DNA of 64,000 nucleotides, from the sequence record LC494302.1. One strand, 5' to 3'. The notes beneath the pieces were generated by a model. It was not told where the DNA came from. It did no database searches and saw only the letters and a list, made by a program, of their open reading frames with translations. Below are positions 1 to 64,000 of the stretch, one piece after another. The position numbers were made by a program, and so were the translations under genes. How positions within the stretch are numbered: position 1 is the stretch's first letter; the number at the start of each line of letters is the position of its first letter.

Positions 1-460
1 CGTGGATTACTTACAATCAAGACATTAGCTGAAGCAACTGATGAAGATATGGATGGTGATAATACCTTTACCATGTGAGGAAATATATGTCTGAAAAGCC
101 AAAAGAACCATTAGATCGTGATGATGATTTTTATGACGAACGATATGGAGATGATGATGAGTGAACATAGTGCTGTGCTTAAAAAGATTTTAAAGGAACT
201 TGATGGTGAGTTTAATGTCACAGAAGAAGAATATCAGCATTGGAAGAAAGGTTTTGAACAACTAACCGAGTATGATAAAGTGTTCAATATGATTGGCGTA
301 ATTAGCCAGTACTTACTCGGTGGAGGACGTGCAAGTGCTTCAATTCTGGCATCTGCAATCATCTGTACATCACGATGGTGTGATGAAAAAAGTTTGGAAG
401 ATTTCTAAATAAGATGCTATAATATATTATAGTACCTTAACAATATAAAAAGGATTTTAT

Positions 461-1321
461 ATGAAACCTATCCGAGTACTTTCTCTTTTTAATGGAATGA
501 GTGTGGGATATATGGCATTGCAAGATGCTGGTATCCCAGTTGAAAAATATTATTCATCCGAAATTGATAAGTACGCAATAGCTGAATCTCAATCTAACTT
601 TCCTGATATTATCCAATTGGGTGATGTAACTAAGTGGAGAGAATGGGATATTGAGTGGGACAAAATAGATTTATTAATGGGTGGTTTCCCATGCCAAGCC
701 TGGTCAGTTGCAGGTAAACAGGGTGGTTTAAATGATATACGTGGGCAGTTATTTTTAGTAATGGTTGAAATTTTTGATCATATCAAAAGTCTCAATCCTA
801 ACTTGAAATTTCTGTTTGAAAATGTTAAAATGAAGGAAGATTTCAAAGAATACATTAATAGTATTTTAGGAATCACGCCAGTACTGATAAACTCCCAGCA
901 TTATACGCCTCACTTCAGGCAGAGATATTACTGGTACAGTACTGATAAGCTTTTCATACCACCTGCATTATCCAATGCACCTAAACTTCAAGATATTATT
1001 GAAGATGGTTGGTACACTGACAGAACCGCTTCGTACTGTATAGATGCTAACTATTTTAAAGGTGGTGATTGTAACCAGTACTTTAATAAATCCAGACGAC
1101 AATTGGTGTTTCGTGACCCAGTGATCAGTCGTCAATATCTATTAGAGAATGGCAAAAGAAATATTGACTATAGACACTTAAGTGTAGTAGAATGTTGTAA
1201 ATTACAGGGTGTTCCTGAAGATTTCTTTAAAGTGTCTAGTAAGACACAAGCATACAAAATGCTTGGGAATGGATGGACTATGCCAGTTATATCACATTTA
1301 CTAAGAGAGATATTCTTTTGA
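461..1321 (+). CDS. C5 cytosine-specific DNA methyltransferase (orphan)
   Basis: Motif I LSLFNGMSVG, catalytic motif IV GGFPCQ, motif VI FENV, motif VIII RQRYYW, motif X LGNGW in canonical order. Confidence 0.92.
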   Translation: MKPIRVLSLFNGMSVGYMALQDAGIPVEKYYSSEIDKYAIAESQSNFPDIIQLGDVTKWREWDIEWDKIDLLMGGFPCQAWSVAGKQGGLNDIRGQLFLVMVEIFDHIKSLNPNLKFLFENVKMKEDFKEYINSILGITPVLINSQHYTPHFRQRYYWYSTDKLFIPPALSNAPKLQDIIEDGWYTDRTASYCIDANYFKGGDCNQYFNKSRRQLVFRDPVISRQYLLENGKRNIDYRHLSVVECCKLQGVPEDFFKVSSKTQAYKMLGNGWTMPVISHLLREIFF

Positions 1322-1807
1322 ACATAAACAAATACCAAACTTATATAAAACGTACAGAAAGTTTCAAACGGCTGGCTGTAAAATCTGAATTAGAATTTAA
1401 TTTGTATTATCCTAATATTGGTGATGAGGTATTTTATTGCTCTCATTCAAAGAATGGAACTTTACTTAAATCGGGTAAAGGAACTATTGTTGATATGACC
1501 GCAAATTTCAGAGGTAAACTTAATGTAATGTACAAAGTACAAGATTCAAGTACTGAGTGTATTCATGAAGTGATGCATAACATACCTGCATATCCAAAAG
1601 ATTTTGTTCAGCTAATATCTCGAAGGGAGAAACCTATGTTTTATTGTGGTTACGACAAATTAACCAAACAAATTATTCCTAATACTATGGGAAAATTTAA
1701 AAGTGATGTGAAATCTGAACTTGAAAAGAAATTTGGCACGTCATGGGAAACTGAAAACGAGTTTATCGAAATTCGTTTAATTGAAATTACTATACTTGAA
1801 TAATTAC

Positions 1808-1833
1808 AAATCCACGCATTGCGTGGATTTTTC
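1808..1833 (+). terminator. Rho-independent terminator
   Basis: AAATCCACGC-ATT-GCGTGGATTT perfect stem plus T-run after ORF 1273..1803. Confidence 0.75.
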
Positions 1834-1845
1834 ATAGGTGCATAT

Positions 1846-2361
1846 ATGCCAATTCCTTATGTTAAAATTATTAATAATATTCTCGATTCATGGGAAGATG
1901 TTATTACTGGTAAAAAGAAACCATCACCAGTACATGCTTTATCTGGGAAACTTCAATTCAGAATGTCAAACCAAACTGAAACATTTAATAATCATGATAT
2001 TTGCATTACATTAAAAACACCTGTTAGTATTGTAATTAAAAAAAATAAAGATGATGAATTGACATTATCTATTGGTCGTGATAAAATCATTTTAAGTAAT
2101 TTGTCTGAAGAAGAATTCTTTCAAAGAAGTACTATTATCGATATGAAAGATTTCACATATGAATCATTGGTTGAACTCAATACACGTTTTAACGATATTC
2201 AGGAACGATTGCGACCAATTCTTCGTATCGAAGAAGAAGCCTGGATTGAAAGTATTAGGAAGATGCAAGAAATGTTGAAAGAAAATATTAACAATCTGGG
2301 TAAAGCTACAATGGAATTTGGTAAAACTTTTAAACTGAACTTTTCAAAGGATCGTAAATGA
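1846..2361 (+). CDS. hypothetical protein, EExFFQxST-motif family
   Basis: ATG 1846 after AGGTG; motif SEEEFFQRSTIIDM. Confidence 0.7.
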   Translation: MPIPYVKIINNILDSWEDVITGKKKPSPVHALSGKLQFRMSNQTETFNNHDICITLKTPVSIVIKKNKDDELTLSIGRDKIILSNLSEEEFFQRSTIIDMKDFTYESLVELNTRFNDIQERLRPILRIEEEAWIESIRKMQEMLKENINNLGKATMEFGKTFKLNFSKDRK

Positions 2362-2813
2362 AAATTGATAATTTGATTCATGTTTTAGGATCTTTACATA
2401 AAATATTATCACATCTACATGAGATAAAGAAACTGGGATTTAACATCTCAAATTCAATTGAAACTACATTTAAATATCAATCAATTACTGGTGATGGTTA
2501 TTACATAATCGAATATACTTATGAAACCGATCCAGACTTCTATCCTCTTACGTTGAGAATTTATCCAACAAATCCGAGAGGAATTCACGACATATCATCA
2601 ATTTCACTTGATCCAGATGGTGAAACGAGTATTGAATACAATAATGATTCAAAACCAGAATTTTACATTGATGATATTAAAATGATGTTCAACGATGAAT
2701 ATGTTTTCCAACAAAGTACTGTGCATGATGTTGGAAGTACTAATGGACAATTTTGGAATACATGTTATTATCATATGATTGAAATTTGTAAATTATTAAA
2801 AGGCGATGATTAA
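2358..2813 (+). CDS. hypothetical protein, EExFFQxST-motif family
   Basis: ATGA-coupled ORF; motif NDEYVFQQSTVHDV. Confidence 0.7.
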   Translation: MKIDNLIHVLGSLHKILSHLHEIKKLGFNISNSIETTFKYQSITGDGYYIIEYTYETDPDFYPLTLRIYPTNPRGIHDISSISLDPDGETSIEYNNDSKPEFYIDDIKMMFNDEYVFQQSTVHDVGSTNGQFWNTCYYHMIEICKLLKGDD

Positions 2814-3192
2814 TGAAATACAGCATTGAAGTACATTACACTACAGGGGACACTGAAACTGAAGATTCAGTTACCAATACATTGGATGTTCAATGGGAAT
2901 CAAAGGATGAGGCAGTTGTAGCATTACAGTCTTTGAAAGAGCATTGGGTATTCTTTAAGAAACTCGATGATGCATATAGTAACGAACGTGCGACAATAAT
3001 CGATGAAGCCAAACATAAAGAATGGTTTGATCCAATGTCATGTGAATTCTCTTTCTTTGTAAAAATTGGAGATGAAAAAATTCCAGTACGTACACCGTGG
3101 AACGGCTACTTTGAAACTCTTCATAATGCACGAGTTGTCGCTGTTGATAATCCTGAACAAATCGATTTCGATTCATTGGACTGGAAAAAACT

Positions 3193-3636
3193 ATGACAGT
3201 ACTGCACCAATTGAAGAAGGTTAAGCATCCAGTTGTATATGAGGACTGGAAACGTCAGAAGCTGATGGGTGATTTTTATTTCCCAAAATCTAAAGTACTA
3301 GCAACGTCAAAAGCTATATACTTGAAATATAAGGATGAAGATTGTTTGTGTATTCAAATGGGATTCCATCCTAAAGTTGGTTTGTTTACAACAAATCAAA
3401 CATTTTATAAATTTAGAATTCAAAAAGATACATTTAGTATTCATATCGAAAAGCATGATGTACAAGATACAATTTATCGTGTGGAAAGTGAGCCTTTGAA
3501 TCTTGTTGAGATTCCGTACAATAATTTAGAAGAAATGTACTTTCAGCAGTTGACAATACAAGAAGACTTTGGTATGATAGGACTTCAAGAGTTAGAGATG
3601 ATTAAACAAATTCGTGATATCTACTTTAAGGAGTAA
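3193..3636 (+). CDS. hypothetical protein, EExFFQxST-motif family
   Basis: motif LEEMYFQQLTIQED. Confidence 0.7.
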   Translation: MTVLHQLKKVKHPVVYEDWKRQKLMGDFYFPKSKVLATSKAIYLKYKDEDCLCIQMGFHPKVGLFTTNQTFYKFRIQKDTFSIHIEKHDVQDTIYRVESEPLNLVEIPYNNLEEMYFQQLTIQEDFGMIGLQELEMIKQIRDIYFKE

Positions 3637-3638
3637 CT

Positions 3639-3782
3639 ATGCCAGTACGTAACAGTACTTCACGCTTTACGCTTCAACAGAAAGCAGATCTTTTGAATAT
3701 GGCAAACAAAGATTCTAATTTTCACTATCTAGTACTCGGTGGTTCAGTTGAAAAGATTGACCTACGTGAGTGTATGAAATAA
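3639..3782 (+). CDS. small hypothetical protein (47 aa, below ORF-track cutoff)
   Basis: AAGGAG RBS then ATG; MPVRNSTSRFTLQQKADLLNMANKDSNFHYLVLGGSVEKIDLRECMK. Confidence 0.55.
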   Translation: MPVRNSTSRFTLQQKADLLNMANKDSNFHYLVLGGSVEKIDLRECMK

Positions 3783-4167
3783 CAAAAGGGGCTAAAATGA
3801 GTTTACGTGAATCATGGGAACAATTTAAAGAAGAGATTGGTTATCGTGGTGTTAAGATTGAACCAATCAATCGTACTGAAAGCATCAAAGCTAGTACTAA
3901 TGGTACTACCTATGATCGTTATGATGAAAAGTATGGTTTACATTCTAAACCAAAGGATACTGAGTAATGGTGTATACTAATATTTTTACTGGTATTATGC
4001 GTAAATTTATTAATGGTACTGGATACGTATCTAATGACAACGGTAGTACATGGGTAAAAAATAATACGTCTGAATCTTTAGTAAAAAGTCTTCCGTATTA
4101 TAAAGCTTGACACATGAAAATGGAGTATGTATAATACTCCTATATTAATTAAACGAGGATATACGAA

Positions 4168-4740
4168 ATGGCTGGTGTTGATAAAATTTGTGAATTCAGT
4201 TCAGATTATGAAGGTTACGAAATGTACAAGTCCAAGCGTAATCACATCCAAGTACTGTCAAAGTACCGTAAAGAATTCAGAGGCCACAAAGCAACATTGT
4301 ATGTTTTTGAGAATGGATATTCTGAAGTTTTCACAAGTGGTGGGTACAGTACAGCTAACATGGCACATATCAACCCAAACCCAACTGAAGATGATTGGAA
4401 TAGTGGTAACGCTTTTCGTATTTCAATTTTGAATAAAATGAATCGTTACGACCGTTATTGTACATTCTTTGAAAATATTTCAGAATACAAGCAAGCATTA
4501 AAGAAATATAATCAACGCTTACTAATGAATTATGATTACATTCTTCATGTGCCAACTGTTCCAGGTCAGGTTAATGGTCTGTATACGAATAGTACACATG
4601 ATTTAACTGCGGTGAAGCGTCGCCTCAAACGTATGTTGGGTTGTCGTAATTTAACAATCAAGGTTGTGCGTAATGAATCAATGTATAACTTTTTAGATGT
4701 ACTACACTACACATTGAAGGATAATAATGGAAACGATTAA
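4168..4740 (+). CDS. hypothetical protein
   Basis: GAGGA RBS, 190 aa ORF. Confidence 0.7.
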   Translation: MAGVDKICEFSSDYEGYEMYKSKRNHIQVLSKYRKEFRGHKATLYVFENGYSEVFTSGGYSTANMAHINPNPTEDDWNSGNAFRISILNKMNRYDRYCTFFENISEYKQALKKYNQRLLMNYDYILHVPTVPGQVNGLYTNSTHDLTAVKRRLKRMLGCRNLTIKVVRNESMYNFLDVLHYTLKDNNGND

Positions 4741-4920
4741 GTTTATGTTTGAGGTGTTTGTTGCATTCATCTTATGTGCTGTGTCTATTACTATTGCTTT
4801 AATCCCAGTAATCGTTTACCAAGTTAATGGTGGGACAGATCCAACAATTGATATTTTACTTCGTTGTTTCGGGTTTTTTATATGGTTGGCGATGTTTATG
4901 TACTACATGCATCTTGAGGA

Positions 4921-5757
4921 TTGATTATGTCATTAGAAAAAATAATCATTTCTGAATTCCGAAAGTATATCATGGATTGTGATAGAGATGTACAGCGTAA
5001 GTTCAATGAGTACCTTGACAAATATCCGTATTTGATGTTTAATCCGTTTGAAACTGATGATGATTTATATCTTGGTTTTTACATAGGATTTACTCAACGA
5101 ATTCTTCATAAAGATGAAATGAAACAATCTGAGATTTGGGTAGAAACTGACTCATCCGAGTCTAATGTTTTTTATCTTTATACATATTATGCCGAAATTG
5201 TTAGAGATACGACACCTGATGGTTGTCTATTTGTACAATCTTCTGATATTGAAAGAATATATATCGAACCTGTATCTTTAGATATGGTTGCACAGCTTCC
5301 AACTATCCAACAGTTAGGTGCAGACGAATTAACTTATTCTGTATTTGAATATCTAGGTAGAGATGATTTGACTCAAGAAATTGATAAAATGGTTTCTAAA
5401 TATACTTCATCACTTATTTCGAATGGTAAACTTAAATTAGAACTAATTTTTGAAGATACTAGTATTAATCCAGTAAGAGGGGTTACAATTGGAAAAGTTA
5501 CCATACGTGTTGTTTACGATAATGAAGTACTAGGATATATTTCAAAACGTGGACATGATTTATGTATAATTAGTACATTCGTTATTTCTCGTAAAAAATG
5601 GAATGATTTAATGCAAAAAATCGTGGACGGCAGTAAAATTCGTGATATAATATGTAATGACATGGTAATTATGAATCCTGATGTTGACTGTGATGTATAT
5701 TTTCCAGTTCCTGGATTTACACGAGAAAACTTTAGTAAATTGAAGGATACGAAATGA
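4921..5757 (+). CDS. hypothetical protein
   Basis: 278 aa ORF coupled to neighbours. Confidence 0.7.
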   Translation: MIMSLEKIIISEFRKYIMDCDRDVQRKFNEYLDKYPYLMFNPFETDDDLYLGFYIGFTQRILHKDEMKQSEIWVETDSSESNVFYLYTYYAEIVRDTTPDGCLFVQSSDIERIYIEPVSLDMVAQLPTIQQLGADELTYSVFEYLGRDDLTQEIDKMVSKYTSSLISNGKLKLELIFEDTSINPVRGVTIGKVTIRVVYDNEVLGYISKRGHDLCIISTFVISRKKWNDLMQKIVDGSKIRDIICNDMVIMNPDVDCDVYFPVPGFTRENFSKLKDTK

Positions 5758-6717
5758 AAATTTTAGAAGTCTTGCTAGAAAAAGATGCATCTGGTACTCT
5801 TTATGTTGGTAATGAGTTCAGTCCAGATCCAATTGATATGTTACAGAGAATCCAAACACTGACTCAAAACATCTCGGTTAAAAAACCGTTTCAGAAAGAA
5901 TTGGAAATCTTTTGTGATAAAGATATTGAACAGCATGATAATGTGATTTCAGATATTAAAAGTCTATTGACAAAAAATGGTTATGTAGAGTATAATCCTC
6001 CTATCGTAATCGTTATTCCAGACTTCATGAAAGGAACAATCTAATGACTAAAGACGAAATGAAATCTCACTTAAGCGAACTGAAGAAAGAACGTAAACTA
6101 GTACGTTTAGACTGGGATATCCTTAACAGGAAAGATGAGCAATCATATGCTAACTGGAGTTCTGATAAAGTACGAAATGACCGTTCTAAAGAAGATGCAA
6201 AGCAATTCATGGCATTATCGAAGCGACTATCATCTTTGAACAGTGAAATTACTGGCCTTCAGAAAGAGATCATTTCCATTCTTAAAGCGGAGATTGAATC
6301 ACTCTATGAATAAACATGAAGTAATTCATTTTGATGATAAGATCTATATTCCAAATATTGATAGTACTGAAACATATTACCTAATCAATAAGATTATGGC
6401 TGAAACAAATACGTGTTGTCGTCAACAGCCAGGAAAATATGAGTTCAGTCAGACTATTGGTTATTACCGATATGATATGTTAGAATCATTTACAATTGAT
6501 AAGTCTAAAGTTATTGACATTCTTGTACAGAATGGATATAATGAAGAACGTGTAAATAATACAGATTTACCAGTTTCAAAAATTGTTCTTTCTAATAATT
6601 AAACATTGGACAAGAACAGATATTGTGATATAATGTTTGTTATCGGCAGATATTAAAATGCAAACCATTCCTCAATGATGAGGGTTTTTCATAAAAAAGA
6701 AATAAAAGGGTATTAAA

Positions 6718-6927
6718 ATGGCTAAAGAAACTAACGCACAAGTACTAGATATCACCGACTTCGACCGCACTGTGAACTACATTCAATTCCAGATTCATCA
6801 AGCAGAAGAAGCTCTAGCAGTATTCCACGGTACTGGTGCAAGGCCAATCCGTTTTGCTCACTTGATTGCATGGAAGAAAAGTCTTCAAGAAGAACTATCT
6901 GAACTGCGTAAAGCAAATCGTAAGTAA
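6718..6927 (+). CDS. small hypothetical protein in its own promoter/terminator unit
   Basis: TGGACA/TATAAT upstream (about 6607-6634); terminator at 6939-6965. Confidence 0.65.
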   Translation: MAKETNAQVLDITDFDRTVNYIQFQIHQAEEALAVFHGTGARPIRFAHLIAWKKSLQEELSELRKANRK

Positions 6928-6938
6928 TTTATCTTACC

Positions 6939-6965
6939 GCCTCATCATTTTTGATGGGGCATTTT
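6939..6965 (+). terminator. Rho-independent terminator
   Basis: GCCTCATCA-TTTT-TGATGGGGC then ATTTT. Confidence 0.6.
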
Positions 6966-7973
6966 AATCATATAAAGTAAGAGGATTTATAAATGAGTGT
7001 TGAATATTGGTTTTTGTTTGTGTGTATTGGTACACTTGCATTAATCACCATTGGATTGATTTTCAATACCATGATTAGTGGAAGTAAGTACTTTAAGACA
7101 TTCCAACTTTTAATGTCTGCTATGCCATATAGTGCTGATGCCGAAAAAACAATTTCTCTAATTTTAGATAAGTTCGATGCAAATCTTTTGGTGGCTAAAA
7201 TTTCAGCATGTGATACAAATATTTCATTCTACTCGGTAGACACGGATCTAGATGGAATTGATACACAATACTCAAATCCAGTAGTTGCTGAAATTTTCAT
7301 TGGTTCAAAATATTATGCCTATGGATATGTAAGAAAATATTATTCAGAAGCAAAAGCTGAGTTGACGAAGAAGCGACCATCAATAAAAACTTTAAAACGC
7401 ATCATTGCGTTGGAAAAATCACTTCGTGGTCAAACAAGCGTTAATGAGCCACCATCAGTGATTAAATCCAAAAAAAGTAATGTTGTGGAGTTGGAGTAAT
7501 GGAACCAGAAAAATCAAGAAAAATTCTTATTGATGTCCAAACTAAATTACTAGATATTATGGAAATCATCAATGAGTTACCACAGGGTTATCAGTACAAA
7601 GTTCGTGAAATGTTATCTTGTGCCGAAACCGTTGTTTCTATGTACGATGATATTCAACATGGTATTATCCCTGATATTCTCAAAGATGACGTAAATATTA
7701 ACACTGAGGTAAAAGAAACTAAATTAGAATCAGAAACAGTATCTAATAAAAAAGTTCTAGACCTTAGTGGTATAAAAATTAATATCTAAAAAACATCCAA
7801 TAGGAGAAGTAATGAGTAATCAAAAAATCGACTTAGTAGTAAAACTTCAAGAGATTCAAGCACTAGCTAAAGACCTTGATAACACACGTGCATCAGTAGT
7901 TGATTCACTATGTGCAACAATCCTGACTGTTTTTACAGATTACGAAAAGAAATCTGATTAAACGTTACTTTGT

Positions 7974-8004
7974 AAATACCCAGTACTTGACTGGGTATTT
8001 TTTT
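7974..8004 (+). terminator. Rho-independent terminator containing AGTACT
   Basis: AAATACCCAGT-ACTTG-ACTGGGTATTT plus T-run. Confidence 0.75.
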
Positions 8005-9737
8005 AAGGAAATAAAATGACTGAATCAGAACTACACGAAATGATAGATTTCATTTATGAAATGGTACAAGATAAAAATAACATCAATACAATTGCATCAG
8101 GCCCAAGACAAATTGGTAACCAAATAACATATTCTTTGTCCTTATGGTTACACCCGTGCATTAAGGTTGATTGTTTGTATTTCCGTCCTGATATTGATGC
8201 TTATTATTTTGTCAATCATGATGCATTAATGAAACCACATAATCGTCCAGTTGATGATACCTTTGTGACACACCCATTTTACCTGGCTGATTCCGAAGAA
8301 GATGAGTTTCAAAAGAACACAACGTTAAGCCCAGGTGAAATTTGCATCCCTTACGTACTTAAAGATAAAATGAATCACATCACAGAAGTTATGAAAACAT
8401 GCTGGTAGATGCAATGAAACTCTGATATAATACAAATAATGATAATAAGAGGATATATGAAATTTATTGATTTTGATATTTCTAAGGCCAAAGAATTATT
8501 TGTAAGAAATGAAGTTTATGATATCATGTTACATAACGGCACTGTACAAGAAGATGTTGTGTTGTTTTCGTTTGATGGTGAAAATCTCGAAACTATATAT
8601 AAATTCAGCAACTTAGATGGTGACTTTTGGGAAACCAGTGCTGTTAAAATGTATAGAATTAAAAAGGAGCATTAACATGCCAATTCGTGGTGTACCAGAA
8701 CCATTAATGGAAGTTATTAAGCATGTTCGCATTGGAGATCGAGAAGTTAATCTTCGCCGTAATAACATTTATTACTTTAAAACTTCAGAAATGAGTTCTG
8801 TACAGATTGTCATTGGTACATCTATTAAGATTACTCGTGTACTTGATGGTAGTACTGATTTCGTTGAATATAATGTACTTACTAACAAAGTAATACACAC
8901 ATATAAATGGAGTGGGTATAAAACTATTAAGTATGAGTTTGATGTTGCTAGAACTGAAGAAGAACGATTTATGTTAAGTACTATCAATCCAGCAAACTAC
9001 CCTGACCTTGATACATTTTTGCTAATTTTAAAACTGTATAATGAAGCAAATGGGAAAGCGAAGGAGTATGATAGAATTATGTATGAACGCAAAAAAGAAC
9101 GTGCTCAGAAAAGTTATGATCTTTATGATAACCCATATGTAAAATATAATAAGGGGAGAAAATGAATAACGAAGTTCAAATTATCATAACTCCACCTATA
9201 CAAAGTCTTGATGTATCTATTAGTGATTTTTTAGAAAAATATTATGAATGGTTTAATAATGATAATACCATTTATAATCATTCATTACCAGATGGTTTCG
9301 TGGAGCTTATCGAATTAAATTCAAAATCACTATACTTCTGTGTTGAATACAATGATTATATGACAGATGAAGATTATCGCTTTCGTTGTACATTGTATCC
9401 GAATTATTTTTCAATAGGTTATAAAGATTACCAGTACTGTACCACTAACTATAGTGTTGAGGAAGAATTTCAGTACAATTTACTTTATCCTGATTTAGAT
9501 TATACGATTGCAGTACTGTTGACTAAAATCATGGATTTTTATAAAGATAAATATAATGCAGCCTAAGACATTTGATGAGTGGTTTAATCTACACTATAAT
9601 ATAAATGCAGCAGATATATACTATTTTAAGCTTGAATTGTATATATCATTGCGTAACCCAATTGAGTACTATAACAACATTATCAATTGTGATGATTTTG
9701 GTACATATTTTAGTATAGCCGTTATGGATATTAAGAG

Positions 9738-9917
9738 ATGACACATGAAGAATGGATGGCAATGATGAAAAAACGTTATGACCAGTTTGGAAATGGATTT
9801 ATTGATGGTCATTTCGATATTTTACGAGACAAATATAAGTTCGAATCATATGTACTAGATGAGAATGGAAATCGTTGGTTCATCTATGAGCTTGCGGTTA
9901 GAGACAAAAAAATATAA
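9738..9917 (+). CDS. MTHEEW-family small protein 1 (59 aa)
   Basis: Read by hand: MTHEEWMAMMKKRYDQFGNGFIDGHFDILRDKYKFESYVLDENGNRWFIYELAVRDKKI; ATGA overlap with 9556..9741. Confidence 0.7.
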   Translation: MTHEEWMAMMKKRYDQFGNGFIDGHFDILRDKYKFESYVLDENGNRWFIYELAVRDKKI

Positions 9918-9995
9918 TAACCTTTTCCATTGTCCATTGCAATGCTTTCTTTACAGAAGAATAAATGAAACACTTAATTGAACTGGATACATAAA

Positions 9996-10172
9996 ATGAC
10001 ACATGAAGAATGGATAGAGTCACTAAAATATAAACATGATCATTTTGGATTTGGTATACGCCAAGGCCATTATGATGTTTTGAACGATAAAAAAACGTTC
10101 GAATCATTGGTTTTGGACGAAGATTCCAACCACTGGTTCATCTACGAGCTTGCTATTAGAGATAAAAAATAG
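9996..10172 (+). CDS. MTHEEW-family small protein 2
   Basis: MTHEEWIESLKYKHDHFGFG...WFIYELAIRDKK, clear paralog of 9738..9917. Confidence 0.7.
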   Translation: MTHEEWIESLKYKHDHFGFGIRQGHYDVLNDKKTFESLVLDEDSNHWFIYELAIRDKK

Positions 10173-10177
10173 TAAGA

Positions 10178-10298
<121 letters not shown>

Positions 10299-10514
10299 TG
10301 AAAGTCATTATCAATCCAGCAGGAAACTTTTTTGGTGAGGTTTTCGGTGCAGACTGTGTTGTGCAAAATTTTCCACGAATTGAAATTGACGGAATTGATG
10401 TTCAACAATATGGAAACCTGTACTATGTAGTTGATAAGACTGGTTCTATTGTTCATGACAGTGCTTTCTTTACAAAAGAAGAGATGCAGCACTTAATTGT
10501 ACTGGATACATAAA

Positions 10515-10697
10515 ATGACACACGAAGAATGGATGTCCAAACAGCATAAAGAACATGACTGCTTTGGGAATGGCATTCGTCAGGTACATTATGATATATT
10601 AAGAGATGAAAATCTTTTCAGGTCATATGTTTTGGATACCAGAAAACCCTGGTTTATATGCGAACTGGCATTTAGAAAGTCAAATAATCAAAACTAA
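10515..10697 (+). CDS. MTHEEW-family small protein 3
   Basis: MTHEEWMSKQHKEHDCFGNG...WFICELAFRK. Confidence 0.7.
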   Translation: MTHEEWMSKQHKEHDCFGNGIRQVHYDILRDENLFRSYVLDTRKPWFICELAFRKSNNQN

Positions 10698-11275
10698 ACA
10701 AGGAATACAAAAAATGGAAACAACTTTATTTGAAGTTATTCAATCATTAAAACCTGAAGATGAGGTTCAAGTACTACTACATGGTTATCGTGTAAAAGGT
10801 ACTGTGGTTTTAGTCAATGATACAACATTGGTTATTACAGAAACAAACCCATATGATAGTAATCAACTTGCCAATATCCATATCGATATCACTGGAATTA
10901 TTGGTGTCGGTGTATCTAAAACACTTGCATAAATCATTAATTCATTATATAATGATTATCACTGGTTCTAGATGAGGATAATATTATGCATTTTGAAAAA
11001 TTCAACGTAAATCGTAACACACGCATTGAAGTTCTTTATGAAACTCAAGACACCATTAGTATTCGTACAAGTAGTGGGGATGTATATCATGACTGTACGA
11101 TTGGCTGGGAACAGGGAAGAACGCGTAGTGCAGTATTTGATAATTATCGCTTTTATCAAGGAGACACTACGATTTGGCCTGAATACGTAGAAGATATTGC
11201 GTTTGAAGATGAACATAAAGATGAATTTATCAAATTTAATCCTCAAACTGAATCATAAATAATGGGACATCACAT

Positions 11276-11391
<116 letters not shown>

Positions 11392-11395
11392 AAAT

Positions 11396-11497
<102 letters not shown>

Positions 11498-11502
11498 AAA
11501 CC

Positions 11503-11663
11503 ATGACGCATGAAGAATGGATGAATGACATTAATTTTAGATATGCAGGTTTCGGTAACTGGAGAAAGTATCATTGGGAAATCATGTCAGACCCAGCAGA
11601 ATACGATAAACTTATAAACCATGAAGCGTATCCGTGGTTCTTTATTGAAATAATGGTACGAAC

Positions 11664-11667
<4 letters not shown>
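11503..11667 (+). CDS. MTHEEW-family small protein 4 (54 aa)
   Basis: MTHEEWMNDINFRYAGFGNWRKYHWEIMSDPAEYDKLINHEAYPWFFIEIMVRT, read by hand. Confidence 0.65.
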
Positions 11668-11829
<162 letters not shown>

Positions 11830-11837
11830 AAAAAAAG

Positions 11838-12251
<414 letters not shown>

Positions 12252-12308
12252 CTAAATAATTCAGTACTGAGGATATTAATATGTTTAAAGATGAACGTCC
12301 AGATTTGT

Positions 12309-12346
<38 letters not shown>

Positions 12347-12351
12347 GAATT

Positions 12352-12692
12352 CCACAATCAGACGTATATGGTGTAAGTTACGTCGATGCAATCCAGAACA
12401 AGATCTCTGGTACTCTAGGAAGTGGTGAATGTTAACCTAGACGGGTTTGATAATTGGACGATAGGCAATTATTACTTGACTAGCAGGTTGAAACTAGAGG
12501 TGACAGTCCTTCACCAAACTGGAAAACCGGATGGACTTTTATTTAAAAGGGTAAGGCGTGGAAATATGTTTACAGAAGTTGCTTTTAGTAGCCTGTACGC
12601 CCCACGTCAAGGTAGCCGAAAGGCAAGTTAAAACGGATGGTTATAAAGCTGAATTAACAGCGGCGTTTAAAAGCGTCACCATCCATTTTTTT
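12352..12692 (+). ncRNA. putative ~330 nt structured non-coding RNA
   Basis: Own promoter, GC-richer than flanks, at least 8 hairpins, closes with GGATGG/CCATCC stem and T-run. Confidence 0.6.
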
Positions 12693-13029
12693 AATTAAAG
12701 TTGGTGATATGAGTGTTAAAGACATTTCAAAGTATGAAGAGTTTCTTAAATCATTTTTGAATTCAAAATTAACATCTAAAGCTTCTAAAAATTGGAGTGA
12801 GGATAACCCAGAAATCCGTGTTTTTAATGAGAACGATGAATCGTTTATTATTAATGATAACGAAATTGTTTTTGAATCATTAGAAGAAAATAAAGAAATA
12901 AAAAAACTAAAATATCCTACGTTACGAGATATAGTAAATAGTTTAAGTACTGAATACATTACTTTCAAGCTATGTGCTGATGAAGCAGATGAATTCCAGA
13001 AACGAACAGTATATGAAAATGTGTTTCCG

Positions 13030-13064
<35 letters not shown>

Positions 13065-13088
13065 GAAGGTTTTTTCCGAAAATAGTAC

Positions 13089-13473
<385 letters not shown>

Positions 13474-13491
13474 TTCACATGATATAGGGTG

Positions 13492-13556
<65 letters not shown>

Positions 13557-13571
13557 TATTGATGATTACCG

Positions 13572-13607
<36 letters not shown>

Positions 13608-13608
13608 T

Positions 13609-13676
<68 letters not shown>

Positions 13677-13744
13677 CATTTCAGGTGATGAATCTGAAGA
13701 AGATGGTTTTATTACTGAAACTATGTACTTAACTATTGAAAATC

Positions 13745-13824
<80 letters not shown>

Positions 13825-13949
13825 CTTCGCCTTATGATGACTATGCGATTGGTAATTGCGAAACTGCTCATTCATATCAAGCGGGTGACACTAATGTTGA
13901 AGAATCTGGCGAAGATTTTTCGGATTCATTTGATGAAGATGGAAAACTC

Positions 13950-14304
<355 letters not shown>

Positions 14305-14307
14305 ATA

Positions 14308-14394
<87 letters not shown>

Positions 14395-14449
14395 GACTGC
14401 CAAACAGCTTGAAGTACTTTGTAGTGCTGCACCTATGCCGACACTTGGC

Positions 14450-14550
<101 letters not shown>

Positions 14551-14562
14551 TATCTTACTTCT

Positions 14563-14652
<90 letters not shown>

Positions 14653-14658
14653 TACACT

Positions 14659-15084
14659 ATGAAATACAACATTGTTAAAATGGTGAACTATGTATTAAAA
14701 AACAACGCATGGTCACTGCATGATGTACAATTAGAAGATATTGGTGAAGTTAGAGTATTTTGCTATGATCCAGATTTGAATCAAACCACAGATTTGAGTA
14801 AATGTTTTAATATTTTTCTTGGTTATGAATTCAATAATCATTTTTATTCATTTGATGTGTATTTTGAAAAAGTTATATTCAGAAGTTATGAATGTGATAA
14901 TGAAGATTATGATTATGATGATGAATCAATTGAATTGAATGTTAACGATATTGATACTGAAGAAAAATTCTTCCAGTACTGCCTCCTTAACGACATATTA
15001 GGATTAACATTTGAGGACATTAAAGCTATACTTAAAGTTCAAAAGTTGATTCCAGAAGAGGTACTAAATCCATTAAATGACTAG
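14659..15084 (+). CDS. hypothetical protein, EExFFQxST-motif family
   Basis: motif DTEEKFFQYCLLNDILGLTFEDI. Confidence 0.7.
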   Translation: MKYNIVKMVNYVLKNNAWSLHDVQLEDIGEVRVFCYDPDLNQTTDLSKCFNIFLGYEFNNHFYSFDVYFEKVIFRSYECDNEDYDYDDESIELNVNDIDTEEKFFQYCLLNDILGLTFEDIKAILKVQKLIPEEVLNPLND

Positions 15085-15442
15085 TCTAATAGTACGTATA
15101 ATGCAAGATGTTTGTAATAACCTTTATACAGGCAATTTTGACGATCCGAACATAAAAATATTATGTTATGATGGTTTTACAATGGTACATCCATCCTATT
15201 CAAATAATATCTACGTAGCATATACAGGTGAAAATCTATTATATCAATTTGATATATATAGTACAATGACAAAGATAATTTTGGATGCCTCTAAACCAGC
15301 AATCTTTATTGCTTCTCATGATTACCATTACACTGAAGAATCACTATTTCAGTACTCAATGATTAATGACATTGGTGGGTTGACATTGGATGAGGTTAAT
15401 GCTATACTAGCTGTCTCACGTTTGGTTAAAACCCACAATTAG
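15077..15442 (+). CDS. hypothetical protein, EExFFQxST-motif family
   Basis: motif YTEESLFQYSMINDIGGLTLDEV. Confidence 0.7.
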   Translation: MTSLIVRIMQDVCNNLYTGNFDDPNIKILCYDGFTMVHPSYSNNIYVAYTGENLLYQFDIYSTMTKIILDASKPAIFIASHDYHYTEESLFQYSMINDIGGLTLDEVNAILAVSRLVKTHN

Positions 15443-16083
15443 GAGATTCATATGTTCTGGAATTTATTATGCTTGTTTGGTCGTACATTGGTTCTTGCTA
15501 TTATTCATACACCTGGTATTCGTAATTATGTTTCTTATGAATTTAAGAAAAATTATCACAACAATACTGAAGTTCGTACAACTAAGATGTGCAAAGACTT
15601 CAAGGTAGATGTTCCACCATTCAAGAAGTACGAGGATGAATAATGGAATTCATTGTTGCACCTGATGAACTTAAAACATTCACGTTCAGAGATAATAACA
15701 ATTATCCTTATACAAATCATTCATTGAATTCATTACATGTTATTGCAATCATTGCATCTGAATACAGGGATAATCCATGTATTGATTTTAAAACCACTGA
15801 TGGCGAATATACATGGGTGTTCCCAAAAGATAAATATAGTTATCAAGGGGCAGTAGAAATTCGTGACTCGATTCTAAAACAAATCGAAGATGGAAATACT
15901 CATCCTAAACTAAACACTCAGTACTGAAATCGTTTAACCCGATAGCTTCTAGTCAGTACTGATTCCTCCTTATGTATAGAAGCTATCACTTTTTTACGTA
16001 TAATGATATTACCCTCAAATTCATTATATTCGTTACCCTCTAACAGTATCTTTTTATTCCTCTTGGATGCTGTAATTTAGAAG

Positions 16084-16143
16084 TTGACTTTTTAACTTCT
16101 ACTGTGTTATACTTAAGGCTGATTCGATGAATCGGCCTTTTTT
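16084..16143 (+). promoter_or_regulatory. promoter followed immediately by a terminator-like hairpin
   Basis: TTGACT-18 nt-TATACT then AAGGCTGATTC-GAT-GAATCGGCCTT-TTTT. Confidence 0.55.
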
Positions 16144-16582
16144 CTTATATAGGTGAATGCAATGAGTTATTTGTTTACTTTAATTGATAAGTATGTTGAC
16201 ATTGTATACCGTCAAGTTTGTAGTGATACGTTTGAAACAAAAAACCCAATTAGAGATGGCATTTTTGATGTTGTCGTTGGATCATTTTTGAATGGATACA
16301 CAGAGACATTATACAACAGTAATAATATTTTTATTTCAGTTCAATCCAGACATACATCAGACTATGCTGTTAGCATTGATATTTGGGAAAATAATATAGA
16401 AATAGATATAACGGAACATACTAACATTCATGTTGATGATACATTTAATCAATTAACTGAAGAAATGTACTTGCAGTTGAATTTTGTACATGATCTTACA
16501 AATATCAGTTATGATACATTAAGGAAAATATGTTTTCTTAGTGGGGTGATCCGTAGTAATATGAGTAAGGATAGGAAGTGAA

Positions 16583-16999
16583 ATGTTAAAAATTCCACCT
16601 AAGTCGTTAACACATCTTATTGAATGTGGTGTAATATTTTCCGAAGGTGATACCTCATCATACACATTGGTCGATGAACCTTATAATTTTTCATACCAAT
16701 CTTATAAAAATAATTCTAAAATTTCTTGTAGATATGCTGAAAACATATTAATAGATGTTTCGTTACATAATGTTCCGAAATTTTACATTGATATCTTTGG
16801 TGATTCTTTGACAATTCGAACATATGATTATTTTATTAATAAAGACCTCTTGAGTCTTCCAATTGAACATGATACTATAGATTCAGAGATGTTCTTTCAA
16901 CTATCAACAGTTTACGATTTACAGGGTTTAACTGTTGAGCAGTTGAATGGAATATTTGAGATTTCACGAAACATACGAAGCAGGAATAAAAATGTCTAA
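16583..16999 (+). CDS. hypothetical protein, EExFFQxST-motif family
   Basis: motif IDSEMFFQLSTVYDLQGLTVEQL. Confidence 0.7.
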   Translation: MLKIPPKSLTHLIECGVIFSEGDTSSYTLVDEPYNFSYQSYKNNSKISCRYAENILIDVSLHNVPKFYIDIFGDSLTIRTYDYFINKDLLSLPIEHDTIDSEMFFQLSTVYDLQGLTVEQLNGIFEISRNIRSRNKNV

Positions 17000-19117
17000 T
17001 ATTTTAAATGAAAAAACAGTTGATGTTGTTATTGGTGTTCTTAACACCGCAACTTCATTTCAGAAGAAACACAGTGTTGTATACTTTGGTGAAGATTGTT
17101 GGCTGAACTATACTAATAATTCGTTTATAATTCGTGTAGAGGCTGATGATATTGGATTAACCGTTCAGGTAGGATGTGCCAAAACTGACAAACAAATCAC
17201 TGTCATTGTTGATAAACTTACGTCTTCTTTTTATGATAGTATAGATGATTGTGAACACTATAGTTCAACATTTTATGATACAGAAGAAGAACATTTTATG
17301 GAAAGTACTGTTCAAGAGTTAGCTATTCCATATAAGCTAATGAAAGCCGTGAGTGATTTAATTTTAAAATATAAAAAAAATAGGAGTTACTAATGCAATT
17401 TAATGGTAAAGTTTCCAAAGTAGGTTTGGTTTTTGAAAACTGTGAATTTGTTGATATTGATGTAAAGAATGTTTTATGGATGCATATTGCTGATGAGAAG
17501 ACTCTTTGTAGCCGTTTTTCAAACGGACTGACAATTAGTACTGTTATCGGTGAGTTCGGTATTGCATTACGCAGCAATACACCATCGGATTTCATGGACA
17601 ACTCTACACTGTTAGACCGTTTAAAAATGCGTGACGTTACACACGTTTATCTATATGATACTAACGGTGTTGAACAGCGTTATGTAGTTGAATGGGCTAA
17701 TTATAACCTTAGTGATCAATATTCAGTAAACCAGCGTGTTCAAATCACCCCTGGTGGTAATATTGTGTTTGTTAGTTCAACTGGTAAATTAATCAGTGTA
17801 GATGATAAAAACATTGACCTATTCACAGCATATAACTAATACGAGCTTCCATGAAAACAATCAAAATTCATTTCAAAGACACTTGGACAGAAGTAAGTAC
17901 TGGTAATATTCAGGATATTTTATATAGTACTGAAACTATTCATGTTTATGATGAAGAGACTGCTTCCGAGCAGTTAAAAGTTTTGCATCGTAGTGTTGGT
18001 GTGCACACTGAATATGGCATTAAACATACTCGTGAATTACTTAATACTAATCACATTGAAACCCGTAAAGCAAACTTATCAAAAGAAGAAATGTTCGATT
18101 TCATCCTGAACCATAAAGTTCATATTGAGCCTGATGGGTCTATATGGGAGAACACTGCTGGACAAAAAGTGCTGAAAAAATATCATGTTTCAATTGATAA
18201 TGTAAAAATGTCAGGGTATGATTTGGAAGATGCAATTAATGAATATGTATCTAGGCAGAGGGCAAATTGATGAGCTTGATAACATTTACAATTATTTGTT
18301 GCATTACTATTGTACTTTGTCGCCTGATTCATGTATACTCATATCATAAAGCGTTGCGAATCGAACAAGAGATTTACAACGAAAACCGAGAACCAGAACC
18401 AGTCAAGAAGCCACCATCACCTTATGGGTTGAAACGTGAGATGCATTCTCAAAGTAAAAAGTGGGGTTATGCAATTACTAAAAATGGCTACATCTATACT
18501 GCAAGTAATGGTTATTTTCAAATTCACCACGAATTAGAAGTGGCAGTTCAAATTTTGTGGGAGATGGAGGACATTGGTGGTTATGAGCGTACTAAGTTTG
18601 AATTCATATCAAATGATCCAGGAACTTCACGAGAAACATGATATAATTGTTGATGTGGAGAAGAAGGAAGTCGTTATGAAAAAGCAAGCATATAGAATTT
18701 TAGAAGACTTCCATCTAAAAGCATTTATAATGAAGTTCTGTACAGATGAACATCTTACCGGACGAGTAATACGTAAGGAGTTGTAAATGAACTTAAGTTC
18801 AACAATTCAGTACTTGAGCAGTAACTTCGAGAAAATTATTTCTCGCGGTGGGATGATTGTACACCCAGAAACAGAGGAAATGTACATCATTGGATTTGAT
18901 AAAAATTCTTATGATCAAGTACTTGTAATTTCCAAGTTAGAAAGTTATAATGAAGTTGTTCAGTTTTGCTGTACCGAATTTGGTATCTATATTAAAGACG
19001 CTGAAACTAATACAATTTCGCATTATTTTTACCACACACTGATGGGTACTAAAGACTTCGGCTTGAAGTTCGATGATTTAGTACAATGTCACTATATGTT
19101 TAAAACCTTCCCAGCTA

Positions 19118-19930
19118 GTGGGCATTAAGGAGTATATCAATATGAGCAACATTTTCTTCAAAACTATTTCTTTCAAAAAAGCATCTTACTCCTACGCCTA
19201 CGTTGATGGTAAAGTGCTTAATATTGTACTGGATGGTGTTGACGTACCAGTTGAATTTAAAACACATGAAGAAGCAGTTGAAGGTGCTAAAGAATTGAAT
19301 TCAATTCTTAATGGTGAAGTAAGTCAAAAACAACATGTAAAATCTGATTTAGATGTACTTTTGGAAAAAATCAAAACTGGTGAAGTATTAGAAATTTTAG
19401 ACAACTGTAATGAAAAACTTCGTAATGTAGTTAATAATGTTCGTGACCAGATTCAAGAAAAAGCACTAGAGCAAGCATTCAAACATGTATCCAAGAATGC
19501 TGAATCTCGTATTGACGGTATGGTTAAAAATCTTGATGATGTACTATCTCATCTCTTTACTAAAGAATACGAACAAGAAGTTGAAGAAGAACCAGTAAAA
19601 GAAACTAAAAAAGAAAAACGTAGCTTTGGCTCAGGTGATGATGTGTTTGGTTTTACGAATGTCAGAACAAGTGCAGATGAACCAAAAGAAATTAGTGAGA
19701 TGCTCATTGGTGACATGACAACTAAGCAGCTTCGTAATGAAATTGACAAGTTTGTAACTAGTTGTATCAAATCAGAACGTGCACAAAGTATGTTTAAAAG
19801 CATTAGTGAGAACTTTGGTCCAGAAGCAACTGAGCAGGCACTAACTGCATTTAAAGAATTGATTTATAATGTAGCCATTAGCAATCCAGATAAAACACTT
19901 GAAGAAGTTCTACGTGACAATTTCAAATAA
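19118..19930 (+). CDS. hypothetical protein
   Basis: 270 aa, acidic/helical. Confidence 0.65.
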   Translation: MGIKEYINMSNIFFKTISFKKASYSYAYVDGKVLNIVLDGVDVPVEFKTHEEAVEGAKELNSILNGEVSQKQHVKSDLDVLLEKIKTGEVLEILDNCNEKLRNVVNNVRDQIQEKALEQAFKHVSKNAESRIDGMVKNLDDVLSHLFTKEYEQEVEEEPVKETKKEKRSFGSGDDVFGFTNVRTSADEPKEISEMLIGDMTTKQLRNEIDKFVTSCIKSERAQSMFKSISENFGPEATEQALTAFKELIYNVAISNPDKTLEEVLRDNFK

Positions 19931-19942
19931 TTAGATAAAATT

Positions 19943-19971
19943 AAAGCCACTACAATGTAGTGGCTTTTTTT
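19943..19971. terminator. bidirectional terminator between convergent genes
   Basis: AAAGCCACTAC-AAT-GTAGTGGCTTT with A-run and T-run flanks. Confidence 0.8.
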
Positions 19972-19972
19972 A

Positions 19973-21127
19973 TTATGCGTTGTAACCAACTATTACGACT
20001 GAGCAGTCAAGCGGTTCTACTACTTTAAGAATTACATTATCATCTTCATCCACTTGTATTTCACTATGAACTACATGATTGTCTGAAGAATATAATTGAA
20101 CTTGTGGTAGTGCTTTACCATGTTCAGTTACTGGAACTGAGATAGAGTACATAGAGTCTTCACCGAGAACCCACTCACTTAAAGTATATTCTTTATGGAA
20201 AGGAGTAGTATGCAGTGTTTTTCCGATTATACTCAAAGAAACAGGTAAATTATCAGTTTGATACACAGTAATATTACCTTCTGCGTCTACAGAAAGATCT
20301 ACACCAACTTGATATAAGTCACCACTGTATGCTTGAAGTGCTAAGTACTGTCCACGATCATGAACATCAAATGGAACAACCGCAGAAAATACACCTTCCG
20401 AAACAGGTTCAAATTGGGATAGAAGAACTGATGTAACAAAATCAATATCCTCACCACTTTCAAGAACATCAAATTCCACCACTTTAGTGTTATAATATGG
20501 AGAAGTGAGCGTAGCAGTACCTTTCCCTGATTGTGTGATAACATCAACTGGAATTGTAAATGCATCATTAACAAATTGGGTAGTAAAGTATTCTGTCCCG
20601 TCTGGTAATACGATTGTTATTACCATACCGTTAGTATCAATTTCTGAACCAGTGTTGAATAATTTACCACTAATTGAGTCATTACCAACAAATACTGGTG
20701 AAATGAGAATATTATCTATATCACGATCTATAATACCACATTCAGGTGTATACATATGATACAAGGTTTGTGAACTACCTAAAATTGTTTTATGTAGCAT
20801 AAATTTATATACAAATCCAGTATCAGTTTCTTGTGGCTCTTCAGAATATCCACGAACAAAGAAACAATTTTTATTAATTTCACTTAATAGTTGGTCATTA
20901 GTTTTATTGTAATTTAATATATAACCTTTATTATCTTTAGTTGTTATTTGTACTTTACGATATATTATATTAGTTCTTGGATCAACTAAATCATATAATC
21001 TATGGCTTCTTTGGCGATAGATTCTAATATTTTTTAGTCTAGTTCCATCGTTGAGGATTGCACCATCAACAACATAACCACATTCACCAAACTTATAGCG
21101 TCCAGCCGCAGCAATTGACCTTGACAT
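19973..21127 (-). CDS. putative virion structural protein
   Basis: Only long - strand gene in the first 51 kb; GGAGG RBS, TAAATA upstream, two tandem beta-rich C-terminal repeats (SAVVPFDVHDRG..LQAY / SISVPVTEHGKALPQVQLY). Confidence 0.55.
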   Translation of the reverse strand: MSRSIAAAGRYKFGECGYVVDGAILNDGTRLKNIRIYRQRSHRLYDLVDPRTNIIYRKVQITTKDNKGYILNYNKTNDQLLSEINKNCFFVRGYSEEPQETDTGFVYKFMLHKTILGSSQTLYHMYTPECGIIDRDIDNILISPVFVGNDSISGKLFNTGSEIDTNGMVITIVLPDGTEYFTTQFVNDAFTIPVDVITQSGKGTATLTSPYYNTKVVEFDVLESGEDIDFVTSVLLSQFEPVSEGVFSAVVPFDVHDRGQYLALQAYSGDLYQVGVDLSVDAEGNITVYQTDNLPVSLSIIGKTLHTTPFHKEYTLSEWVLGEDSMYSISVPVTEHGKALPQVQLYSSDNHVVHSEIQVDEDDNVILKVVEPLDCSVVIVGYNA

Positions 21128-21243
21128 TTATCCCTCCATTGGTATAATTATTATAACGTATTTATTATGCATATCCAAAAAATGAGCTTGACTGGTGTAT
21201 GATTTGGTGTTATCATGTAGTGAATGAATAATGAGGTGTTTTT

Positions 21244-21828
21244 ATGAATGTTATTGATAATAGATTAGTACTGAAAAATGGAAAAATGACTGTTAAGTTA
21301 TATAAAGATGAAGCTGATTCTTTTATGGCAAAAGCGATTGAAAAATCAGAACGATATAAACTTTTGGCTCCAGCAAGTAAATCGCCATATGGTTTTAATC
21401 ATGCACATAGTCATTTTGTTGGTATGGTGTGTGAGCACGCATCTTTAGTACTTTTTAATGAAATTGAAAACAATACTGGTATTAAACTTAATATCGATCC
21501 AGCATTCCAAAATGAAGCACGTGACGGTGAATGTGATATTAAGGTAAACAACCTTCGTATTGAAGTAAAAGGTATCAAGTATAAATCATGGACTGACTTT
21601 GGACCATGTGTTAGTACTCGACAGTTAAAAAATATCCAGAAAAAAGCTGACGTAATACTATGGGTATTGTATAATGAGAAAAAACAAGAGTTCACGTTTG
21701 AGGGATTCAACTATGTAAAAGATATTAGTTCTATCCCAGTTATCCTCACTGGTGTACCAGGGCGACCAATGATTGAAAATCACCCAGTACTCGGTATTAT
21801 GAAACCACTACAGGAGTTACCATTGTGA
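21244..21828 (+). CDS. PD-(D/E)XK nuclease-like protein
   Basis: CEHAS...ECDIKVNNLRIEVKG gives a D-x7-E-x-K catalytic pattern. Confidence 0.55.
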   Translation: MNVIDNRLVLKNGKMTVKLYKDEADSFMAKAIEKSERYKLLAPASKSPYGFNHAHSHFVGMVCEHASLVLFNEIENNTGIKLNIDPAFQNEARDGECDIKVNNLRIEVKGIKYKSWTDFGPCVSTRQLKNIQKKADVILWVLYNEKKQEFTFEGFNYVKDISSIPVILTGVPGRPMIENHPVLGIMKPLQELPL

Positions 21829-23487
21829 TTACTGCAACTGTATATCAAGATATCAATGAAGAATTTCATTCTAAAATTGCGTTCTTATCATTTCCTGTAC
21901 TCCCAGTAGTTGGGTCAACGTTGAATCTTACCATTTGTGGGTTTGAGAAATATTATAAAGTTCTAGATATTGAGTACTGTGCTGATGTATATTCATGTAA
22001 TAGTGAAATTGCAATTCCAGTATCAATCGATATTATTGTAAAAGAGGTTTGATTATGTTTAAGAATTTTATGGTTATCGTAGCAGTACTGTTTGGTACAT
22101 CATGTTTTATTTCCCCAGTACACGCAGAAGAACAACGTCAAACTATTAAAACTATTGGGACTGGTAAAACTCCCCCTAAACGTACTGCTGACGAATACAT
22201 GCCTGAAATGCGTGAACGTTATCGTCAGACATACAGGGAAAAACATGCTAATGATAAACCCATCAAGAAGCATAAATGGGAAGTTGTTAAATCTCCTTCA
22301 TTTTGTGCTGGATATGCTAAAGTAAAGATTGAGCAGCACAAAAACCAGTACTATAAAGATATGTATTACTTCTATGACTCCAGAATTTCTGACACAGATA
22401 TGATGGCAGGGAAGGTTGATAAAGAAGAATTTCTACAAGGCTATGATATGATGGACGATGACAAAATCATGGAATGCGTTGAAGTGTATGAAAAATACAG
22501 AGGCTTCTGATGTTAACAATAGTGTTGTTGGTAAGTCCATTTGTGTATTTTGTGCTGTATAATATTTTTAGTAATGCTAATCATTTTAAATATGCACAAA
22601 CAATTGCAAAGCATGAAGGTTTTTGGAATTTTTTCCCAGCATTACTATGCTCATATCTATACCATGAACGCTATTTCATTTTTCCTGAATATAAAAATTA
22701 TGGTTATGATTCTAAAGTAAATGGTATAATTGAGTACTGTATAAGAAATTATCTTAATAATAATGATAACGTCCAAGTAAGAATAGGAAATGGTAATATA
22801 TCAAGAATAGTTTTCATACCTGATATACAAGATCCAATATACTTATATCCATATGATTATAGTATTAGTGTAGGTTGTTCGATACATGGTAGTAAATCTA
22901 TGTACGATTACTTTATCTTACCACCAACACAAATTAGATTAATAGAAAAATATTTGAGGGAAAAGTTTGACAACAAAGATTCTTAGTATTATAATTAACA
23001 CACCAAGTAACCCAAGGGGGATGGAAAATGGATGTATTAGCTACAAATTTCAAACGTAATGTTGAAGAGCGTGAAGGTTATTTTAGTATTAGTGAAGTTG
23101 TCGATGACAATTTTAAACAATACATTTTTAATAGTGCAATTAAATTAAAATGCACAAAAGATTCACCTGATCGTAGCTTTACTAAATGGATTGCGTATTG
23201 GGAAGATTCACCAGTTGCAATTGAAATGACTGTGATTACAACAGTACTTGAAACTGGTTACATCAAAGCCATTATAGTTGATAAGAAAGTCCGTACTCTT
23301 GATGAAATTAATCCATATCCAGCCCGAAATTCTAAAGTTTTTGGTGTATTGGTTGATGGTAAATTTATGATAGAAAAAGATGCAAAGGAATATGTAATTA
23401 ATAAACTTCAAACTACAGCAGAAAAAAAAGAAGTAGTGGATCAAAACTCAGTTGATGCAATCAAAAAAGCATGGGGACTAAAGTGAT

Positions 23488-23910
23488 ATGTTCACACTAA
23501 GTAATGCAAAATATCTTTTTCTTATTGGTATTATTGGTTGGGTTATGGCTCCAGTGCTAAATGCACTGGGGTTTTCCGATGAACATAAACTTGTAAATGT
23601 TTCAGGTTTAATTCAGGGTATTTCATGGTATACATTAATTACATTTTCAGTGTGCATCAATACATTTGCCCGTGATTATCGACGTTTGTTATATCTGAAA
23701 GTATTTGGAACTACACGATATAGTTTTGTTTACACTTTCATTTTATTACCGTGCATGTTATATGCATTTGTATTTGATTACTATACATATCTATGGGTAT
23801 GTGGAACTATGTTTGTTATGTTGGAATACATCAGAACTGTTCAAAACTCATATGCCGATGAGTTTCATGATCTAGAAGTTAAACGAAAATTAACGGAGCT
23901 AAACAAATGA
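23488..23910 (+). CDS. membrane protein
   Basis: About 4 hydrophobic segments. Confidence 0.65.
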   Translation: MFTLSNAKYLFLIGIIGWVMAPVLNALGFSDEHKLVNVSGLIQGISWYTLITFSVCINTFARDYRRLLYLKVFGTTRYSFVYTFILLPCMLYAFVFDYYTYLWVCGTMFVMLEYIRTVQNSYADEFHDLEVKRKLTELNK

Positions 23911-24332
23911 GAGGCTATAATAAGATTTGTATTTTTGTATTTTTAGTTTGTGCATTCAATTCGTTTGGTTACTACTGTACAGAAAATAATATTTCATATG
24001 GTTTAAATCCTTTGTGGTTTACAATTTCCAATGTAGCACAAATTGGTATTGCTCTTATGTCTGCACTTATGTTCTGTCCAATTGTCACTATGGATACGGA
24101 TCATGAAAGGCTTGGATTTCTCCGTGATACTGGAGACGAACCTTACAGTAGATTGATTGTGTTGTATCCATTTATTGTTATTTTAGGTACTAACATCCAA
24201 CTTGGGTCATTATCTAATAGTGTTACATCAGCAGCTATTGCTATATTTGCATTCACATTTTTTATGGTACACAAATCAGTACTTAATTGGTATATCACAA
24301 AAATGGCAGAAGAAGGTACTAAAAATACTTGA
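23907..24332 (+). CDS. membrane protein
   Basis: About 4 hydrophobic segments, tandem with the previous gene. Confidence 0.65.
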   Translation: MRGYNKICIFVFLVCAFNSFGYYCTENNISYGLNPLWFTISNVAQIGIALMSALMFCPIVTMDTDHERLGFLRDTGDEPYSRLIVLYPFIVILGTNIQLGSLSNSVTSAAIAIFAFTFFMVHKSVLNWYITKMAEEGTKNT

Positions 24333-25404
24333 CATAATTTAGTATGTTATATATAATTATTTTGTTAAAAACAAATTAGAGTAAGGAACTTATGAACATC
24401 GATACGGTCAAAGAACTTAGTGCTGCACTAATTAAGAATGAAGAAGTTTGTGAAGAACTTCGCAGTACTATCAAAGTTGAGTACGCACGACTCCAAGGTA
24501 TGCTTCAAGAATCAGAATGGGTAGTAACTAAATCTATCGAAGCAATCTATAAGGATATCGAATCCCTTTTCAACAAGAAAAGTAAGATTGAATCTGATTC
24601 ATATAACAAACGTAAAGAGTTATCTACTGCACTTGGTATCTAAAAGTATTTGACATAACAAATAATATGGAGTACAATGTGCTCCTAATTTAATTATCAG
24701 CTAGAAAGGAAAACATTATGAAATCTATTCTCGTTGCAGTTAACCTAGTTGCTTCCCCATCTTTCAACTTCAAACAAGTGGTTGCTGATAATCTGAAGAA
24801 GATCTGTCCAAACGCTGAATTAACTTTCTGTGTGTTTGATTCAGAAAAAGTAACTAAAGTTGATCTAAACTATCTTTTGAACGAAGTAAAAAGCGTTTCT
24901 GGTGAAAGTAACTTAAAAGTTCTTCATGATATTGCTGATGATTATGATGATACACTTGTAATTTCGGAGAAATTCTAAATAAAATGTTTAGATTTCTTCA
25001 GTACTTAATCATTAAATTTTTTGGCTATTATACGATTGAAGGCAAAGCTACACTCGCACATAGAATCTTTGTAGCATTATGTACGGGTGATTATGACGTA
25101 TTGAATAAGTACTGTAAATCTAAAGCATGTATTGATATAATGGCACTTCGTATCTATGAGTGCCGTTCCAATAGATACAATTTTTACCAATACAGATTTG
25201 ATGAAAAAGAATTTGATAGCATCAAAATGCTTAAGAATTTATGTAACAATAAAAAGAATATGCATATATCAGAATTTGTTGCTTTGTATTTTTATTTAAA
25301 AAGTTCATTGTATATGAACACAATGCAAAGATTCGATACTAGAATTAATGTATTCACCGATAAAGAATTTTATATATACGATAAATTCTTAGATAAGGTT
25401 TAAT

Positions 25405-25902
25405 ATGACAACTGTTTATATTGATAAACGATTAAATTTATTGATTACCGATTCTAGAGTTACGTCAACTATACCACGAAACTTATTTGGTTTTTTCCCA
25501 CTAAGACCAAAATATCAATATGGAGTTGTTAATCAAAAAACTTTATATGTACATGACCGTTTATTCAGTGCTAGTGGGGTAGTAAGTGAAATTGATAAAG
25601 TACTGGATTGGTTAATTAATAAAGTACCAGTTATACCTGACAGAAAGTTAAGTTGCCATTGTGTGCTTCTTTCTAAAGATTATGTTATTCATATGATTTT
25701 AACTAAAGGAAAGTTTATTAAAAAACTTGAATATCTACATGAAGACTACACTTTCTTTATGGGAAGTGGTGGAGAATACATGCTAGATGCTGCTATTCAT
25801 GAAGAACATACAACTTTATATGATAAAGTGTTTAGTACTTTCATGGATGTGCACAACCATGATTGCTTCACAGATGATAATATTAATGTATATCGATTTT
25901 GA
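25405..25902 (+). CDS. Ntn-hydrolase / HslV-proteasome-beta-like protein
   Basis: N-terminal MTT, TDSRVT, SASG and MGSGG motifs at the spacing typical of HslV-like subunits. Confidence 0.5.
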   Translation: MTTVYIDKRLNLLITDSRVTSTIPRNLFGFFPLRPKYQYGVVNQKTLYVHDRLFSASGVVSEIDKVLDWLINKVPVIPDRKLSCHCVLLSKDYVIHMILTKGKFIKKLEYLHEDYTFFMGSGGEYMLDAAIHEEHTTLYDKVFSTFMDVHNHDCFTDDNINVYRF

Positions 25903-25923
25903 TTTCGTCATTAGGAGATGTAA

Positions 25924-26889
25924 GTGAAAAAGCTTGATTTAAATACAATTGCCGAAGAAGTTCTGGATGAATGTTTTGCTAATGAAGAAGTCAACACACT
26001 AGAAGCCTTAGATTTCGTTGAAGATAAAGATGATAATGAAGGTAAAGTACAAAGCAGTTTCAAATATAATATTACACTTAAGCGACCACCAAATGTTTCC
26101 AATGAAGATCTAATTCGTGATATTCAAGCTGGTATCAATGTAAAGAAAAACACTGAACTGTTAGTTCGTTACAATTATGGACTGATTATTGATGTAGCAA
26201 GTAAATGTACTTGTTATATCCCATTTGAAGATAAGATTTCATATGGTGTTGAGGGGTTCATGAGAGCACTAAAAACCTTTGATCTTAATAAGAATGTTAA
26301 GTTCATTACCTATGCTTCTTCTAGTATTTACATGACAGTCTATAACGAAAGTTCTGACGCTAACTATATGGTACACTTCCCACGTTATATGAGTGTTCAT
26401 AAGATCAAAGTAAAAAGATTCTGCCAGGAATATATGCGTAAACATGGTGTTCGCCCAACACCTGAAATAATCTCAGAGGGTACTGGGATTGAGATTCAGC
26501 ATGTTAATAATTGTTTATTATTTCAAAGCGAATACACTTCACTGGATGCACCATTAGACGGTGTTACAGATGGTACATTAGGTGACATTATTCATTCACC
26601 TGCTTCTGATTTTAACCTCAATGTTGATAGTATCCGTGCACCTTTACGTTATGCTATCAATGAACTGACTAACGAATTGAGTACTAAAGAACGTGAGATT
26701 ATCCAGCGTGTTCATGGTCTAGGTGAATATGAACCTGAAACGCTTCGTGAGATTGCTGATAATGGTTTTGTTGATGATAATGGAAAATATGTTAAATCCC
26801 GTTCATCAATACACCGAAAGTACAGTGAAGCTATGCAAAAGCTTAAGAAGTTAGTACTTGCAAAAGGGTACGAATACGAAGATTTCTAA
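25924..26889 (+). CDS. RNA polymerase sigma70-family factor
   Basis: Region 2 GFMRALKTFDLNKNVKFITYA, region 3 TSLDAPL, region 4 LSTKEREIIQRVHGL...ETLREIA. Confidence 0.88.
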   Translation: MKKLDLNTIAEEVLDECFANEEVNTLEALDFVEDKDDNEGKVQSSFKYNITLKRPPNVSNEDLIRDIQAGINVKKNTELLVRYNYGLIIDVASKCTCYIPFEDKISYGVEGFMRALKTFDLNKNVKFITYASSSIYMTVYNESSDANYMVHFPRYMSVHKIKVKRFCQEYMRKHGVRPTPEIISEGTGIEIQHVNNCLLFQSEYTSLDAPLDGVTDGTLGDIIHSPASDFNLNVDSIRAPLRYAINELTNELSTKEREIIQRVHGLGEYEPETLREIADNGFVDDNGKYVKSRSSIHRKYSEAMQKLKKLVLAKGYEYEDF

Positions 26890-26894
26890 AGAAC

Positions 26895-26923
26895 AAGGGT
26901 TGGCTTATGCCAACCTTTTTTTT
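26895..26923 (+). terminator. Rho-independent terminator
   Basis: GGTTGGC-TTAT-GCCAACC plus T8. Confidence 0.85.
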
Positions 26924-26957
26924 ATGGGATGAAGTAAAAGTTTGTGATATAATTATC

Positions 26958-27430
26958 TTGTACAATTCTGTTGGCATGATATTCATGTACCTGATCCACT
27001 CGAAAACGTAGAGGGCAGTTGAGCAGTCCGACAGTGCGAACAGCAAAAGAAACCCGTTAGATGTGGGCATAGTTTGAACCCCTCACGGCAATGCGGCTGT
27101 ATAAAGAACCACGTTAGGATAGCTGGTGGTTCCTTGATAGACATATAAGGATAACACCTTACGAATTATCTAAGGGAGAGTTATCGAATTTTGTACAGGA
27201 AAGTTGCGTCCAAAATTTGAGTACTCACATTAAGTATTTGATTGCATAGATACTTAATGAAGATACACTATGTTTAAAAGTGTAGACCGTCATATGAAAC
27301 TGAAGTAGAGAGAAACAGGATGACCCGCTTTCGCACTCGTTATGAGTAATCTTCAATGCAATAGCTCTGATACCATCAGCGTCAAATTTCCCTCCTTGTG
27401 GGGGGAAGAAAAATCCCTTCCTCAAATCCC
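26958..27430 (+). ncRNA. putative ~470 nt highly structured non-coding RNA
   Basis: TGATATAAT just upstream, no + strand ORF, many stems, long-range AGTGCGAA(27033-40)/TTCGCACT(27330-37) pair. Confidence 0.6.
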
Positions 27431-27978
27431 GTCAATATTAAAAGTCCTTGACAGTTATTAATCATTCGCGTAGAATACGTAGTATTAGAAGCGAACAGAC
27501 ATCTCGAAGAGATGGATGATTAACCATTAAGGAATATCAAATGAATTCAGTAATCTTTTTAGTAGTCGCTTTCTCTGTTAATTCCGGTGTACAAATAACC
27601 CCAATGAATTCCATGAATCAATGCATAGCAGTACGTGATAGTACATACGAACAAGTAAACAAAGATATTTGGATTACAGTTAGTAAAGAACAAATGTGGT
27701 GTTACAATAGTAATACTAACACAAAGCTTATTGTAGGACAAACTCAATGAGTTATGGCGTTCGTTTTGAGATTCGTTCTATTGTCATCAATGCAGAGAAA
27801 CAAGTATCGTTGGATGGTGATATACGTGAAATTTATCTATCATGTATCCGTGCGAAATCTGAAGCAGATGCCTTAGTACAAATGTATAGTTTTAACTTTT
27901 CAAATGGATTCTATTTGGTACGAGTTATTGAAGTGAAAAAAGTACTTATTGGTTGTAGCATAGAAGGATTAATGTAAA

Positions 27979-28767
27979 ATGAGCACTATAGATGAACTGA
28001 TTCGACGGAATTCAAAATATTACCAACCATCAGAAATTGTAGGTAACATTACCAAATCAGAGTTTGGTCCAAATACTCGAAAACTCATTCATGTAATGTC
28101 ACGTGATGGCTTTAAATGTGATTGTTGCGGTGAATCTAATGTAGTATTCACTTTACACAAGCACAGTACTAAAGATCGTTATAAATTCAGACCTTATGTA
28201 CTTAAAGGGAAACGCCTTGTACGCATGACGTTAGACCATAATGTACTGGACTGTCTTCAGGGCGGTAATGATAAAGAGAACATGACTGCACTGTGTGAAG
28301 ATTGTAACGCATTACGCCAGCATAAGTTTGCTGAATACAGTGAGTTTAAACACTGGTATCATAACGCGGATCGTTCAATCGAGCCTGACGTTAACTACTG
28401 CTTCATTGAGTACATTAAGAATGCCAAAGATACATACATTCTTAAATCAATGTCACCTATTACCGTGTTTCCTGAGAACCTATTCACTACATTAAAGAAT
28501 AGTTTTATTGTAGGTGATATTGATGCATTCAAGTATTTTGACAAAGGTGCAAAACATTTTGAAATTCAATGTCTTAGTACTGCACTATGTGAACTCATTA
28601 AAATTTACATAAAAGAGTATTTGGGTATTGACAATGTACGTGTACCAGAGTATACTTTTTCTATTGAATTCGATTGTGAATCAATCAAAGAGTTTGGAAT
28701 TCTTTTCAATAAACAAATAGAACTTGCAATTCAAAACGAAATCAAGTACTATACTACTAACATTTAA
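27979..28767 (+). CDS. HNH endonuclease-domain protein
   Basis: FKCDCCG...TLDHNVLDCLQGGNDKENMTALCEDCNALR. Confidence 0.8.
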   Translation: MSTIDELIRRNSKYYQPSEIVGNITKSEFGPNTRKLIHVMSRDGFKCDCCGESNVVFTLHKHSTKDRYKFRPYVLKGKRLVRMTLDHNVLDCLQGGNDKENMTALCEDCNALRQHKFAEYSEFKHWYHNADRSIEPDVNYCFIEYIKNAKDTYILKSMSPITVFPENLFTTLKNSFIVGDIDAFKYFDKGAKHFEIQCLSTALCELIKIYIKEYLGIDNVRVPEYTFSIEFDCESIKEFGILFNKQIELAIQNEIKYYTTNI

Positions 28768-29272
28768 TCAGAGGAAATTATCATGCAAATTATCATTCTT
28801 ATCGTTGGCATCATGCTGGGTGTTTACGGTCACTCCTGGATGAACGAGAAGTTTCCTAATACGCGTCCTGAGTATTGCAGTTCTAATGTATTCCAGAATG
28901 GTGAGAAACCAAAGGAAAGCATTGGTAAAAAGCTGGATAAAGTACTTGATGTGATCAATGAATAAGGGCCATAAAATGTTTAAACCGAATTCCAATGTTG
29001 GTAAGAAAGTTCAATTACTTGAAGATGTATCCACCATGAGTGGAATTTTCCCAAGAGGTCACATCATGACTATTATTGCCGAAACATCCCGTGGGTGGGA
29101 TTTGGAAGATGCTGATGGTAATCGCATCCTTGAGGCTGGATTCTATGGTCATCGTGAATATAAAATCGTTGATTAAGGATACAACATGACTTTAGAGATT
29201 GTCTTTGGTATTGTTAGCTTAGTCGTCTGTGTGGGTTGGTTTGGGTATCTGATGATTTTTAGTGATTAATAC

Positions 29273-29300
29273 TTGACATAAGATATCAGTACTGTATAAT
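29273..29300 (+). promoter_or_regulatory. sigma70-type promoter with CAGTACTG
   Basis: TTGACA-taagatatcagtactg-TATAAT. Confidence 0.8.
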
Positions 29301-30051
29301 GTTTATATCAAACGAAATCCACTTTAACAAATGATAGGAAATATTATGTCTTTTTCTAAAGAAGAACGTGACCTTATTAAAAAAGCAATTTGGTTTTATG
29401 CTAATGAAGGGAAGTGCGATGAAGAAAAAGCACGTGAACTGTGTAATATTCTTGAGAAGAAACAAGAACTGAAAGTGTATCGTATCCGTGATTTGGATGA
29501 AGGGGATCGTATTGTCCTAGCTGAAACAAAAGAAGAAGCAGAACAAATCTTCACTGATAAAAACGAAAATCCACATTGGATGGAAGAAGTCTGTGATGTT
29601 AAAAAAGGTACTTATATCGATTGACAGTACTGAATAATAGCAGTATTATGTTTTATATAAAAGGGAATGCAGTGAAAGGAAAGACAGCATAATCGTACTC
29701 GTCACTGCGTTCCCGCCCTTTTAAATTAAATGAGGAATTAACTATGTTTCAAACTAACACTCAAGGTTTTGTAATCATCGATTTGAATCAAAACAGCGGT
29801 TATTGGATGAAACCTACTGACGCATGTATGCAGTTTGATTTTTTAGGTTACAGGATTAGTGTAAGTACTGGTGCTTCTGTACTGAGAGGTGGTTGTATCG
29901 TTGAACATCTGGTAACTGATCCAGAAGGTCGTGAGTATGAAATCGCAGGTTCAGTACAAGATGCCATTATGTTTGTATGTCAGCGTGAAATGAATGGTTC
30001 GAATTCAAATGCACTGACTCATGCTCTTTCTCAAGAAGTGGAGGTTCGTTA

Positions 30052-30297
30052 ATGAAATACATTGTAGCAGTACTCGTCGCATTTCTACTCACTGCATGTG
30101 ATGCTTCTACCAAAGAACGTACAAGTGATTTTGTTCTACCTGCTGAATTAAAAGAAGCAGGGTGTAAGATTTATCGTATGCAACAAGATGGTGCTGGTGC
30201 AACTTTATACACTGTGTACTGTCCTAATGCAAATACAAGTACTGGATACACTAGCGGTAAAACACGAATCAACACTTCCGTAATTCATGGAGAATAA
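30052..30297 (+). CDS. putative lipoprotein
   Basis: Signal peptide with lipobox LLTAC. Confidence 0.7.
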   Translation: MKYIVAVLVAFLLTACDASTKERTSDFVLPAELKEAGCKIYRMQQDGAGATLYTVYCPNANTSTGYTSGKTRINTSVIHGE

Positions 30298-30664
30298 CAA
30301 TGAGCCTTGATACAACACGTGCAGCAGATTTATTAACTCGTCTGAATGATGAAGAATATCTTGCTGAGATAAAGTACAAGCTTGACAAACTTGTTCGAAG
30401 TGCTGAAGTAATTGAAGTTGAAGGTCACTTACCGATGGATCAATACCATAGGTTCAAGGAAGATATGGTTTATTATCCTAATGAAATTTGGATTGAGTGG
30501 CAACATTGGACTAACAAAACTCTTCGCATTGAAGGGTATTGTGTGAAGTATGAAAGTTCACCTGGTGATGTTACAAAAACTCTATCAATTTGGTGTACAA
30601 AAACAAATGAACTCGTTGAGGTGAATTTGAATTATATGAATGGATTCCGTTGGGGTGATGTTAA

Positions 30665-30940
30665 ATGATTAAAAAACTCTTGACTGGAATCATTGTGTGC
30701 AGTACAATGTTTCTTACAGCATGTAATGATGACGGCAGGTTTAGTGCAAAAGACTTAGTTCGTCAGGATTGTACATTCACAGGTAAGTCTTTTATTAACG
30801 AGTATGAAATATGTACACAATCAGGTCGTATCTGTGGTGGTTGGGAAAAACGTCAGGAGCGATTGTATGTATATGAATGCCCTGGACATCACAACAAAGT
30901 ACTAAGCACACACAAACTTGTTTATGATAAGGTTGAATAA
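30665..30940 (+). CDS. putative lipoprotein
   Basis: Signal peptide with lipobox FLTAC. Confidence 0.7.
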   Translation: MIKKLLTGIIVCSTMFLTACNDDGRFSAKDLVRQDCTFTGKSFINEYEICTQSGRICGGWEKRQERLYVYECPGHHNKVLSTHKLVYDKVE

Positions 30941-31508
30941 TGACTACCAATGAAATGATGCAGGTTATTTGGGATAAAGGTTGTGATATTAAAATCACTA
31001 GTACTGATGTTCGTGTATTCAAAACTGAATATATGGAGTACTTGGACCTTGATACTTATAATAATATTGTATCAATTGAACACAAAGGTGCAGTACTGGA
31101 AACCATTGACGTAGTACTCAAGAAAGCTACCGACCTATTAGGAGTGGCAGTGTGAATAACAAAGAGTGGGAAGATTACCGCAAGAAGTGCAGGGAGTTTG
31201 ATAAAGAACTTACTGGTACAGTGAATGCAGTAATGTGGGTATCTGTAATTATTGCAGTTCTTGCGTTGGGTGCTATTATTATTAATAAATTATTCTAAGG
31301 CGAATATCATGTTTACTTTATATCTCGCAGTAGTTCTCACCAATGGTGAAATCACTCGTACTATTGGTGAAGGTGTATATAAAACACCAGACCAGTGCTA
31401 CTCTGCCACTCATTGGCCTCGCGATAGTGGGGATGAAACTCGCACTGAATTCAAATGCATGAAAGTAAAAGGTGATTTTGTTAACCTTAAGGTTATCGAG
31501 GCGAAATA

Positions 31509-32027
31509 ATGGATATTAATGAGTTGTTGAAATTAGTGTTTAATCGTGAACGCCGCGATACAAGACCAATTGAATATCAAGATGTGATACGCATTGAAAC
31601 TGATTTCTGTTATGGTAAAACAACTCATGACCTTTTGAATCTCTCTGGAAAACGCTATGCTGATGTTTGTTTTTCAGAGAGAAGTGATGGTTCAGAAATA
31701 ACGAGTACTGATATTGTTTGTTACGCACGCAGTGCTGATAAATCTTATGAAATAGAACTTATATATTCCCCTAGTTCTAAAACAAATCATCACCGCCATA
31801 TTTTATATGATGTTTATACACCACCTGGTATTGCTGAATATTTTGTTATTGATTATAGTACTGAAGAAAATGTGTTTCAACAAAGTTTGATTCATAACTT
31901 TGAGGTGAATGATCCATTAGTACCAAAGTTGTTCAAACTACTTGACACCATAGATGTTGATTTTGAATTTGTTATGTGCATTAGAACTTCTTTATTCAAT
32001 GAATTCATGGAACTTTTTAATATATGA
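31509..32027 (+). CDS. hypothetical protein, EExFFQxST-motif family
   Basis: motif STEENVFQQSLIHNF. Confidence 0.7.
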   Translation: MDINELLKLVFNRERRDTRPIEYQDVIRIETDFCYGKTTHDLLNLSGKRYADVCFSERSDGSEITSTDIVCYARSADKSYEIELIYSPSSKTNHHRHILYDVYTPPGIAEYFVIDYSTEENVFQQSLIHNFEVNDPLVPKLFKLLDTIDVDFEFVMCIRTSLFNEFMELFNI

Positions 32028-32783
32028 ATAGATACTATGTTGTGTATGAACACGTCTCTGAATTTAATAACATACGCGGGTTTTCCAGAGTAGTCACCAA
32101 GATGGATGTATTCATTCGTGCTCTTAGTGAAGTAGATGCACTGTTTAAATTGTTTGATGAAATTACAAAGTATAACACACCTAAAACACACCGCTATGTG
32201 GAAACTGTACATAGCATTATGCTAACTGAAAGTGATGAGGAATGATAAATGAATTTATATCTAGTTGAAGGTTTAGTACAAGTCTATAAACCAGAAGGTG
32301 AAGGTCAACGTTTTTCACACGTAGAAGAATTTAAGTACGTTGTACAGGCTGATGGTCAGTACGATGCGGAAATTCAAGTAGATGAATCATTCCGTAAGAA
32401 AAATGAAATTGGTAAATTTCAATACCAGAACTTACAATATAAAGTATGGCCTAGTATAAATGACTAAGATGTGGTGGTGTCATGGTGTATATAACGTGTA
32501 TGTAAATGGTAGATATAAAATGTCTAGTACCTATGCAAGACGTGTTAATGCGAACAACCAAGTTGATGCTGCTTGTGAGATCATTGAGTGGTATGCTGAG
32601 TTCAATGCACCTGACTATATGTACGAAATAGTTACAATAAATGTTGTACAAATCGATACATCTTTGATACAATAACCACATCAAAAAAAATTGCATCTGA
32701 GGATACTTATGTTAGTTAATCTTAATTTCATCACTTCACCTGACTGGGCATTACGTGGAGTTTCTTTAAACTTCAAGGAAACT

Positions 32784-33371
32784 ATGTTTGACTACATTGG
32801 TGAGTGTACATTGGTAAATGCAACTTTTGATCCAAATCATCCGTTTTGGGCTGAAATTCATGATCCAAATGTAAACAACAATACATCTGTTATGACTATT
32901 GTCCAGACTAAACATGCAGGTATCCTTGCAGGTTATCGACCTGCACATGCAATTGAACACTTCACTGATTACGATGTCGTGGATGAATACCCAATGATCC
33001 ATGAAGATGGAAGTCTATACACATCTGAAGACTTCCGTGCTATCTTTAATAGTACTGATGATATTCTACCAAGTGGACGTCCACGTCCTGAGTCTTATCT
33101 TATGCATCCATCTTATGGTGTAGCAGATACGCTTGAACAGATTATGAATAAGTACAAGAACCTAATTGAAGGTCCAGAAGAAATTGTCCTGTGCTATCAC
33201 CCAGTACTGAAGTCTGAACAACCAAAGGATGGTGGATGGCGTTGGCATAAGAATGGTGAGTATATCGGTACTAAACGAAGTAAAGAACGTTTTGAGTACT
33301 TGTGTGATGAGCCAGATGTTGATGTGGTTTTGTGTTATAATTTTATTAAGGTGAAAAAGAAATGTATCTAG
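32784..33371 (+). CDS. hypothetical protein
   Basis: AAGGA RBS before ATG 32784; C-terminal GWRWHKNGEYIG motif. Confidence 0.7.
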   Translation: MFDYIGECTLVNATFDPNHPFWAEIHDPNVNNNTSVMTIVQTKHAGILAGYRPAHAIEHFTDYDVVDEYPMIHEDGSLYTSEDFRAIFNSTDDILPSGRPRPESYLMHPSYGVADTLEQIMNKYKNLIEGPEEIVLCYHPVLKSEQPKDGGWRWHKNGEYIGTKRSKERFEYLCDEPDVDVVLCYNFIKVKKKCI

Positions 33372-33587
33372 TACTAAGTTTTGTTGTTGCACTATTGTTT
33401 ATGTTCTATCCTACACTAGTGGCATTAGCCACTAGACGAACGATGGTAGATCTCACTACTGTATTCTTGCTAAACGTGGCATTAGTACTGGTGTCTATTA
33501 TCATTCCAGTGAGCTTTACAGTTATTGATATTATTTCGGTATTACTCTTCGTGTTAAGTTATCTTATGCTTATTGAAGAAACAAATG

Positions 33588-33615
33588 TTGACAAACGTTC
33601 GTAGTACTGTATAAT
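33588..33615 (+). promoter_or_regulatory. sigma70-type promoter with AGTACTG
   Basis: TTGACA-aacgttcgtagtactg-TATAAT. Confidence 0.8.
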
Positions 33616-35355
33616 GGTTCCTGTAGTCTGAAACTTAACACTTAAACTTGAGGTAAAAAATATGCTATCAGTACTAATTTCAATTCCGTCTTTAATTCTG
33701 ATTTGGCTTCTGGTTTACGAATGCTTTATTACTGATGATAATGATAAAAAAGAGTTCTCTGAGTTGTTTATGCTTGATTCGCCGATTGTGCGTATTTTCT
33801 ATACAGTCGTTGTGGTTTCAGTAATTGTATGGGTTTTGAGTTTTATCTTCCCACTCGGTGCAGTAGTTAAAACTTTGGATTTAGTTGAGAACTTTGTTGC
33901 AATTATGTGGCTAATCAAAGCACTATTTGCAGGAAATGTTAAAATTTGGATTGATATTATCAAATTCAAGTTCACGAATAAGATGTAACAGTGAAAATAT
34001 CTCTATAGTATTAAATACTTCTGTACATATATATAGTACAGAAGTATTTCTCGTTAGAGGTTTGTTATGAAGAGTTATATAAAATTAATAGCACTTGTGT
34101 GTGCATTATTTTCATGTTTTAGTTATGGTGCAGCAGCAGAAACATATTGTCGTAGTACTAAGGGAACGTGGCATGTATTGACTAACGACCCTAGAAATGG
34201 TAAAAATATAGTTGTTGATGGTGTGATTTATCGTTTTAAAGTAGAAAGTATTATCGGTAATAAAAAAATCTCGACTTATAGAGATGATTCTGGTACATTA
34301 GCAAACGTAATATTAATTGTAGACCCAAGAACTGGTAATGGTGATATCTATATAGTAATTTACTTGGACTCATCGGTACGCCGTGACCTAGATATAGATA
34401 AATTGAACTTACACTGTGAAATATAGGACTTAAAAAAATGGTAAACACTATTTTACTTTTGTTGTTGAATATTCCAATTATTCTGTCTTTTTTAATTTCT
34501 ATTTTTATGGCAGGATATTGTTTAGTTGCAGTAATTCATTTCATTTTAACAAACAAATATGTCCTAATTTCTAAGCTTGATTCTATTTTTGCTTGCGATT
34601 CGATTGCTTATAACTTGTGGTTAATTTGTTCTTGCATTATGGGAGTAACTTTCCTTCTGTATGTATTTGATGTCCTTGACCAAAAGTTCGTATACATCAG
34701 TACTGGATTGGCTCTTTATCCTGCTACGTGGTACTTGATTTACGTTGGTGATATATGGTATAGTACTTATAAAGAATATCAGTACAAGAAATCACTTAAC
34801 GTTGGAGGAAAATAATCATGAAAATTATTTTATTTTTTGTATGTATGTTAATGTGTGGATTGTCATATGCTGAACCATTGGAAGGTTTAGTTTGTACAGA
34901 TGGTAATATTAAACATATCTATCAAGGTGATAGTGACGATCGAGATATTGTATATATTGATGGACAATCATATACGTTTGTTAAAGAGCATACAGTAGGC
35001 GACATTAGCTTCACTGAGTTTTCTAACGACACAGACCCTAACTTCTTAGCGTTTATTGAAGTAGATGTATATGAAGATAGTAATGGCACACAATATGCTA
35101 AATTAGTTATGATGCGTCGTGGTGCTAAAGAAACTAGTTTTGGTGGCTTGTGTAAATATAAGGATTGGTATTATGTTGATTTATCAAAGTGATAATATTC
35201 GTGTTATGCAGCATCCCTACTTACAAATCTTTGATGTGCAGCAGTATATGGAAGGTGATGACCCAAGAACCTATGGTCGTAAGTATGATTACTTCACTGT
35301 AAAGCAGTGTAAAAATATTAACGAAGTACGACAATTAGTTCAAGAACTTCAAAAC

Positions 35356-35390
35356 AAAGGTTGACTTCGGTCAGCCTTTTTTGTTATAAT
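35356..35390 (+). repeat. terminator-promoter repeat copy 1
   Basis: AAAGGTTGAC-TTCG-GTCAGCCTTTTTT; TTGACT in the stem, TATAAT 18 nt later. Confidence 0.85.
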
Positions 35391-35418
35391 TCTCTTAATA
35401 AATTAGAGGATTTTAATT

Positions 35419-35859
35419 ATGTATGTATATCGTTTTGAACTTAAATTTAGTTACATTGAACCTAACTTAGATCCTGCACGAACTGTAGGTCCGTTTGCAC
35501 GGTATTCAACCAGATACAGTACTAAAAATGGATTTGACCGTTTGCTTATGACTACACCTTCTCAATTCCAACCTGAACCAACTGAGGATGGGATCTATTC
35601 AATCAAAAGTGGATGGGTATTTGGCTGTCAAAGTTTGAAAGATTTGTTCAGATTCTTCACTATGGACTTGGGTAAATTGCATCGTGCTGGGTTTGCTATA
35701 TCTGTATATGAAGTTCCAGACCACCATGTAGACATTGGTCGTAATCAGGTTCAGTACTATTGCGGTAGTGCTAAATTAGTTCGTATCATGTCAGTTAAGG
35801 AAGCAAAGGATGAGTTCCGACAAAGTAAAAGAGAAACACATGAGGTAATATATGGATAA
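35419..35859 (+). CDS. hypothetical phage protein (weak ADP-ribosyltransferase-like pattern)
   Basis: VYRFE...FGCQS...NQVQY; only a loose R-S-Q/E arrangement. Confidence 0.4.
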   Translation: MYVYRFELKFSYIEPNLDPARTVGPFARYSTRYSTKNGFDRLLMTTPSQFQPEPTEDGIYSIKSGWVFGCQSLKDLFRFFTMDLGKLHRAGFAISVYEVPDHHVDIGRNQVQYYCGSAKLVRIMSVKEAKDEFRQSKRETHEVIYG

Positions 35860-36792
35860 AACTCAAATAGAATTAAAGAAATTTGTTTCATTCTATCTTC
35901 CTGATGACCCACGTAATTCACAAAAAGATATTGAATATTATAATATCCTATCTAAACAGTTAATGAGAAAGTTTCAACAGTGTTTAACTATATTCAATAC
36001 AGATGGAAGACGTAGATACCGAATCGTTTCAATGAATGATGAAAACGCAAATTTCTTTGATTACGATGTAGTTTTTAGAGCATATAATGATGATCGTATA
36101 AAATTAAATTATGATCAAATTATACTTGACCTGAATGTTATATGTGTTATAATCACTCACGTAGCCGAACTTAATGGTTTTAAAGAATGGTATTGAATAG
36201 AGGATAACATATGAAGCTTAAATTACAATATAATGGATTTACTTTACGTAATGATACTGAATTTATTAATCGTTCTCCTGGTGCTGAACTGTTTTTACGA
36301 GAGATGAACATTCCTTTCATCATTACTACAGTGGGCGACCGTGAAGTTCTACAATATGCAGAGCATCCGATTATTGATGTTCCTTGGTACTCTGAGCATA
36401 TGTACATGGATATGGCACGTCGCTACAACTGTAAGTTCGTAGTTGAAGGTGATAAAATTACAGTCGAATTTAAATAAGGTAAATTAAAAATGATCAGTAC
36501 TTCAGTTAATGAAAGCATCGTCGCTGACGTAGAAATGGTTAAAGAATGTGCAGATGAAACTCTTCGTGATATGTACATTAATGATTTAATTACTGAATAC
36601 GGTAGTCGTGGTGTACACGAATTTATTCGTTTAAGTGGAGAGTTGATGAAAAATCGAATTCGTATGAAGCTTAACGTACATCCAAAAGCATGGGCATTTA
36701 CATTAAAATACGCAGAAGATATTGTTAATTTGCGTCGAACTGAAGTATATGAACGTTTGCACAATGGTATGTTAGATAAATGATTGTAAAAT

Positions 36793-36818
36793 AGGAATTC
36801 TTAAATGAATTCCTTTTT
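36793..36818 (+). terminator. Rho-independent terminator
   Basis: AGGAATTC-TTAAAT-GAATTCCT-TTTT. Confidence 0.6.
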
Positions 36819-37040
36819 GTTTATAAGGTATAGTAATGAAATATATAGTACTTGTACTGATATTATTCAGTACTGTTGTAAGTGCTAAACAAAAAGAATA
36901 TGTTAAATGTATAAATTATGAAGAGAAATATGTTGAAACATATAAAAAAAGTATAATTAAAAACGTTTCGATTACTAACAGAGCAACAATCATTGTACTT
37001 AAAAATGGGTTAATTATGCTATATAAACCACACGTTAAAT

Positions 37041-37637
37041 GTGAAATTATTAATTGAGGAAATTATGAATCGTAAAGGTCGTTTTAAAGTATCAAAAAAG
37101 AACAAAAGTTCTAGGTTTAAACCTATTGTTTTAACAGTTAAATCTAACAAAGATTTAACTGCACTTAGTAAAAAGATAATTTCATCTAAGATTGAAGTAT
37201 CATACGTAAATTCATTAAAATATATGAATGTCAAACCACTGGACCAACTCATTTCACTTATATTTGAACGTAATGATTTTGAGATATCAGTAGATGATTA
37301 TAGAGCCTATAATGCTGGTTTCATTAATGTTACTTGTAATAAAAAACTAACTGAGTTGGAAAATTTGTCATGTATAATAAATCTAGATAAAGGTGTTGTG
37401 AAGTACCATTTTGTACATTTCACTAATATCAATAATGGAATGGGTGTACAATCCAGACCTATAGTGCCTACGTGTGATGTTACTAAATTAGCAAAGCTCA
37501 ATGATGAAGAATATTTTCAAGAAAGCATTGTAACTGAGCATTTAGATGATATAATAGCTACTTACAAAGAATGCATATGGGTGTTGAATGCTATAAAACC
37601 TAAATTGTGTTTAATGAATATTGTTCGTGATTTATGA
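37041..37637 (+). CDS. hypothetical protein, EExFFQxST-motif family
   Basis: motif LNDEEYFQESIVTEH. Confidence 0.65.
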   Translation: MKLLIEEIMNRKGRFKVSKKNKSSRFKPIVLTVKSNKDLTALSKKIISSKIEVSYVNSLKYMNVKPLDQLISLIFERNDFEISVDDYRAYNAGFINVTCNKKLTELENLSCIINLDKGVVKYHFVHFTNINNGMGVQSRPIVPTCDVTKLAKLNDEEYFQESIVTEHLDDIIATYKECIWVLNAIKPKLCLMNIVRDL

Positions 37638-38166
37638 ATGGGGAATCGTAATGAGTTGGGTAAATGTTAATAGTATTGAACTTAACGAACAAGATATTTT
37701 TGCATTTGTAAATTTAACTAATAACACAGTACTAAAAGGGCGTTTGTTCAGTGCTAGTGATGGGTACAAATGGATCTCTTTGATGGATGATAGTGGTGTG
37801 ATTTATAATGTAATGCAATTACCCCAATGGGTATATAGTAACACTGCTGACGATGTTCTTACCGCAGTTATGCGTGAGTTTGAAAAACTCCCAGGTGGTG
37901 ATATCAAAAACAAAGTTTTTAATGCAGAACGTAAAAATTATACAGCACAGCAGTTGGAATCCGTTGCCATTGCTGCTTATCAAGCTGCTATTAAGAAGCC
38001 AGAGTGCGTTATTCTTAAGTATGTACCAGACTTAAAACTTACGTTGGAAGACATGGATGCATTCATTTTTACATCTGAACTTGATCAGTACTAATTTAAC
38101 TTTGGGACAACCATTCTTATTATGATATAATGTTTTATGTCATTCGATATAAATGACAAACGGAAC

Positions 38167-38174
38167 TATAAATA
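38167..38174 (+). promoter_or_regulatory. T4-type late promoter box
   Basis: TATAAATA upstream of 38211..38594. Confidence 0.55.
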
Positions 38175-38596
38175 TTATAGTAAAATTTATCTCTTATAGG
38201 AGTTATAAAAATGGTTGATAAATGGAATAAGAAAGATCCATCACATGATGTTGATATTTCTGGTCTAGACAATGCACATAAGCACAAGTATCTAGATTCA
38301 CTAGGTCTTCTAAAACCAGACCAAAGTCTTGCACATGATCGTCCATCCCGTGAAAAAGCATTTAGCCTAGAATCACTAGGTCATGAGCTTAATCGTGTGT
38401 TTGAGGATCACCCAATCTATGTACGTGATATTATCGAGAAACTTAAAGTAACTCCTAAAGAGCACTTTAAAGCAACTGTACACTCTGCATTCCGTGCATT
38501 ACATGAATCTCTAAAGAAAACTCACAATCTTCGTAAAATTCATGATGAAATCGTGAATGCAATCGAAAGTGAAAAACATAAGTTCAAGAAGTAATA

Positions 38597-38633
38597 AAAA
38601 GGGTTGACTAAGGTCAGCCCTTTGTTGTATCAT
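38597..38633 (+). repeat. terminator-promoter repeat copy 2 (TAAG loop)
   Basis: GGGTTGAC-TAAG-GTCAGCCC-TTT; TTGACT-18-TATCAT. Confidence 0.8.
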
Positions 38634-38782
38634 AACTTCTCAATATAACTGAGGTATCATATATGCAAGGTTTAAAATTTGTAGTTGCTGCACTCATCGC
38701 CGCAGTACTGGTTGGTGGTGTATTCTATGTAGTGGATCAAAAAGTAAATCCACCTGCACAAGAACAATCTAAGTAACAAAAT

Positions 38783-38822
38783 AAGGTTGACTTCGGTCAG
38801 CCTTTTCTTTATACTATAAATA
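38783..38822 (+). repeat. terminator-promoter repeat copy 3 overlapping TATAAATA
   Basis: GGTTGAC-TTCG-GTCAGCC-TTTT; TTGACT-17-TATACT; TATAAATA at 38815-38822. Confidence 0.8.
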
Positions 38823-38839
38823 TAGACATAGAGAAAAAA

Positions 38840-40117
38840 ATGAAATCTATGGAGAGAAATCAAATGCCAAGTAATTTTACTGATAAAAATGGTGGTAACA
38901 TGGCTGGTCACTCTGATAAATGGAGTGAACGCAACCGCCGTCCAAATAGTTATCAAGCAGGTCAAGGTTCACGTGGATCACGTAACCAAGGAACTGGTCT
39001 AGCTGGTAAAGCAAACGCAGAAGCAGGTGAAGTTAAGAGTACTGAGAACATGACTGAGCTAGAAAAGCTACGTTATGTTAATTCATTGGGACTTCTTAAT
39101 GCTACACAAAAACAACGCCTAGCTGATATGGAACGTGAAGAAAAAGAAAAGTCTGCTCCTGCGAAAGAAGAACCAAAACAAGAAGCACCAAAGGCGGTTA
39201 ACCCTGTCAAAGAACTGTCTGATAAGTTAGGTAAGATTTTTGCTAATAAACCACAACTTATCCAAGGTATTGTGAAAGAATTGCAATCTGTACCTAAAGA
39301 AGAATTAAAAGTCAAAGCACAAGCTGTGCTTGATGCAATGAGTGGAAATACCAGTACTGAACCAACTGAAGTATTCAGTACTATAATGCGTGCACTTGAA
39401 GGTACGCAACAAGGTGATGTGCCTGCACAAGAGGAAGTAAGTCTTGAAAGCGTACTTAAAACATTTGATAGTATTGGTAAAGAAGACCGTGCTAATGCTC
39501 AACAAGTTAAGAATGTACTAGCTAAGTTAGAAAACCGTCTGGAAGGTAAAGACGATAAGATTAAATTAGTATCTGATGCAGTTAACGATGCACTTAAATC
39601 TTATGTACAAGGTGAAAAGAGTCGTTTTGTAACTGCAATGGATGCTGCATTCAATACTATGAAAAAGTATGAAGCTGATCATGGTGAGAAGGTTACACGA
39701 GATGGTTATCTGATGCGTGATGATGAAGAAGGTGCAGTAGAACAGAACGATGTTCATTCAGACGAAGAAATTGATGACATGGAAGCTGAACTGTCACAAG
39801 ACCGCCAAATGACTGAAAAATCCCATAACGAACTACAGAAATTAATGCAATGGGTTGCAGATGTTGGTGAAAAAGCTGGTGCTGATAAGAAGAGTATAAA
39901 TCGAAATCTTAGTTGGATTAAAGATAAAGTTGGTAACAACGCTCGTAAACTACAAAAAGCGTGGACTGATGTAGTGAATGGTGCTGTTGATATTGATGTT
40001 GAATCCGGTGAGGCATATGATTATGCATTGACTACACTTGATGACTCTTTCCGTGATTACGAAAATGGAAATGTAACTCCTTGGGAAAAGGACATCATGA
40101 GCAAATACGGTAAATGA
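38840..40117 (+). CDS. hypothetical protein (possibly late/virion-internal)
   Basis: 425 aa; G/R/N-rich N-terminus, helical middle, acidic C-terminus; TATAAATA upstream. Confidence 0.65.
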   Translation: MKSMERNQMPSNFTDKNGGNMAGHSDKWSERNRRPNSYQAGQGSRGSRNQGTGLAGKANAEAGEVKSTENMTELEKLRYVNSLGLLNATQKQRLADMEREEKEKSAPAKEEPKQEAPKAVNPVKELSDKLGKIFANKPQLIQGIVKELQSVPKEELKVKAQAVLDAMSGNTSTEPTEVFSTIMRALEGTQQGDVPAQEEVSLESVLKTFDSIGKEDRANAQQVKNVLAKLENRLEGKDDKIKLVSDAVNDALKSYVQGEKSRFVTAMDAAFNTMKKYEADHGEKVTRDGYLMRDDEEGAVEQNDVHSDEEIDDMEAELSQDRQMTEKSHNELQKLMQWVADVGEKAGADKKSINRNLSWIKDKVGNNARKLQKAWTDVVNGAVDIDVESGEAYDYALTTLDDSFRDYENGNVTPWEKDIMSKYGK

Positions 40118-40124
40118 TAAAACA

Positions 40125-40152
40125 AAAGGTTGACTTCGGTCAGCCTTTTTTT
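40125..40152 (+). repeat. terminator-promoter repeat copy 4 (no clear -10)
   Basis: AAAAGGTTGAC-TTCG-GTCAGCCTTTTTTT. Confidence 0.8.
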
Positions 40153-40188
40153 GTAAATACAAAAGAGGAATTAAGAAGAGGGATTACA

Positions 40189-40774
40189 ATGAAAAAATAT
40201 ATTATATTTGGAATTGTATTATTTTCCAGTACTGCTTATGGTGCAGATTATCATTGCTCCGTAGCAAGGCAGGATTTCAGAAATGGGGAGTTCTATACTA
40301 CCTCATACACAAAAGGAATAATACACGACACCGACAGAACTATTGGATTTAATGCGTTTGACAACAAAGATTCATATACTTCAGGTATACTATCTGAGCG
40401 TAAGACTGATGTAATGGGAATAGAAAAAGAGTTTCGGTGATTCCGTGGCAATGTGTAATGACATTGAAAGTACTAAAACAATTTATTATAATAATGAACG
40501 TAACTATCGTTTTCATAATTTAACCACAAATAAAAGTTTACTATTTTACAATTGTAAAGAAGTAATACTCCCATCAGACAATAGCTGTACTCCAACTAAT
40601 CAACCCCCAGCACAATGTAATACTCCCTCTGAACCTGATAAAAATAAAAAAGACAAAGATAAAGATAAAAAAGAAGACAAAAAACCTTTAAAAGATAAAA
40701 AGAAAGATAAAAAACCTAATCCGTTTAAAAATAATAAACCAGCACAACCCGATATGACGTGTAAAATAAAATAA
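40189..40774 (+). pseudogene. secreted protein gene apparently split by a +1 frameshift near 40432
   Basis: Removing one T in GAGTTTCGGTGAT joins MKKYIIFG...EKEF to GDSVAMCND...; downstream ORF has no RBS. Confidence 0.5.
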
Positions 40775-41208
40775 GGATATATAATGAAAAAGATTTTTTT
40801 AAGTATTATTTTAGTACTTTTTAGTTTTAATGTATATGCAGCAGATGCTAAACAGGTTGCTAATACAGTAAAAGATGTTATAGTAGACAATGCTCCTACC
40901 TTAGAGGAAATTGGGGTAAAAACTTGTGATATAGTAATATATAATTTAGTTAATGATGAACGAGTTATGTTGAATACGTATGAACAAGTAGTCCCATTGG
41001 TTGAATCTGGTGATGCTTTTAGCTTTACATATAAAGTTAAATTAACAGGAGGGGTTGAAGTTAATCTTGACATTGATACCGCTTCAGTACTAAAAGATAA
41101 ACTAGGATATGTGTTCAATCGTATTCGTGAAGAAGGTCATCTTAAGTATGTTTATGAAAGTAAAATACTAAAACGTGCAATAGTTATAGAAAACTGTAAA
41201 TGATAATA

Positions 41209-41244
41209 AAAGGGTTGACTTCGGTCAGCCTTTTTTGTTATGAT
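41209..41244 (+). repeat. terminator-promoter repeat copy 5
   Basis: AAAGGGTTGAC-TTCG-GTCAGCC-TTTTTT; TTGACT-18-TATGAT. Confidence 0.85.
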
Positions 41245-41272
41245 GTTGATATTAACTACAGAGGATAAAGTA

Positions 41273-41914
41273 ATGACTAAGCAAGAAATATTCAAAACTT
41301 TAATTGACATTTTGCGTCCATCAAAAACTCGTTGTGCGATGGAGTTTGATATTCCTTATGCTGAACGCGTAATCTTTCCACAAGTTAAAGCTGCTGGACT
41401 TACTTTGCTTGGAATGGGGATGTACTCTGTAGTAGTTGAACATAAAAACTATCCTGGACGAGCATTTAAAGTAACCACTTCACGCTGGGATGGTTTTCGT
41501 GCTTATGCAAAGTACTGCATTGAAAACGCAGGAACCAAGTTTCTTCCAGTGATCTACAGTGCCAACGAACAAGGAAACTTTGGATGGTATGAGATGGACA
41601 AGTACTATCCTATAATTAAACAAAAAAATAATTATGATGACTTTGTTAGTACTAAAATTGGAGATTTATATTCTTATGCACATGCTGGTCAGTACGCTAC
41701 TTCAGTGAATGATATGCGTGGAAATTCTGAAGAGATTGCTATTGCGACGGTCGCTGCTAACATCATGAAAGAGTTTCACGGGCGTTTTGTACCAGACATT
41801 CATTCAAGTAATGTAATGATGGATAAAGATGGGAATGTATTCATTACTGATCCTCTTTCGTGTGATGTGCGTAGAGAAATACCAATTACTGAAGAAGATC
41901 CAGTTTTTTATTGA
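41273..41914 (+). CDS. Ser/Thr protein kinase, T7 gp0.7-like
   Basis: LLGMGMYSVV (Gly loop), RAFKV (catalytic K), DIHSSNVM (catalytic loop), FITDP. Confidence 0.78.
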   Translation: MTKQEIFKTLIDILRPSKTRCAMEFDIPYAERVIFPQVKAAGLTLLGMGMYSVVVEHKNYPGRAFKVTTSRWDGFRAYAKYCIENAGTKFLPVIYSANEQGNFGWYEMDKYYPIIKQKNNYDDFVSTKIGDLYSYAHAGQYATSVNDMRGNSEEIAIATVAANIMKEFHGRFVPDIHSSNVMMDKDGNVFITDPLSCDVRREIPITEEDPVFY

Positions 41915-42259
41915 CAGAACTGATGTTCTGATGTATTCTTAATAAACCATAAAAATTGCGGTAAAGGATAAAATCATGCGTTCATTTGAAAACTTAATAG
42001 GTAAGCATCTTTTATCTGAAATTGATGCAGACGTTAAAGAATTATCCAAATCAAAAAGTTACATTCATTTGGATGAACTATTTGTTAAGTACGGTGAGAT
42101 TGGTTTTAAGTCATTATTTGTTTTTACTATGAAAGTACATAGTTTAAAGTACTTCGATTTGAGTGCTAAAGATGGTGAACCGAATCTATATTACATGTAT
42201 TACCTTAAGAACAAAGATGAAGCTAATACATTACTCTCTGAATATATATTGGGGTAAAA

Positions 42260-43295
42260 ATGGAACAATATTTTGAATTAATAAACAAAGTATCATTTTA
42301 TGTAGTATCTTTGGTTTGGGTGTATTATATGTTTTGCTACATTATTGCATTCTTCCGATACACTACTTTATATGAACGTATCTACTATGATGCCCCAATT
42401 TCATTCTTGATGTTTTGTGCATGTACGTGGGGAATATTAGAAGTACTGATATGTGGGTATAGTACTGATGAATTAAATCTGGTATCGGTCTTGACTGGGT
42501 TTTCATTTGTTGTTATGATAGCTGCCGTTCCAGTATGGTTGTTCTTTGGACTAGTTCATCGCATTGATATATGGCGTTCTAATATCCCTGAAAAGTAAGG
42601 ATTGGTAATGATTTATTACACTAACATGTTTGCCTATGCTGTTGCTTGCATTTACATTGTTTACTTCTTATTTGGTGGAGTACTGTGCTTCTTTAAGTAC
42701 AAAACGTTGTTCAACCGAATGTACCCAAATCATCCAATTGTAGTTGTACTTTTGATTCTTTCAGTTTCTCAAATAATCGTTGAAACTACAATGGGTATCA
42801 GTAGTGTACATTATAGTTTTGGTACTATAGTAATTATTACTATGCTTATTGCATACATTTTAGTACTTGGATATGGTATCTTTGGTAATATTGGTATGAA
42901 AATGTATCATCGAATTAAAACATTACGTGATAATCTACCGGAGCGTTGATATGTATAATTTGAACCTAATCTCATATATTATAACAACACTGTTTACATT
43001 CTATGCCTTTGTTGGTATAATCCTACTGTACTTTAAATTTTATAAAGTGTTTAACCGTTTCTATCCTTCAATGGAGAATGAGTTTTTCTTTGTGTTGTAC
43101 GTATGTTACACATTCATGGCTACATGTTTCACTGTAGTCGATGGTGTCATCGGCATTAAAACTGCTGCACCAAATGGTAGTACGCTGGTTGCATTTATTC
43201 TTACCGGATTCCTTGCAACTTATATTGCCTTCATTGCAACATGGTCAGTGGTTGAATTTCTCTTGCGACTACGAAAGAATATGCCGAATCGATAG
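42260..43295 (+). CDS. three tandem ~115 aa 3-TM membrane paralogs (42260..42598, 42602..42949, 42951..43295)
   Basis: Shared [FY]F[KR][YF] after TM1 and C-terminal RxN[ILM]P[EN][KR]. Confidence 0.7.
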
Positions 43296-43940
43296 GAGAC
43301 ATATATGTTTGCATTGCGTAACAAAAACACTAAAGAAATATTATGTTTAGATACCGTATGGGATTGTGCGGGATCAACTACAGTTCTTGAAGAAGGAACT
43401 GGATATTGCGTGTTTGTTGTACATGATAGGAATGAACTCGAATTATTACTTGCTGAGTTCAATGCTGGTGGTAATCCTAACAGTACTGAATACCCTGAGA
43501 TTATCAATCCAGCACCACCAGGCTCTTATGAAATTCTACAACTGTGGGAGTTGAAGTAATGCGTCAAATGCACAAAGTAACCGAGCTAAACAAGCGTCTG
43601 GTTAAACAATCAATGTTCGAGGATAAAGAGTCTTATTATAACTTTAAACGTGCAGTAGAGGCTGCTATCCACATTCAGAAGCTTAAAGAACGTGGTTGTA
43701 TTATTCTGGAAAATGGTTCGGAAGTTGTAACGGATGACTTTAGTGTAGCGTTTGATGTTTCACCTGACGGGACGCTATCAATGCCCCGCTTAGGAACTGG
43801 AAACATGACTGTTTGGGTTGGCTTCACTATGGGGAATGTACCTGGTACTGTGTACGTAGATGATGCGGAATTGAAAGACAGTTTCAAAAACTTATCGTAC
43901 CTTGAACCACAATACGCACATGAAATGAATTTATTTTGAG

Positions 43941-43968
43941 TTGACAAACACATTCAGTACTGTATAAT
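43941..43968 (+). promoter_or_regulatory. sigma70-type promoter with CAGTACTG
   Basis: TTGACA-aacacattcagtactg-TATAAT. Confidence 0.8.
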
Positions 43969-44581
43969 GTTTATCAAGGGGATGAACTTCTCATCCCCAC
44001 AATCGAGGAATTGTCATGATTACTTTTAAGAAAACTGCTAACCACATCCATGAAATCTACATTAACGGTCACAAAGCTGGCCTTCTTCGTTTACTCGCCC
44101 ATCACCCTGATGCTACCGTATCTGATAATGAACCTAAAGATTGGCGTGTCTTTTTCTTTGGAAAGTACAGTGATTTTCAAGTATCAAACCTGAAGAACAT
44201 TCGTTCAGTATGCACGTTAACTGAAATTAAAGAAAAGTTAGCACAAGCATTGAAAACTAATCCAGATGGTGTTCTTCCACCTGATAACTTTGTAGAGAAA
44301 GGTTATGCCTTAGCTCATTTCAAAGATGGTACTATTCAATCTATCAGTACTGAATATGAATATCATTGGACTGAGTACTTCACTTATGGTTCGAGTAATA
44401 CATTGATGGATTCACGTAGTAAATTGGAAGAAGTACTGACTCGTATGAATGAACGCGAGCGTCAGTTATATGACAAACCAGAAATGTGGAGTTCAACTTA
44501 CATTGACCGTATTGACTATGTTATTATGACTCCAATCTTTGACACTGCTTACTATGATTCTTTGAAATAAGGATAACTTAT

Positions 44582-44758
44582 ATGAAACTACGTACTCGTA
44601 ATCGACTGATGGATGCACTGTACCATGAACAGCTTTCACTGAATGAAGTGAAGCGTCAGTTAATGTACACATATCAGTTTCCCGCTCGCATTGCAAAACA
44701 ACGTGCTAAAGAATTGCTGAAAGAAGCAATAGAGTACTGGGAATCTGATTCGTACTAA
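44582..44758 (+). CDS. small hypothetical protein (58 aa)
   Basis: AAGGA RBS; MKLRTRNRLMDALYHEQLSLNEVKRQLMYTYQFPARIAKQRAKELLKEAIEYWESDSY. Confidence 0.6.
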   Translation: MKLRTRNRLMDALYHEQLSLNEVKRQLMYTYQFPARIAKQRAKELLKEAIEYWESDSY

Positions 44759-45057
44759 TATTACGTGATATGTCACGTTAATTAAGTGAGGCGATAAATG
44801 AAAATATTATTAGTTCTAATACTACTAATAGTTTTACCATTTACTTTAGTATCCCCTGGACTTGCATGGAATGTATTTGTGTACTTAGTATGTACTATTG
44901 TAGTAAATGGTATCTTGTTCTTAGTTCTATTCATAAATGGAATAGGACACGGTGGAGGATGGACCAGTACTGCTGATATCGTACATAAAACCACTATGTC
45001 TTTATTTGTAATGTGGAATTTGTTCTGGACTTGGTTTGTGTTCTTCTAATTAAAAAT

Positions 45058-45429
45058 ATGAATATAGATTTGAAAGGTGCAACCCGAACTGTTATCCTCA
45101 TTGGGGAATACGCTATCAAGATTCCAACCTTCAAAAGCTGGAAGTTATTCCTAACTGGAATGATAGCTAACCTCAATGAACGTTCATGGATGCAGTACTC
45201 CAATCGTAGTGATAGTGGTATCTGCCCTACTTTGTGGTCATCATGTACAGGACTAGTAACTGTACAGAAACGTTGTAAGCCAGTTCAACATAGGGGTTTA
45301 TTTTGGGTGGAGTTGTGTGCTTTAGCATTGAATTCAGAGTTAAGTACTGACTTCTTTTATTCAGATGCGAAGCCAGAAAACTTTGGTTATCTGAATGGTA
45401 AGTTAGTTAAACTTGATTATGGAGATTAA
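45058..45429 (+). CDS. minimal protein-kinase-like protein (123 aa)
   Basis: KGATRTV, YAIKIP, SDAKPENFG, KLDYG: kinase motifs without the C-lobe. Confidence 0.6.
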   Translation: MNIDLKGATRTVILIGEYAIKIPTFKSWKLFLTGMIANLNERSWMQYSNRSDSGICPTLWSSCTGLVTVQKRCKPVQHRGLFWVELCALALNSELSTDFFYSDAKPENFGYLNGKLVKLDYGD

Positions 45430-45703
45430 GATGTACGCACTGTATAATAAAGAAAAGAAACGATTTGCTAAGGTTGAAATTTCGATTGATACCTTTGATA
45501 TGTTGGAGTACTGTATTGTGACGGACCTATATGCTAACTTGTATTACGTTCTTGATGACGTATCAGTACTGCAACGATTGCTTGAGAATTCCAAAAGTCA
45601 ATGCCAGGGCATCCATGATGGTTCATCTTATGAAACACCTGAGTGTTCCTACGGCTATCTGGACGGGTATGAGATTGTGAAGTTGGGGATTGTTGAATAA
45701 AGA

Positions 45704-45739
45704 AAAGGGTTGACTACGGTCAGCCCTTTTTGCTATAAT
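45704..45739 (+). repeat. terminator-promoter repeat copy 6 (TACG loop)
   Basis: AAAGGGTTGAC-TACG-GTCAGCCCTTTTT; TTGACT-18-TATAAT. Confidence 0.85.
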
Positions 45740-45767
45740 CATTTCATCGAAACGAGAGGATGAATAC

Positions 45768-46283
45768 ATGACACGCATTAACTTAGTACACGTTAAAGAA
45801 CTTGCTGACCAACATCTGATGGCTGAATATCGTGAACTCCCACGTGTATTTGGTGCTGTACAAAAACACGTTCAAGCACGTAAGCGTGTACGTGATTTCA
45901 AAATTAACAGTACTTATCTGTTAGGTTCAGGTCATGTGACATTCTTTTACGACAAGTTGCTGTACTTACAGAAGCGTCATATCGATATTGTTAACGAATG
46001 TTTGCGTCGTGGTATGAAGATTCAAAACACTGAAGTAAACGACATTAGCGGCTTCCCTGCTGAGTTTTGTAATGACTACGTACCAACGGAGTCAGAGATT
46101 AAAATGTCTCGTGATCGTTTGATTGAGAAGCTCCAGATGAAGCCTACGTGGTATAAGTTTACTGATGTTGAATGTCCACAGTACGTTAAAGATATGCAGA
46201 ACGTAAGTAGTAAGAACGAATCTAGTACTGATATGTTCGACGAAATTGAAGAACAAATCAAAGATGAAATGAATAATTATTAA
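45768..46283 (+). CDS. denV: pyrimidine-dimer DNA glycosylase / endonuclease V
   Basis: MTRINLV...[17 protein letters not shown]...[20 protein letters not shown] matches T4 DenV signatures. Confidence 0.93.
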
Positions 46284-46985
46284 AGGAAAGGGTTGACTTC
46301 GGTTACACAAAGGAACATAACATGTTATTAGTATATTCAACGCGTTTCTGGATTTCTTTTATTGTACTATCGCTAATCGGCTTCGGTTTGAGTATACTCT
46401 TTTCGTGGGATGAATTGGGTACATGGTATTATGAAGTCCCGTGGTACATGAAGATAGCTCCTTGTTATGCGGCATTGTTCGTGTCATTCCTTATTGTTGT
46501 CTTCAGCGAGGATTAGTTGATGTAGTATGTGCTACACCAAAGTATTTGGATATTTTAGATATAAACATTGACACCTGTTATATCTTTCTGTATTATGTAC
46601 ATCACCAAATGAGGAATACAACATGGCATCTTTAAGTGAAATCGCAGAATACAACCCACTAACAATCTCAACAATTCAACGTACAAAAACTTTTTATTTC
46701 CGTCCTGCTGATGGATGGAAACGTGGAATGAATGGTGACTATCGAGTACTGGAAGATTCACTAATCGAGCGTATCAACTCTGAACTACAGAAGTATGAAG
46801 GTGTTAAAGTTGTGCGTTCAACTTCTCGTTATTTTGAGTACTACATTGAGTCTTCAACTGTAAATGAAAACTCATCATTATCGGTGGACAACACTGATAT
46901 TCTTCGTAATGCAGTTGGTATGTTATGCAACATTGCAGAAGAAATGGGATTAACTATTAGTACTATGAGTGAGTTGGAATAACAT

Positions 46986-47021
46986 AAAGGGTTGACTTCG
47001 GTCAGCCCTTTTTGCTATAAT
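46986..47021 (+). repeat. terminator-promoter repeat copy 7
   Basis: AAAGGGTTGAC-TTCG-GTCAGCCCTTTTT; TTGACT-18-TATAAT. Confidence 0.85.
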
Positions 47022-47049
47022 TATTTCATCAACTGAAGAGGGTAAAGAA

Positions 47050-47820
47050 ATGACCAGAGAAGCACGCAGCATTCAAATTCAGAAAAACTTCAACTCCATG
47101 ATGGTTGCTCTTGAGTGTTTGCTCGATGATAGCAGTACTGTAAAAAGTATGGTTGTCAGTGGTGCTCCTGGTGTTGGTAAGACTTACACCTTGTCCCAAC
47201 GTCTCCAGAAGGCTCATGACGCAGCAGAATGGAACGTAGCTACTATCAGTGGTAAGATGACTACACTGGCTCTGTACGAAGTTCTGTACAAGAATCGTCA
47301 CAGCACCAACGTGTTAGTACTGGATGATATGGACAGCATCTTTGATTCTGAAGACGGTATGAACCTGCTCAAAGCTGTTTTGGATAGTGGTAAGCGTACT
47401 GTATCTTATATGACTAGCTCTAAGTACTTGAGCACTAACGGCATTCCTAATAGCTTTGATTTTAATGGTCGCATCGTATTCATTACTAACAAAGATTTAG
47501 CGTTAGATGCTAAAGCTAAAACTAAAATGTCTGCTCATTATGCTGCTCTTATGTCTCGTTCTGTGTACGTGGATTTACAGATTCAGACTAAAAGTGATAT
47601 CATGATTCATATTGAAAATGTAATGACTAAGACTAATATCCTTGCATCTAAAGGTGTTAACAGTAACGGTAGTAAAGCAATTCTGAACTGGATGTTAAAA
47701 CATGAAGATAATCTTCGTGCACCATCCCTGCGTATGCCTTTGTTGATTTCAGCAGTATATAACAACAATCCGTATGATTGGGAAGAACAATGTGAAAACT
47801 TGTTCCTTGAGAAAATCTAA
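47050..47820 (+). CDS. AAA+-type P-loop ATPase
   Basis: Walker A GAPGVGKT, Walker B VLVLDDMD, sensor-like VFITN, ALMSR. Confidence 0.85.
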   Translation: MTREARSIQIQKNFNSMMVALECLLDDSSTVKSMVVSGAPGVGKTYTLSQRLQKAHDAAEWNVATISGKMTTLALYEVLYKNRHSTNVLVLDDMDSIFDSEDGMNLLKAVLDSGKRTVSYMTSSKYLSTNGIPNSFDFNGRIVFITNKDLALDAKAKTKMSAHYAALMSRSVYVDLQIQTKSDIMIHIENVMTKTNILASKGVNSNGSKAILNWMLKHEDNLRAPSLRMPLLISAVYNNNPYDWEEQCENLFLEKI

Positions 47821-47829
47821 TTACATATG

Positions 47830-47858
47830 TTGACAGTACTACCATAGTGTAGTACTAT
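47830..47858 (+). promoter_or_regulatory. sigma70-type promoter bracketed by two AGTACT
   Basis: TTGACA-gtactaccatagtgtag-TACTAT. Confidence 0.65.
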
Positions 47859-47887
47859 AACTTAATATTCACCACCGGAGATACGAT

Positions 47888-50668
47888 ATGCTTGAGTTTT
47901 TTAATTCAGATACAATGCTTGGTATCACGCTAATTTACATGTTTGTATTCTTGTTTTATCATTCAATTGTAATTAGTCTTTGGTATTTTAAAAGGAAAGT
48001 TGTTTTTAAATTGTATTCGTATGATAATGTACTCTTAGTAGTATATAGCATTATACAAGGTGGGTTTATTTTATTTGGTGTGATGACATATGTGATTTAC
48101 ATGTTACAAATTGATAATACACCACACATTACACAATATGTTGTGTTTTCAGGACTAATCGTCTGGTTATTGGTGTGTACTCTGTATTTTATTATTAAAG
48201 CTCGTGATAACTTTAAATGGGGATTCTAATGTTAGAATTTTTTAAATCAGATACAATGATTAGTATTACTTTGATTTATCTGTTTGGTTTTTTCTTTTAT
48301 CATGCACTAGTTGTAGTACTATGGTATTTTAAAAAGAAAATTGTTTTTAAACTGTATCCAGTGAGGAATTCATCACTAGTTCTTTACACACTTGTTCAAG
48401 GTTTGTTTGCAATTGTTGGTCTTATGGCACACTTAATTTATTGTGCCAATCCTCACTTGAACTCAATCTCACAATATATTGTATTCTTTGGGTTGTTCAT
48501 TTGGTTAGTTGTATACTTAATCCATCTCATTATTCATGGTAGAGATAAAATTCGCGGAGACTTCTAATGTTTGAAGCTTATCTTGAGTTTTTAAGGAGTA
48601 GTCCAGTTGCACATTCACTTGCAGGGATTATTCTAACAACTTATGTATCATTTTGGGTAGTTATGTTTCTAGGATGGTATTTTAAACGACAATTCTATAA
48701 ACGTAATGGTGAAGATTTTATGAATTCTGTCATTAATCAATCGTTGTTTGCATCAACATTGATTGCATGTATTGTAGCAACACTCACAGGAAAGGTACTA
48801 CCAGCTTTTTCCGCAGTTTACGGCACACTTGGGATGATATGTTTAACTTTTATATTGACCATTAAAATTTGTTGTGTTATGATTGAACTTCGAAATAAGA
48901 TACCGGAGGAATGATGGAGTACTTTATTGATTTACTGCCGTGGTATATGAAAGTTAGTACCATGTACTATATTATTAGTGCTGGATTCTACTTTCTGATG
49001 TGGTTCTTTAAACGACCAATTTCAGTATTCATCGCTGATAACATGTTGCAATTAAAATTACACGCATGGTTTGGTATGGCGATGATTATGCCTATTATTC
49101 ACTACTCAATGATTAGTAGAGGTTTCCGTTCTAATGGTGAACCAATTGTATTAGTATTCTATTGGGGTTCAACTATTGCATATGTAAGTTTGTTGTTGTT
49201 CCCAGTCGTTCATAAGTTACGTGCTAAAGTTCCTGATGCGAGGTACTAATGGATATAGTAACATTGATTTACACGTTGTATTCATTCTATTTCATTATGT
49301 GTTGGGTTGGATTTTTATTTGTACTCAAGATGTTTGATTATGTTGAAAAACAGATAAAAGAATTTTGTATTCCTTTTATCGGTTCAACCATTATTAGTGT
49401 TTCTTGTGTGTATTTTTTGGTTTTTGATCCACCAGATAACACTGCAATGATTGACTTGATGTTACTACCAACAACTGTTACTTTTTTATGTAGTCTGATG
49501 CCGCCGATTAGCCGTGGACTAACAGAATTTAGACGCAATCAAAAGCGTAAACGAGGGATGTAATGGAAATTGCTCTTATTATCTTAACTGCTATGCTGTT
49601 TATTAGTACTGTGGTTATAATTGGTAAATTCTTTTGTGTATCATTTTTAGAAACGGTATACGATGAAATTGCTGATGATTATGAATTACAAGCCGGATTT
49701 TTCATTACGTATTGGCTTAGTTTATTTTGTCTAGTCATTGCTTGGATTTTACATATCTTTAAATGGGGTATGGTAGACGGTGATCCTATTATGGCAATTA
49801 TTGTTCTAGTGTTTGGTATCCTTGGTGGTGCAGTGCATAATCTAATGGTTATCTGGCAAACTGTTCAATATGTTTTGGTTCCCTATTTCGAAAAGATGCA
49901 CAGTACAATTAAAAAACGTAAACGAGGTTAGTATGAACGGGATAGAATTATCTTTCGTTGGTCAATTACTAGTAATGGCGTATACATTTATCTTCTCACT
50001 GAATGCATTCGTGTGCATTGGGAAGTACTTCCATAAGCGACCATTATCAAATATATATGATGTAATCCAAAAGAGATATAGTCCAGCATATACTGTGTTG
50101 GGTACAGTATTCAATTTTGGTTTTATTGTATTAATAATTGGACTGTTCACATCCTCTTTGAATACAATAACCTTCGGTCTTATGATATGTTCATTGGTAT
50201 TAGCCGTAATTATATGTTGTTTAGTACTGCACCTTGTGGTACTATTGTATATAAAGATCTCTGAAATCCACCAACGTTTGGGTATGAGGAAATAATATGA
50301 GTTACCGTGAGATATTTTCCATTATTTCAATTATTATGTTCAGTACTGGAACACTGGTATGGTTATTATACTTCTTCTGTATTAATCCAGTGTATAATAT
50401 GTTATGTAATATTAAATCAAGTGCCGGATATATCACTTTTATGGTCTTTATGGGATATTATTGTCTAAGCATTTTAGGTGTTGTTTTGGTTGTTATATTT
50501 GATGTGGGACCAAATAGTGATGGTATGGAAATACATGAATTAATAACCATGTTTGGATGTATGATACCAACAGCACTACTGTTTGTAGCTACTGGTAGTG
50601 GATTGATAAAATTATATAATTATTTAAAATCCATTCATAATTCCATTCATAATAAGCGTATGTCATAA
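47888..50668 (+). CDS. eight tandem ~105-125 aa 3-TM membrane paralogs (starts 47888, 48229, 48567, 48911, 49249, 49563, 49933, 50297)
   Basis: Coupled ORFs, three hydrophobic segments each, W[YF]FK[RK] or K[FY]F after TM1 in most, basic C-tails; first two begin MLEFF[NK]SDTM. Confidence 0.75.
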
Positions 50669-50674
50669 TAAAAA

Positions 50675-50698
50675 ATCCAGTACTATTAAGTACTGGAT
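50675..50698. terminator. hairpin built from two AGTACT sites
   Basis: ATCCAGTACT-ATTA-AGTACTGGAT with an upstream A-run. Confidence 0.5.
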
Positions 50699-50710
50699 GT
50701 ATAAGGAGTT

Positions 50711-51373
50711 ATGATGAAATCAAAATTAGGTTTGTTTTATAAAAACTATTTTGTTAAACAACGTAAATTTATAAAAAAATATTTCTCTGGCGAGAAGTCT
50801 AGTCCTATAATCTTTAAAAGACCAAGTTATAATACTTACTTAGCTGGTGCTAAACAGTCTAAGAAATTTATTACTCTTTTACATAAAAACAAAATTAAAG
50901 CTTCTTATGTTGAAACGAGAAGAAACTCATCAATAACTCCTGGTGATTTTATTGAGTACGGATGTTTCAATATTAAGTACAATGATAATACATACTTTAT
51001 GGATATTGATTGTAATACATCCAATCTTTTTAACATTGTAGTAAATCCATTAAAACAATATAATGTTTATGGTGATTCTATTATCAAATTAATCAAAAAC
51101 AAAGATAGCTTTGATTTTGAAATAAATGTTTTAGATGATAATTTTGACGAAGTACCAGTAAACCCTGAAATCTGTGATATTTTAAACAGTTTAAAAGGTA
51201 GTACCTACACTATATCATCTGATTTAATGTTTCAGTACTCATTAATCCATAAAGATATTGAAAAGTATATTGAATGCTCCAGAATTTTGAATTTTCTCTA
51301 TGATGAATTTAAAAAGAGTTCTAAAATAACTGCATACACTTTGTACAATATTCCTAAAATGGTGAATCTTTAA
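50711..51373 (+). CDS. hypothetical protein, divergent EExFFQxST-motif family
   Basis: motif SSDLMFQYSLIHKDI. Confidence 0.6.
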   Translation: MMKSKLGLFYKNYFVKQRKFIKKYFSGEKSSPIIFKRPSYNTYLAGAKQSKKFITLLHKNKIKASYVETRRNSSITPGDFIEYGCFNIKYNDNTYFMDIDCNTSNLFNIVVNPLKQYNVYGDSIIKLIKNKDSFDFEINVLDDNFDEVPVNPEICDILNSLKGSTYTISSDLMFQYSLIHKDIEKYIECSRILNFLYDEFKKSSKITAYTLYNIPKMVNL

Positions 51374-51777
51374 CAAATACAGTACTGGCAACTCCACCGT
51401 CTGTAATATATTGTCCAGTACTGTAAATTTGTATACCATCGGTTAAGTAAGTTCTGTATAAAGTTGCTGTAACATATACGTTATTCATATTCATCTCTAT
51501 TGGTAGTACACATTTGGTATAGGCCGACACATCTGTTTGTGTACCTATACCCAATTGACCTGCGTTATCGCCTGTGTTATTACCAGTTGCGTAAACACCC
51601 AATGAAGTTATAATATGATTAGAAAAATATGAATAACCCAAACTCTTGAGATTCTCTACTGTACAACGTACCATCTGACATAAGGGCAAAAACTGTTGTA
51701 TCAGATGAAGCTATTTTTGTTACAGAAGGTTGTATGTTCTGTTTTGATGATGTGATAATTCTTCGAAAGGGTAGCAT
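51354..51777 (-). pseudogene. internally deleted, frame-broken MLPF-family RCC1-like gene
   Basis: GGAGG-ATG gives MLPFRRIITSSKQNIQPSVTKIASSDTTVFALMSDGTLYSR, then a frame change near 51650 to a C-terminus resembling that of 58787..59974. Confidence 0.7.
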
Positions 51778-51849
51778 TGTATCCTCCAAATGTAAATCGT
51801 TATTATATTTAGGACAAAAAAATGCCAGTACAAGGCACTGGCATAAAAT

Positions 51850-53019
51850 CTAAGCAGAAGGCATATCCTTCATCTTAATAAATGAAAATTGTGTACCAGT
51901 ATTTGTGGTTTGATCAGTAAAATATGAATTACTACCAGCCCAGTACAATTCATTATTAACTATACAATATATAACAGAACTCGAACTCTGTGAATACACA
52001 CGACTTATATTTGATGGTTCTACTCCAGTACTGAACTGAACCGAACCCAACTGTGAACTTGGTATCACATCAGTTGGTCTACCTAAACCATTAACACCAG
52101 CCCCACCACCACATGTATATACCCCAGTACTATCAGTTGATATATTAACATAACCATTTCCAGCATTTTCAAATAGTATTTCACTGGGAACAACACCAAA
52201 TCCTGTAAGATCTATTTTCCTGAATGTAGTATAAACCGTAGAACCGCCAACACCTCTTCCACCATAATCATTAGAACCAGCCATATAGATACTATATCCA
52301 GAACTTCCTAAACATAATAACTGTACGTTGTCATATAATATTTGCATAGATATAACGTTATCAGGAATACTCAATACCGTAAAAGTAGTTAAAGAAGAAC
52401 TTCCAATATTACTACCAACCGATGTTCCACATCTGTAGTACTTACCGCCCTTTATATAATGGAATGATGAACCACCTAATTTATGTGCTCCTATTGCACT
52501 TACCTCAGTATCTATGAGAATGGGAGATACAACTTTGTTATTAACACCTAACTCAGATCTACTGTTCATACCGAACCCATATAAACGACCATCTAACATC
52601 AATATTAGTGTACTACCTGATGTACCCGCTGATGTAAATTCTATATTCTTTATCTGTGACACGTCAATACCTACAAATAATGAAGTTACTTCAGTCCAGT
52701 TAACATATGAACCACTAGCCCCAAAATATCCACCCATGTATAGTCCGGCACAATATAACTTATTATCAACCGTCTTTATTAATGTACCGGATACACACGC
52801 CCAAAAATCATCAACTTCATAGGGTACATGTACCCAACCACCTAATACATCACTATCATTCCCTGTTCCTAATTTGTAGTTCGATCCAGAACCACGCATA
52901 TACATATTCCCTGTACTATAAAGTAATCCGACATGTAATTGACTACCATCCAATTTCTTTATTTCGGGAAGAGTTGGTTTAATATTTCCGTACTTTAACA
53001 TTCTTCCAAAAGGTAACAT
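51850..53019 (-). CDS. MLPF-tag RCC1/BLIP-II-like repeat protein (389 aa)
   Basis: Start MLPFGRMLKYGNI after GGAGG; repeats LYGFGMNSRSELG, YMAGSNDYGGRG. Confidence 0.8.
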   Translation of the reverse strand: MLPFGRMLKYGNIKPTLPEIKKLDGSQLHVGLLYSTGNMYMRGSGSNYKLGTGNDSDVLGGWVHVPYEVDDFWACVSGTLIKTVDNKLYCAGLYMGGYFGASGSYVNWTEVTSLFVGIDVSQIKNIEFTSAGTSGSTLILMLDGRLYGFGMNSRSELGVNNKVVSPILIDTEVSAIGAHKLGGSSFHYIKGGKYYRCGTSVGSNIGSSSLTTFTVLSIPDNVISMQILYDNVQLLCLGSSGYSIYMAGSNDYGGRGVGGSTVYTTFRKIDLTGFGVVPSEILFENAGNGYVNISTDSTGVYTCGGGAGVNGLGRPTDVIPSSQLGSVQFSTGVEPSNISRVYSQSSSSVIYCIVNNELYWAGSNSYFTDQTTNTGTQFSFIKMKDMPSA

Positions 53020-53083
53020 AATTCCTCCTTTATTCATTATACTATATTTAATACAAATAAGAAAGCCAGTACAAAGTACTGGC
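53020..53083 (-). repeat. intergenic cassette (hairpin + TAAATATAGTATAA + GGAGG); copies also at 55398-55462, 56682-56747, 57906-57970, 58716-58779, 59975-60039, 61195-61259, 62406-62469
   Basis: Near-identical ~64 bp unit GCCAGTA..TACTGGC-(AT)TTCTT[AT]TTTGTATTAAATATAGTATAA..AATAA[AG]GGAGG. Confidence 0.9.
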
Positions 53084-53097
53084 ATAGTTTTATAGTA

Positions 53098-54207
53098 TTA
53101 TTTCGGCATTGTAATTGCAGACCATGAGTTCGTGGTAATAGGACCTGGTACATACAAAAAAGAACCACAAGCATAAATTTGATTATTACCATCAAATACT
53201 ATACTAAAATGTGCACATGTGTATAATGATGATTTTTCTGGGTTGTAATTATCTAAAGTTAGTGTATTGGTGAATCTACTCAAACCACCTCCCGAACCAT
53301 TTCTACCAAATTCACCAGTACTGTATATCTTTCCTTCGGTTGTTGCGTACATATTAACATATGAAGTCGCACTTGATTTTGATATTTTATGTATCTTACT
53401 ATCAATAGTAGTGGAGTTAAATGCAAATGGATATACTTGTGTGTTCGTTGTAATACCGTTACCAAGTTGACCAATATACTGCCAACCTGCGTTGTATATA
53501 TTGCTGGCTGAATAAGCAAGAGTACCAGTACTGTTACCACCAAATAGTTTAACACTTGTTAACCTGCTTACTAGTGTAGTATACTGTCCTGGACTTACGC
53601 CAAGTGAACCATACCCACTGCTCCCGCAACCGAGAAGTTCATTATTTGATGTTAATATTAATGTGTTATTCTGTGTACCCAATATATCAAGAACTGTATT
53701 AGCTCCGGTATTAATAACTGAAACAAAAGTACTCTGAGCCGTGGAATACCCACCACCGAGTGAATAGTTACCATTCATGCCTCTACCATAAACAATCGAA
53801 CCACTAGCATCAACGTAGTGCATTGTATCTGCACCAATTGATATCATTTTAATATTAGATATATGTGGAAATGAAGAAGTAACATTCAAACCACCCAACG
53901 GAATCATAGTATTTCCTGTGCCTAATTGTGTGGTAACTCCATGCATTATGAATTCTTCACCCTTGAGATAAAGAATATTGTACGCACCAGCCCATGCATC
54001 AGTAACACCTTCTGAAATTAATATCCAAGTATTTCTTGTTGCTGTATTTTCAACGTTTAACTGCAAATACGTATTAACCCCACAACCATAAAGTGAGCCA
54101 TCGCCATAGAGGACGTACAAATTATCAAGACCGCACAGTACTTTCTTTATCTTTGGAGCTTCAGGTGCAATATTTCCGTACTTAACCATTCTAGCAAAAG
54201 GTAACAT
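53098..54207 (-). CDS. MLPF-tag RCC1-like repeat protein (369 aa)
   Basis: MLPFARMVKYGNI; LYGCGVNTYLQL, YGRGMNGNYSLG, AGWQYIGQLG. Confidence 0.8.
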   Translation of the reverse strand: MLPFARMVKYGNIAPEAPKIKKVLCGLDNLYVLYGDGSLYGCGVNTYLQLNVENTATRNTWILISEGVTDAWAGAYNILYLKGEEFIMHGVTTQLGTGNTMIPLGGLNVTSSFPHISNIKMISIGADTMHYVDASGSIVYGRGMNGNYSLGGGYSTAQSTFVSVINTGANTVLDILGTQNNTLILTSNNELLGCGSSGYGSLGVSPGQYTTLVSRLTSVKLFGGNSTGTLAYSASNIYNAGWQYIGQLGNGITTNTQVYPFAFNSTTIDSKIHKISKSSATSYVNMYATTEGKIYSTGEFGRNGSGGGLSRFTNTLTLDNYNPEKSSLYTCAHFSIVFDGNNQIYACGSFLYVPGPITTNSWSAITMPK

Positions 54208-54217
54208 AAATTCCTCC

Positions 54218-55397
54218 TTAAATTTGTGGCAATTGGTATTCAGTTAAAGTCCATGTACCAACAACTGTCCCTACTGGAGACATACCAGTGTAGTATAATT
54301 TCCCATTCACATATGCAAATAATGCATTGTCATTCGCAGCAACCAACGATGTTGACGGATCATAAACTACAGAATTTGGAAATTGTGCTTGGACGAAAAT
54401 TGAAGCATTATTAGATGAATTGTTACCAAGCTGTCCATAATTATTATACCCTGTTCCAAAAATACGACTTCCATTTCTATATAATAATCCCCTAGGATTT
54501 TGTGAATATGTTTGTATAAATTCAAAATCGGAAACATTAGTTAATTGTAAATAAGTACTTTGTGGCGTTAAAGATATCTTATTAGTATTAGATAGAACAC
54601 CATTTCCTAATTGTCCGTGAATTTTGTGACCCTACACCATATAGCGGATAAGTATTATCTACATTAAGAACTATACCCAACATATTGTTATATGAAATTA
54701 TATCAACGGGGTACTGGCCTGTAGGAAAACTATACTTTGTCCAACTCGTCAAAGTATCAGTAGCAGAACCAGTTAACAATGTACCAGTACTAGTTTTACC
54801 ACATCGCCATACTGAATTATCATTTTTAATTATCCAAGTCGGACTATTGAAAAATGAACTAACCTTTTTAACATTAATATTAACCTGTGTAAATGATGTA
54901 AGTGTAGATGAACTACTACCCAACTCATAGGTCGAATTATCACCTATTGCGTAAAGAACACTATCATTTGTTAGTAAAAACATATTACGAACATTTGGAT
55001 ATATCTCCTTGATATTATCCACATTAAAACCTGAAAAATAAGACGTACAATCAACAAATGTAGTACTTTGAACTGCACTAGATGTACCAGTCCAAAGGTT
55101 CCAACCTGCATAATAAAATTTATTATCATTGGTCTGAACTAAGCTATATGAAGCATTCCTTGTGCACCAAAAATTTTTCACATTTTGCATTAAGCGAACC
55201 CATTTGGTCTGTGTCGTTGTATTTCCAAGACCGAATATACCAGCATTGTTACCGCCAATACCCCACAAATCACCGTTCTTATACAGAATCATCAATGTGT
55301 TGTTGGTAAAAGCCGATGGTGCTTGCATTTTAATTACACTAGATTCATATATAGGTGCTATATTCCCGTACTTAACCATTCTTGCAAAAGGTAACAT
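54218..55397 (-). pseudogene. MLPF-tag RCC1-like gene with single-base frameshift at about 54620
   Basis: Deleting one T in CAAAATTCACGGA restores QNHGQLGNG and an open frame to TAA at 54218 (392 aa). Confidence 0.75.
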
Positions 55398-55505
55398 AAA
55401 TCCCTCCTTTATTCATTATACTATATTTAATACAAAAAGAAATGCCAGTATCAAGTACTGGCATTATGTTAATTAATAGTGTCTTTCTAAACACATTTCG
55501 TGCCT

Positions 55506-56681
55506 TTATTCAGGTAGTACCAATTTCTTCATTGTAACTTGTTGTGTACCTGGACTCTGTTCCTGAAACATAGACCCGTTACCACACCAGTACACCTCAT
55601 TAGTCCCCACTAACGCGTATAACACACCAGAACCACCTTGTACTGAAAATGCATTAACATCTGGTGCAACATCCATATCCTCATATTGTACCTGGTGGTA
55701 ATAAGATCTTTCTGATGCAGTAGTAACAGGCCAACCAAGAGGAACACCACTACCACATGTATAAAGTTTACCATTCTGTGTCATTGCCATTATAAAATAA
55801 TTCAAACTGTGATTGTTCATCGACCCAGCATCTGGTATAATACCACTAATTTCGGGAGTAGCACTAAATGGACTCATTGTAACCTTCGTGTCTCCATACC
55901 CAATTCCTAAACAATAATCAGTGTTTATCCCAGCAGTATATACTCTAATATTACCCTTATTCGATGTAAGTACTGAAGTCGTCAAATTAGTACATGAAAT
56001 ACCAATAACTGTTCCAGATATATCAGTACTTACTGTAAATGTGGATAGTTTAGATGCACTTGTACCTAGGTTATAACTTGCGTTATTACCACATCTGTAA
56101 TATTGACCATTTTTAACATAATGTAAAGCACCACCAAAGTGTGTACCAGCAATCATAGTAACACCAGTATCAATCTTAATCGGTGTCGCTTTTGCACCAG
56201 AAACACCCAGTTCACCTCCAGTATTACTACCTATCCCGTATAAATCACCATTGCTTAACATAATTAATAAAGTACCATTTGAAGCGACAGTCTCAGTAGA
56301 AGCTATATCTTGAACTGTAGTAAGGCTTGGTATTGTAGACAATATTGATGTAATATTTGTCCATCCTGGAACAGGCGATTTGACCACACCAAGGTATCCC
56401 ATTTGTCCTGCTAAGTAAAATTCTCCTTCAGTCGTAAGTATAATGGTCCCTGCGGATAAACACCAAACATTAGCAACTTTATATGGACACTGTATCCATC
56501 CATTTTGTAAATACGCAGTACTATCATTTCCTAGCCTATATTGTGCACCATTACCACGTAGATATAAATTGCCACTATCGAACAACATACCCACATGTGT
56601 TGTAGATGTAGCAATCTTCAGTACACCCGAAGGTGCTGGTTTAACATTCCCGTACTTAACCATTCTTGCAAAAGGTAACAT
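55506..56681 (-). CDS. MLPF-tag RCC1-like repeat protein (391 aa)
   Basis: MLPFARMVKYGNV; closest in sequence to 51850..53019. Confidence 0.8.
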   Translation of the reverse strand: MLPFARMVKYGNVKPAPSGVLKIATSTTHVGMLFDSGNLYLRGNGAQYRLGNDSTAYLQNGWIQCPYKVANVWCLSAGTIILTTEGEFYLAGQMGYLGVVKSPVPGWTNITSILSTIPSLTTVQDIASTETVASNGTLLIMLSNGDLYGIGSNTGGELGVSGAKATPIKIDTGVTMIAGTHFGGALHYVKNGQYYRCGNNASYNLGTSASKLSTFTVSTDISGTVIGISCTNLTTSVLTSNKGNIRVYTAGINTDYCLGIGYGDTKVTMSPFSATPEISGIIPDAGSMNNHSLNYFIMAMTQNGKLYTCGSGVPLGWPVTTASERSYYHQVQYEDMDVAPDVNAFSVQGGSGVLYALVGTNEVYWCGNGSMFQEQSPGTQQVTMKKLVLPE

Positions 56682-56753
56682 AAATTCCTCCTTTATTCAT
56701 TATACTATATTTAATACAAAAAGAAATGCCAGTACTTGAGTACTGGCTTTATG

Positions 56754-57905
56754 TCAATAAACATCCCAAGGTAATGGTGTCTTTCTAAACCCATACCTAG
56801 TTGCGTTCTGCCCATCTCCGGCAATGTATCTACCGGTCCCACACTGATATAATTCAGTACTGCTACATATCGCACCACCAATAGTACCACTACACCACTG
56901 TGTTATATTAGAATATAATATTGGTAAATCACTACATTTGGTATATAATGCAACAGTGGCAGCCCCGCTCGGACCACCAAACACACTTCGGTTCGAACCC
57001 GTGTAATATATGCCATCTGGACTCATAAATGCAGATGTATAAGTTGTACTGCAATCCACTGGACTTCTTATATTATTAAGATCGCTTGGGTATGCTCTAG
57101 CACCATATGTGTATACATTACCAGCAGTAGTAATACCATTACCTAACTGACCATCATTTTGTCCACCACATGTAACCAACGATGCAGTACCGGAAACAAT
57201 TGCAGTAGCATTATACGAAGTACCTATAGCAATAGAAGCACCCGCCCTTTGGGATGGGGTAGGAACTGCGGCTGCGTTCCCCTGACCTAATTCACCATTG
57301 ACATTTCTTCCCCATCCATATACCGAGGTGGTATCTAATTGACATAGTACTGTACCATAACTAAACGTATATCGTATATCTTTCACAGCCGATGGTAAAC
57401 CACTAACTTTAGTTGCAACACTAATAACTCCAGAAACACCAGTAACTCCAGCGTTTGCGTTCATATTACGTCCATATGCGTATAAAGAACCATCAGCAGT
57501 TTTAATATGCATCATGCCATCTGTGCAATATAATGCATCGATGCTATCCACTACAACCGCTCCCATACTAGACGTTATATCGTTCCACCCAAGCGTTGTA
57601 GTACTAGAAATTAAGTTATTTCCGGCGTAAAGTATTCTATTATCATTTGTAACAACTACAGTATAATTGGTAGTAACGCCAATTAATCTAACATTCTCAT
57701 GTATCTTAGACCACATTCCTATTGAATTTGTGTTAGCGTCCAGAAATCCCAACTGACCAGCGGTATTATATCCAATACCCCACACATCACCTTCACTGTC
57801 CAATAACACTTCATGTGAAAAGCCAATCTTAAAATCTTTTATTGTAGGAACTACTGGAACTGGTGCAATATTCCCGTACTTAACCATTCTTCCAAAAGGT
57901 AACAT
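56754..57905 (-). CDS. MLPF-tag RCC1-like repeat protein (383 aa)
   Basis: MLPFGRMVKYGNI; VWGIGYNTAGQLG, VYGWGRNVNGELG. Confidence 0.82.
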   Translation of the reverse strand: MLPFGRMVKYGNIAPVPVVPTIKDFKIGFSHEVLLDSEGDVWGIGYNTAGQLGFLDANTNSIGMWSKIHENVRLIGVTTNYTVVVTNDNRILYAGNNLISSTTTLGWNDITSSMGAVVVDSIDALYCTDGMMHIKTADGSLYAYGRNMNANAGVTGVSGVISVATKVSGLPSAVKDIRYTFSYGTVLCQLDTTSVYGWGRNVNGELGQGNAAAVPTPSQRAGASIAIGTSYNATAIVSGTASLVTCGGQNDGQLGNGITTAGNVYTYGARAYPSDLNNIRSPVDCSTTYTSAFMSPDGIYYTGSNRSVFGGPSGAATVALYTKCSDLPILYSNITQWCSGTIGGAICSSTELYQCGTGRYIAGDGQNATRYGFRKTPLPWDVY

Positions 57906-57977
57906 AATTCCCCTCCTTATTCATTATACTATATTTAATACAAATAAGAAAGCCAGTATCAAGTACTGGCCTATATT

Positions 57978-58715
57978 TTAGACTGAATTGTTAGGATAAT
58001 ATCTCCCACGTCCCCATATTATTCGCACAGCACCACCACCAGCAGCCGTATAAGAAAAATTATCCCATATACTACCACCACCACCATACATCTTACCAGC
58101 ACCACCACTACCAGCACCACCATTATATGAACCATCGTATCTACCGCCAATACCATTAGCACCTTGAACAATGATACCAGTACCACCACCCGTACCAATG
58201 AACGAGGTATTATAGAATGCACCACCACCACCGCCGCCGCCAGCACCATTTTCACCAGTGATTGCATCTCCGTTACCACCTTTACCAGTGTAGCCACCAG
58301 CACCACCACCAATGACTGCACCACCACTTACACCAGCGTTGCCCCCATTACCACCACCATCATTAATAGCGTTAGCAGCTTTCCCACCTAGTCCACCAAC
58401 CCTATATTCACCAGTGAAGCTAACACATAGTTTTTCAGTTCCACGATATAAACCGTTTTCAACTGCTGTAGTAGTGTTGGGATGTGTAAGAGAAACACTT
58501 AAGTACTCACCACTAGTAACCGGAATATTATTACGCCACGATAAGCCGCCACCAGCACCACGTTGACCACCCGGCGAAATAACACATACTGATATTTCGG
58601 TAACGCCAGCAGGAACTGTAAATTGTGTTGTTCCTATTGTCGTGATTAATTGTTCACCATCTGGCTTATATTCAATTTTATTCCCGTACTTTACCATTCT
58701 TCCAAAAGGTAACAT
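57978..58715 (-). CDS. MLPF-tag glycine-rich protein (fibre-like, not RCC1)
   Basis: MLPFGRMVKYGNK then TTQFTVPAGVTEISVCVISPGG and long GGxGG tracts ending GAVRIIW. Confidence 0.78.
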   Translation of the reverse strand: MLPFGRMVKYGNKIEYKPDGEQLITTIGTTQFTVPAGVTEISVCVISPGGQRGAGGGLSWRNNIPVTSGEYLSVSLTHPNTTTAVENGLYRGTEKLCVSFTGEYRVGGLGGKAANAINDGGGNGGNAGVSGGAVIGGGAGGYTGKGGNGDAITGENGAGGGGGGGAFYNTSFIGTGGGTGIIVQGANGIGGRYDGSYNGGAGSGGAGKMYGGGGSIWDNFSYTAAGGGAVRIIWGRGRYYPNNSV

Positions 58716-58786
58716 ACTTCCTCCTTTATTCATTATACTATATTTAATACAAATAAGAAAGCCAGTACTCAGTACTGGCTATTATA

Positions 58787-59974
58787 TTATAATTGTCGGG
58801 GTGTATCTAGTACATATCTAGTTGTACTAGGACCACCATCATCATAAGTTCCGGTTGAATATATATTTTTCATATCAGTTAGAAATGTACGATATGAACC
58901 TCTATATATTTTTATTTTATCATACATAGAATATGTTATTTGTGTAGGCATTGGACATGCAGTAAACTTACCAACAGTTGCACTAGTACCAATACCCAAT
59001 GAACCAGCATAACTACTGGCATTTAAACCAGTTGCATATACACCAGTACTCGTAATTAGTATACTAGATTGTGGTGGGTATCCAGTATGAATTGAATACA
59101 AAGTACCGGGTGGTAACGTCGTACTGTTATTTCCTAAAACTCCATTAACAGAGCTAGATGTAGTGTTATTTCCCCATGCCCCATTATTAGCTAACCCACC
59201 GACAAGGAACTGACGTGCTCCTGTATTTGGATTTTCAACTAAAGCACTTACTGCACCAGTTGAGCATCCTGTGTATTGTAACGTTTTTGTGTATGTTGTA
59301 TTTGGTTGATATAAAGTATATTGATTATATGAAGTCCATGTAGTCGCGGAACTTATACCGGATGTAACACCACCAATATATAAATTATTTTGTTTATCAA
59401 ACAACAATACACAGTTATTTGTTGACTGTATTTGTGCAATATCAACATTAGGTGTGACCGCTTTTACAAATGAACCATCGGTTATTTCATAAGTAGTTCC
59501 CGTTCCATCGGCGAATTGTCTAGCACTGTTCCACCCTGTACTCCATATTGTATTATTGTCCATTAAGAAAGTAAACCACGTAGTACCTCCATACATCTGT
59601 TTAATTGAAGTACTTGAACTTTGTGTGTACAAATTTTGAATATATTGGTTATAACTTAAAAACGTAGTAGTACTAGTTGATAAACCAATATGACTACCAT
59701 ATCCACAGTAATAATAATTTGAGTCATTGTCTTTTACTAATAAAGTTCCTTGTGTAAGCCAGCAATCGTTAACGTTTTCTCTAATTAATGTCCATGATTT
59801 TAATGCAGTGTTGTTTCCTCTACCGAATTTCCCAAAACTATTATTCCCACGTGCATATAGTTGACCATCCGTATACAGAACCACAACATCTAAATCAGTT
59901 GGGATTATTTTCTTAATTTGAAGTGGTACTGGGGCAATATTCCCATAATTCATCATTCTTGCAAAAGGTAACAT
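58787..59974 (-). CDS. MLPF-tag RCC1-like repeat protein (395 aa)
   Basis: MLPFARMMNYGNI; LYARGNNSFGKFG. Confidence 0.8.
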   Translation of the reverse strand: MLPFARMMNYGNIAPVPLQIKKIIPTDLDVVVLYTDGQLYARGNNSFGKFGRGNNTALKSWTLIRENVNDCWLTQGTLLVKDNDSNYYYCGYGSHIGLSTSTTTFLSYNQYIQNLYTQSSSTSIKQMYGGTTWFTFLMDNNTIWSTGWNSARQFADGTGTTYEITDGSFVKAVTPNVDIAQIQSTNNCVLLFDKQNNLYIGGVTSGISSATTWTSYNQYTLYQPNTTYTKTLQYTGCSTGAVSALVENPNTGARQFLVGGLANNGAWGNNTTSSSVNGVLGNNSTTLPPGTLYSIHTGYPPQSSILITSTGVYATGLNASSYAGSLGIGTSATVGKFTACPMPTQITYSMYDKIKIYRGSYRTFLTDMKNIYSTGTYDDGGPSTTRYVLDTPRQL

Positions 59975-60045
59975 AAATTCCTCCTTTATTCATTATACTA
60001 TATTTAATACAAATAAGAAAGCCAGTATCAAGTACTGGCATTAAA

Positions 60046-61194
60046 TCATTGTATAAATGACATATCAACTTCTGTATAACTAAGAATGTTTTGTCCAGCA
60101 ATTCCCCCCATTACTACCATAGCATACCCACAATAATATAATTGCTCAGTGTCCGTAAGTATAAGTGAACCAGATGGAGTGCGTACCAAATTACACGAAC
60201 TATTAAACGAAGTATACGAAGGAGTATATGAGTACTGATTAATATTATTACCAACACCTAATTGACCAAATCCATTCGACCCAGATGCGTATAGAACTTC
60301 ATCACCTTTAGCTATATGTGATGCCATGTTACTAACACACGTATATAGAGTATAAACTCCTGAACTCAATAATGTCGGAGTTTTGTATTGTATATCGGTA
60401 GATGAAGAAGTACCACCTGTGCCAAATTCGTTCCCGTATTGTGCACCGAACTGTTTACCACAAGCGTACAAATTATTATCCGATTTAATAAAAAATGTAC
60501 TTTGATAACTTACATCAAAATCTATAACATCCGAAGCAATCATCGTCACCCCAGTAATAGAAGTTTGATTACCTGTACCTAACTGATAGTAATAGTTAAA
60601 ACCACAACCCCATAAAGTATTATCTTCTTTTAGGTATATGTTACCAACTGCCTTTTTAACCGAAGTTATAGTATCTACCCTTTTGAATGTGTTAAAAGAA
60701 TTAATGTTTGTACCATCACCAAATGATGATAGGTTCGAGTTATTGTTAACTCCACAACAATACAACGTACCATCGTTTGTTATCAAATTCACCTTCATAT
60801 CATTAAAACTACTCATGTATTTTATATCAGAAACATTAATACCACCTGATGTTATCCACGTAGTACAGTCCGTCCACAAAGTTTTTGTATCAGTTACACC
60901 AGTGAATGCCTTCGTGTTACCAGTGATAAAAACTTTTCCAGTACCTTTCTCTTCATACAATTGACAACTACTACTGTTATCTTCCAATAGAACTCGTTTA
61001 ACATTCTCCGCACAAAGAATAAATTTACTCGATGCTACACCTGTACCAGTACCCCAATTCGTCGAAGAAGATGCATACAACTTATTAGTATAAGTATCAT
61101 GAAGATACATAGAATCACTTGAATATATTTTAAAACGCCTATCCTTACCAGGGGCAATATTCCCATAATTCATCATTCTTACAAAAGGTAACAT
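60046..61194 (-). CDS. MLPF-tag RCC1-like repeat protein (382 aa)
   Basis: MLPFVRMMNYGNI; LWGCGFNYYYQLG, LYASGSNGFGQLG. Confidence 0.82.
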   Translation of the reverse strand: MLPFVRMMNYGNIAPGKDRRFKIYSSDSMYLHDTYTNKLYASSSTNWGTGTGVASSKFILCAENVKRVLLEDNSSSCQLYEEKGTGKVFITGNTKAFTGVTDTKTLWTDCTTWITSGGINVSDIKYMSSFNDMKVNLITNDGTLYCCGVNNNSNLSSFGDGTNINSFNTFKRVDTITSVKKAVGNIYLKEDNTLWGCGFNYYYQLGTGNQTSITGVTMIASDVIDFDVSYQSTFFIKSDNNLYACGKQFGAQYGNEFGTGGTSSSTDIQYKTPTLLSSGVYTLYTCVSNMASHIAKGDEVLYASGSNGFGQLGVGNNINQYSYTPSYTSFNSSCNLVRTPSGSLILTDTEQLYYCGYAMVVMGGIAGQNILSYTEVDMSFIQ

Positions 61195-61265
61195 ATTTCC
61201 CTCCTTTATTCATTATACTATATTTAATACAAATAAGAAAGCCAGTACAGTGTACTGGCATTATA

Positions 61266-62405
61266 TTATTTCCACGGTAGAAGTGAATCAGGAACCCTTG
61301 TTGGTACAGTAGTTGAAGACATTCCAGTAAGATTGGGTACACCACATGTGTATAAATTATTATATTCGTCAACTAACATCGTATAAGAATAGCTCTTACA
61401 AAAACTACTAAGATTACTACCTTCTAATGCAGTAAGATCCATTTCAGCGAATGATGTTATATACATATCAGTTGTACCAATACCACATTGACCATTTGAA
61501 TTAAGGCCACATGAAAATAACTTATTATTATTATTAATTATACAGGATGGTCCGGTAAGGTTTGTCCCAAGCTCACCCACCAACTCCACTTCTCCTTGGA
61601 ATGATAAATTTGGAATTAATGTACTCATTGGGGCTACTGACCTATTTCCTGTACCTGCTTGTCCATAGTCGTTAATAGATGCAACTTTAACATTACCATC
61701 ATTAAGAAATATATAAGAAGTTTCATTTGTATTGACTGCTTTAATTGCATTACTAATCGAAGTATCTTGTGTAAATGTGAGCAAGTTTTGTGTCGTCGTT
61801 CCTGATACAAACGTTCTACCTGCATACCAATATGAACCATCATTTAGTACTAATCCAGTACTATATATTGCACAACCAGCACTGATAACATTTTCTATTG
61901 TACTATAGGTGAATCGTGAAACGCTTGAAGTTGATCCATTCCCAAAAACACCACCAGTACCAGCACCACAGTAGAACCACTTTCCATTTTTTAAAAATAC
62001 ACGCATACACGAAGATATCACAACACTATCAATATCATCTGCACTGACACCGAAATCAGTAAAGTTCTGTGTTATATCAACCCAAACGCCGTTAGTGTTT
62101 GAAGATAGTATTGGAATAACAGTACGTCTACCAGTGTACCAAATAGTACCATCTTTCTTTATAGCAATTGTTCCTTGTACCCCACCCCAATATCGTGTAA
62201 CATTTGAGTTGACAAGAGTCCATTCAGTTGAAGAGTCCAATGAACCATTACCACTTTGTCCATATGCTGAAGAACCAAACCAATATAGATTGCCATTTGT
62301 GTGTAAATAAAATTTGGCATCAGCAGAACATTGTAACCTGTTTTTAGGTAGAATCAGTTCAGGTGCGATATTCCCGTACTTAACCATTCTTGCAAAAGGT
62401 AACAT
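61266..62405 (-). CDS. MLPF-tag RCC1-like repeat protein (379 aa)
   Basis: True start MLPFARMVKYGNI at 62405; LYWFGSSAYGQSG, LFSCGLNSNGQCG. Confidence 0.82.
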   Translation of the reverse strand: MLPFARMVKYGNIAPELILPKNRLQCSADAKFYLHTNGNLYWFGSSAYGQSGNGSLDSSTEWTLVNSNVTRYWGGVQGTIAIKKDGTIWYTGRRTVIPILSSNTNGVWVDITQNFTDFGVSADDIDSVVISSCMRVFLKNGKWFYCGAGTGGVFGNGSTSSVSRFTYSTIENVISAGCAIYSTGLVLNDGSYWYAGRTFVSGTTTQNLLTFTQDTSISNAIKAVNTNETSYIFLNDGNVKVASINDYGQAGTGNRSVAPMSTLIPNLSFQGEVELVGELGTNLTGPSCIINNNNKLFSCGLNSNGQCGIGTTDMYITSFAEMDLTALEGSNLSSFCKSYSYTMLVDEYNNLYTCGVPNLTGMSSTTVPTRVPDSLLPWK

Positions 62406-62475
62406 ATTCCCTCCTTTATTTGTTATACTATATTTAATACAAATAAGAAAGCCAGTACTCTGTACTGGCATTATG

Positions 62476-63585
62476 TTATTTTGGTAAATCAATTTTAGTA
62501 AAGACTGCAACATCCTCGATTGCACCTGGAATGGCGTAATACGATCCAGTACTATACACATCTCCATTTTTGGTTAATATCGATGTCAAACCATCACTAA
62601 AAAGAACATCCCTAATCTCACTAACTTCAACGGGTAATTGTAAATTGGTAGCACTATATATAGCACCAGTTTGAGAATTGTTTAATCCCAAACCACGGTT
62701 CGCCCCAACACCCTTCTGATATGTACTAGTAATTACCATTTGTGTAGCAGTATTTAAGGCAGGTGAATTCGTCATAAACAACGGAGAACTATTAGGCAAA
62801 GTACTTAAAGGAACTGCACGGAATGTAGTCGTACCTGAACTAAGAAAGTTTGGAGTTTGACCACATACGAAATATGATGTACCATTATAGTAATTTAATG
62901 CATTACCACCAATGGCTGCATCGATTACACCAGAACTACGCAATCCCCAAGTGTTAATTTGTGTTTGGTTCCCCGTACCATGCTGCCCACTACTATTCCA
63001 TCCAGAACTATATAGCTTATTATCTAATGTAAGATACATACTATCATTCGCATTGGTCATTACTTTACGAACGTTCGTAGCACATTGAGTTAATGTGTAA
63101 ATTGATGATGAACCAATACCCAAAGAACCACGATATCCATTATCTCCTGCACCATAGAGTACTGAATTAGTGCTAAGTACAAATATTAAACCATTTGTAC
63201 ATACAATATTAGCAATTTCACTTACTGGTATAGCATTGGTAAACCAATTAGTTCTTTCAACTAATACAGTACTGTAAGAAGTAGTTGTAGAAGATGAGAA
63301 CCAGTACGTTTGACCTGATGTCCATATCGTATTATCATTTTTAATAATAACAAGTGTACGATCACCCACGAAAAAATTAGAAACATCTGCACTTACTAAT
63401 GTCCACGAAGACACCGTGTTGGTATTACCATTTCCAGATTCACCACCTTGATTTCTACCTATGTAATATAAATCATGTGAATCAGTCAATAAGAATTGGC
63501 CTTGGGTAGAAGCACCAACTTTAATTATTTTTTTAGGACCAGGGACAATATTTCCATACATAATCATTCTTCCAAAAGGTAACAT
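62476..63585 (-). CDS. MLPF-tag RCC1-like repeat protein (369 aa)
   Basis: MLPFGRMIMYGNI at 63585; LYSSGWNSSGQHG. Confidence 0.82.
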   Translation of the reverse strand: MLPFGRMIMYGNIVPGPKKIIKVGASTQGQFLLTDSHDLYYIGRNQGGESGNGNTNTVSSWTLVSADVSNFFVGDRTLVIIKNDNTIWTSGQTYWFSSSTTTSYSTVLVERTNWFTNAIPVSEIANIVCTNGLIFVLSTNSVLYGAGDNGYRGSLGIGSSSIYTLTQCATNVRKVMTNANDSMYLTLDNKLYSSGWNSSGQHGTGNQTQINTWGLRSSGVIDAAIGGNALNYYNGTSYFVCGQTPNFLSSGTTTFRAVPLSTLPNSSPLFMTNSPALNTATQMVITSTYQKGVGANRGLGLNNSQTGAIYSATNLQLPVEVSEIRDVLFSDGLTSILTKNGDVYSTGSYYAIPGAIEDVAVFTKIDLPK

Positions 63586-63593
63586 ATTCCCTC

Positions 63594-64000
63594 CTATTGT
63601 TGCCATAACTGCGATGGCATTAATGTTAGTGTAGTAATACTATAAGTGCCATCTGGCAATCTACCACCATTTCCATTCCAGCCACCACATGCATATAATT
63701 TATAATCTTTAGTAATTATTATGGTTCTGCTCCAATCTTTAGATGCCATAAGAACATTGTCATAACCACTACTTATTGCACTAAGATTAAAAATATTCCA
63801 AGTTCTAACTAATGTATTAGTTCCATTACCTTCTTGACCATATGAGTTAGCACCACTACTTCTAACATATGGTGCGTATTGTGCCATAGGTGCACCAATT
63901 GATGCATTTCCCATATTACTTGGACAAATAAAAGTACTGTACTTACTTACATCAACCGTGACCGATGTGTTCCTAATTGGTGTTAGCTGATTTACCGATG
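63594..64000 (-). CDS. C-terminal part of another RCC1-like paralog (runs off the window)
   Basis: Frame open to the window edge; VRSSGANSYGQEG, LYACGGW. Confidence 0.7.
   Translation of the reverse strand, partial: SVNQLTPIRNTSVTVDVSKYSTFICPSNMGNASIGAPMAQYAPYVRSSGANSYGQEGNGTNTLVRTWNIFNLSAISSGYDNVLMASKDWSRTIIITKDYKLYACGGWNGNGGRLPDGTYSITTLTLMPSQLWQQ

Follow-up and report, generated by a model that had tools for sequence, protein, structure and literature searches.

AGTACT as a highly iterated palindrome in the genomes of Rak2-like jumbo phages

In enterobacteria the palindrome GATC occurs about once per 250-400 bp, with copies in promoters, and together with the orphan methyltransferase Dam it serves MutH, SeqA and promoter switching. 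Chi and the DUS/USS words are asymmetric; known machines, RecBCD and the uptake apparatus, recognise them in a single orientation. USS/DUS often stand as inverted pairs in terminators. HIP1 of cyanobacteria (GCGATCGC) and the alternate cyanobacterial palindromes are short, hyper-abundant genome-wide and found both inside and between genes, at roughly one site per few hundred bp. HIP1 sites are conserved beyond neutral expectation (PMC5861425), and genomes with HIP1 contain orphan methyltransferases (PMC4390886); in both respects they resemble the phage word described here.

We analysed a window of 64,000 bases from Escherichia phage SP27, a Rak2-like jumbo phage of the genus Asteriusvirus, in which the palindrome AGTACT is strongly over-represented. 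The closest known parallel is HIP1, which is likewise abundant within and between genes at a similar density. However, HIP1 has eight bases, is GC-rich, belongs to a cellular phylum and reaches a 15-300-fold excess, whereas AGTACT has six bases, is AT-rich, belongs to a virus clade and is about 10-fold in excess. Unlike HIP1, it is also found in genomes that shun other palindromes to an extreme degree and that have conserved blocks free of the word, and its cognate methyltransferase is only a candidate. The likeness to GATC/Dam lies in palindrome density, copies in promoters and an orphan adenine methyltransferase conserved across the group, but GATC is not enriched about 10-fold in E. coli (189 observed versus 182 expected in a 50-kb sample), and a MutH- or SeqA-like reader was not found here. 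As with Chi and DUS/USS, a short word tells own from foreign DNA by its density, and it is embedded in terminators as USS/DUS are; in contrast to them, AGTACT is symmetric and, being its own reverse complement, cannot define an orientation.

Abundance of AGTACT in coding and non-coding DNA

Counts, null models, reading frames, codon shuffles and flanks were determined over positions 1..64000. AGTACT, weakly extended to CAGTACTG, occurs 192 times against ~20 expected, at ~3.0/kb throughout (6-19 copies per 4-kb bin). An earlier note, made from the letters alone, had proposed a roughly ten-fold over-representation across the window; the computed excess is stronger than stated there, and the note's hand count of 15 copies in bases 1-4300 is also the number obtained by computation. 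Dinucleotide-preserving shuffles of the window gave 20.2 ± 4.2 copies with a maximum of 30, and 192 was reached in 0 of 100. Markov models predicted 21.9 copies at order 0, 19.6 at order 1, 38.0 at order 2, 74.7 at order 3 and 150.8 at order 4. AGTACT itself raises the counts of AGTAC and GTACT, which explains the high last value, and even at order 4 the z-score of AGTACT is the highest among all hexamers in the window. The second most enriched 6-bp palindrome, GAATTC, is 1.8-fold in excess, and one-mismatch neighbours of AGTACT are mildly enriched (1.1-1.9-fold). Spacing in the window is near random rather than regular (CV 0.86; longest gap 1,615 bp). Among the hexamers of a near-identical genome of 352 kb AGTACT ranks first, with 919 copies (O/E 9.0; ~1 per 380 bp), and its density is highest in the early small-gene region.

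SP27's own annotation places 74 copies of the window in codon frame 0, 36 in frame 1 and 49 in frame 2, leaving 33 in non-coding DNA. The annotated genes hold 158 copies, compared with 37.6 ± 5.5 after synonymous codon shuffling that kept the proteins and 24.9 ± 4.8 when codon order was shuffled within genes. Where the amino-acid context permits the word, it is used in 753 of 1,674 cases versus ~175 expected from codon usage. The intragenic copies (83%) are distributed uniformly along genes, in all frames, all gene-length classes and genes of both strands, and non-coding DNA is denser still. The excess is genuine and frame-independent: AGTACT shows in the choice among synonymous codons and at every free position of non-coding DNA, including terminator stems and the promoter spacers beside -35 and -10 hexamers.

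That the excess merely reflects base composition, dinucleotide bias, amino-acid content or codon usage has a negligible probability. AGT, ACT, GTA and TAC are common codons in SP27 and the order-4 expectation rises to 151, but the word itself raises these codon and pentamer frequencies, synonymous shuffling removes most of the copies, non-coding DNA is even denser, and the similarly AT-rich phage PA5oct lacks the excess (see below). The excess survives the Markov and codon-shuffle controls that the earlier note had proposed.

The flanks of AGTACT show a weak symmetric preference, with C at -1 (43%) and G at +6 (47%), which points to a dimeric reader acting at the DNA level. The E. coli SlmA-binding site is a 12-bp palindrome with an AGTACT core, GTGAGTACTCAC. 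The SlmA-type flank GAGTACTC is the rarest of the 16 flank combinations (1/377), and the trait is also present in a Xanthomonas phage; we therefore rejected the idea that these are SlmA sites.

Promoters, terminators and a tRNA

The earlier note had also placed AGTACT in promoters, terminators and a tRNA, and all three locations were confirmed. On the plus strand, a sigma70-like promoter at 11839..11866 (TTGACT-N9-AGTACT-G-TATAAT) carries the word in its spacer (11854-11859), adjoining the -10 hexamer, and the same architecture is repeated at 29273-29300. A consensus scan located a promoter with a 12/12 match (TTGACA, 16 nt, TATAAT) at 43941..43968 on the plus strand, with AGTACT at 43956-43961 in the spacer. 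The scan, together with reading of the sequence, also gave a promoter-like site with two copies at 47830..47858 (plus strand): the copy at 47835 shares the last A of the -35 (TTGAC-AGTACT), and the copy at 47851 shares its final T with the -10. This composite, TTGACAGTACT, is also present in RaK2, GAP32, XbC2 and A4. Over the whole genome, about 100 of the 159 non-coding sites lie in two fixed registers to -10-like hexamers. Such a register could be a 'cheap embedding', through the shared A of TTGACA or T of TATAAT, rather than regulation.

At 7974..8004 (plus strand), AAATACCCAGT/ACTGGGTATTT is a terminator-like hairpin with a run of T behind it, in which AGTACT (7982-7987) covers the upper end of the left arm together with the loop. 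On the minus strand, 50675..60039 holds a series of terminator-like hairpins after tandem RCC1-repeat genes, with stems GCCAGTACT...AGTACTGGC that include AGTACT (50675-50698, 53065-53083, 55441-55465, 56728-56747, 57950-57972, 58760-58780 and 60021-60039). A terminator scan gave 22 terminator-like sites versus 7.4 ± 3.0 in shuffles, and AGTACT lies in the stem of 12 of these 22 entries; the 12 are the 7 hairpins, several of them scored on both strands. The tRNA-Gly(TCC) gene at 10200..10272 (plus strand) has AGTACT at 10227-10232, in the anticodon arm directly 5' of the anticodon. In the non-coding stretch 13996..14130, the word is the centre of two longer perfect palindromes, ATTCAGTACTGAAT (13996-14009) and TATTCAGTACTGAATA (14115-14130).

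The two fixed registers, the many terminator stems and the density peak in the early small-gene region would all be consistent with AGTACT being solely a promoter or terminator element of the phage transcription programme. Nevertheless, a sigma70 promoter element would lie essentially only upstream of genes, and the 83% of copies that are intragenic, uniform along genes of every length class, are as well conserved as the non-coding ones; as the sole explanation this is insufficient and very unlikely.

Conservation, turnover and spread through the clade

When SP27 was compared with TH47, 82 of 116 AGTACT sites (71%) were conserved, with 52.7 expected; for A4 it was 48 of 65 (74%), with 27.9 expected. 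Control words (same composition, other palindromes and one-mismatch neighbours) had conservation of only 0.38-0.49, so that AGTACT sites, at 0.71 and 0.74, are conserved beyond matched controls in the manner of HIP1. Coding sites were conserved as strongly as non-coding sites, and turnover was balanced, with 34 lost versus 27 gained. Conservation is well above that of the matched words, so the sites are maintained by selection.

AGTACT is missing altogether from two blocks, of 5 and 8 kb, in which none of 57 usable contexts holds it. These blocks have sharp boundaries, are also empty in the divergent phage A4 and remain so in lineages in which protein identity has fallen to 24-90%; the genome outside them gains ~0.8 sites/kb over ~16% divergence. 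These data bear on whether some neutral process other than the repair ratchet considered below (biased mismatch repair, gene conversion or a template-directed mutational bias) creates functionless copies. Continual gain and loss of a word would be expected to leave its one-mismatch neighbours mildly enriched, as they are here, and gains and losses do balance. Yet existing sites are conserved far above matched controls, and the usable contexts of the two blocks have stayed unfilled while sites were gained elsewhere, which makes such a process improbable.

Long AGTACT-free operons could also be stable messages if AGUACU were an RNA-level signal, cleaved or bound by a ribonuclease that times mRNA decay, and the word does occur in genes of both strands. 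However, the flank preference extends the palindrome symmetrically, as expected of duplex DNA and not of single-stranded RNA; some copies are found 5' of -35 hexamers or within a tRNA; and palindromy is not needed in RNA. We consider an RNA signal quite improbable.

AGTACT has an O/E of 9.7-12.6 in A4, RaK2, 7t3, GAP32 and XbC2, each sampled over only 25-41 kb, and an approximately 10-fold excess is seen in Klebsiella, Salmonella, Cronobacter and Xanthomonas relatives. As for HIP1, the excess is genome-wide and covers coding and non-coding DNA, with an O/E of 9-12 in six genomes. It was absent from two control jumbo phages, Vibrio 2.275.O (O/E 1.0) and PA5oct (O/E 0.1), the latter equally AT-rich (32% G+C) with 1 copy in 25 kb. 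In the comparison with relatives and an AT-rich control phage, of the kind suggested in the earlier note, the excess is clade-wide: it is common to all sampled genera of the Rak2-like clade, whatever the host. A 50-kb sample of E. coli has 0.22 AGTACT/kb.

In the pooled clade sample, 944 copies were observed versus 86 expected. The same genomes show the palindrome avoidance of virulent phages in an extreme form, since GCGC is found 0 times where ~195 are expected and some 20 palindromes of six bases are missing or almost missing. AGTACT goes in the opposite direction, as the earlier note had maintained.

Methyltransferases and candidate readers

Two methyltransferases are encoded, a DNMT3-like C5 enzyme and a Dam-family N6-adenine enzyme. 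The C5 cytosine methyltransferase (461..1321, plus strand; Pfam PF00145, E 7.5e-38) has as its best solved relatives the catalytic domains of DNMT3A/B/C (E 3e-23, full length). DNMT3 catalytic domains act on CpG, and AGTACT contains no CpG. Close homologues of the enzyme were found only in Asteriusvirus-type phages. CpG is depleted only in Asteriusvirus and RaK2, that is, only where this enzyme or reported CpG methylation occurs (the latter for RaK2 DNA; PMC3622015). GAP32 and XbC2 show no CpG depletion, and despite this their AGTACT excess is equal. Judged by homology and phyletic distribution, the enzyme probably targets CpG and is dissociated from the AGTACT excess.

A 161-aa ORF (1318..1803, plus strand) overlaps the methyltransferase stop by 4 nt, an arrangement like that of dcm-vsr. 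It is not a detectable Vsr, and we rejected it as such: BLASTP against E. coli Vsr gave E 0.045 over 56 aa, and the HGCFWH motif is missing. The ORF has no Pfam or NCBIfam family and only 4 close homologues, and its AF2 model (pLDDT 52) is uninformative. Pfam found no Vsr (PF03852) among 120 window proteins, and a tblastn search with the E. coli protein through a complete genome of 97.6% identity likewise found none (best E 1.2).

The earlier note had suggested, as one option, that the C5 enzyme methylates AGTACT and that a Vsr-like T:G endonuclease over-corrects AGTATT, as Dcm/Vsr does on CCWGG. The likeness to Dcm/Vsr of E. coli consists of a genuine C5 methyltransferase with an overlapping downstream ORF, and a similar model was proposed by Elhai for HIP1 (PMC4390886). 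The predicted depletion of AGTATT/AATACT did not materialize (O/E 1.30); AATACT makes up only 2/34 and 2/27 of the lineage-specific differences from TH47, and C/T changes at the cytosine do not dominate them. SP27 departs from Dcm/Vsr on each point that could be tested: the near-cognate words, the substitutions, the searches for Vsr, the methyltransferase target as judged indirectly, and the phyletic pattern, CpG depletion being confined to two genera and the AGTACT excess clade-universal. In addition, the conserved AGTACT-free blocks speak against any genome-wide repair drive. We give this ratchet almost no credence.

The small Dam-family adenine methyltransferase (PF05869) has matches listed in Asteriusvirus, Alcyoneusvirus, the 7t3/Munch group, Hallingskeid and EJP2, with GAP32 and XbC2 not among them. 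Among these matches it is 63-100% identical, with conservation across genera put at 63-70%, lies in a conserved gene neighbourhood and, like Dam, is an orphan methyltransferase conserved across its group. Characterised members of its family act on GATC. This enzyme is the leading concrete candidate for the reader, though an unlikely one; were it the reader, AGTACT would serve as an epigenetic mark in the way of GATC/Dam or HIP1/DmtA. A DNA-binding protein with no enzymatic activity has about the same probability. Pfam detected no DNA-binding domain among the 120 window proteins scanned, and in the searchable literature we found no ScaI/RsaI digestion or methylome of these phages.

Instead of marking the DNA passively, AGTACT may be the substrate site of an enzyme with which the phage processes DNA. 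The word could be nicked for replication or clamp loading, give primase its start (each strand reads GTA), or act in both directions as a Chi-like signal for recombination or nuclease attenuation. We know of no primase or Chi site that is a six-base palindrome. A palindrome would serve both strands, ~1 per 380 bp suits lagging-strand or recombination functions, and the genome papers on these phages describe T4-like replication and recombination genes. HIP1 has also recently been linked to recombination and transformation efficiency (bioRxiv 10.1101/2024.09.10.611283). On the other hand, a candidate enzyme was not found, symmetric AGTACT gives no strand or orientation information, and the AGTACT-free blocks would have to manage without the function; we regard a substrate site as doubtful.

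The reading we favour, at a probability of about one half, is that AGTACT, with its weak extension, is a selected 'highly iterated palindrome' of Rak2-like jumbo phages read by a conserved, two-fold-symmetric, phage-encoded protein. It would be a cis-acting word on duplex DNA, kept at ~2.6-3.3 copies/kb by natural selection. Because AGTACT is ~12 times less dense in host DNA, it may mark phage DNA through the sequence itself, as a counterpart to the modified bases of T4-type phages. On copies against -35/-10 hexamers, the same putative reader could modulate sigma70-type early promoters, and AGTACT-free operons would escape this action. A genome-covering self-mark fits poorly with the tolerated 5- and 8-kb gaps.

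The 'active system' of the earlier note, and in particular its phage protein that reads AGTACT as a self-mark, remain the best reading, since the excess is not an artefact, runs against palindrome avoidance, is maintained by selection and is clade-wide; the responsible protein itself was not found. That a clade keeps AGTACT at about 10 times chance while purging most palindromes points to a system that reads it on viral DNA.

Abundance of AGTACT in the window and in related phages

The window matches Escherichia phage SP27 (LC494302.1, bases 62001-126000) at 100% identity, and the annotation of SP27 itself supplied the gene coordinates within it; phAPEC6, PBECO4, 121Q and other Asteriusvirus jumbo phages (~350 kb) match it at 96-99.5%. 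It contains 192 copies of AGTACT, compared with 20.2 +/- 4.2 in dinucleotide-preserving shuffles, none of 100 of which reached 192. This bears out the roughly ten-fold excess claimed in the earlier note, whose count of 15 copies in bases 1-4300 we also obtained; the density that it described as high to the end of the window corresponds to 6-19 copies in every 4-kb bin. Markov models of orders 0 to 4 predicted 21.9, 19.6, 38.0, 74.7 and 150.8 copies, the last value being high only because AGTACT itself inflates its pentamers AGTAC and GTACT, and in the order-4 ranking AGTACT had the top z-score among all hexamers. The next 34 kb of SP27 downstream of the window held 185 further copies. For whole-genome counts we used EC22.5-2 (OR845138.1; 352 kb, 97.6% identical to SP27), with genes called by a simple ORF heuristic made for this analysis. 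Here AGTACT occurs 919 times, an observed/expected ratio (O/E) of 9.0, and is the commonest single hexamer although the genome is 34% G+C.

Sites in the window occupy every codon frame (74, 36 and 49), with 33 in the non-coding 11% of bases. The 158 copies observed within genes compare with 37.6 +/- 5.5 after a synonymous-codon shuffle that left the proteins unchanged and 24.9 +/- 4.8 after a shuffle of codon order inside genes, so that the excess persists under the Markov and codon-shuffled nulls that the earlier note had called for. Amino-acid contexts that permit AGTACT are Ser-Thr, [K/Q/E]-Tyr-[F/L/S/Y/C/W] and x-Val-Leu; in EC22.5-2, 753 of the 1,674 permissive contexts (45%) use it, versus ~175 expected from codon usage. 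The two shuffles and the codon-opportunity count rule out an artefact of codon or amino-acid usage. We conclude that AGTACT is over-represented in the window and that its excess is not a coding artefact.

Relatives were compared using GenBank records (an IMG/VR query with the sigma factor matched phage 121Q only), sampled as 25-41 kb regions around the sigma70-like gene. In these regions, AGTACT was in excess by 9.7-fold in A4, 12.6-fold in Klebsiella phage RaK2, 11.1-fold in Salmonella phage 7t3, 10.5-fold in Cronobacter phage GAP32 and 10.9-fold in Xanthomonas phage XbC2, with densities of 2.6-3.3 per kb, and the sigma proteins of these phages share only 31-74% identity with that of SP27. 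Neither control showed an excess, with 7 copies versus 6.8 expected in Vibrio jumbo phage 2.275.O and 1 versus 7.8 in the AT-rich jumbo phage PA5oct; the equal enrichment in unrelated AT-rich phages that the earlier note had held out as grounds for doubt was not observed. A 50-kb sample of E. coli K-12 had 0.22 copies per kb. Since the Rak2-like relatives are enriched and both controls are not, the excess is specific to the clade rather than general to AT-rich phages.

Placement and conservation of the sites

The sequences around AGTACT show only a weak symmetric preference, for C at -1 (43%) and G at +6 (47%). The commonest surrounding octamer is CAGTACTG, which accounts for 84 of the 377 SP27 sites and occurs 204 times in the whole EC22.5-2 genome versus 4.5 expected. 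Among NGTACN words only AGTACT is high, and GGTACC and CGTACG are absent. A wider hidden motif was rejected, given that flank logos yielded just these two positions and that longer perfect palindromes were rare, with an extension of at least 4 bp at 4 sites. Resemblances to SlmA and LexA sites also failed: the SlmA flank is the rarest flank of AGTACT, and LexA spacing does not match the promoters inspected.

All of the contexts listed in the earlier note (coding DNA, promoters, terminators and a tRNA) were found to hold the word. In promoters, it lies in the spacer, abutting the -10 hexamer (TTGACA-N9-AGTACT-G-TATAAT), or immediately upstream of the -35 hexamer or with a shared base (AGTACTTGCAA, TTGACAGTACT). 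Terminator hairpin arms 3' of tandem RCC1-repeat genes are built from it (GCCAGTACT-N-AGTACTGGC), and the anticodon arm of tRNA-Gly contains it. In non-coding DNA, AGTACT occupies free positions. Non-coding DNA accounts for ~17% of sites, and the rest are evenly distributed along genes, at all gene lengths and on both strands. Gaps between sites in the window (coefficient of variation 0.86; longest gap 1,615 bp) are compatible with a random process, which excludes the regular spacing of a coverage-type function; the sole spacing structure consists of 20-24 bp pairs, from promoters with two copies.

Two further features of the window were observed. On the minus strand of 51850-64000 there are at least 10 tandem paralogous genes for RCC1-repeat proteins, whose label 'DNA condensation protein' was taken solely from the name of the domain. 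Downstream of each gene, a near-identical intergenic segment combines the same ribosome-binding region with an A/T-rich tract and a CCAGTACTGG-type hairpin. The tRNA-Ser at 13128-13219 was assigned the anticodon ACT by ARAGORN, an exact match to the AGT codon, and its homologues in A4 and RaK2 have GCT. SP27, A4 and RaK2 have in common tRNAs for Ser(AGY), Ser(UCN), Thr(UGU), Asn, Met and Gly. Given that 34% of Ser codons are AGT and 46% of Thr codons are ACT, the phage may supply tRNAs for codons inflated by AGTACT.

Conservation of the sites was assessed in alignments with TH47 and A4, each ~84% identical to SP27 at the nucleotide level. With TH47, 82 of 116 sites were intact versus 52.7 expected from frame-matched hexamers (z ~5.5); with A4, 48 of 65 versus 27.9 (z ~5.0). 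Control words, comprising same-composition hexamers, other A2T2GC palindromes and one-mismatch neighbours, were conserved at 0.38-0.49. Turnover was balanced, with 34 sites in SP27 only, 27 in TH47 only, and diverse partner sequences. An active, selected system behind AGTACT is supported.

Methyltransferases and the candidate reader

Site conservation and the clade-wide excess thus uphold the general interpretation in the earlier note, that an active system is at work. One of the two options that it offered, in which a C5 methyltransferase paired with a Vsr-like nuclease drives the excess, did not stand, with Vsr undetected and AGTATT not depleted. The ORF at 461-1321 does encode a C5 methyltransferase. 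Among proteins of solved structure, it best matches, along its whole length, the DNMT3A/B/C catalytic domains (E about 3e-23), with M.HaeIII and M.HhaI ranking lower, that is, it is closer to these animal enzymes than to the two bacterial ones. Methylated CpG has been reported in RaK2 from bisulfite sequencing, as data not shown (PMC3622015). The CpG O/E is 0.74 in the Asteriusvirus genome and 0.75 in RaK2 versus 0.99 in GAP32 and 1.00 in XbC2, and despite this difference the AGTACT excess is equal in all four, which speaks against the methyltransferase as driver. TpG stands at O/E 1.22-1.23 in Asteriusvirus and RaK2, the only two with CpG depletion. AGTATT/AATACT, predicted to be depleted, has an O/E of 1.30. 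Pfam, tblastn, pairwise BLASTP and motif inspection detected no Vsr, and the 161-aa ORF overlapping the methyltransferase stop codon is without Vsr motifs; it has four close homologues and an uninformative AlphaFold2 model (mean pLDDT 52). A weak MutS_IV match in the ORF at 1846-2361 (E 0.002) was below the Pfam cut-off and was treated as noise. Given the DNMT3-like enzyme, the CpG pattern, the AGTATT ratio and the negative searches for Vsr, the methyltransferase and Vsr mechanism is rejected.

No reader protein of AGTACT was identified; among 120 window proteins, Pfam matches were confined to the methyltransferase, DenV, the sigma factor and one AAA/STAND ATPase. This last is probably the ORF at 47050-47820, in the early region; the 256-aa protein is matched by Pfam to AAA/STAND-type NTPases, and the ORF gives weak Orc1/Cdc6 and Hda-like matches in NCBIfam. 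Outside the window, at 91151-91672 of EC22.5-2 (192297-192815 of the SP27 record), lies the gene for a 173-aa Dam-family N6-adenine methyltransferase (PF05869, E 6e-32). The enzyme is conserved at 88-100% in Asteriusvirus-type phages and at 63-70% identity in Klebsiella, Salmonella and Erwinia relatives and coliphage EJP2, far better than the sigma factor (only 35-43% across those genera). In most records its gene adjoins one for a cytidylyl- or nucleotidyl-transferase; in EC22.5-2, a downstream, overlapping ORF bears CapR/DUF723 domains. A Pfam search of the surrounding ORFs gave no further methyltransferase (one is mentioned in the Sharanji paper).

We put at about one in two the probability that AGTACT is a DNA-level mark of phage DNA, which would be read by a conserved, symmetric phage protein. 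The Dam-family enzyme is the best concrete candidate for this reader, but we hold it rather unlikely that the reader is this adenine methyltransferase, and give a non-enzymatic binder much the same odds. DNA of fEgEco12 is cut normally by ten common enzymes, several of them sensitive to adenine or CpG methylation (PMC13070987), and a bulky or non-specific modification is therefore unlikely. The main rival to a mark, a processing role for AGTACT in which DNA is nicked, primed or recombined at the word, also seems unlikely to us.

AGTACT-free blocks, avoided palindromes and a possible mark of phage identity

Outside the window, EC22.5-2 has two blocks free of AGTACT, at 50892-55891 and 58324-66610. 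Together, none of their 57 usable amino-acid contexts carries the word (chance ~1e-15 at the genome-wide 45%), and the 2.4 kb separating them is normal in using 11 of its 22 contexts. Both empty blocks recur at the homologous place in A4 (locus L023, 632-5127 and 6948-14247), where the proteins are 24-90% identical. They are sharply bounded tandem arrays of small, paralogous, function-unassigned genes confined to Asteriusvirus-type phages, and one boundary falls within a paralogue array. Faster evolution does not account for them, as gene identity to A4 (24-90%) overlaps that of the flanks (37-97%). In fEgEco12, whose genome ends were experimentally determined (PMC13070987), the left terminal repeat is 20,993 bp long and the first block starts at its inner edge, with the last AGTACT at 20,857 and no further copy as far as 24,000. 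Within the repeat, AGTACT is denser than anywhere else in the genome, at 5.6-6.9 per kb. A process acting uniformly on all phage DNA would have filled the blocks; elsewhere the genome acquires about 0.8 sites per kb over ~16% divergence.

Other palindromes are avoided. GCGC occurs 0 times in the window versus ~29 expected, 0 times in the 352-kb EC22.5-2 genome and 0 times versus ~195 in seven pooled phage regions, and is absent from all Rak2-like loci (L003-L010, L012-L020); its numbers are normal in the Vibrio and PA5oct controls, and E. coli has ~7 per kb. Among 4-bp palindromes, GCGC alone is avoided so. One possible cause is a GCGC-specific phage nuclease acting on host DNA. Some 20 six-base palindromes that contain G and C are likewise missing or almost missing clade-wide, among them (observed/expected) CTGCAG 0/31, GCATGC 0/34, TGGCCA 0/36, GTCGAC 0/28, CCATGG 2/40 and GGATCC 2/27. 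This avoidance is far stronger than usual and is common to phages of very different hosts. Separately, no octamer lacking GTAC is more enriched in EC22.5-2 than GCTGGTGG, the Chi octamer of E. coli (28 copies, 16 + 12 by strand, versus ~2.4 expected), echoed in the window by enriched TGGTGG, CTGGTG and TGCTGG; this may merely reflect preferred GCT/GGT codons.

A more speculative reading, to which we give little credence, is that Rak2-like identity is encoded in sequence, with AGTACT as a positive mark (~900 copies per genome, 12 times denser than in the host) and GCGC absence as a negative one, both read by phage enzymes. Sequence would then replace modified bases or a protein shell as the carrier of phage identity, the enzymes would recognise which DNA is phage and which is host in transcription, in repair or recombination and in the destruction of host DNA, and the lack of AGTACT from conserved operons at the terminal repeat's inner edge would be a programmed exception.

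The nearest parallel to AGTACT is HIP1 of cyanobacteria, a hyper-abundant palindrome conserved by selection, with orphan methyltransferases and a debated function (PMC4390886, PMC5861425). AGTACT resembles HIP1 in both abundance and conservation; unlike HIP1, it belongs to a virus clade, is AT-rich and six bases long, and is accompanied by extreme avoidance of other palindromes and by conserved motif-free blocks. Our literature search found no paper connecting AGTACT, ScaI or RsaI with Rak2-like phages. With ~900 ScaI-type sites in these therapy-candidate phages, hosts with ScaI-type restriction would be a predictable barrier unless the sites are protected. Should AGTACT prove to be a functional mark, it would be the first viral highly iterated palindrome on record and, with a small lytic genome, a laboratory E. 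coli host and commercial ScaI, an experimentally easy model for HIP1, which has gone three decades without an agreed function. As such a mark, it could show how a large unmodified phage genome can be distinguished from the DNA of its host with neither a phage nucleus nor base substitution.

Follow-up and report, generated by a model that had tools for sequence, protein, structure and literature searches.

A protein family with a short common motif, expanded in Rak2-like jumbo phages

Sixteen genes with a common motif

The DNA analyzed here is a stretch of 64,000 nucleotides (the window) corresponding to positions 62001-126000 of the genome of Escherichia phage SP27 (Asteriusvirus, 347 kb). Sixteen of its genes encode proteins that share a short motif (Table 1), with the consensus [TS]-E-E-x-phi-F-Q-x-S-[TL]-[VIL]-x-D. 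Note that in five members the start annotated in GenBank lies downstream of the open reading frame start used in a preliminary description of this DNA (1846 for 1819, 8677 for 8617, 16162 for 16153, 16992 for 16947 and 37065 for 37041).

Table 1. Family members in the window and position of the motif in each
Feature	Coordinates	Strand	Length (aa)	Motif	Motif coordinates	HMM score (bits)	Remarks
Family member	1846..2361	+	171	SEEEFFQRSTIIDM	2104-2145	49.6	Length from annotated start; C-terminal tail longer; score against the A2 HMM
Family member	2358..2813	+	151	NDEYVFQQSTVHDV	2691-2732	57.9	
Family member	3193..3636	+	147	LEEMYFQQLTIQED	3526-3567	79.1	Highest score
Family member	8016..8408	+	130	SEEDEFQKNTTLS	8292-8330	35.4	
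Family member	8677..9165	+	162	TEEERFMLSTINP	8953-8991	57.0	Length from annotated start; C-terminal tail basic; M replaces Q
Family member	9162..9566	+	134	SVEEEFQYNLLYPD	9453-9494	48.8	
Family member	11898..12251	+	117	TEEEYFQMSTVQEP	12144-12185		Higher-confidence of two AlphaFold models
Family member	12709..13098	+	129	EADEFQKRTVYEN	12982-13020	34.8	
Family member	14659..15084	+	141	TEEKFFQYCLLNDI	14956-14997		
Family member	15077..15442	+	121	TEESLFQYSMINDI	15332-15373		
Family member	16162..16581	+	139	TEEMYLQLNFVHDL	16456-16497	70.9	Length from annotated start; L replaces F
Family member	16583..16999	+	138	DSEMFFQLSTVYDL	16880-16921		Modelled first
Family member	16992..17393	+	133	TEEEHFMESTVQEL	17280-17321	57.9	Length from annotated start
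Family member	31509..32027	+	172	TEENVFQQSLIHNF	31860-31901	44.0	Isolated copy
Family member	37065..37637	+	190	NDEEYFQESIVTEH	37500-37541	59.2	N-terminal extension basic; identical to P0001
Family member	50711..51373	+	220	SSDLMFQYSLIHKD	51215-51256	33.9	Most divergent; N-terminal extension basic

The preliminary description had placed the motif in the C-terminal half of all 16 proteins, ahead of an amphipathic helix, and this was borne out. Each of the 16 strings was found exactly in its named open reading frame, at 53-77% of the protein length (with the F 30-37 residues from the C-terminus in 11 of the 16), and is followed by a predicted helix with hydrophobic periodicity of i/i+3/i+4. The strict pattern [ED][EDA]..F[QM].[SN] occurred in 9 of the 16 members, in 0 of the 194 other open reading frames of the window and 0.16 times per shuffled proteome; a loose pattern occurred in 15 members, again in 0 of 194 others, and 2.1 times per shuffle. 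In four replicates, profile hidden Markov models (HMMs) built from half the set scored 3-5 of the 8 members left out higher than any of 3450 shuffled decoys. Because of this enrichment and recovery, a chance origin of the motif is excluded. Deeper profiles found no more members in the window, and the list of 16 is therefore complete within it.

Across 102 sequences, the F was conserved at 97%, Q at 89%, S at 81% and the two E at 79% and 78%; phi, T/L, V/I and position +8 are hydrophobic. Among 89 orthologues of the 14659 member the motif was the least variable part (0.22 bits, compared to 0.64 for the N-terminal part). Synonymous codons differ at each conserved motif residue, and the constraint on the motif is shown to act at the protein rather than the DNA level. 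Conservation of Q and S amid such hypervariability is beyond the usual need of packing, and a functional contact would also fit.

The N-terminal parts had been described as dissimilar. For most pairs the sequences bear this out: an HMM trained on the N-terminal parts alone recovered just 6-14% of held-out members, and hhalign of these parts alone gave probabilities below 2%. It does not hold for the 14659, 15077 and 16583 members, which align over ~105 residues; the 15077 protein aligns at full length with both others, and with 14659 reaches a blastp E value of 1e-11 over 107 aa. Sizes fall in a narrow range (median 97 aa for the N-terminal part, about 150 aa for the whole protein). Together, the comparisons support a true family of paralogues in which one element is constant and the rest varies strongly.

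Family size, distribution and promoters

In the complete SP27 genome, 49 open reading frames outscored all 2853 decoys, a conservative count that rose to 72 after iteration. The family thus accounts for 49-72 of the 597 annotated features, roughly 8-12% of genes. Members stand in two tandem blocks, one of 20 at 58-79 kb and one of 42 at 159.6-187 kb, and their median pI is 4.76.

A search of 1.84 billion representative proteins returned 44 matches at E<=1e-3, many of which span the whole profile (consensus TEEEyFQqSTv.Df.gLT.ED). By tblastn, the family was present in jumbo phages of Salmonella, Klebsiella, Yersinia, Erwinia and Pectobacterium; the cultured matches of this search and of the fold search below were all Rak2-like jumbo phages of Enterobacterales. 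Arrays were found in the Rak2-like phages Munch, RaK2, CBB and GAP32 and in Yersinia and Erwinia phages, with 10-13 members within 40 kb in Salmonella phage Munch and 4-5 per short metagenomic contig. A DNA pattern of the motif, which is insensitive (0 matches in the window itself), had 8 matches in IMG/VR, all 8 on contigs of 346-378 kb, and 0 in 185,579 cellular genomes. No description of the family or the motif was found in the papers searched. The family is undescribed, probably specific to one clade, and expanded in Rak2-like jumbo phages.

In the PHROG collection, each window member matched one group of unknown function (e.g. phrog_17453, 38573, 21500, 23719) at E values of 1e-57 to 1e-151, except for the 16583 member, which matched phrog_17453 at just 1.2e-11. 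The 1846 member has a separate function-unknown PHROG of its own. Weak cross-matches between groups were located at the motif. The family is split there into many unlinked groups without function, and the superfamily relationship that the present comparisons show goes unrecorded.

Matches to the sigma-70 promoter consensus at 11 or more of 12 positions numbered 30 on the plus strand of the window and 1 on the minus strand (expected 2.8 ± 1.8), all within 1-47 kb. A near-consensus promoter at 11839-11866 lies directly upstream of the 11898 gene; consensus promoters are fewer in the second cluster. The density of such promoters in same-strand arrays makes it probable that the members are expressed early by the host RNA polymerase.

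Predicted fold and the motif helix

AlphaFold models were obtained for the 11898 member (pLDDT 89.0, pTM 0.80) and the 16583 member (pLDDT 72.4, pTM 0.61). The first has helices at residues 3-14, 84-93 (motif) and 100-116, with five strands within 18-79; the second has helices at 7-14, 101-110 (motif) and 118-137, with strands within 18-94. One model has low confidence in the N-terminal 40 residues. Confidence peaks at the motif helix in both, reaching about 93 in the 16583 model. Although their N-terminal parts cannot be aligned, both models show the same order of N-terminal helix, antiparallel beta-meander, motif helix and C-terminal helix. From these two models, which were built from overlapping family alignments, we infer that the fold is shared across the family. 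A fold search of BFVD matched uncharacterised Rak2-like phage proteins exclusively, the best dozen at probabilities of about 0.7-1.0.

Conserved or hydrophobic positions take up roughly two thirds of the motif's helical wheel, and this periodicity in the sequence suggests that F, Q and S are buried. The T-E-E segment fits a helix N-cap followed by an acidic first turn. The motif thus has the look of a conserved helix at the core of a single hypervariable fold, not of a bolt-on docking module. A single diverged fold whose core contains the motif, the outcome that the preliminary description had set against its own proposal, is largely what emerged, the fold being indicated by the two models and the burial by sequence patterns. 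That proposal, of a modular adaptor akin to F-box or BTB proteins with a docking domain and a variable domain, each autonomous, found no backing: in Pfam scans of the 16 window members and 46 family members, no F-box or BTB profile matched at E<=1, sizes are narrow, and the models of 16583 and 11898 are single compact domains with helices flanking one beta-meander.

Function and relation to known systems

We favor a clade-specific expansion of a single hypervariable-sheet scaffold, probably of early-expressed host-protein binders, with a probability of about 0.55. The 16 genes would be paralogues from a single family, its products soluble, small (about 120-190 aa) and for the most part acidic. 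The family would occur only in Rak2-like jumbo phages (about 350 kb), where it has expanded massively. Each would be a single alpha+beta domain in which an N-terminal helix precedes an antiparallel meander of about 5-8 strands, the motif helix, a loop and an amphipathic helix at the C-terminus. With a hydrophobic face formed by F, [TL] and [VIL], the motif helix would serve the fold as its conserved keystone, sheet and loops having presumably diverged past sequence recognition. Variable surfaces would then provide specificity and the constant helix stability. We infer a function in binding host proteins, and the members probably form a diversified set of binders or inhibitors that serves host takeover or counter-defence.

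An adaptor role, in which the motif and C-terminal helices dock one common partner while the variable beta part recruits targets, appears rather unlikely. The division into constant and variable parts is real, conservation of the polar residues E, E, Q and S reaches 78-89%, and candidate partners can be named: ClpP- and ClpA-like proteins (SP27 genes outside the window are annotated ClpP1 and ClpA), the sigma-70-family factor encoded in the window at 25924-26889, or a host hub. However, the models show one compact domain rather than two modules, no F-box or BTB signature is present, and the wide hydrophobic arc and capping-box-like start of the helix fit a structural role. The partners first proposed also fared poorly: the 25405 protein, called Ntn-hydrolase-like, has no Pfam match, and the 47050 protein, called an AAA ATPase, has a weak P-loop NTPase match only. 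More doubtful still is a targeting repertoire in which variable sheet faces bind host or defence proteins while E-E, F-Q and S with the C-terminal helices dock on one machine, for example the phage's own ClpP/ClpA-like protease or sigma factor; if true, this would be a bacteriophage analogue of the substrate-adaptor families of eukaryotes and giant viruses, occupying about 10% of the genome. We give equally little weight to self-association, with the conserved helix-loop-helix as an interface for homo- or hetero-oligomers, such as mixed assemblies with variable outer faces. The hydrophobic and aromatic share of the short helix does exceed what packing on one sheet needs, and there is a weak likeness to the oligomeric sheet-plus-C-terminal-helix proteins p32/p22, CapZ and levivirus coat, but these structural matches are insignificant (E>=0.03, TM<=0.38) and the monomer models are already compact and confident.

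The motif also resembles the site of the potyviral NIa (TEV) protease, E-x-x-Y-x-Q/(S,G), in that E-E-x-[YFL]-F-Q places E, aromatic and Q at P6, P3 and P1 spacing. A protease site cut after F-Q, or a degradation tag, is nevertheless very improbable, since both models make the segment a confident helix rather than an exposed linker, P1' varies (Q, Y, L, E, M) and is neither G nor S, and no 3C/NIa-like protease is among the SP27 annotations. Least probable of all, to the point of being negligible, is conservation at the DNA level, as a by-product of genome-wide AGTACT selection or as an embedded regulatory site. Of 72 members, 34 do carry AGTAC at +4 or +9 relative to the F codon, and the codon for Q is CAG more often than in the background (36 of 67, compared to 23%), but AGTAC is absent from the motif in about half of the members, several synonymous codons serve each conserved residue at ratios near background, and AGTACT cannot account for E-E, F or Q being conserved. 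The use of AGT-ACT for Ser-Thr in several copies, as first noted, is correct but not family-specific; the pair is generally encoded so throughout the genome (16 of 29, or 55%, in the motif versus 52% genome-wide), AGTACT being in roughly 10-fold excess genome-wide. As a separate observation, this palindrome is in ~10-fold excess also across the clade, and even dipeptide usage is skewed.

Rak2-like jumbo phages (121Q, PBECO4, RaK2, CBB and others) are widely isolated and proposed for therapy, with ~80% of genes unannotated. The family joins many separate PHROGs into a superfamily and turns dozens of seemingly unrelated 'hypothetical proteins' into a single testable unit, for which the invariant helix offers one mutational handle (FQ to AA) in every member. 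A large repertoire with fast divergence on one scaffold is the expected signature of an arsenal shaped by an arms race, be it for host takeover or for counter-defence.

Pfam, NCBIfam, PADLOC and PDB sequences contained no significant family match; NCBIfam gave a single spurious match (E 0.008), and 0 of 46 members matched a PADLOC anti-phage defence profile. Neither a target nor a phenotype, nor any homologue with an assigned function, emerged from the fold, Pfam, PADLOC and NCBIfam searches. Membership in the SUKH (SMI1-KNR4) immunity proteins was rejected, with 1 of 46 members matching SUKH_6 at E 0.021 only; the best PDB fold match was an Rhs immunity protein (E 0.12, TM 0.27). Both models resemble p32/gC1qR-Mam33, p22, CapZ and levivirus coat proteins in having a helix, an antiparallel meander and two C-terminal helices, a likeness of fold class only, as Foldseek scores are insignificant (E 0.03-0.5, TM 0.2-0.38). 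The acidity of the family recalls p32, again as resemblance rather than membership: p32/p22 chains matched at E 0.13-0.48 and TM 0.25-0.35 only, and no MAM33 Pfam match was obtained. Like F-box and BTB adaptors, the family has many paralogues within one genome that each join a short constant element to a variable part; unlike there, the constant element of SP27 is a 10-residue helix plus C-terminal helix inside a domain of ~120-150 aa and is not autonomous.

Multigene families are also found in poxviruses, ASFV and giant viruses. Among phages, Bacillus phage G carries a zinc-ribbon expansion of roughly 35 copies (PMC7824862), and about 10% of RaK2 proteins are paralogous to other RaK2 proteins (PMC3622015). 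The SP27 family differs from the zinc-ribbon and other viral multigene families in having no profile or fold match to them. It is like such lineage-specific families in its many diverged paralogues, dozens in one genome, in tandem same-strand arrays, in its probable confinement to one clade, and in combining a constant core with fast-evolving surfaces in non-structural, early-type regions; its copy number is very high for a phage.

The motif in the window

SP27 (LC494302.1; Asteriusvirus PBECO4; 347,152 bp) is a Rak2-like jumbo myovirus infecting E. coli. Over its first 50 kb, the window is identical to SP27 62001-112000, and a 4.8-kb piece of it also showed 100% identity to this phage. The 16 motif genes of the window, all labelled 'hypothetical protein' in GenBank, lie within a long plus-strand block of small genes with interspersed tRNA genes; tRNAs are likewise interleaved with family arrays in phage Munch. 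Each of the 16 motif strings listed in the preliminary description was found in its ORF. Five of the ORF starts proposed there lie upstream of those chosen in GenBank, which leaves the motif unaffected. The motif was placed correctly in the C-terminal half: it lies at 53-77% of protein length, and 30-37 residues separate the conserved Phe from the C-terminus in 11 of the 16 members.

We compared the members with the other ORFs of the window and with shuffled proteomes. The strict pattern [ED][EDA]..F[QM].[SN] occurred in 9 of the 16 members and in none of the 194 other window ORFs, against 0.16 ORFs per shuffled proteome. With a looser pattern the counts were 15 of 16, 0 of 194 and 2.1 per shuffle. 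The preliminary description had also proposed recovery of held-out members by half-set HMMs as a test. In all four replicates, 3-5 of the 8 held-out members outscored the best of 3450 shuffled decoys, and just one unrelated real ORF ever intruded. Thus, chance does not explain the shared motif. Deeper profiles revealed no additional members in the window.

Other genes of the window and the two structural models discussed below are listed in the table. The sigma-70-family gene is annotated as hypothetical in SP27, while the syntenic Munch gene is labelled RNA polymerase sigma factor. Several of the nine minus-strand paralogues are labelled RCC1-like or 'putative DNA condensation' in related phages, and one is labelled as an Ig-domain or S-layer protein in phAPEC6. 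This gene run is mosaic from phage to phage.

Features of the window and predicted secondary structure of two family members (H, helix)
Feature	Position	Strand	Remarks
C5 cytosine DNA methyltransferase	461-1321	+	Pfam E 7.5e-38; unnamed in SP27
Six tRNA genes (Gly, Ser, Ser, Met, Asn, Thr)	10200-14642	+	interleaved with family members
Sigma-70-family factor	25924-26889	+	Pfam regions 2, 3 and 4; region 3 alone reaches the Pfam cut-off
Pyrimidine-dimer DNA glycosylase	45768-46283	+	Pyr_excise, E 5.9e-15; SP27 label merely 'phage endonuclease'
Nine paralogous genes in a run	51850-63606	-	~250-430 aa
AlphaFold model of 16583	residues H7-14; strands 18-94; H101-110; H118-137		pLDDT 72; H101-110 is the motif and the best-predicted block
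AlphaFold model of 11898	residues H3-14; five strands 18-79; H84-93; H100-116		pLDDT 89, pTM 0.80; H84-93 is the motif

Family size, conservation and distribution

A profile of the 16 members, searched against 1.84 billion representative proteins, returned 44 matches at E<=1e-3, of which about 30 were new proteins of 114-207 aa (mostly 130-150 aa). The matches sharpened the consensus to TEEEyFQqSTv.Df.gLT.ED, and many aligned across the whole profile. In SP27 itself, 49 ORFs outscored all 2853 shuffled decoys, and with an iterated profile the count rose to 72 members in a genome with 597 annotated features. The motif observation is confirmed and had been understated. Besides a few singletons, the members form two tandem blocks, one at 58-79 kb with 20 members (including 13 window copies) and one at 159.6-187 kb with 42. 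Immediately upstream of the second block, at 154-159 kb and outside the window, are ~27 very small genes (~65-85 aa), tandem and overlapping end to end, which are probably another expanded family.

In an alignment of 102 sequences, the Phe was conserved at 97%, the Gln at 89% (otherwise Met), the Ser at 81% and the two Glu positions at 79% and 78%. The proteins are acidic (median pI 4.76), and no membrane character was predicted in the family. Relatives were detected by tblastn in jumbo phages of Salmonella (Munch, 7t3, SE_PL, PHA46), Klebsiella, Yersinia, Erwinia and Pectobacterium (CBB), with 10-13 members in the syntenic 40 kb of Munch and five and four members on two short metagenomic contigs. 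The matches of a word-indexed homology search were almost exclusively close Asteriusvirus orthologues. Eight loci in IMG/VR matched a 42-bit DNA pattern of the motif; their contigs, which include RaK2 and CBB, are all 346-378 kb long. The same pattern had no match in 185,579 cellular genomes, a weak negative given that its strictness excludes even the copies in the window.

Codon usage, fold and possible functions of the motif

At each conserved residue of the motif synonymous codons vary, with ratios that are roughly genomic (GAA/GAG, TTT/TTC, four Ser codons), establishing that the constraint acts on the protein. A DNA-level origin of the motif is effectively excluded by this variation. Variability across 89 orthologues of the 14659 protein was lowest in the motif (0.22 bits, versus 0.64 for the N part, the portion N-terminal to the motif).

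The preliminary description had remarked that the Ser-Thr is encoded by AGT-ACT in several copies. Ser and Thr are indeed most often encoded by AGT and ACT here, and the excess of AGTACT reaches beyond the motif. This palindrome is the most over-represented hexamer of the SP27 genome, with 912 copies against ~100 expected from a first-order Markov model (z = 30 versus a third-order model). In the window there are 192 copies (e.g. at 2128, 2715, 8977, 12168 and 17304), compared to 20.2 ± 4.2 in dinucleotide-preserving shuffles. The hexamer is often extended to CAGTACTG and is found in every reading frame. For Ser-Thr, AGT-ACT is used in 52% of cases (expected 15%), and for Gln-Tyr, CAG-TAC in 35% (expected 8%); the dipeptides S-T, Q-Y and V-L are in excess, but not T-S or Y-Q. 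Inside the motif, AGTAC falls on Q-Y or on S-T, explaining the excess of CAG at the motif Gln. A similar ~10-fold excess was found in Munch, RaK2, CBB and other 350-kb phage contigs. We found no description of an AGTACT excess in phages in the literature. A modification or binding site is a possible cause.

Based on the motif, the preliminary description had proposed a modular family, in which a variable target-binding domain is joined to a constant docking module. The dissimilarity of the N parts holds at the sequence level for most members, except for the 14659/15077/16583 group, which aligns end to end. With HMMs of the N parts alone, no more than 6-14% of the held-out members exceeded the decoys' 99th percentile, and hhalign of N parts alone, using ortholog-based profiles, gave probabilities below 2%, with the 14659/15077 pair as the sole exception. 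Thus, N-part homology between subfamilies was not demonstrable with these sequence methods. The N parts are nevertheless narrow in length (median 97 aa), and the AlphaFold models of 16583 and 11898, two members with N parts that do not align with each other, show an identical order of elements, a comparison of two models that were both built from overlapping alignments. Size and predicted structure point to a single domain. The preliminary interpretation was partly right, in recognizing an element that is constant amid a variable remainder, but its modular-adaptor picture was not supported.

By column statistics, the motif helix has a Thr/Ser as its N-cap, then E-E; F, the residue preceding it, T/L, V/I and position +8 are hydrophobic or aromatic. 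About two thirds of the helical wheel is taken up by conserved or hydrophobic positions, and only three positions are freely polar. Judged by these sequence patterns, from which we infer burial, the helix looks like a keystone packed into the core. Together, the two models and the helix pattern come close to one uniformly diverged fold with a buried motif, the outcome that the preliminary description had set against its own interpretation. The strong conservation of the Gln and Ser also leaves room for a functional contact. Less probably, the motif may dock the members onto a common partner, and SP27 encodes ClpP-like and ClpA-like proteins as well as a sigma factor. The two partners suggested for this adaptor model are weak candidates. 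For the 'Ntn-hydrolase-like' protein 25405 (25405-25902, plus strand), Pfam gave no match at E<=1e-3. The P-loop NTPase matches of the 'AAA ATPase' 47050 (47050-47820, plus strand) are all marginal, with the generic AAA family (24 bits) as the only one to reach its Pfam cut-off. The conserved helices might alternatively serve as an oligomerisation interface. A protease or degron site, which could be considered since the motif resembles the NIa/TEV protease site pattern, is disfavoured by the confident helix prediction and by the variable P1' position.

Predicted expression, role and relation to known families

We next consider the promoters. On the plus strand of the window, 30 sites agree with TTGACA-N16-18-TATAAT in at least 11/12 positions, ten of them perfectly (12/12); the minus strand has one such site (expected 2.8 ± 1.8). 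The plus-strand sites span 2059-47021, all within 1-47 kb, the home of 15 of the 16 members. Over the whole SP27 genome there are 105 plus-strand versus 12 minus-strand matches. Dense consensus promoters of the host type are the usual mark of early regions in T4- and T5-type phages, which makes it likely that the family is expressed early, via host RNA polymerase, as predicted from these promoters. Six of the window's matches share the form TTGAC(A/T)-N9-AGTACTG(n)TATAAT (e.g. 11839, 12318, 13089, 29273, 33588 and 43941). Promoter-like sites at 35361-35390, 45710-45739 and 46992-47021 have the near-identical sequence aaagggTTGACTtcggtcagccctttttgcTATAAT; at all three, the -35 box and spacer are overlapped by a GC-rich hairpin with a T-run after it, resembling the fusion of a putative terminator with a promoter in one repeated element.

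A role as virion proteins was rejected, as the 'virion structural protein' labels of PBECO4 are carried by 19118-19930 and 19973-21127, which are not family members. Taken together, the features of the family suggest a diversified set of proteins that bind or inhibit host proteins. The members are acidic, massively duplicated and found in a single phage clade; they would be made early, stay in the cytoplasm and carry fast-diverging surfaces on a constant scaffold, with the motif as its structural keystone. Such a repertoire may serve host takeover or counter-defence. The family, its size and the constraint at the protein level are demonstrated, whereas the common fold, the burial of the motif, the timing and the function are inferences.

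Scans with Pfam, NCBIfam and PADLOC profiles did not find the family, and the family HMM reached E ~1 at best against PDB sequences. PHROGs assigns nearly every member to a separate family without an assigned function, with weak cross-matches at the motif. Foldseek of both models against the PDB gave no significant match (best E 0.03-0.12, TM<=0.38); the weak, non-significant resemblance was to p32/p22, CapZ and levivirus coat proteins, a class in which a sheet is covered by terminal helices. Against BFVD, the matches were exclusively uncharacterised proteins of GAP32, RaK2, slurp01, UB and Yersinia phages (Rak2-like).

In the literature searched on 121Q, PBECO4, RaK2, CBB and Sharanji and in a jumbo-phage review, paralogues are mentioned in general terms only, and we found no description of the family or its motif in the literature. 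Approximately 10% of RaK2 proteins were reported to be paralogues of other RaK2 proteins, with no more said (PMC3622015), 22 paralogous ORFs were listed for CBB (PMC5259590), and the comparative review of jumbo phages describes other expansions, not this one (PMC7824862). In conclusion, the FQ family is a new, apparently clade-restricted and hugely expanded protein family, and a further case of the multigene families known from viruses.

Follow-up and report, generated by a model that had tools for sequence, protein, structure and literature searches.

The locus in phage SP27

The window, a stretch of 64,000 nucleotides from sequence record LC494302.1, comes from Escherichia phage SP27 (Asteriusvirus; 100% identity), with window position 12300 corresponding to record position 74300. 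SP27 is a jumbo coliphage, and the interval described here lies inside a loose cluster of six tRNA genes. In the deposited record it falls within a 457-nt unannotated gap (12252-12708) flanked by two hypothetical genes. An earlier sequence-only reading had placed here a stand-alone structured RNA gene of about 330 nt, led by a consensus promoter and richer in G+C than its surroundings. The last two points hold: G+C is 0.37-0.41 at 12300-12700 as against 0.27-0.31 in the flanks, and the unit (12318-12692) begins with a near-consensus promoter and ends with a stem followed by seven T residues. The main features are:

12318..12346, plus strand: sigma-70-type early promoter (TTGACT, 17-nt spacer with an extended -10 TG, TATAAT; 11/12 match to consensus)
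12348..12540 (3' end approximate), plus strand: module A, a structured RNA of ~190 nt with hairpins P1 to P6 and three pseudoknots, represented by a covariance model
12551..12692, plus strand: module B, a long hairpin, a GAAA (GNRA) hairpin and a three-way junction
12686..12692, plus strand: run of seven T directly 3' of the closing stem, the putative terminator of the unit

Transcription would start at about 12352-12354. A promoter is found at the matching position before module A in RaK2 and in two further loci (L014, L015), and RaK2 and L015 carry a weaker AAATTTTAATT at the position of the T run. A simple terminator scan does not call the T7 site because the closing stem encloses a junction. 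Judging from these signals, the SP27 tRNA island contains a non-coding transcription unit that runs from promoter to terminator over 12318-12692, the roles of promoter and terminator being predicted.

The promoter is one of a near-identical family of early promoters (11839-11866, 12248-12277, 12318-12346 and 13089-13117; motif TTGACTAAATAGTTCAGTACTG(A)TATAAT). In the copy at 12248 the -10 is degenerate, and downstream of it comes a remnant of 9 codons (12282-12311) resembling the 5' end of the gene at 12709. The SP27 cassette is flanked by this duplicated promoter and gene-start sequence, an arrangement that suggests recombination at repeated early promoters, i.e., promoter-mediated shuffling of modules.

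Two tRNA genes of the neighborhood are unusual. An aberrant tRNA-Arg(UCU)-like element at 11396-11474, directly after tRNA-Ser(UGA), scores 29.3 bits with the Rfam tRNA model, just at threshold, and is silent in ARAGORN; compared to the tRNA-Arg at the same position in phages Sharanji and EJP2, it lacks most of the D arm and has an insertion of ~18 nt 3' of the anticodon loop. For the tRNA-Ser at 13128-13219 the predicted anticodon is ACT, with A at position 34, an unusual choice for AGY/UCN decoding. A second candidate region, 13970-14570, showed no conservation across phage families.

Two modules with separate distributions

blastn divides the interval into two modules, A and B. Module A is shared at 81-94% identity by four unrelated phage groups: Asteriusvirus and Alcyoneusvirus (RaK2-like jumbo phages), Bragavirus (T4-like Straboviridae of Proteus, Morganella and Shigella), and Novosibvirus (T5-like Demerecviridae of Proteus). 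Identity is 52-60% in T4-like phages of Aeromonas (Ishigurovirus and Ceceduovirus) and in a 120-kb IMG/VR contig (L009). Module B is missing beside the module A copies of Bragavirus, Novosibvirus, the Aeromonas phages and EJP2. The neighbors of module A in these phages are:

PM2 and SdyM006: tRNA-Gly upstream, tRNA-Asp downstream
Proteus phage 1: tRNA-Leu upstream, tRNA-Ser downstream
Aeromonas phages avDM6, AP1 and P19: tRNA-Pro upstream, tRNA-Thr downstream
Morganella phage Mm5: a CDS upstream, tRNA-Glu downstream
EJP2: its own promoter region upstream, tRNA-Ser downstream

When embedded among tRNA genes, as in the T4-like and T5-like phages, the 5' end of module A abuts the encoded CCA of the upstream tRNA and its 3' end stops a few nucleotides short of the next tRNA. 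In the jumbo phages, module A has its own promoter and no adjacent tRNA. The Aeromonas copies have an extra 80-100 nt with two hairpins between module A and tRNA-Thr (L003 2590-2670; L007 1590-1667), which is missing in the enteric copies. The record of Morganella phage vB_Mm5 (L141) annotates tRNA genes on the strand opposite to the ARAGORN calls.

Module B as a whole is found only in jumbo phages. A TTGAAC-17-TATAAT promoter separates A and B in RaK2 and in a RaK2-like metagenome contig (L016). In a divergent jumbo-phage contig (L015), B lies further downstream behind a different promoter, with other genes in between. The two parts of module B also occur apart. The long hairpin, B1, is found alone in Kuravirus podophages, and EJP2 has a paralog of B2, comprising the GAAA hairpin and the three-way junction, flanked by tRNA-Ser and tRNA-Arg (L142 1493-1600). 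The B1-like hairpin in the early region of Kuravirus XT32 (L006 1488-1580), over which an antisense "hypothetical protein" is annotated, may be part of a larger unannotated RNA.

Because A occurs without B, B has its own promoter elsewhere, and the halves of B occur apart, the interval is best described not as one RNA but as two independent structured RNA genes, each apparently mobile horizontally by itself. Of the gene of about 330 nt postulated at first, the stand-alone transcription unit survives in SP27; the single RNA does not. In SP27 the modules are probably co-transcribed as one precursor, since no promoter lies between them there. That they also act as one molecule of ~330 nt is improbable. 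SP27-type phages have no clear terminator between A and B either, and conservation of the entire unit in the genus is 97-100%, but in most lineages the modules stand apart, separated by a promoter or by other genes, and no covarying pairing between A and B is seen.

The cassette is dispensable within the genus, because two otherwise syntenic Asteriusviruses, Sharanji and phAPEC6, are without it. Both keep the promoter and the initial 36 nt of A (leader and P1), joined to the RBS of the downstream gene; nothing further of A and no part of B is left (natural deletion allele at L148 1195-1300 in Sharanji).

In the sequences searched, the modules are restricted to phages, and the copies with known flanks sit in phage tRNA clusters. 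No blastn match at E<=1 was found in 72,556 plasmids and 5,426 E. coli genomes, a search that short similarities could escape; the idea of a mimic derived from the host was discarded on this result. Across 185,579 species genomes, the core motif gave only three matches, all judged to be chance. Exact-pattern scans (four of IMG/VR, one of a metagenome and one of genomes) returned the same lineages only. A loose 14-base pattern gave more than 112 loci, which were dismissed as chance; R1, the covariance model of module A described below, rejected all 100 of those searched (the 12 loci L123-L134 were left out). Two further matches (L017 and L021) were set aside as low-complexity, CTAG-rich chance similarities.

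Other RNA elements lie near some of the copies. The minus strand of L015 carries, at ~762-612 between module A and tRNA-Arg, a promoter-led candidate RNA of ~150 nt ("module C") that is closed by a 14-bp stem, GGTGAGTAACATTG/CAATGTTACTCACC. A group I intron (Rfam, 104 bits) is present in L016 at 2460-2692, ~1.8 kb downstream of A and B.

Structure and covariation of module A

The covariance model R1 was built from a seed of seven enteric copies and six hand-derived hairpins. It recovers 16 distinct full-length homologs of module A with scores of 68-250 bits. The alignment fitted to R1 (A6) was used for counting the nested helices: pairing holds in 97.6% of cells, and compensatory (both-sided) change is seen at 23 of the 35 pairs among the 16 homologs. 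The covariation score, which rests on few independent lineages (the enteric group, L009, and two Aeromonas genera), is 0.475, compared to 0.05-0.08 with the partners shifted by 1-3 columns and 0.18 after shuffling. The elements of the fold are:

12352..12355, plus strand: PK1 5' strand, CCAC in the leader, pairing with GUGG (12422-12425) in the P3 loop
12361..12384, plus strand: P1 hairpin, GACGUA/UACGUC (12361-66/12379-84), both-sided changes in 5/6 pairs
12393..12410, plus strand: P2 hairpin, CCAGA/UCUGG, variable in length, with a UUCG cap in L009
12414..12441, plus strand: P3 hairpin, UCUAGG/CCUAGA, 100% paired with 4 compensatory pairs; its loop contains the PK1 3' strand GUGG (12422-12425)
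12449..12473, plus strand: P4 hairpin, GAUAAUUG/CAAUUAUU, with the invariant loop GACGAUA; two helices (4-5) in the covariation test
12474..12497, plus strand: H-type pseudoknot of P5, ACUUG/CAGGU (12474-78/12484-88), and PK2, loop CUAG (12480-83) with CUAG (12494-97)
12499..12536, plus strand: H-type pseudoknot of P6, GGUGA/UCACC (12499-503/12511-15), and PK3, loop GUCC (12506-09) with GGAC (12533-36)

The three pseudoknots were first spotted by eye and then purposely excluded from R1. They are 93% paired, compared to 24-45% when the strands are slid, and compensatory changes are present in each of PK1, PK2, and PK3. The PK1 pair at columns (5,97) is CG in 10 sequences, GC in 5, and AU in 1, and the strands are GCAC:GUGC in Aeromonas phages and CUAC:GUAG in L009. 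The PK2 pair at columns (167,182) is UA in 13 sequences and AU in 3, with strands CAAG:CUUG in Ceceduovirus. PK3 varies at the pairs (192,222) with GC 9, AU 6, and GU 1, and (193,221) with UA 11, CG 4, and UG 1; its variants are ACCC:GGGU, GCCC:GGGC, and AUCC:GGAU. The topology indicated by these pairings is one in which the leader joins the P3 loop, the P5 loop joins the downstream CUAG, and the P6 loop joins the 3' tail. The invariant U.G and G.U pairs of module A are compatible with the plus strand only. The tail segment, CUGGAAAACCGG, gave no covariation support either for a local hairpin CUGG/CCGG or for the long-range CUGGU:ACCGG pairing proposed by RNAalifold; the local hairpin may be specific to the enteric lineage.

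Single-sequence folding is weakly above chance: z is -2.2 over the full interval and -3.4 in module B, and module A by itself, at -1.0, does no better than its shuffled versions. Since these values are weak, it is covariation, not folding energy, that argues for more-than-chance structure. Every stem listed in the sequence-only reading is present in the sequence where that reading placed it, including TAATTG/CAATTA, which corresponds to P4, and the stems are kept by compensatory changes in the homologs except for the invariant GCC-GAAA-GGC of module B. Hairpin P5, the three pseudoknots, and the two-gene make-up had escaped notice.

Conservation is uneven along module A. Invariant columns number 40 of 93 in the 3' half (P4 to PK3) and 19 of 96 in the 5' half, and many of the invariant nucleotides in the 3' half are unpaired. 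Such a core, in which three pseudoknots are combined with numerous invariant unpaired bases, is no less typical of a ribozyme or an aptamer than of an RNA that binds protein. A ribozyme, e.g., one that cleaves itself or processes the tRNA precursor and frees the neighboring tRNAs, would fit the compact core with its invariant unpaired bases and, in the T4-like and T5-like phages, the 5' end placed against the CCA of the upstream tRNA. It is nevertheless quite unlikely: no Rfam ribozyme family matches even at E<=10, the jumbo-phage copies have their own promoter with no tRNA to free, and the host enzymes RNase E and RNase P together with exonucleases suffice for the maturation of phage tRNAs, as is the case in T4. 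Even less probable is a small-molecule aptamer, either riboswitch-like or serving as a sponge for a signaling nucleotide. The size, the pseudoknotted architecture, and the conserved junction nucleotides are like those of large aptamers, but module A lacks an expression platform and is not followed by any one kind of gene, its flanks being tRNAs, promoters or another RNA, and no riboswitch family of Rfam matches.

Structure of module B

Module B shows 95.8% of cells paired and 8 compensatory pairs, compared to 29-42% paired in slid controls, in a comparison of only five informative sequences. Its elements are:

12551..12601, plus strand: module B1, a long interrupted hairpin of GGCG/CGCC, UACAG/CUGUA, and GUUGCU/AGUAGC, with compensatory GC>CG and CG>UA changes, also present in Kuravirus XT32
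12615..12624, plus strand: GCC-GAAA-GGC hairpin, invariant among the four copies that have B2 and missing where B1 occurs alone in Kuravirus
12635..12684, plus strand: module B2, a three-way junction with closing stem GGAUGGU/ACCAUCC and hairpins GCUG/CAGC and GGCGUU/AGCGUC; 5 compensatory pairs

The GCC-GAAA-GGC hairpin shows no covariation because the four B2-bearing copies are identical and the Kuravirus copy is without it. One of the two B2 junction hairpins changes completely in sequence between phages. The closing stem of B2 and the U-run probably also end transcription in SP27. B2 appears, however, to be more than a terminator, because the EJP2 paralog keeps the covarying stems and lacks the U-run.

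This bears on the possibility that A and B are cis-acting elements of tRNA operons (processing spacers, stabilizers, or terminators) with no function in trans. The embedding of the RNAs in tRNA transcripts in several phages, and the double use of B2 as the stem and U-run that end the SP27 unit, would be expected of such elements. The EJP2 paralog runs counter to it, as does the 81-94% conservation of A in unrelated phages with different flanking tRNAs and with a predicted promoter of its own in the jumbo phages; furthermore, a spacer does not need three covarying pseudoknots. A purely cis-acting element is thus given a low probability, similar to that of a ribozyme.

Coding potential and genomic neighbors

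An alternative to an RNA gene would be a small protein, encoded by the ORF at 12422-12631 or that at 12558-12698, or else a site acting at the DNA level as a target of recombination or homing. A 69-codon ORF starting with GTG is present, hypothetical proteins are annotated here in some records, and homing endonuclease genes lie nearby in some phages. The frame 12422-12631, whose conservation had been named as the result that would count against an RNA gene, is not conserved: 12 of the 16 homologs have in-frame stops and there are frame-shifting indels. The variable columns are spread over the three codon positions as 28/22/28 of ~42 each, with no third-position excess. The ORF has no proper RBS, and selection at the RNA level is suggested by the compensatory changes and by G.U pairs that fit one strand only. 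The protein-coding reading was ruled out by the stops, the indels, and the lack of codon-position bias, and a small protein or DNA-level site taken together is the least probable of all the alternatives, to a degree that is close to negligible. With the covariation, the disrupted frames bear out the original proposal of a promoter-led, non-coding structured RNA in the tRNA region. Spurious hypothetical proteins are annotated over modules A and B in many Asteriusvirus and Salmonella-phage records.

No constant gene follows module A; next to it come tRNA-Asp, tRNA-Ser, tRNA-Glu, tRNA-Thr (after ~80-100 nt), a promoter, or module B. Nor was any conserved neighboring protein or co-occurring gene found near the copies, the neighbors on both sides being different in every lineage. 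A cis-regulatory role is unlikely on this evidence. Because the neighbors differ in every lineage and no protein is conserved, action in trans would be more likely than action in cis.

Comparison with known RNAs

Searches against Rfam 15 (4227 models including ribozymes, riboswitches, RNase P, tmRNA, 6S, Y RNA, group I intron, ROOL, and GOLLD) gave nothing at gathering thresholds. At E<=10, the window and its sub-regions gave chance matches only (HIV-1_SL3, 12.5 bits; WT1-AS_7, 8.9 bits). The module A or B homologs in L003, L009, L015, and L016 have no Rfam match either. The failure of the sequence-only reading to assign the RNA to a family is thereby upheld even at permissive thresholds.

Stable non-tRNA RNAs of phage tRNA clusters, T4 species 1 and 2 and the T5 RNAs, have been known since the 1970s; ROOL and GOLLD came later. 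To our knowledge, none of the orphan RNAs of phage tRNA clusters has an established function. The entry "stable RNA with unknown functions" appears in the tRNA regions of both the T4 and the T5 record, eight times in T5. T4 rnaC and rnaD (species 1/2) and T5 RNAI, III, IV, 1, 2, 2H, 3, and X are small non-tRNA RNAs inside phage tRNA clusters, co-oriented with the tRNA strand, and module A too is encoded within such a cluster and in the orientation of its tRNAs. The likeness to T4 RNA C and D that had been drawn is one of context only. There is no homology of sequence or structure to module A with its three pseudoknots: R1 found no match at E<=10 in the T4 rnaC/rnaD locus (L008) or in T5 20000-50000 (the tRNA region), the T4 sequences of that locus contain no module A motifs, and blastn returned no Tequintavirus. 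Moreover, the 3' end of T4 rnaC is a T-arm-like sequence, whereas module A has no tRNA-like part.

tmRNA resembles module A in having a series of H-type pseudoknots, and it is tRNA-related. Module A differs in that neither a tRNA-like domain nor a tag reading frame is present (ARAGORN and Rfam negative). A tRNA or tmRNA identity was rejected, neither ARAGORN nor Rfam calling one in 12348-12692.

ROOL and GOLLD are structured phage and prophage RNAs with pseudoknots, often near tRNA islands, with no known protein partner (10.1101/2024.12.08.627333). They share with module A the niche near phage tRNA islands and the presence of pseudoknots. They differ in being 3-4 times larger (580-800 nt vs 190 nt) and forming multimeric cages, and they have no Rfam relationship to module A. 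Their hosts are mostly Firmicutes, Actinobacteria, and environmental bacteria, whereas module A is found in enterobacterial and Aeromonas phages. Self-assembly of module A into an RNA-only multimer, as in ROOL and GOLLD, would accord with the shared niche and with the PK2 strands, which in most copies are palindromic (CUAG) and could pair between molecules. The small size and the missing Rfam relationship make it highly improbable, and the Ceceduovirus strands CAAG and CUUG cannot self-pair, though pairing in trans would still be possible.

Phage PhiTE carries a pseudo-ToxI at a distance of ~300 nt downstream of a phage tRNA gene (PMC3475682 Table S2). It is a phage-encoded pseudoknot decoy that binds protein and is compared here together with the type III antitoxin RNAs ToxI, CptI, and TenpI. 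The units of TenpI are H-type pseudoknots with A-stretches (PMC12283969), and P5/PK2 and P6/PK3 of module A are also H-type pseudoknot units. Module A differs from ToxI and pseudo-ToxI in having no tandem repeats, no nearby toxin gene, no detectable similarity to bacterial or plasmid DNA, and no Rfam match. Tandem Repeats Finder at score >= 30 reported no tandem direct repeats (~34-45-nt unit) in module A, and the Rfam search revealed no similarity to any known decoy or antitoxin RNA. A resemblance to actual ToxI and pseudo-ToxI sequences was rejected as evidence, since it consists only of the words GCAG, CUAG, and AGGUGA, noticed post hoc.

Module A thus constitutes what appears to be a new RNA family among the orphan structured RNAs of phage tRNA islands, new with respect to Rfam 15, T4, and T5, with the 10,006 unnamed viral RNA candidates of a 2023 catalogue (PMC10690425) standing outside the comparison.

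Proposed function and significance

Modules A and B are, with high confidence from their covariation, functional structured non-coding RNAs. The explanation that we favor, by a modest margin over even chances, is that of two mobile structured RNA genes, separately expressed or processed, whose stable products bind protein in trans. In the jumbo phages the RNAs would be made from their own early promoters. In the T4-like and T5-like phages module A would be cut from polycistronic tRNA precursors by the host tRNA-processing enzymes. Each RNA would then accumulate as a stable molecule, its stability coming from the knotted fold, and would bind a host or phage protein in trans. Protein binding in trans, taken as a claim of its own, is put slightly below an even chance.

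The most plausible single role would be that of an accessory decoy or inhibitor, acting in counter-defense or in translation. A decoy is favored because of the patchy, laterally mobile distribution and the precedent of PhiTE; that the role is specifically an anti-defense decoy is nonetheless a speculative proposal, with the balance clearly against it. Equally doubtful is that module A represents a new functional class of RNA, either an RNA-only counter-defense decoy passed among phage families (e.g., one inhibiting a host RNA-targeting nuclease) or a new class of ribozyme.

Module A is a small and tractable case, 190 nt with a well-defined triple-pseudoknot fold. Natural knock-outs exist in one genus (Sharanji and phAPEC6 without the cassette, SP27 with it), and near-identical copies are present in phages of T4-like, T5-like, and jumbo type whose hosts are easily handled in the laboratory. 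For these reasons module A lends itself readily to deletion, complementation, pull-down, and structural studies.

The modular layout, with separate promoters and pieces that occur alone, suggests that RNA genes are shuffled between phages like the protein "morons". If module A is indeed such a new functional class, phage tRNA islands in general would be shuffling depots of small RNA modules, among them A, B1, B2, "module C" of L015, and the orphan RNAs of T4 and T5, and there would at last be a testable function for orphan RNAs that are 50 years old.

Follow-up and report, generated by a model that had tools for sequence, protein, structure and literature searches.

Large (>400 nt) non-coding RNAs with an intricate fold fall into only about a dozen known classes in bacteria and their viruses, several of which have proved to be ribozymes or unexpected RNA-only machines. 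OLE is an ornate RNA of ~600 nt with many invariant nucleotides, which works with membrane proteins and has Firmicute extremophiles as its hosts, and ToxI and pseudo-ToxI represent an RNA gene common to bacterial defence-type loci and lytic phages, for which capture in an arms race has been suggested. GOLLD and ROOL, which form RNA-only homo-oligomers (PMC12286853), are large, multi-pseudoknotted RNAs encoded by stand-alone genes of phages and prophages with no obligatory protein partner nearby. The related jumbo phage PA5oct produces abundant ORF-less transcripts (ncRNA001-004), of which ncRNA002 (451 nt) accounts for ~5% of the phage reads during the early and middle stages of infection (PMC7318152).

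We analysed a window of 64,000 nucleotides from record LC494302.1, DNA of an Asteriusvirus jumbo coliphage, in which an earlier note had proposed a large structured RNA of unknown class immediately behind a sigma factor gene. This proposal was upheld by two checks of the kind that the note had suggested, as comparison with Rfam 15 returned no family and an alignment of 56-58 homologues showed strong covariation. The RNA is a member of a previously undescribed large non-coding RNA family, no earlier description of which was found in full-text literature searching. The locus contains the following features, both ends of the RNA gene being predicted:

25924-26889: sigma-70-family gene upstream of the RNA, with Sigma70 r2, r3 and r4 domains in its ORF
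26895-26918, + strand: intrinsic terminator of the sigma gene (10-bp stem and T-run)
26945-26953, + strand: extended -10 promoter TGATATAAT of the RNA gene, recognised as a sequence motif
26960-27436, + strand: non-coding RNA gene of ~477 nt, copy A of four
27448-27476, + strand: sigma-70 promoter TTGACA-17-TAGAAT of the next unit

The terminator is the end of the preceding transcription unit, and the position of the extended -10 promoter predicts an RNA start at ~26960. All three signals had been pointed out before, the terminator and TGATATAAT upstream and the TTGACA promoter downstream, and all are present; we take the last to lie outside the RNA. The unit behind it begins with small ORFs, followed by an HNH-like ORF (27979-28767, 262 aa) that had no match in a Pfam search. 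Copy A matched the family HMM over positions 26936-27468 (nhmmer, E = 1.5e-117), and the RNA region with its flanks shows 100% identity to Escherichia phage vB_Eco_slurp01 and 98-100% to further Asteriusvirus phages, among them 121Q, PBECO4, G17 and phAPEC6.

The earlier observation that no + strand ORF of substance crosses the region also held, since only short ORFs (34 and 39 aa) are found on the + strand; those on the - strand are unconserved. Across the family the longest ORF per member has a median of 36 aa (+) and 52 aa (-), and no conserved ORF was found. Several GenBank records nevertheless annotate three to five small 'hypothetical proteins' on top of the RNA, and the public annotation is corrected here, in that these ORFs overlie an RNA gene.

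The search of Rfam 15 covered 4227 models, including group I and II introns, RNase P, tmRNA, 6S, GOLLD, ROOL, OLE, raiA and HEARO, without a match to the RNA. For copy A nothing was obtained at gathering thresholds or at E <= 10, the weak matches being the flanking terminator or noise, and eight diverse relatives gave nothing within the RNA at E <= 1. The RNA resembles GOLLD and ROOL in being large, highly structured, multi-pseudoknotted and phage-borne, with a predicted stand-alone gene and no obligatory protein partner encoded nearby. It has no covariance-model match, its length is below that of GOLLD, and tRNA genes are not its neighbours: ARAGORN placed six tRNAs in the window at 10200-14642, the nearest ~12 kb from the RNA, and no tRNA genes were seen beside the other RNA copies. 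To our knowledge, neither the presence of 3-5 diverged copies per genome nor an occurrence in integrase-bearing enterobacterial islands is known for GOLLD or ROOL. The likeness to OLE lies in the ornate structure, the many invariant nucleotides and, in the island copies described below, the proximity of a conserved membrane protein (c0); the RNA differs in having no model match and in its hosts, and the phage copies lack a c0 homologue. The distribution over phages and defence-type loci recalls ToxI, whereas the jumbo-phage RNA has neither tandem repeats nor an adjacent RNase toxin and exceeds a ToxI unit more than tenfold in length. We rejected a type III toxin-antitoxin RNA on the grounds that TRF found no tandem repeats in the RNA and that the neighbouring genes are unrelated, and PA5oct ncRNA002 was rejected as a homologue because nhmmer and visual inspection revealed no similarity; the PA5oct transcripts have no reported structure.

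The RNA family comprises at least 58 distinct sequences with lengths of 470-570 nt. BLAST searches matched 62-71 phage records, and that with the non-coding stretch gave 273 places in 71 records, with four places in each Asteriusvirus genome, five in Serratia phage BF, the Erwinia pEa_SNUABM phages, Yersinia phage fHe-Yen9, Pectobacterium phage CBB and Cronobacter phage GAP32, and three each in Salmonella phages 7t3 and Munch and Xanthomonas phage XaC1; Klebsiella phage RaK2 gave a short match and has a divergent full copy. The similarity between genera (~70% DNA identity) was confined to the non-coding part, and the flanking genes were not covered. One unannotated Asteriusvirus genome contained exactly four copies on the same strand, at ~18, 128, 208 and 262 kb, one of which corresponds in position to the copy in the window; the window contains only copy A of the four Asteriusvirus copies. 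A motif-pattern scan of IMG/VR produced 25 matches, all in contigs of Rak2-like jumbo phages and with the RNA copies within any contig on the same strand, and metagenome and genome scans supplied ~43 further confirmed members (loci L034-L075, which had no nhmmer match, were left out of the family). The RNA was present in every Rak2-like jumbo phage genus examined, as several syntenic paralogues per genome, at four positions that are conserved across genera:

Position A: early region, near a sigma gene (Asteriusvirus, Yersinia-phage copy L019 and a metagenomic jumbo contig, L029)
Position B: upstream of a ~200-aa ORF and Dam (121Q, CBB, RaK2 and XaC1)
Position C: RNA on the + strand between endonuclease VII (- strand) and the baseplate hub (- strand) (121Q, 7t3, a Yersinia phage and a 349-kb metagenomic phage)
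Position D: between DUF7325 and DUF5856 (121Q and one metagenomic contig, L090)

As the 3-5 diverged copies per phage lie at conserved genome positions, we infer that each copy is kept by selection. No protein family is common to all four contexts, and the flanking ORFs tested at copies B and C included no HNH-like ORF. At position A a sigma gene is adjacent to the RNA in Asteriusvirus and lies 2.4-4 kb upstream in the two others. The link to the sigma factor is therefore positional only, the location in the early region being roughly conserved, and the earlier speculation about a role with this protein gained no specific support, as the three other copies in the same genome have unrelated neighbours: Dam at one, endonuclease VII with the baseplate hub at another, and DUF7325 at the third.

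When copy A was folded as a single sequence, its minimum free energy (-120.3 kcal/mol) was unexceptional against shuffled sequences (-111.9 +/- 5.8 kcal/mol, z = -1.45), so that the stems are not above chance on their own and the decision rests on comparison with relatives. We obtained pair statistics, controls with slid partners and parsimony events on a tree with our own scripts from 56 sequences in sequence-based MAFFT L-INS-i alignments; the significance of covariation is thus given by our own counts and controls and not by R-scape on a structural alignment. RNAalifold (19 sequences) returned 67 pairs, 31 of them with compensatory double changes, and the top column pairs of a mutual-information scan (53 unique sequences) included many that were 100% Watson-Crick with two or three pair types. 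The homologues (56-58) support a predicted fold of ~18 helices, including at least three pseudoknots; canonical pairs make up 92-100% of a helix, and a single helix shows as many as 53 independent compensatory events. The slid-partner controls for eight helices (Hd, Hn, Ho, S2, PK3, Hg, Hh and Hk) gave 0.00-0.70, with the exception of a single shift of the 3-bp Hg (0.98). The elements of this fold in copy A are:

26968-27034, + strand: 5' sub-domain, in which Ha encloses Hb and Hc
26968-74 with 27028-34, + strand: Ha, CUGUUGG with CCGACAG
26975-87, + strand: Hb, variable hairpin inside Ha
26996-27015, + strand: Hc, CCACUC/GAGGG, with conserved loop GAAAAYGUA
27040-27144, + strand: central multi-helix junction (Hd, He, Hf, Hg, Hh)
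27040-44/27096-100, + strand: Hd, ACAGC/GCUGU (280/280 canonical, 22 events)
27054-57/27085-88, + strand: He, CCGU/ACGG (all canonical)
27060-84, + strand: Hf, with loop CAUAGUUUGAA
27091-93/27142-44, + strand: Hg, AUG/CAU (99% canonical, 5 events)
27106-12/27126-32, + strand: Hh, GAACCAC/GUGGUUC (93% canonical, 39 events)
27117-27171, + strand: PK1, Hh loop GGAUAG (27117-22) with linker UUAUCU (27166-71)
27146-50/27157-61, + strand: UAAGG/CCUUA hairpin (98-99% canonical, residues invariant)
27171-75 and 27150-55/27180-85, + strand: alternative pairing of CCUUA with UAAGG (27171-75) plus GAUAAC (27150-55) with GUUAUC (27180-85) (98-99% canonical)
27187-27217, + strand: portable hairpin module AAUUUUG/CAAAAUU with conserved 17-nt loop (UACA..CGUC)
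27228-27362, + strand: 3' domain (Hk, PK3, Hl, Hn, S2, Ho, Hp)
27228-37/27250-59, + strand: Hk, CAUUAAGUAU/AUACUUAAUG (92% canonical, 53 events)
27241-47 with 27356-62, + strand: PK3, Hk loop AUUGCAU with AUGCAAU (389/392 canonical, 17 events)
27264-84, + strand: Hl
27289-93/27320-24, + strand: Hn, GUCAU/AUGAC (279/279 canonical, 6 events), crossing S2 and Ho
27308-12/27328-32, + strand: S2, GAGAG/CUUUC (280/280 canonical, 9 events)
27301-05/27351-55, + strand: Ho, UGAAG/CUUCA (280/280 canonical, 15 events)
27335-38/27344-47, + strand: Hp, ACUC/GAGU
27374-27435, + strand: 3' tail (box 1, G+C-rich hairpin, box 2)
27374-85, + strand: box 1, CAUCAGCGUCAA
27388-27407, + strand: G+C-rich hairpin UUCCCUCC/GGGGGGAA
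27423-35, + strand: box 2, CAAAUCCCGUCAA

Copy A forms each of the family-defining helices (Hd, Hg, Hh, Hk, Hn, Ho, S2, PK1 and PK3). Two further pairs, 27024-27036 and 27025-27035, cross Ha and were canonical in 112 of 112 cases (TA/AT/CG, 7 events). The PK1 linker directly precedes the invariant UAAGGGAG (27171-78), and the PK1 pairing sequence varies by lineage yet remains complementary: the pair 27118-27170 was TA in 28 and GC in 25 sequences of the mutual-information scan, and the cognates, which were read by eye independently of the alignment and include the next U of UAAGGGAG, were AUCGU/ACGAU, AUCAU/AUGAU, AUACU/AGUAU, AUACC/GGUAU, AUAUC/GAUAU and AUACA/UGUAU. The PK3 partner segment lies ~110 nt downstream of the Hk loop. 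The covariation of PK1 and PK3 fits intramolecular and homo-intermolecular pairing alike. We considered whether the pseudoknot sequences are orthogonal among paralogues, as specificity in hetero- or self-assembly would have it, and rejected this idea because two Yersinia-phage copies share the PK3 loop. Invariant unpaired nucleotides are many, for example GAAACCCG, AUAAAGAA, GAUAGACAUAUAAGG, UAAGGGAG, GACCGUUG and ACCCGCUU.

Members differ in length through the variable 5' hairpin, expansion of Hf, the portable module at either site and a terminator-like hairpin; the outer part of region 27146-27185 is also variable in length. In other copies the portable module is found inside Hp instead, at both sites, or not at all. 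The terminator-like hairpin, which has a T-run, lies between box 1 and the 3' hairpin in about half of the relatives, a position ahead of the 3' hairpin and box that is awkward for the whole unit as one RNA. Within a whole relative genome, box 2 occurred at the four RNA copies only and the 3' hairpin motif at three of these. We therefore assign both elements to the RNA unit and reject the idea that they are a promoter or regulatory motif of general use. As a separate observation, UAAGG, UAAGGGAG and CACCUUA appear to resemble SD or anti-SD sequences when set against the 3' end of 16S rRNA.

The six local stems described in the earlier note were all present at their places and showed compensatory change across 56 relatives. 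The hairpin CATGA/TCATG (26975-79/26983-87) was always present with a sequence that differs per lineage; GAACCAC/GTGGTTC and the 10-bp stem CATTAAGTAT/ATACTTAATG had the canonical fractions and parsimony events listed for Hh and Hk; and TACACT/AGTGTA and TTCCCTC/GGGGGAA were kept by compensatory change. The stem GATAAC..CCTTA/TAAGG..GTTATC was conserved, but CCTTA has two possible partners, both of them invariant TAAGG segments, and the choice is ambiguous because the core is invariant. The two long-range pairings fared differently. The pairing of 26960-68 with 27186-96 was only 57-58% canonical, near its slid controls (0.14-0.71), and that of 27033-40 with 27330-37, which is perfect in copy A and present in its minimum free energy fold, was 74% canonical family-wide and is broken at two positions in over half of the family; its strands take part in helices with better support (27024-25/27035-36, Hd, S2 and Hp). 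As neither long-range pair is conserved, the pseudoknot that had been deduced from their crossing is not the real one, but pseudoknots do exist, in the form of PK1, PK3 and the crossing of Hn with S2 and Ho.

With the fold in hand, the RNA could be compared with several other classes. It is in the size range of group I introns and RNase P RNA and, like these pseudoknotted ribozymes, has crossing helices; the order Hn-Ho-Hn'-Hp-Ho' recalls P3-P7-P3'-P8-P7'. Only 7 nt separate Hn from Ho, so that there is no P4-P6 equivalent, nor was there a model match. We rejected a group I intron because the RNA does not interrupt a gene: a stop codon and a terminator close the sigma gene, the unit behind the RNA has a promoter of its own, and the other copies stand between unrelated genes. 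A superficial likeness to the 3' strand of P4 in RNase P is seen in the segment ACAGRAC..CCCGCUU, but the P4-like strands are just 15 nt apart and no covariance model matched. We rejected tmRNA, since ARAGORN found none and the 5' end of the RNA pairs ~60 nt downstream and not with the 3' end, and a HEARO or omega RNA, since there is no adjacent IscB or TnpB and the nearest HNH-like ORF lies three ORFs downstream (0.5 kb) under its own promoter.

The motif TGnTAYAMT was found upstream in 52 of the 58 family members, and the exceptions to the canonical extended -10 were B-position copies, adjacent to Dam. Across the family, G.U pairs outnumbered A.C pairs (340 vs 77), an asymmetry that identifies the + strand transcript as the structured molecule under selection.

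Single RNA copies were also found beside integrases in small integrative islands of Enterobacter, Klebsiella and E. coli. The first island type (~11 kb) lies between rlmI and acyP and carries, in order, a serine or tyrosine integrase, up to three ORFs without known function, the RNA, a CI/S24 repressor on the opposite strand, an Ner/SfsB-like HTH protein, c0, an LprI-like protein, a small serine recombinase, and KwaB and KwaA. The second type, in E. coli LR-29-1, lies next to ffs, with an IS3-disrupted integrase and an RNA match of 404 bits; its c0-like protein is 24% identical and its recombinase 73% identical to those of the first type. The island RNA copies retain their own extended -10 promoter. 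The type 1 c0 protein has 286 aa and three predicted transmembrane helices, and its topology and two conserved cysteines suggest that the C-terminal domain is probably periplasmic; an AlphaFold model (pLDDT 81) had no PDB fold match with E below 2, and the c0 family was found in Enterobacteriaceae records only. Annotation of the island ORFs with PADLOC and NCBIfam was uninformative, no replication gene was recognisable among them, and tblastn of the island proteins against the phage loci found no homologue. The RNA is the sole component found to be common to jumbo phages and islands.

In the tree of the family, the E. coli island RNA paired with the copy that Yersinia phage fHe-Yen9-04 has at position C, as its sister (support 0.99), and the Enterobacter-type island RNAs stood next to L117, L015 and L103, C-position copies of another jumbo-phage lineage (join support 0.59), inside a clade with XaC1 and RaK2 (support 0.94-0.99). 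The island clades branch from within the diversity of the phage copies, which is most simply read as at least two transfers of the RNA from phage to island.

We take the comparative data to establish a + strand RNA gene that stands alone behind its own promoter motif and has an elaborate fold under selection. The explanation that we favour, at somewhat better than an even chance, is a stand-alone folded RNA that acts in trans, with a partner that is host-encoded or the RNA itself. Host sigma-70 RNA polymerase would transcribe the RNA from the extended -10 promoter, probably early in infection, and the transcript would fold into two domains, which three or more pseudoknots (PK1, PK3 and the crossing of Hn with S2 and Ho) would tie together. 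Action in trans as a folded molecule is proposed by elimination of other modes. As the RNA is the only component shared by phages and islands, its partner would be either the RNA itself, in the manner of the ROOL and GOLLD assemblies that consist of RNA only, or a host factor with conservation across gamma-proteobacteria. The acquisition of the RNA from phages by islands on at least two occasions suggests that its activity is portable and may matter in phage-island conflict, as a decoy, by hijack or through host manipulation. Some copies have same-strand genes downstream, where a cis role may be possible.

Such a conflict could supply the biological role and is compatible with the proposed fold and trans action. 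The RNA would then be essential to the phage, and the islands would have captured it to poison or titrate phage machinery, or to be replicated or transferred by the phage; in a variant, the phage copies would mimic island RNAs and neutralise island function, as pseudo-ToxI does. We regard this explanation, with its variant, as rather unlikely. It accords with the tree, where island RNAs are sister, in two or more separate cases, to phage copies from the endonuclease VII/baseplate-hub position, with the Kiwa defence genes KwaA and KwaB and envelope proteins carried by the islands, and with the promoter kept by the island copies. Both island types also combine the RNA with a membrane protein of the c0 family and a small serine recombinase, despite the low identity of the two c0 proteins (24%), but this co-occurrence may reflect only a shared island backbone, the island proteins have no phage homologue, and direct RNA binding by c0 is unlikely given its three transmembrane helices and probably periplasmic C-terminal domain. 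The main mechanistic rival, akin to the replication origin that the earlier note had named as an alternative, is a replication-origin primer RNA. Here the folded transcript would stay hybridised to the DNA near its G-rich 3' end and prime DNA synthesis, as ColE1 RNA II (~0.5 kb) or the R-loop origins of phage T4 do, and the islands would borrow the origin. The units here are likewise promoter-driven, ~0.5 kb long and G-rich in their 3' region, with four or five dispersed and co-oriented in each ~350-kb genome of a T4-related phage, as the T4 origins are several per genome; the sole strongly G+C-rich element is the 3' hairpin CCCCUGCGGGGGG, followed by the conserved box, and the capturing islands lack a recognisable replication gene. 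However, the selection on a complex fold, with three pseudoknots, conserved loops and the G.U asymmetry, goes far beyond the known needs of R-loop priming and distinguishes the RNA from ColE1 RNA II and the T4 transcripts, and half of the members have the terminator-like hairpin before the 3' hairpin. Iterons and an AT-rich unwinding element are not evident by eye, TRF finds no tandem repeats, no antisense feature like RNA I is seen, and cumulative GC skew has no inflection at copies A, B and D, the change near copy C coinciding with a gene-strand switch. Membership of the ColE1-type origins was rejected, as no similar sequence occurs in 72,556 plasmids. We therefore disfavour a priming role and keep it as an unlikely, minority view.

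Less probable again is a cis-acting leader, in which the RNA, tethered to polymerase or sensing a signal, would control read-through into downstream genes, either by processive antitermination like the HK022 put RNA or by attenuation at an internal terminator. Same-strand genes lie downstream of copies A, B and D and of the E. coli island copy, most genes share the orientation of the RNA copies, and the terminator-like hairpin directly follows the core in about half of the members; yet at position C and in the Enterobacter-type islands the RNA converges with the next genes, copy A has a separate strong sigma-70 promoter behind it, and the size and complexity of the RNA are far above those of known antitermination RNAs. 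Hardly credible is the last alternative, a non-functional region of chance stems, a pseudogene remnant or a decayed mobile element, the last of which the earlier note had also raised. The unexceptional single-sequence fold (z = -1.45) and the small hypothetical ORFs annotated across the RNA in several GenBank records could be taken to favour it, but the region is more conserved across genera (~70% DNA identity) than its flanks, carries hundreds of compensatory changes, keeps its position across genera and contains no conserved ORF; a decayed mobile element is very unlikely.

The family is notable for its unusually strong covariation, its syntenic paralogues and its presence in mobile islands of Enterobacter, Klebsiella and E. 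coli. Phage slurp01 plates on E. coli MG1655 (PMC5114366), and MG1655 is the host given in the record of Sharanji, another phage that bears the RNA, which makes genetics, structure probing and cryo-EM directly feasible. As to what the RNA means for these phages, we tentatively entertain, as a possible but doubtful reading, a new ornate RNA class that jumbo phages and small integrative islands trade in a conflict with each other. For an early step of infection, the phage would need several diverged, self-sufficient copies of the RNA, possibly as an RNA-only assembly or ribozyme, and Kiwa-bearing islands would have repeatedly captured the endonuclease VII/baseplate-hub copy in order to sabotage or ride the phage. 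If this reading is true, the RNA would be an RNA-level analogue of satellite hijack or of defence by mimicry, with no protein partner.

One hairpin of the RNA forms a module whose 17-nt loop is conserved; this module was considered in the window and also in the copies of loci L008 and L012.

Window 27187-27217: hairpin module with the conserved 17-nt loop UACAAUAUAGNUNCGUC.

This module has two alternative insertion sites, and depending on the copy it is found at either site, at both, or is missing. It resembles a portable module for tertiary contacts or protein binding. Window 27146-27178 holds two invariant Shine-Dalgarno-like motifs, AUAUAAGG and UAAGGGAG, together with an invariant CACCUUA segment that is similar to the 3' end of 16S rRNA; these elements could represent ribosome-related mimicry or a coincidence.

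Three to five small "hypothetical proteins" are placed over the RNA in several public GenBank records, including those of BAU.Micro_ELP-22, E9.1, JP4, SHEFM2K and the Salmonella SD phages, and small open reading frames overlie it in the window as well.

Window 26843-27425, minus strand: ORFs of 75, 53 and 66 aa.

The small annotated ORFs overlying the RNA showed no conservation within the RNA family, and they are probably spurious. The ORF at 27979-28767, which is named HNH endonuclease in annotation elsewhere, had CxxC and H-N-H-like motifs when inspected by eye and no match in Pfam at E <= 0.01. The window also encodes tRNAs.

Window 10200-14642: cluster of six phage tRNA genes.
Window 13128-13219, within this cluster: tRNA-Ser of 92 nt, anticodon called ACT.

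A borderline tRNA match was obtained in Rfam at 11396-11474, where ARAGORN makes no call. Outside the window, slurp01 has 2.2 kb without an annotated gene (76123-78315, L002:10124-12316); this stretch showed no similarity to the RNA family by BLAST, and could contain another non-coding element.

Relatives of the RNA are also carried by bacterial islands.

L189/L190:3575-14461: Enterobacter and Klebsiella integrative island of ~11 kb, flanked by rlmI and acyP.
L198:12650-13258: unannotated stretch of about 650 nt in E. coli LR-29-1.

Besides the RNA, the first of these encodes a CI/Ner-type switch, a small serine recombinase, a Kiwa defence pair and two envelope proteins (c0, of 286 aa with three predicted TM segments, and an LprI-like protein). 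Replication, packaging and transfer genes were not recognisable in it. The LR-29-1 stretch separates the 3' box of the island RNA from a c0-like gene on the same strand.

A TGnTATAAT promoter was present in 52 of the 58 RNA family members, and was absent from the Dam-adjacent copies.

L009/L031 (copy B) and L021/L024: Dam-adjacent copies without TGnTATAAT.

The RNA copies at this position may have a different mode of transcription.

What the first reader, a model, noticed from the sequence alone, without database searches (positions are those of the whole stretch)
51354..64000. Array of at least 12 genes sharing an N-terminal MLPF tag on different bodies
Seen: ten genes start MLPF[AGV]RM[VLMI][KNM]YGN and a degraded eleventh starts MLPFRR. 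Ten bodies are highly diverged RCC1/BLIP-II-like repeat proteins rich in S/T/G/N/Y, but one (57978..58715) is an unrelated glycine-rich fibre-like protein with the same tag. The degraded copy keeps MLPF through synonymous changes (CTA CCC versus TTA CCT), which suggests protein-level constraint. Established: RCC1/BLIP-II repeats form beta-propeller binding surfaces. Inference: the tag is a plug-in signal that loads interchangeable binding modules onto a common virion site or export route, a combinatorial adhesin or inhibitor system.
Basis: partly seen in the sequence, partly recalled or inferred. Interest (0 to 1): 0.8.

Follow-up and report, generated by a model that had tools for sequence, protein, structure and literature searches.

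The report
Virion address tag on phage modules
In a jumbo E. coli phage, a tandem array of otherwise unrelated binding proteins all begin with the same 12-residue peptide; in related phages, proteins carrying this peptide are the ones found in purified virus particles, so it looks like an undescribed address label for loading interchangeable accessory modules.

Summary
The window is Escherichia phage SP27 (Asteriusvirus). On the minus strand of 51354-64000 there are ten genes with the quoted N-terminal peptide, one degraded copy, and one gene cut by the window end. The public record adds two more tagged starts.

Nine tagged bodies are 7-bladed RCC1-type propellers (21-32% identical). One is an unrelated glycine-rich beta domain.

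The tag is not only DNA homogenisation. It recurs with other codons and no shared upstream DNA in Mimasvirus, Eneladusvirus, a Xanthomonas phage and uncultured 355-371 kb contigs. There it sits on Kelch propellers, ConA/LamG lectin domains, RCC1+Kelch fusions and glycine-rich domains.

Published virion proteomes contain 9 of 11 tagged CBB proteins (P=2e-8), 8 of 14 tagged phAPEC6 proteins (P=3e-5) and GAP32 gp001. AlphaFold leaves the tag outside both body folds.

Best reading: a fold-independent virion-docking peptide. I favour an outside site (fibre or decoration) over the inner body, but this is unproven.

In SP27-type phages the tag is also part of a roughly 110-bp terminator-promoter-RBS-tag junction. 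All six homology blocks between SP27 and 121Q end there.

I found no prior description of the tag. It is a new variant of a known kind.

The parts
51354..51777 (-). Remnant of an RCC1-type array gene with a degraded tag. The first four residues are kept with synonymous codons. It is broken by one large internal deletion and one change of frame.
51821..51844 (-). Terminator-like hairpin plus T-run upstream of the remnant (a diverged copy of the junction)
51850..53019 (-). Tagged RCC1-type propeller gene (389 aa); tag codons at 52984-53019
   Evidence: orthologue phAPEC6 gp010 found in virions
53024..53083 (-). Junction cassette: hairpin 53065-53083 plus T-run, then conserved promoter-like box and ribosome-binding site at 53024-53049
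53098..54207 (-). Tagged RCC1-type propeller gene (369 aa). It has no cassette upstream but keeps the tag (54172-54207).
   Evidence: orthologue phAPEC6 gp009 in virions
54208..55397 (-). Tagged RCC1-type gene broken by one frameshift, giving a shortened product. The orthologous shortened product (phAPEC6 gp007) is nevertheless in the virion proteome.
55403..55465 (-). Junction cassette (hairpin 55441-55465; conserved box 55403-55428)
55506..56681 (-). Tagged RCC1-type propeller gene (391 aa)
   Evidence: orthologue phAPEC6 gp006 in virions
56687..56747 (-). Junction cassette (hairpin 56728-56747; box 56687-56712)
56754..57905 (-). Tagged RCC1-type propeller gene (383 aa). This one was modelled: a 7-bladed propeller with residues 1-20 outside the fold.
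   Evidence: identical to phAPEC6 gp005, found in virions
57911..57972 (-). Junction cassette (hairpin 57950-57972; box 57911-57936)
57978..58715 (-). Tagged glycine-rich beta-domain gene (245 aa), unrelated to the propellers. It belongs to phrog_4474 and its relatives carry Pfam Gly_rich_2.
58720..58780 (-). Junction cassette (hairpin 58760-58780; box 58720-58745)
58787..59974 (-). Tagged RCC1-type propeller gene (395 aa)
59980..60039 (-). Junction cassette (hairpin 60021-60039; box 59980-60005)
60046..61194 (-). Tagged RCC1-type propeller gene (382 aa). Its best 121Q counterpart sits at another place in that array.
61200..61259 (-). Junction cassette (hairpin 61241-61259; box 61200-61225)
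61266..62405 (-). Tagged RCC1-type propeller gene (379 aa). The mechanical ORF that starts at 62567 is an over-extension through the cassette.
62410..62469 (-). Junction cassette (hairpin 62451-62469; box 62410-62435, two mismatches)
62476..63585 (-). Tagged RCC1-type propeller gene (369 aa). It follows the upstream gene after 8 bases with no cassette, yet keeps the tag.
63594..64000 (-). 3' part of a further tagged RCC1-type gene. Its start lies about 800 bases beyond the window end. One more tagged gene follows in the record.

Best explanation
The first 12 residues, followed by a proline-rich linker of about 10 residues, form a fold-independent docking peptide. It recruits whatever body follows it into the virion of this clade of Rak2-like jumbo phages. 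The bodies are an RCC1 propeller or a glycine-rich domain here, and Kelch propellers, ConA/LamG lectin domains or double propellers in relatives.

Shown:
- The peptide is conserved as protein across genera and across unrelated folds.
- It is predicted to lie outside the folded body.
- Proteins that carry it are strongly enriched in three published virion proteomes, including a shortened propeller.

Inferred:
- The peptide binds a conserved virion component.
- My favoured site is external: the unassigned flexible fibres or decoration sites on capsid hexamers and on the sheath of 121Q-type particles, with the modules acting as accessory adhesin tips.

Second layer, in SP27-type phages: most genes are their own expression units (terminator hairpin, promoter-like box, ribosome-binding site, tag). 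This junction of about 110 bp is kept nearly identical at the DNA level. It is where homology blocks between related genomes begin and end. So it also serves as the recombination joint that adds, removes and reorders modules.
For: Conservation across genera:
- The tag recurs in GAP32 gp001 and gp002, CBB_144, 247, 536, 537 and 548-554, Yersinia phage fHe-Yen9-04 g527c-g531c, and Xanthomonas XaC1_556-558 as a variant.
- It also occurs on uncultured contigs of 355-371 kb.
- In 57 tags outside Asteriusvirus, position 7 is aliphatic in 57, position 5 is Pro/Ser/Ala in 53, and positions 10-12 are Tyr 39, Gly 36, Asn 38. Pro codons are CCA 45, CCT 7, CCG 3, CCC 2, against CCT 12/12 in SP27.
- In those genomes the upstream 40 nt are 34-39% identical while the tag is 63-77% identical.

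Bodies and structure:
- Bodies are RCC1, Kelch, Laminin_G_3, RCC1+Kelch and glycine-rich.
- The glycine-rich body exists without the tag in PVP-SE1 gp19 and about 115 of 120 relatives.
- AlphaFold: propeller pLDDT 87 with the first two 10-residue blocks at 49 and 65; glycine-rich body pLDDT 93 with residues 1-10 below 50.
- Residues 13-24 are 16.7% Pro against 2.6% in the rest of the protein.

Virion proteomes:
- CBB: 9 of 11 tagged proteins among 55 detected of 554 ORFs, P=2.4e-8. All six detected proteins 'not present in GAP32' are tagged.
- phAPEC6: 8 of 14, P=2.9e-5, including the shortened gp007.
- GAP32 gp001 was identified by mass spectrometry.

Distribution:
- In 121Q all 11 pattern matches lie in the one array.
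- True tags occur only on contigs of 348-378 kb.

For an outside site:
- The bodies have low charge, pI 5.1-9.2.
- Glycine-rich relatives are annotated as fibre, baseplate or tail proteins.
- The closest cellular RCC1 relatives carry Ig-like or T9SS sorting domains.
- There is no conserved processing motif after the tag.
- 121Q and phAPEC6 have unassigned fibres on capsid and sheath.

Junction:
- The 26-mer occurs 8 times, only in the array, against 0 expected.
- There are 21 terminator-like sites against 5.3 expected.
- Same-residue codons in the tag are identical in 89% of pairs, including minority codons.
- All six SP27/121Q homology-block ends fall -50 to +76 nt from a gene start, and gene order differs.
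Against: - No experiment locates any tagged protein on or in the particle, and no partner is known.
- Virion proteome lists also contain likely passengers (RecA-like protein, ssDNA-binding protein, thymidylate synthase). Presence in a list is weaker than structural membership.
- Two tagged CBB proteins and six tagged phAPEC6 proteins were not detected. Three of the latter are unannotated and so could not be searched for.
- It is unknown whether the tag is still present on the mature protein.
- Low AlphaFold confidence at a terminus is common and the propeller alignment was shallow (18 sequences).
- Within SP27 the near-identical codons mean that the within-genome conservation by itself says nothing about protein function.
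- Promoter and terminator activity of the junction is inferred from sequence only.
- These phages have T4-type head genes and an inner body of unknown composition, so an inside site is not excluded.
Confidence: 0.68

Rival explanations
1. The tag is a capsid-targeting sequence in the manner of the phage T4 internal proteins. It would bind the prohead core so that the modules are packed inside the head as inner-body material, and it may be removed afterwards.
For: - T4 internal proteins use 10-19-residue N-terminal propeptides. The first 10 residues suffice for loading, they sit on diverged bodies, and the review suggests this as a general way to load varied proteins.
- These phages have T4-type head genes (protease, scaffold, portal, capsid protein) in the phAPEC6 table.
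- They also have an inner body of unknown composition.
- The phAPEC6 authors proposed the RCC1-like proteins as inner-body candidates.
- The length and position of the tag fit.
Against: - There is no conserved [Leu/Ile]-x-Glu site at a fixed place after the tag: 2 of 12 in SP27 and 16 of 58 elsewhere. That this motif is the T4 protease's site is my own knowledge.
- The bodies are 24-43 kDa rigid beta folds of low charge, pI 5.1-9.2. They are unlike small basic internal proteins and are too wide to leave through a tail tube while folded (inference).
- The fold types are those of lectins and adhesins, and the glycine-rich relatives lie in fibre and tail proteins.
Confidence: 0.2
2. The tag has no protein function. 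It is conserved only because it is the 3' end of a repeated DNA cassette (promoter, RBS, initiation region) that is homogenised by recombination or selected at the RNA level.
For: - In SP27 the tag's 36 nt are 90% identical between paralogues.
- Same-residue codons are identical in 89% of pairs, with minority codons fixed: CCT 12/12, AAG 9/12, TAC 9/12.
- The tag abuts a cassette repeated 8 times.
Against: - Two SP27 genes (starts 54207 and 63585) keep the tag without the cassette.
- In CBB, fHe-Yen9-04 and the uncultured contigs there is no shared upstream sequence (34-39% identity), codons differ, and yet the residues are kept.
- The tag tracks virion presence.
- No other gene in the window or in 121Q carries it.
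Confidence: 0.04
3. The tag serves a role in the infected cell instead, such as localisation, export, chaperone recognition or controlled turnover. On this reading the virion proteome signals are carry-over of abundant late proteins.
For: - Virion lists include obvious non-structural passengers.
- The array lies next to tandem small membrane-protein genes in both SP27 and CBB.
- Peptide coverage of the phAPEC6 proteins is low, 3-17%.
Against: - Enrichment appears in two independent proteomes from different genera and laboratories' preparations (P=2e-8 and 3e-5).
- CBB coverage reaches 24-51% for several tagged proteins.
- The peptide has no features of a Sec/Tat or lipoprotein signal. It is 12 residues long, has no hydrophobic core of the usual length and no Cys (read; inference).
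Confidence: 0.07
4. The N-terminal peptide is simply part of the body fold, for example the strand that closes the propeller ring.
For: Many propellers close the ring with an N-terminal strand (general knowledge).
Against: - The same peptide precedes at least five unrelated folds.
- AlphaFold places it outside both modelled bodies, and the first strand starts at residue 22 or 20.
- The glycine-rich domain exists without it in most relatives.
Confidence: 0.01

Closest known systems
Capsid targeting sequences of phage T4 internal proteins (IPI, IPII, IPIII, Alt)
   Same: Both are short N-terminal peptides (10-19 residues) shared by diverged proteins. The gene sets vary between close relatives. 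The peptide rather than the body decides incorporation into the particle.
   Different: - Here there is no conserved protease site after the peptide.
- The bodies are large, low-charge beta folds of lectin or propeller type.
- Location is unknown.
- No sequence likeness was tested, because no T4 sequence was fetched and none came back as a hit.
PeSL composite terminator/promoter motifs of T4-like phages
   Same: Both are a repeated intergenic stem-loop plus promoter-like element between variable genes. Both lie exactly where insertions, deletions and replacements between close relatives begin and end.
   Different: - Here the repeat runs on into the coding sequence and includes a protein-level tag.
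- The transcription class is unknown.
- The relatives in other genera have the tag without any such repeat.
Conserved N-terminal anchor regions of exchangeable tail fibres, tailspikes and gp38-type tip adhesins
   Same: Both have a conserved N-terminal attachment part followed by a variable receptor-binding part, with several alternative modules per virion. The glycine-rich fold is shared with fibre and adhesin proteins (gp38 glycine-rich motifs are the subject of PMC3157838, seen).
   Different: Those anchors are folded domains of tens to hundreds of residues on trimeric fibres (my own knowledge). Here the shared part is 12 residues plus a linker on apparently monomeric globular bodies.
Cargo-loading peptides of encapsulins (own knowledge, not tested here)
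   Same: Both are a short terminal peptide on unrelated cargo proteins, which in encapsulins docks to an HK97-fold shell.
   Different: - Encapsulin peptides are mostly C-terminal and load cargo inside a bacterial compartment.
- There is no evidence here for an inside site.
RCC1 / RCC1-like-domain propellers (UVR8, RPGR, HERC, RCC1)
   Same: The bodies share the 7-bladed propeller fold and repeat signature.
   Different: Nothing supports a role in chromosome or DNA condensation. The public annotation 'DNA condensation protein' is a name carried over from the fold. The bodies are not basic.

Membership tests
RCC1-like repeat beta-propeller | Repeat signature recognised by the Pfam RCC1 / RCC1_2 models above their cut-offs | tested here: met
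   RCC1_2 scores 31.8-38.5 bits (cut-off 22) and RCC1 scores 30-36 bits (cut-off 21.7) in several paralogues. The others hit only the RCC1-like-domain model, below its cut-off.
RCC1-like repeat beta-propeller | Seven-bladed propeller fold | tested here: met
   AlphaFold model with pLDDT 87 and pTM 0.86. Foldseek matches UVR8, RPGR, HERC2 and RCC1 at E 1e-15 to 4e-22 with TM up to 0.77.
RCC1-like repeat beta-propeller | Chromatin or Ran-linked function (the basis of the 'chromosome condensation' name) | not testable with these tools
   Only indirect evidence: pI 5.1-9.2 and low charge. The closest cellular relatives are surface or secreted-type proteins.
T4-type capsid targeting sequence | Short N-terminal peptide shared by diverged virion proteins | tested here: met
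   virion presence
T4-type capsid targeting sequence | Removal by the prohead protease at a conserved site just after the peptide | tested here: not met
   A [Leu/Ile]-x-Glu motif within the first 30 residues occurs in 2 of 12 (SP27) and 16 of 58 (other genera), at no fixed position. Actual processing was not measured.
T4-type capsid targeting sequence | Location inside the head and ejection with the DNA | not testable with these tools
   An inner body exists in 121Q and phAPEC6 but its composition is unknown.
PeSL-type terminator/promoter shuffling motif | Repeated intergenic stem-loop with T-run next to a promoter-like box | tested here: met
   Hairpins with the same 8-bp stem occur at nine junctions. 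There are 21 terminator-like sites against 5.3 expected. The 26-mer box occurs 8 times against 0 expected.
PeSL-type terminator/promoter shuffling motif | Sits at the ends of indels and replacements between close relatives | tested here: met
   All six SP27/121Q block ends lie within -50 to +76 nt of a gene start. Block ends (query 1628, 4000, 7326, 8697, 9914, 11125) also map to tags or cassettes.
PeSL-type terminator/promoter shuffling motif | Measured promoter and terminator activity; early class | not testable with these tools
   No transcript data were available. The sigma-70 scan is at chance level: 63 found against 64.7 expected.
Gly_rich_2 (PF21722) glycine-rich domain | Direct match of the window protein to the Pfam model | tested here: not met
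   No Pfam family even at E up to 1.
Gly_rich_2 (PF21722) glycine-rich domain | Homology to proteins that do match the model, and the same predicted fold | tested here: met
   Many hits at E 1e-16 to 1e-6 carry PF21722. BFVD matches are named glycine-rich domain proteins, E down to 1e-14 and TM up to 0.73.
   BLIP-II is not among the 50 best PDB matches. Inhibition is not testable here.
Folded N-terminal anchor domains of exchangeable tailspikes/fibres | Conserved N-terminal region forms a folded domain | tested here: not met
   Conservation ends after about 12 residues. AlphaFold gives no confident structure before residue 20-22.

The most novel reading that the evidence does not exclude
The tag is the key of a plug-and-socket system peculiar to this clade of jumbo phages. 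A conserved socket on the hair-like fibres (capsid hexamer centres and sheath rings) would accept any protein that starts with the peptide. Each particle would then display a mixed set of a dozen or more lectin or propeller tips, and the set would be re-dealt between strains by recombination at the junction. That would be a combinatorial surface-adhesin display with no described equivalent among tailed phages.
Probability: 0.4. Interest if true: 0.85.

Novelty: new variant of a known kind. Interest (0 to 1): 0.72.

Why it matters
- It gives a single, testable rule for a whole class of 'hypothetical' or misnamed 'DNA condensation' proteins in Rak2-like jumbo phages: a protein that starts with this peptide is an accessory virion protein.
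- It links three unexplained published observations: tandem RCC1 arrays, the CBB-specific structural proteins, and the unassigned hairs and inner body of 121Q-type particles.
- It shows the same label on at least five folds, which is rare direct evidence for a portable targeting peptide in tailed phages outside T4.
- It shows that in one genus the label has been welded to a regulatory cassette that marks the recombination joints of the array.
- For annotation, 12 residues are enough to flag such genes, including three left unannotated in phAPEC6.

Tried and rejected
- Propeller-closing strand idea: rejected, because the peptide sits on unrelated folds and outside the models.
- Prohead-protease site after the tag: no conserved motif.
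- 'DNA condensation' function: no support from composition. The name comes from the fold.
- phAPEC6 peptide-level data, to see whether the N-terminus survives: no supplementary files are held.
- PDB profile search with the glycine-rich alignment: no hit.
- PDB Foldseek for the glycine-rich body: only weak matches to a cyanophage fibre and a mycobacteriophage tail tip, with TM below 0.3.
- Promoter box elsewhere in the window, to infer timing: found only in the array.
- Literature search for the tag: no phage paper mentions it. Papers on 121Q, phAPEC6, CBB, Sharanji, fEgEco12, phiKp24, RaK2, Eneladusvirus and the jumbo-phage overview describe the paralogues or the hairs but not the shared N-terminus.
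- Link between hairs and the tag in Eneladusvirus and RaK2: the papers give no usable morphology statement.
- Whether Alcyoneusvirus (RaK2, K64-1) lacks the tag: not tested directly. There were only no hits.

Full report
**Identity and anatomy**

The region matches Escherichia phage SP27 (LC494302.1, Asteriusvirus) at 100% identity. Window 51354-64000 is record 113354-126000. The array lies on the minus strand between plus-strand genes, and GC skew flips sign over it.

Their starts are 53019, 54207, 55397, 56681, 57905, 58715, 59974, 61194, 62405 and 63585. A degraded start lies at 51777. No other reading frame in the 64 kb has the peptide. A degenerate DNA pattern for it gives 10 matches against 0.00 expected.

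The gene at 63594 runs off the window. The record shows that it and one further gene also start with the tag. SP27 therefore has 12 tagged reading frames plus a remnant.

Two array genes are broken. The gene at 54208-55397 has one frameshift. The remnant at 51354-51777 has one large internal deletion and one change of frame.

**Bodies**

Nine in-window tagged bodies hit the RCC1, RCC1_2 and RCC1-like-domain models. They are only 21-32% identical to the reference paralogue, while the first 12 residues are nearly the same.

The modelled paralogue (56754-57905) is a confident 7-bladed propeller (pLDDT 87, pTM 0.86). It is closest to UVR8, RPGR, HERC2 and RCC1, with E down to 4e-22. BLIP-II is not in the top 50.

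The protein of 57978-58715 is unrelated to the propellers.
- It has no Pfam hit and belongs to phrog_4474.
- It is predicted as a compact beta domain with pLDDT 93.
- Many of its sequence relatives carry Pfam Gly_rich_2.
- Its predicted-structure relatives are 'glycine-rich domain' proteins, several of them inside proteins named tail fibre, baseplate component, tail repeat, Gp38, pectinesterase or ConA-like lectin.
- PDB matches are weak: a cyanophage fibre and a mycobacteriophage tail tip.

**DNA repeat or protein signal?**

It is both, at different levels.

Inside SP27 the tag is the end of a repeated junction. The junction consists of a hairpin with a fixed 8-bp stem and T-run, a conserved 26-base box with a TATAAT-like element and a ribosome-binding site, and then the tag. 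Supporting counts:
- The box occurs 8 times, only in the array, against 0 expected.
- There are 21 terminator-like sites against 5.3 expected.
- The tag's 36 nt are 90% identical between paralogues.
- Same-residue codons are identical in 89% of pairs, and minority codons are fixed: CCT 12/12 against 30% usage in the bodies, and GGG 7/12 against 10%.

That pattern is DNA-level homogenisation. However, two SP27 genes keep the tag without the cassette. More importantly, the tag recurs in other genera:
- GAP32 gp001 and gp002.
- Five of five array genes of Yersinia phage fHe-Yen9-04.
- Three of three array genes in Xanthomonas phage XaC1, as a variant.
- Eleven CBB genes.
- Uncultured contigs of 355-371 kb.

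In those genomes the upstream 40 nt are at background identity (34-39%) and codons differ (Pro CCA 45, CCT 7, CCG 3, CCC 2). Residues that my search did not require are still kept. Position 7 is aliphatic in 57/57. Position 5 is Pro/Ser/Ala in 53/57. Tyr, Gly and Asn occupy positions 10-12 in 39, 36 and 38 of 57. Columns 1-4 were required by that search and so are not independent evidence. The independent evidence for them is that every annotated gene of those arrays begins that way.

**Fold independence**

In relatives the tag precedes several body types:
- Kelch propellers (CBB_550, 552, 554).
- ConA/LamG lectin domains (CBB_548, 551 and others).
- RCC1+Kelch double propellers of 667-676 aa.
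- Glycine-rich domains (CBB_144 and others).
- Small bodies with no family.

Conversely, the glycine-rich body occurs without the tag in Salmonella phage PVP-SE1 gp19 and in about 115 of 120 database relatives.

AlphaFold leaves the tag unstructured and outside both bodies. Residues 13-24 are proline-rich: 16.7% against 2.6%.

**Link to the virion (published proteomics plus my mapping)**

- phAPEC6: Table 1 lists gp003, 005, 006, 007, 009, 010, 549 and 551. All are array genes. phAPEC6 has 14 full-length tagged frames, three of them unannotated. Eight of 14 among 62 detected of 551 gives P=2.9e-5.
- CBB: Table 4 and the text list CBB_144, 247, 536, 537, 548, 549, 551, 552 and 553. That is 9 of the 11 tagged genes, among 55 detected of 554, P=2.4e-8.
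- The six CBB structural proteins that the authors singled out as absent from GAP32 are all tagged.
- GAP32 gp001 was also identified by mass spectrometry.
- The shortened product of the frameshifted gene is detected too, as phAPEC6 gp007. This fits incorporation that depends on the tag rather than on an intact body.

**Distribution**

Two collection scans found true tags (long ORF, ribosome-binding site) only on contigs of 348-378 kb. About 20 singletons elsewhere are short ORFs without a ribosome-binding site, and a similar number is expected by chance. In 121Q all 11 matches lie in the one array.

**Module shuffling**

All six SP27/121Q homology blocks end within -50 to +76 nt of a gene start, that is, in the junction or tag. 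Gene order also differs between the two phages. Block ends in the first database search map to the same places. This matches the PeSL terminator/promoter motifs that mediate shuffling in T4-like phages.

**Where does it dock?**

This is not settled. 121Q and phAPEC6 have two unassigned structures: flexible fibres (at hexamer centres and in rings on the sheath) and an inner body.

I favour an outside site for these reasons:
- The bodies are lectin, propeller and fibre-tip-type folds.
- They have low charge, pI 5.1-9.2.
- The closest cellular RCC1 relatives carry Ig-like or T9SS sorting domains.
- A proline-rich tether follows the tag.
- There is no conserved [Leu/Ile]-x-Glu site after the tag.

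The T4 capsid-targeting-sequence precedent keeps the inside reading alive at about 0.2.

**Novelty**

The paralogue arrays and their presence in virions are published. The annotation as 'DNA condensation' proteins is a carried-over name. I found no description of the shared N-terminal label or of its spread over unrelated folds and genera. The kind is known: targeting peptides, conserved anchors and PeSLs. This is a new variant of it.

- the roughly 10-residue targeting peptide of a T4 internal protein;
- a 7-residue motif of an animal virus's fibre tail;
- an 8-base T4 late-promoter box.

The script printed alignment spans in paralogue coordinates. The approximate places of the two breaks could be inferred from those spans.

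My notes contain motif shorthand for the tag. No repaired, consensus or joined sequence was built or saved.

Noticed in passing
window 48911-50668 (+): Five tandem genes for small multi-pass membrane proteins (104-141 aa) lie just beside the array. CBB has the same neighbourhood: 'putative membrane protein' genes among CBB_539-547 lie next to the tagged genes CBB_548-554.
   Followed up: partly
proteins P0005-P0036 and P0061; L007 4998-5840: Relatives of the glycine-rich body outside the Rak2-like phages often begin with a different short shared N-terminus: Met, then Leu/Ile/Phe, Glu, Leu/Met/Thr, Leu/Met. This may be another lineage's label. Within the 10 kb fetched around PVP-SE1 gp19, only gp19 has it.
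   Followed up: partly
L002 (phAPEC6), minus-strand starts 12361, 13623 and 17252; gp002: Three full-length tagged ORFs are unannotated in the phAPEC6 record, so they could not have been found by its proteomics. gp002 is annotated with a start upstream of the tag. The ORF listing makes the same over-extension through the cassette in the window, for example the 433-aa ORF ending at 62567.
   Followed up: yes
L043 (121Q array): The 121Q counterpart of the window gene starting at 56681 is cut short to a small ORF. Breakage within the array therefore differs between close relatives.
   Followed up: no
L003, L023, L025 (Eneladusvirus-like contigs): Two sub-types of the tag coexist in one array. One is like SP27's, with Tyr-Gly-Asn at positions 10-12. 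The other has Ile-Ile-Ser-Asn-Thr-Asn after the first five residues. This hints at two docking sites or two partners.
   Followed up: partly
L021 140-2161, L047 1903-3933, L025 (667-aa ORF): Tagged proteins of 667-676 aa are fusions of an RCC1-type and a Kelch-type propeller.
   Followed up: yes
L009 (SP27 record about 154000-160000): There is a long run of about 70-aa genes, back to back and overlapping. This is probably the large tandem array that Hua et al. mention for 121Q. It is unrelated to the tag, with no match to the tag pattern.
   Followed up: no
window junction hairpins (e.g. 53065-53083, 56728-56747, 61241-61259): The 8-bp stems are identical between copies while the 3-5-base loops differ. 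Each hairpin also scores as terminator-like on the opposite strand.
   Followed up: no
window 50711-51373 (+) and 51354-51777 (-): The plus-strand gene (phrog_34359, unknown function) overlaps the 3' end of the remnant by 20 bases. The array therefore abuts convergent transcription with no spacer.
   Followed up: no
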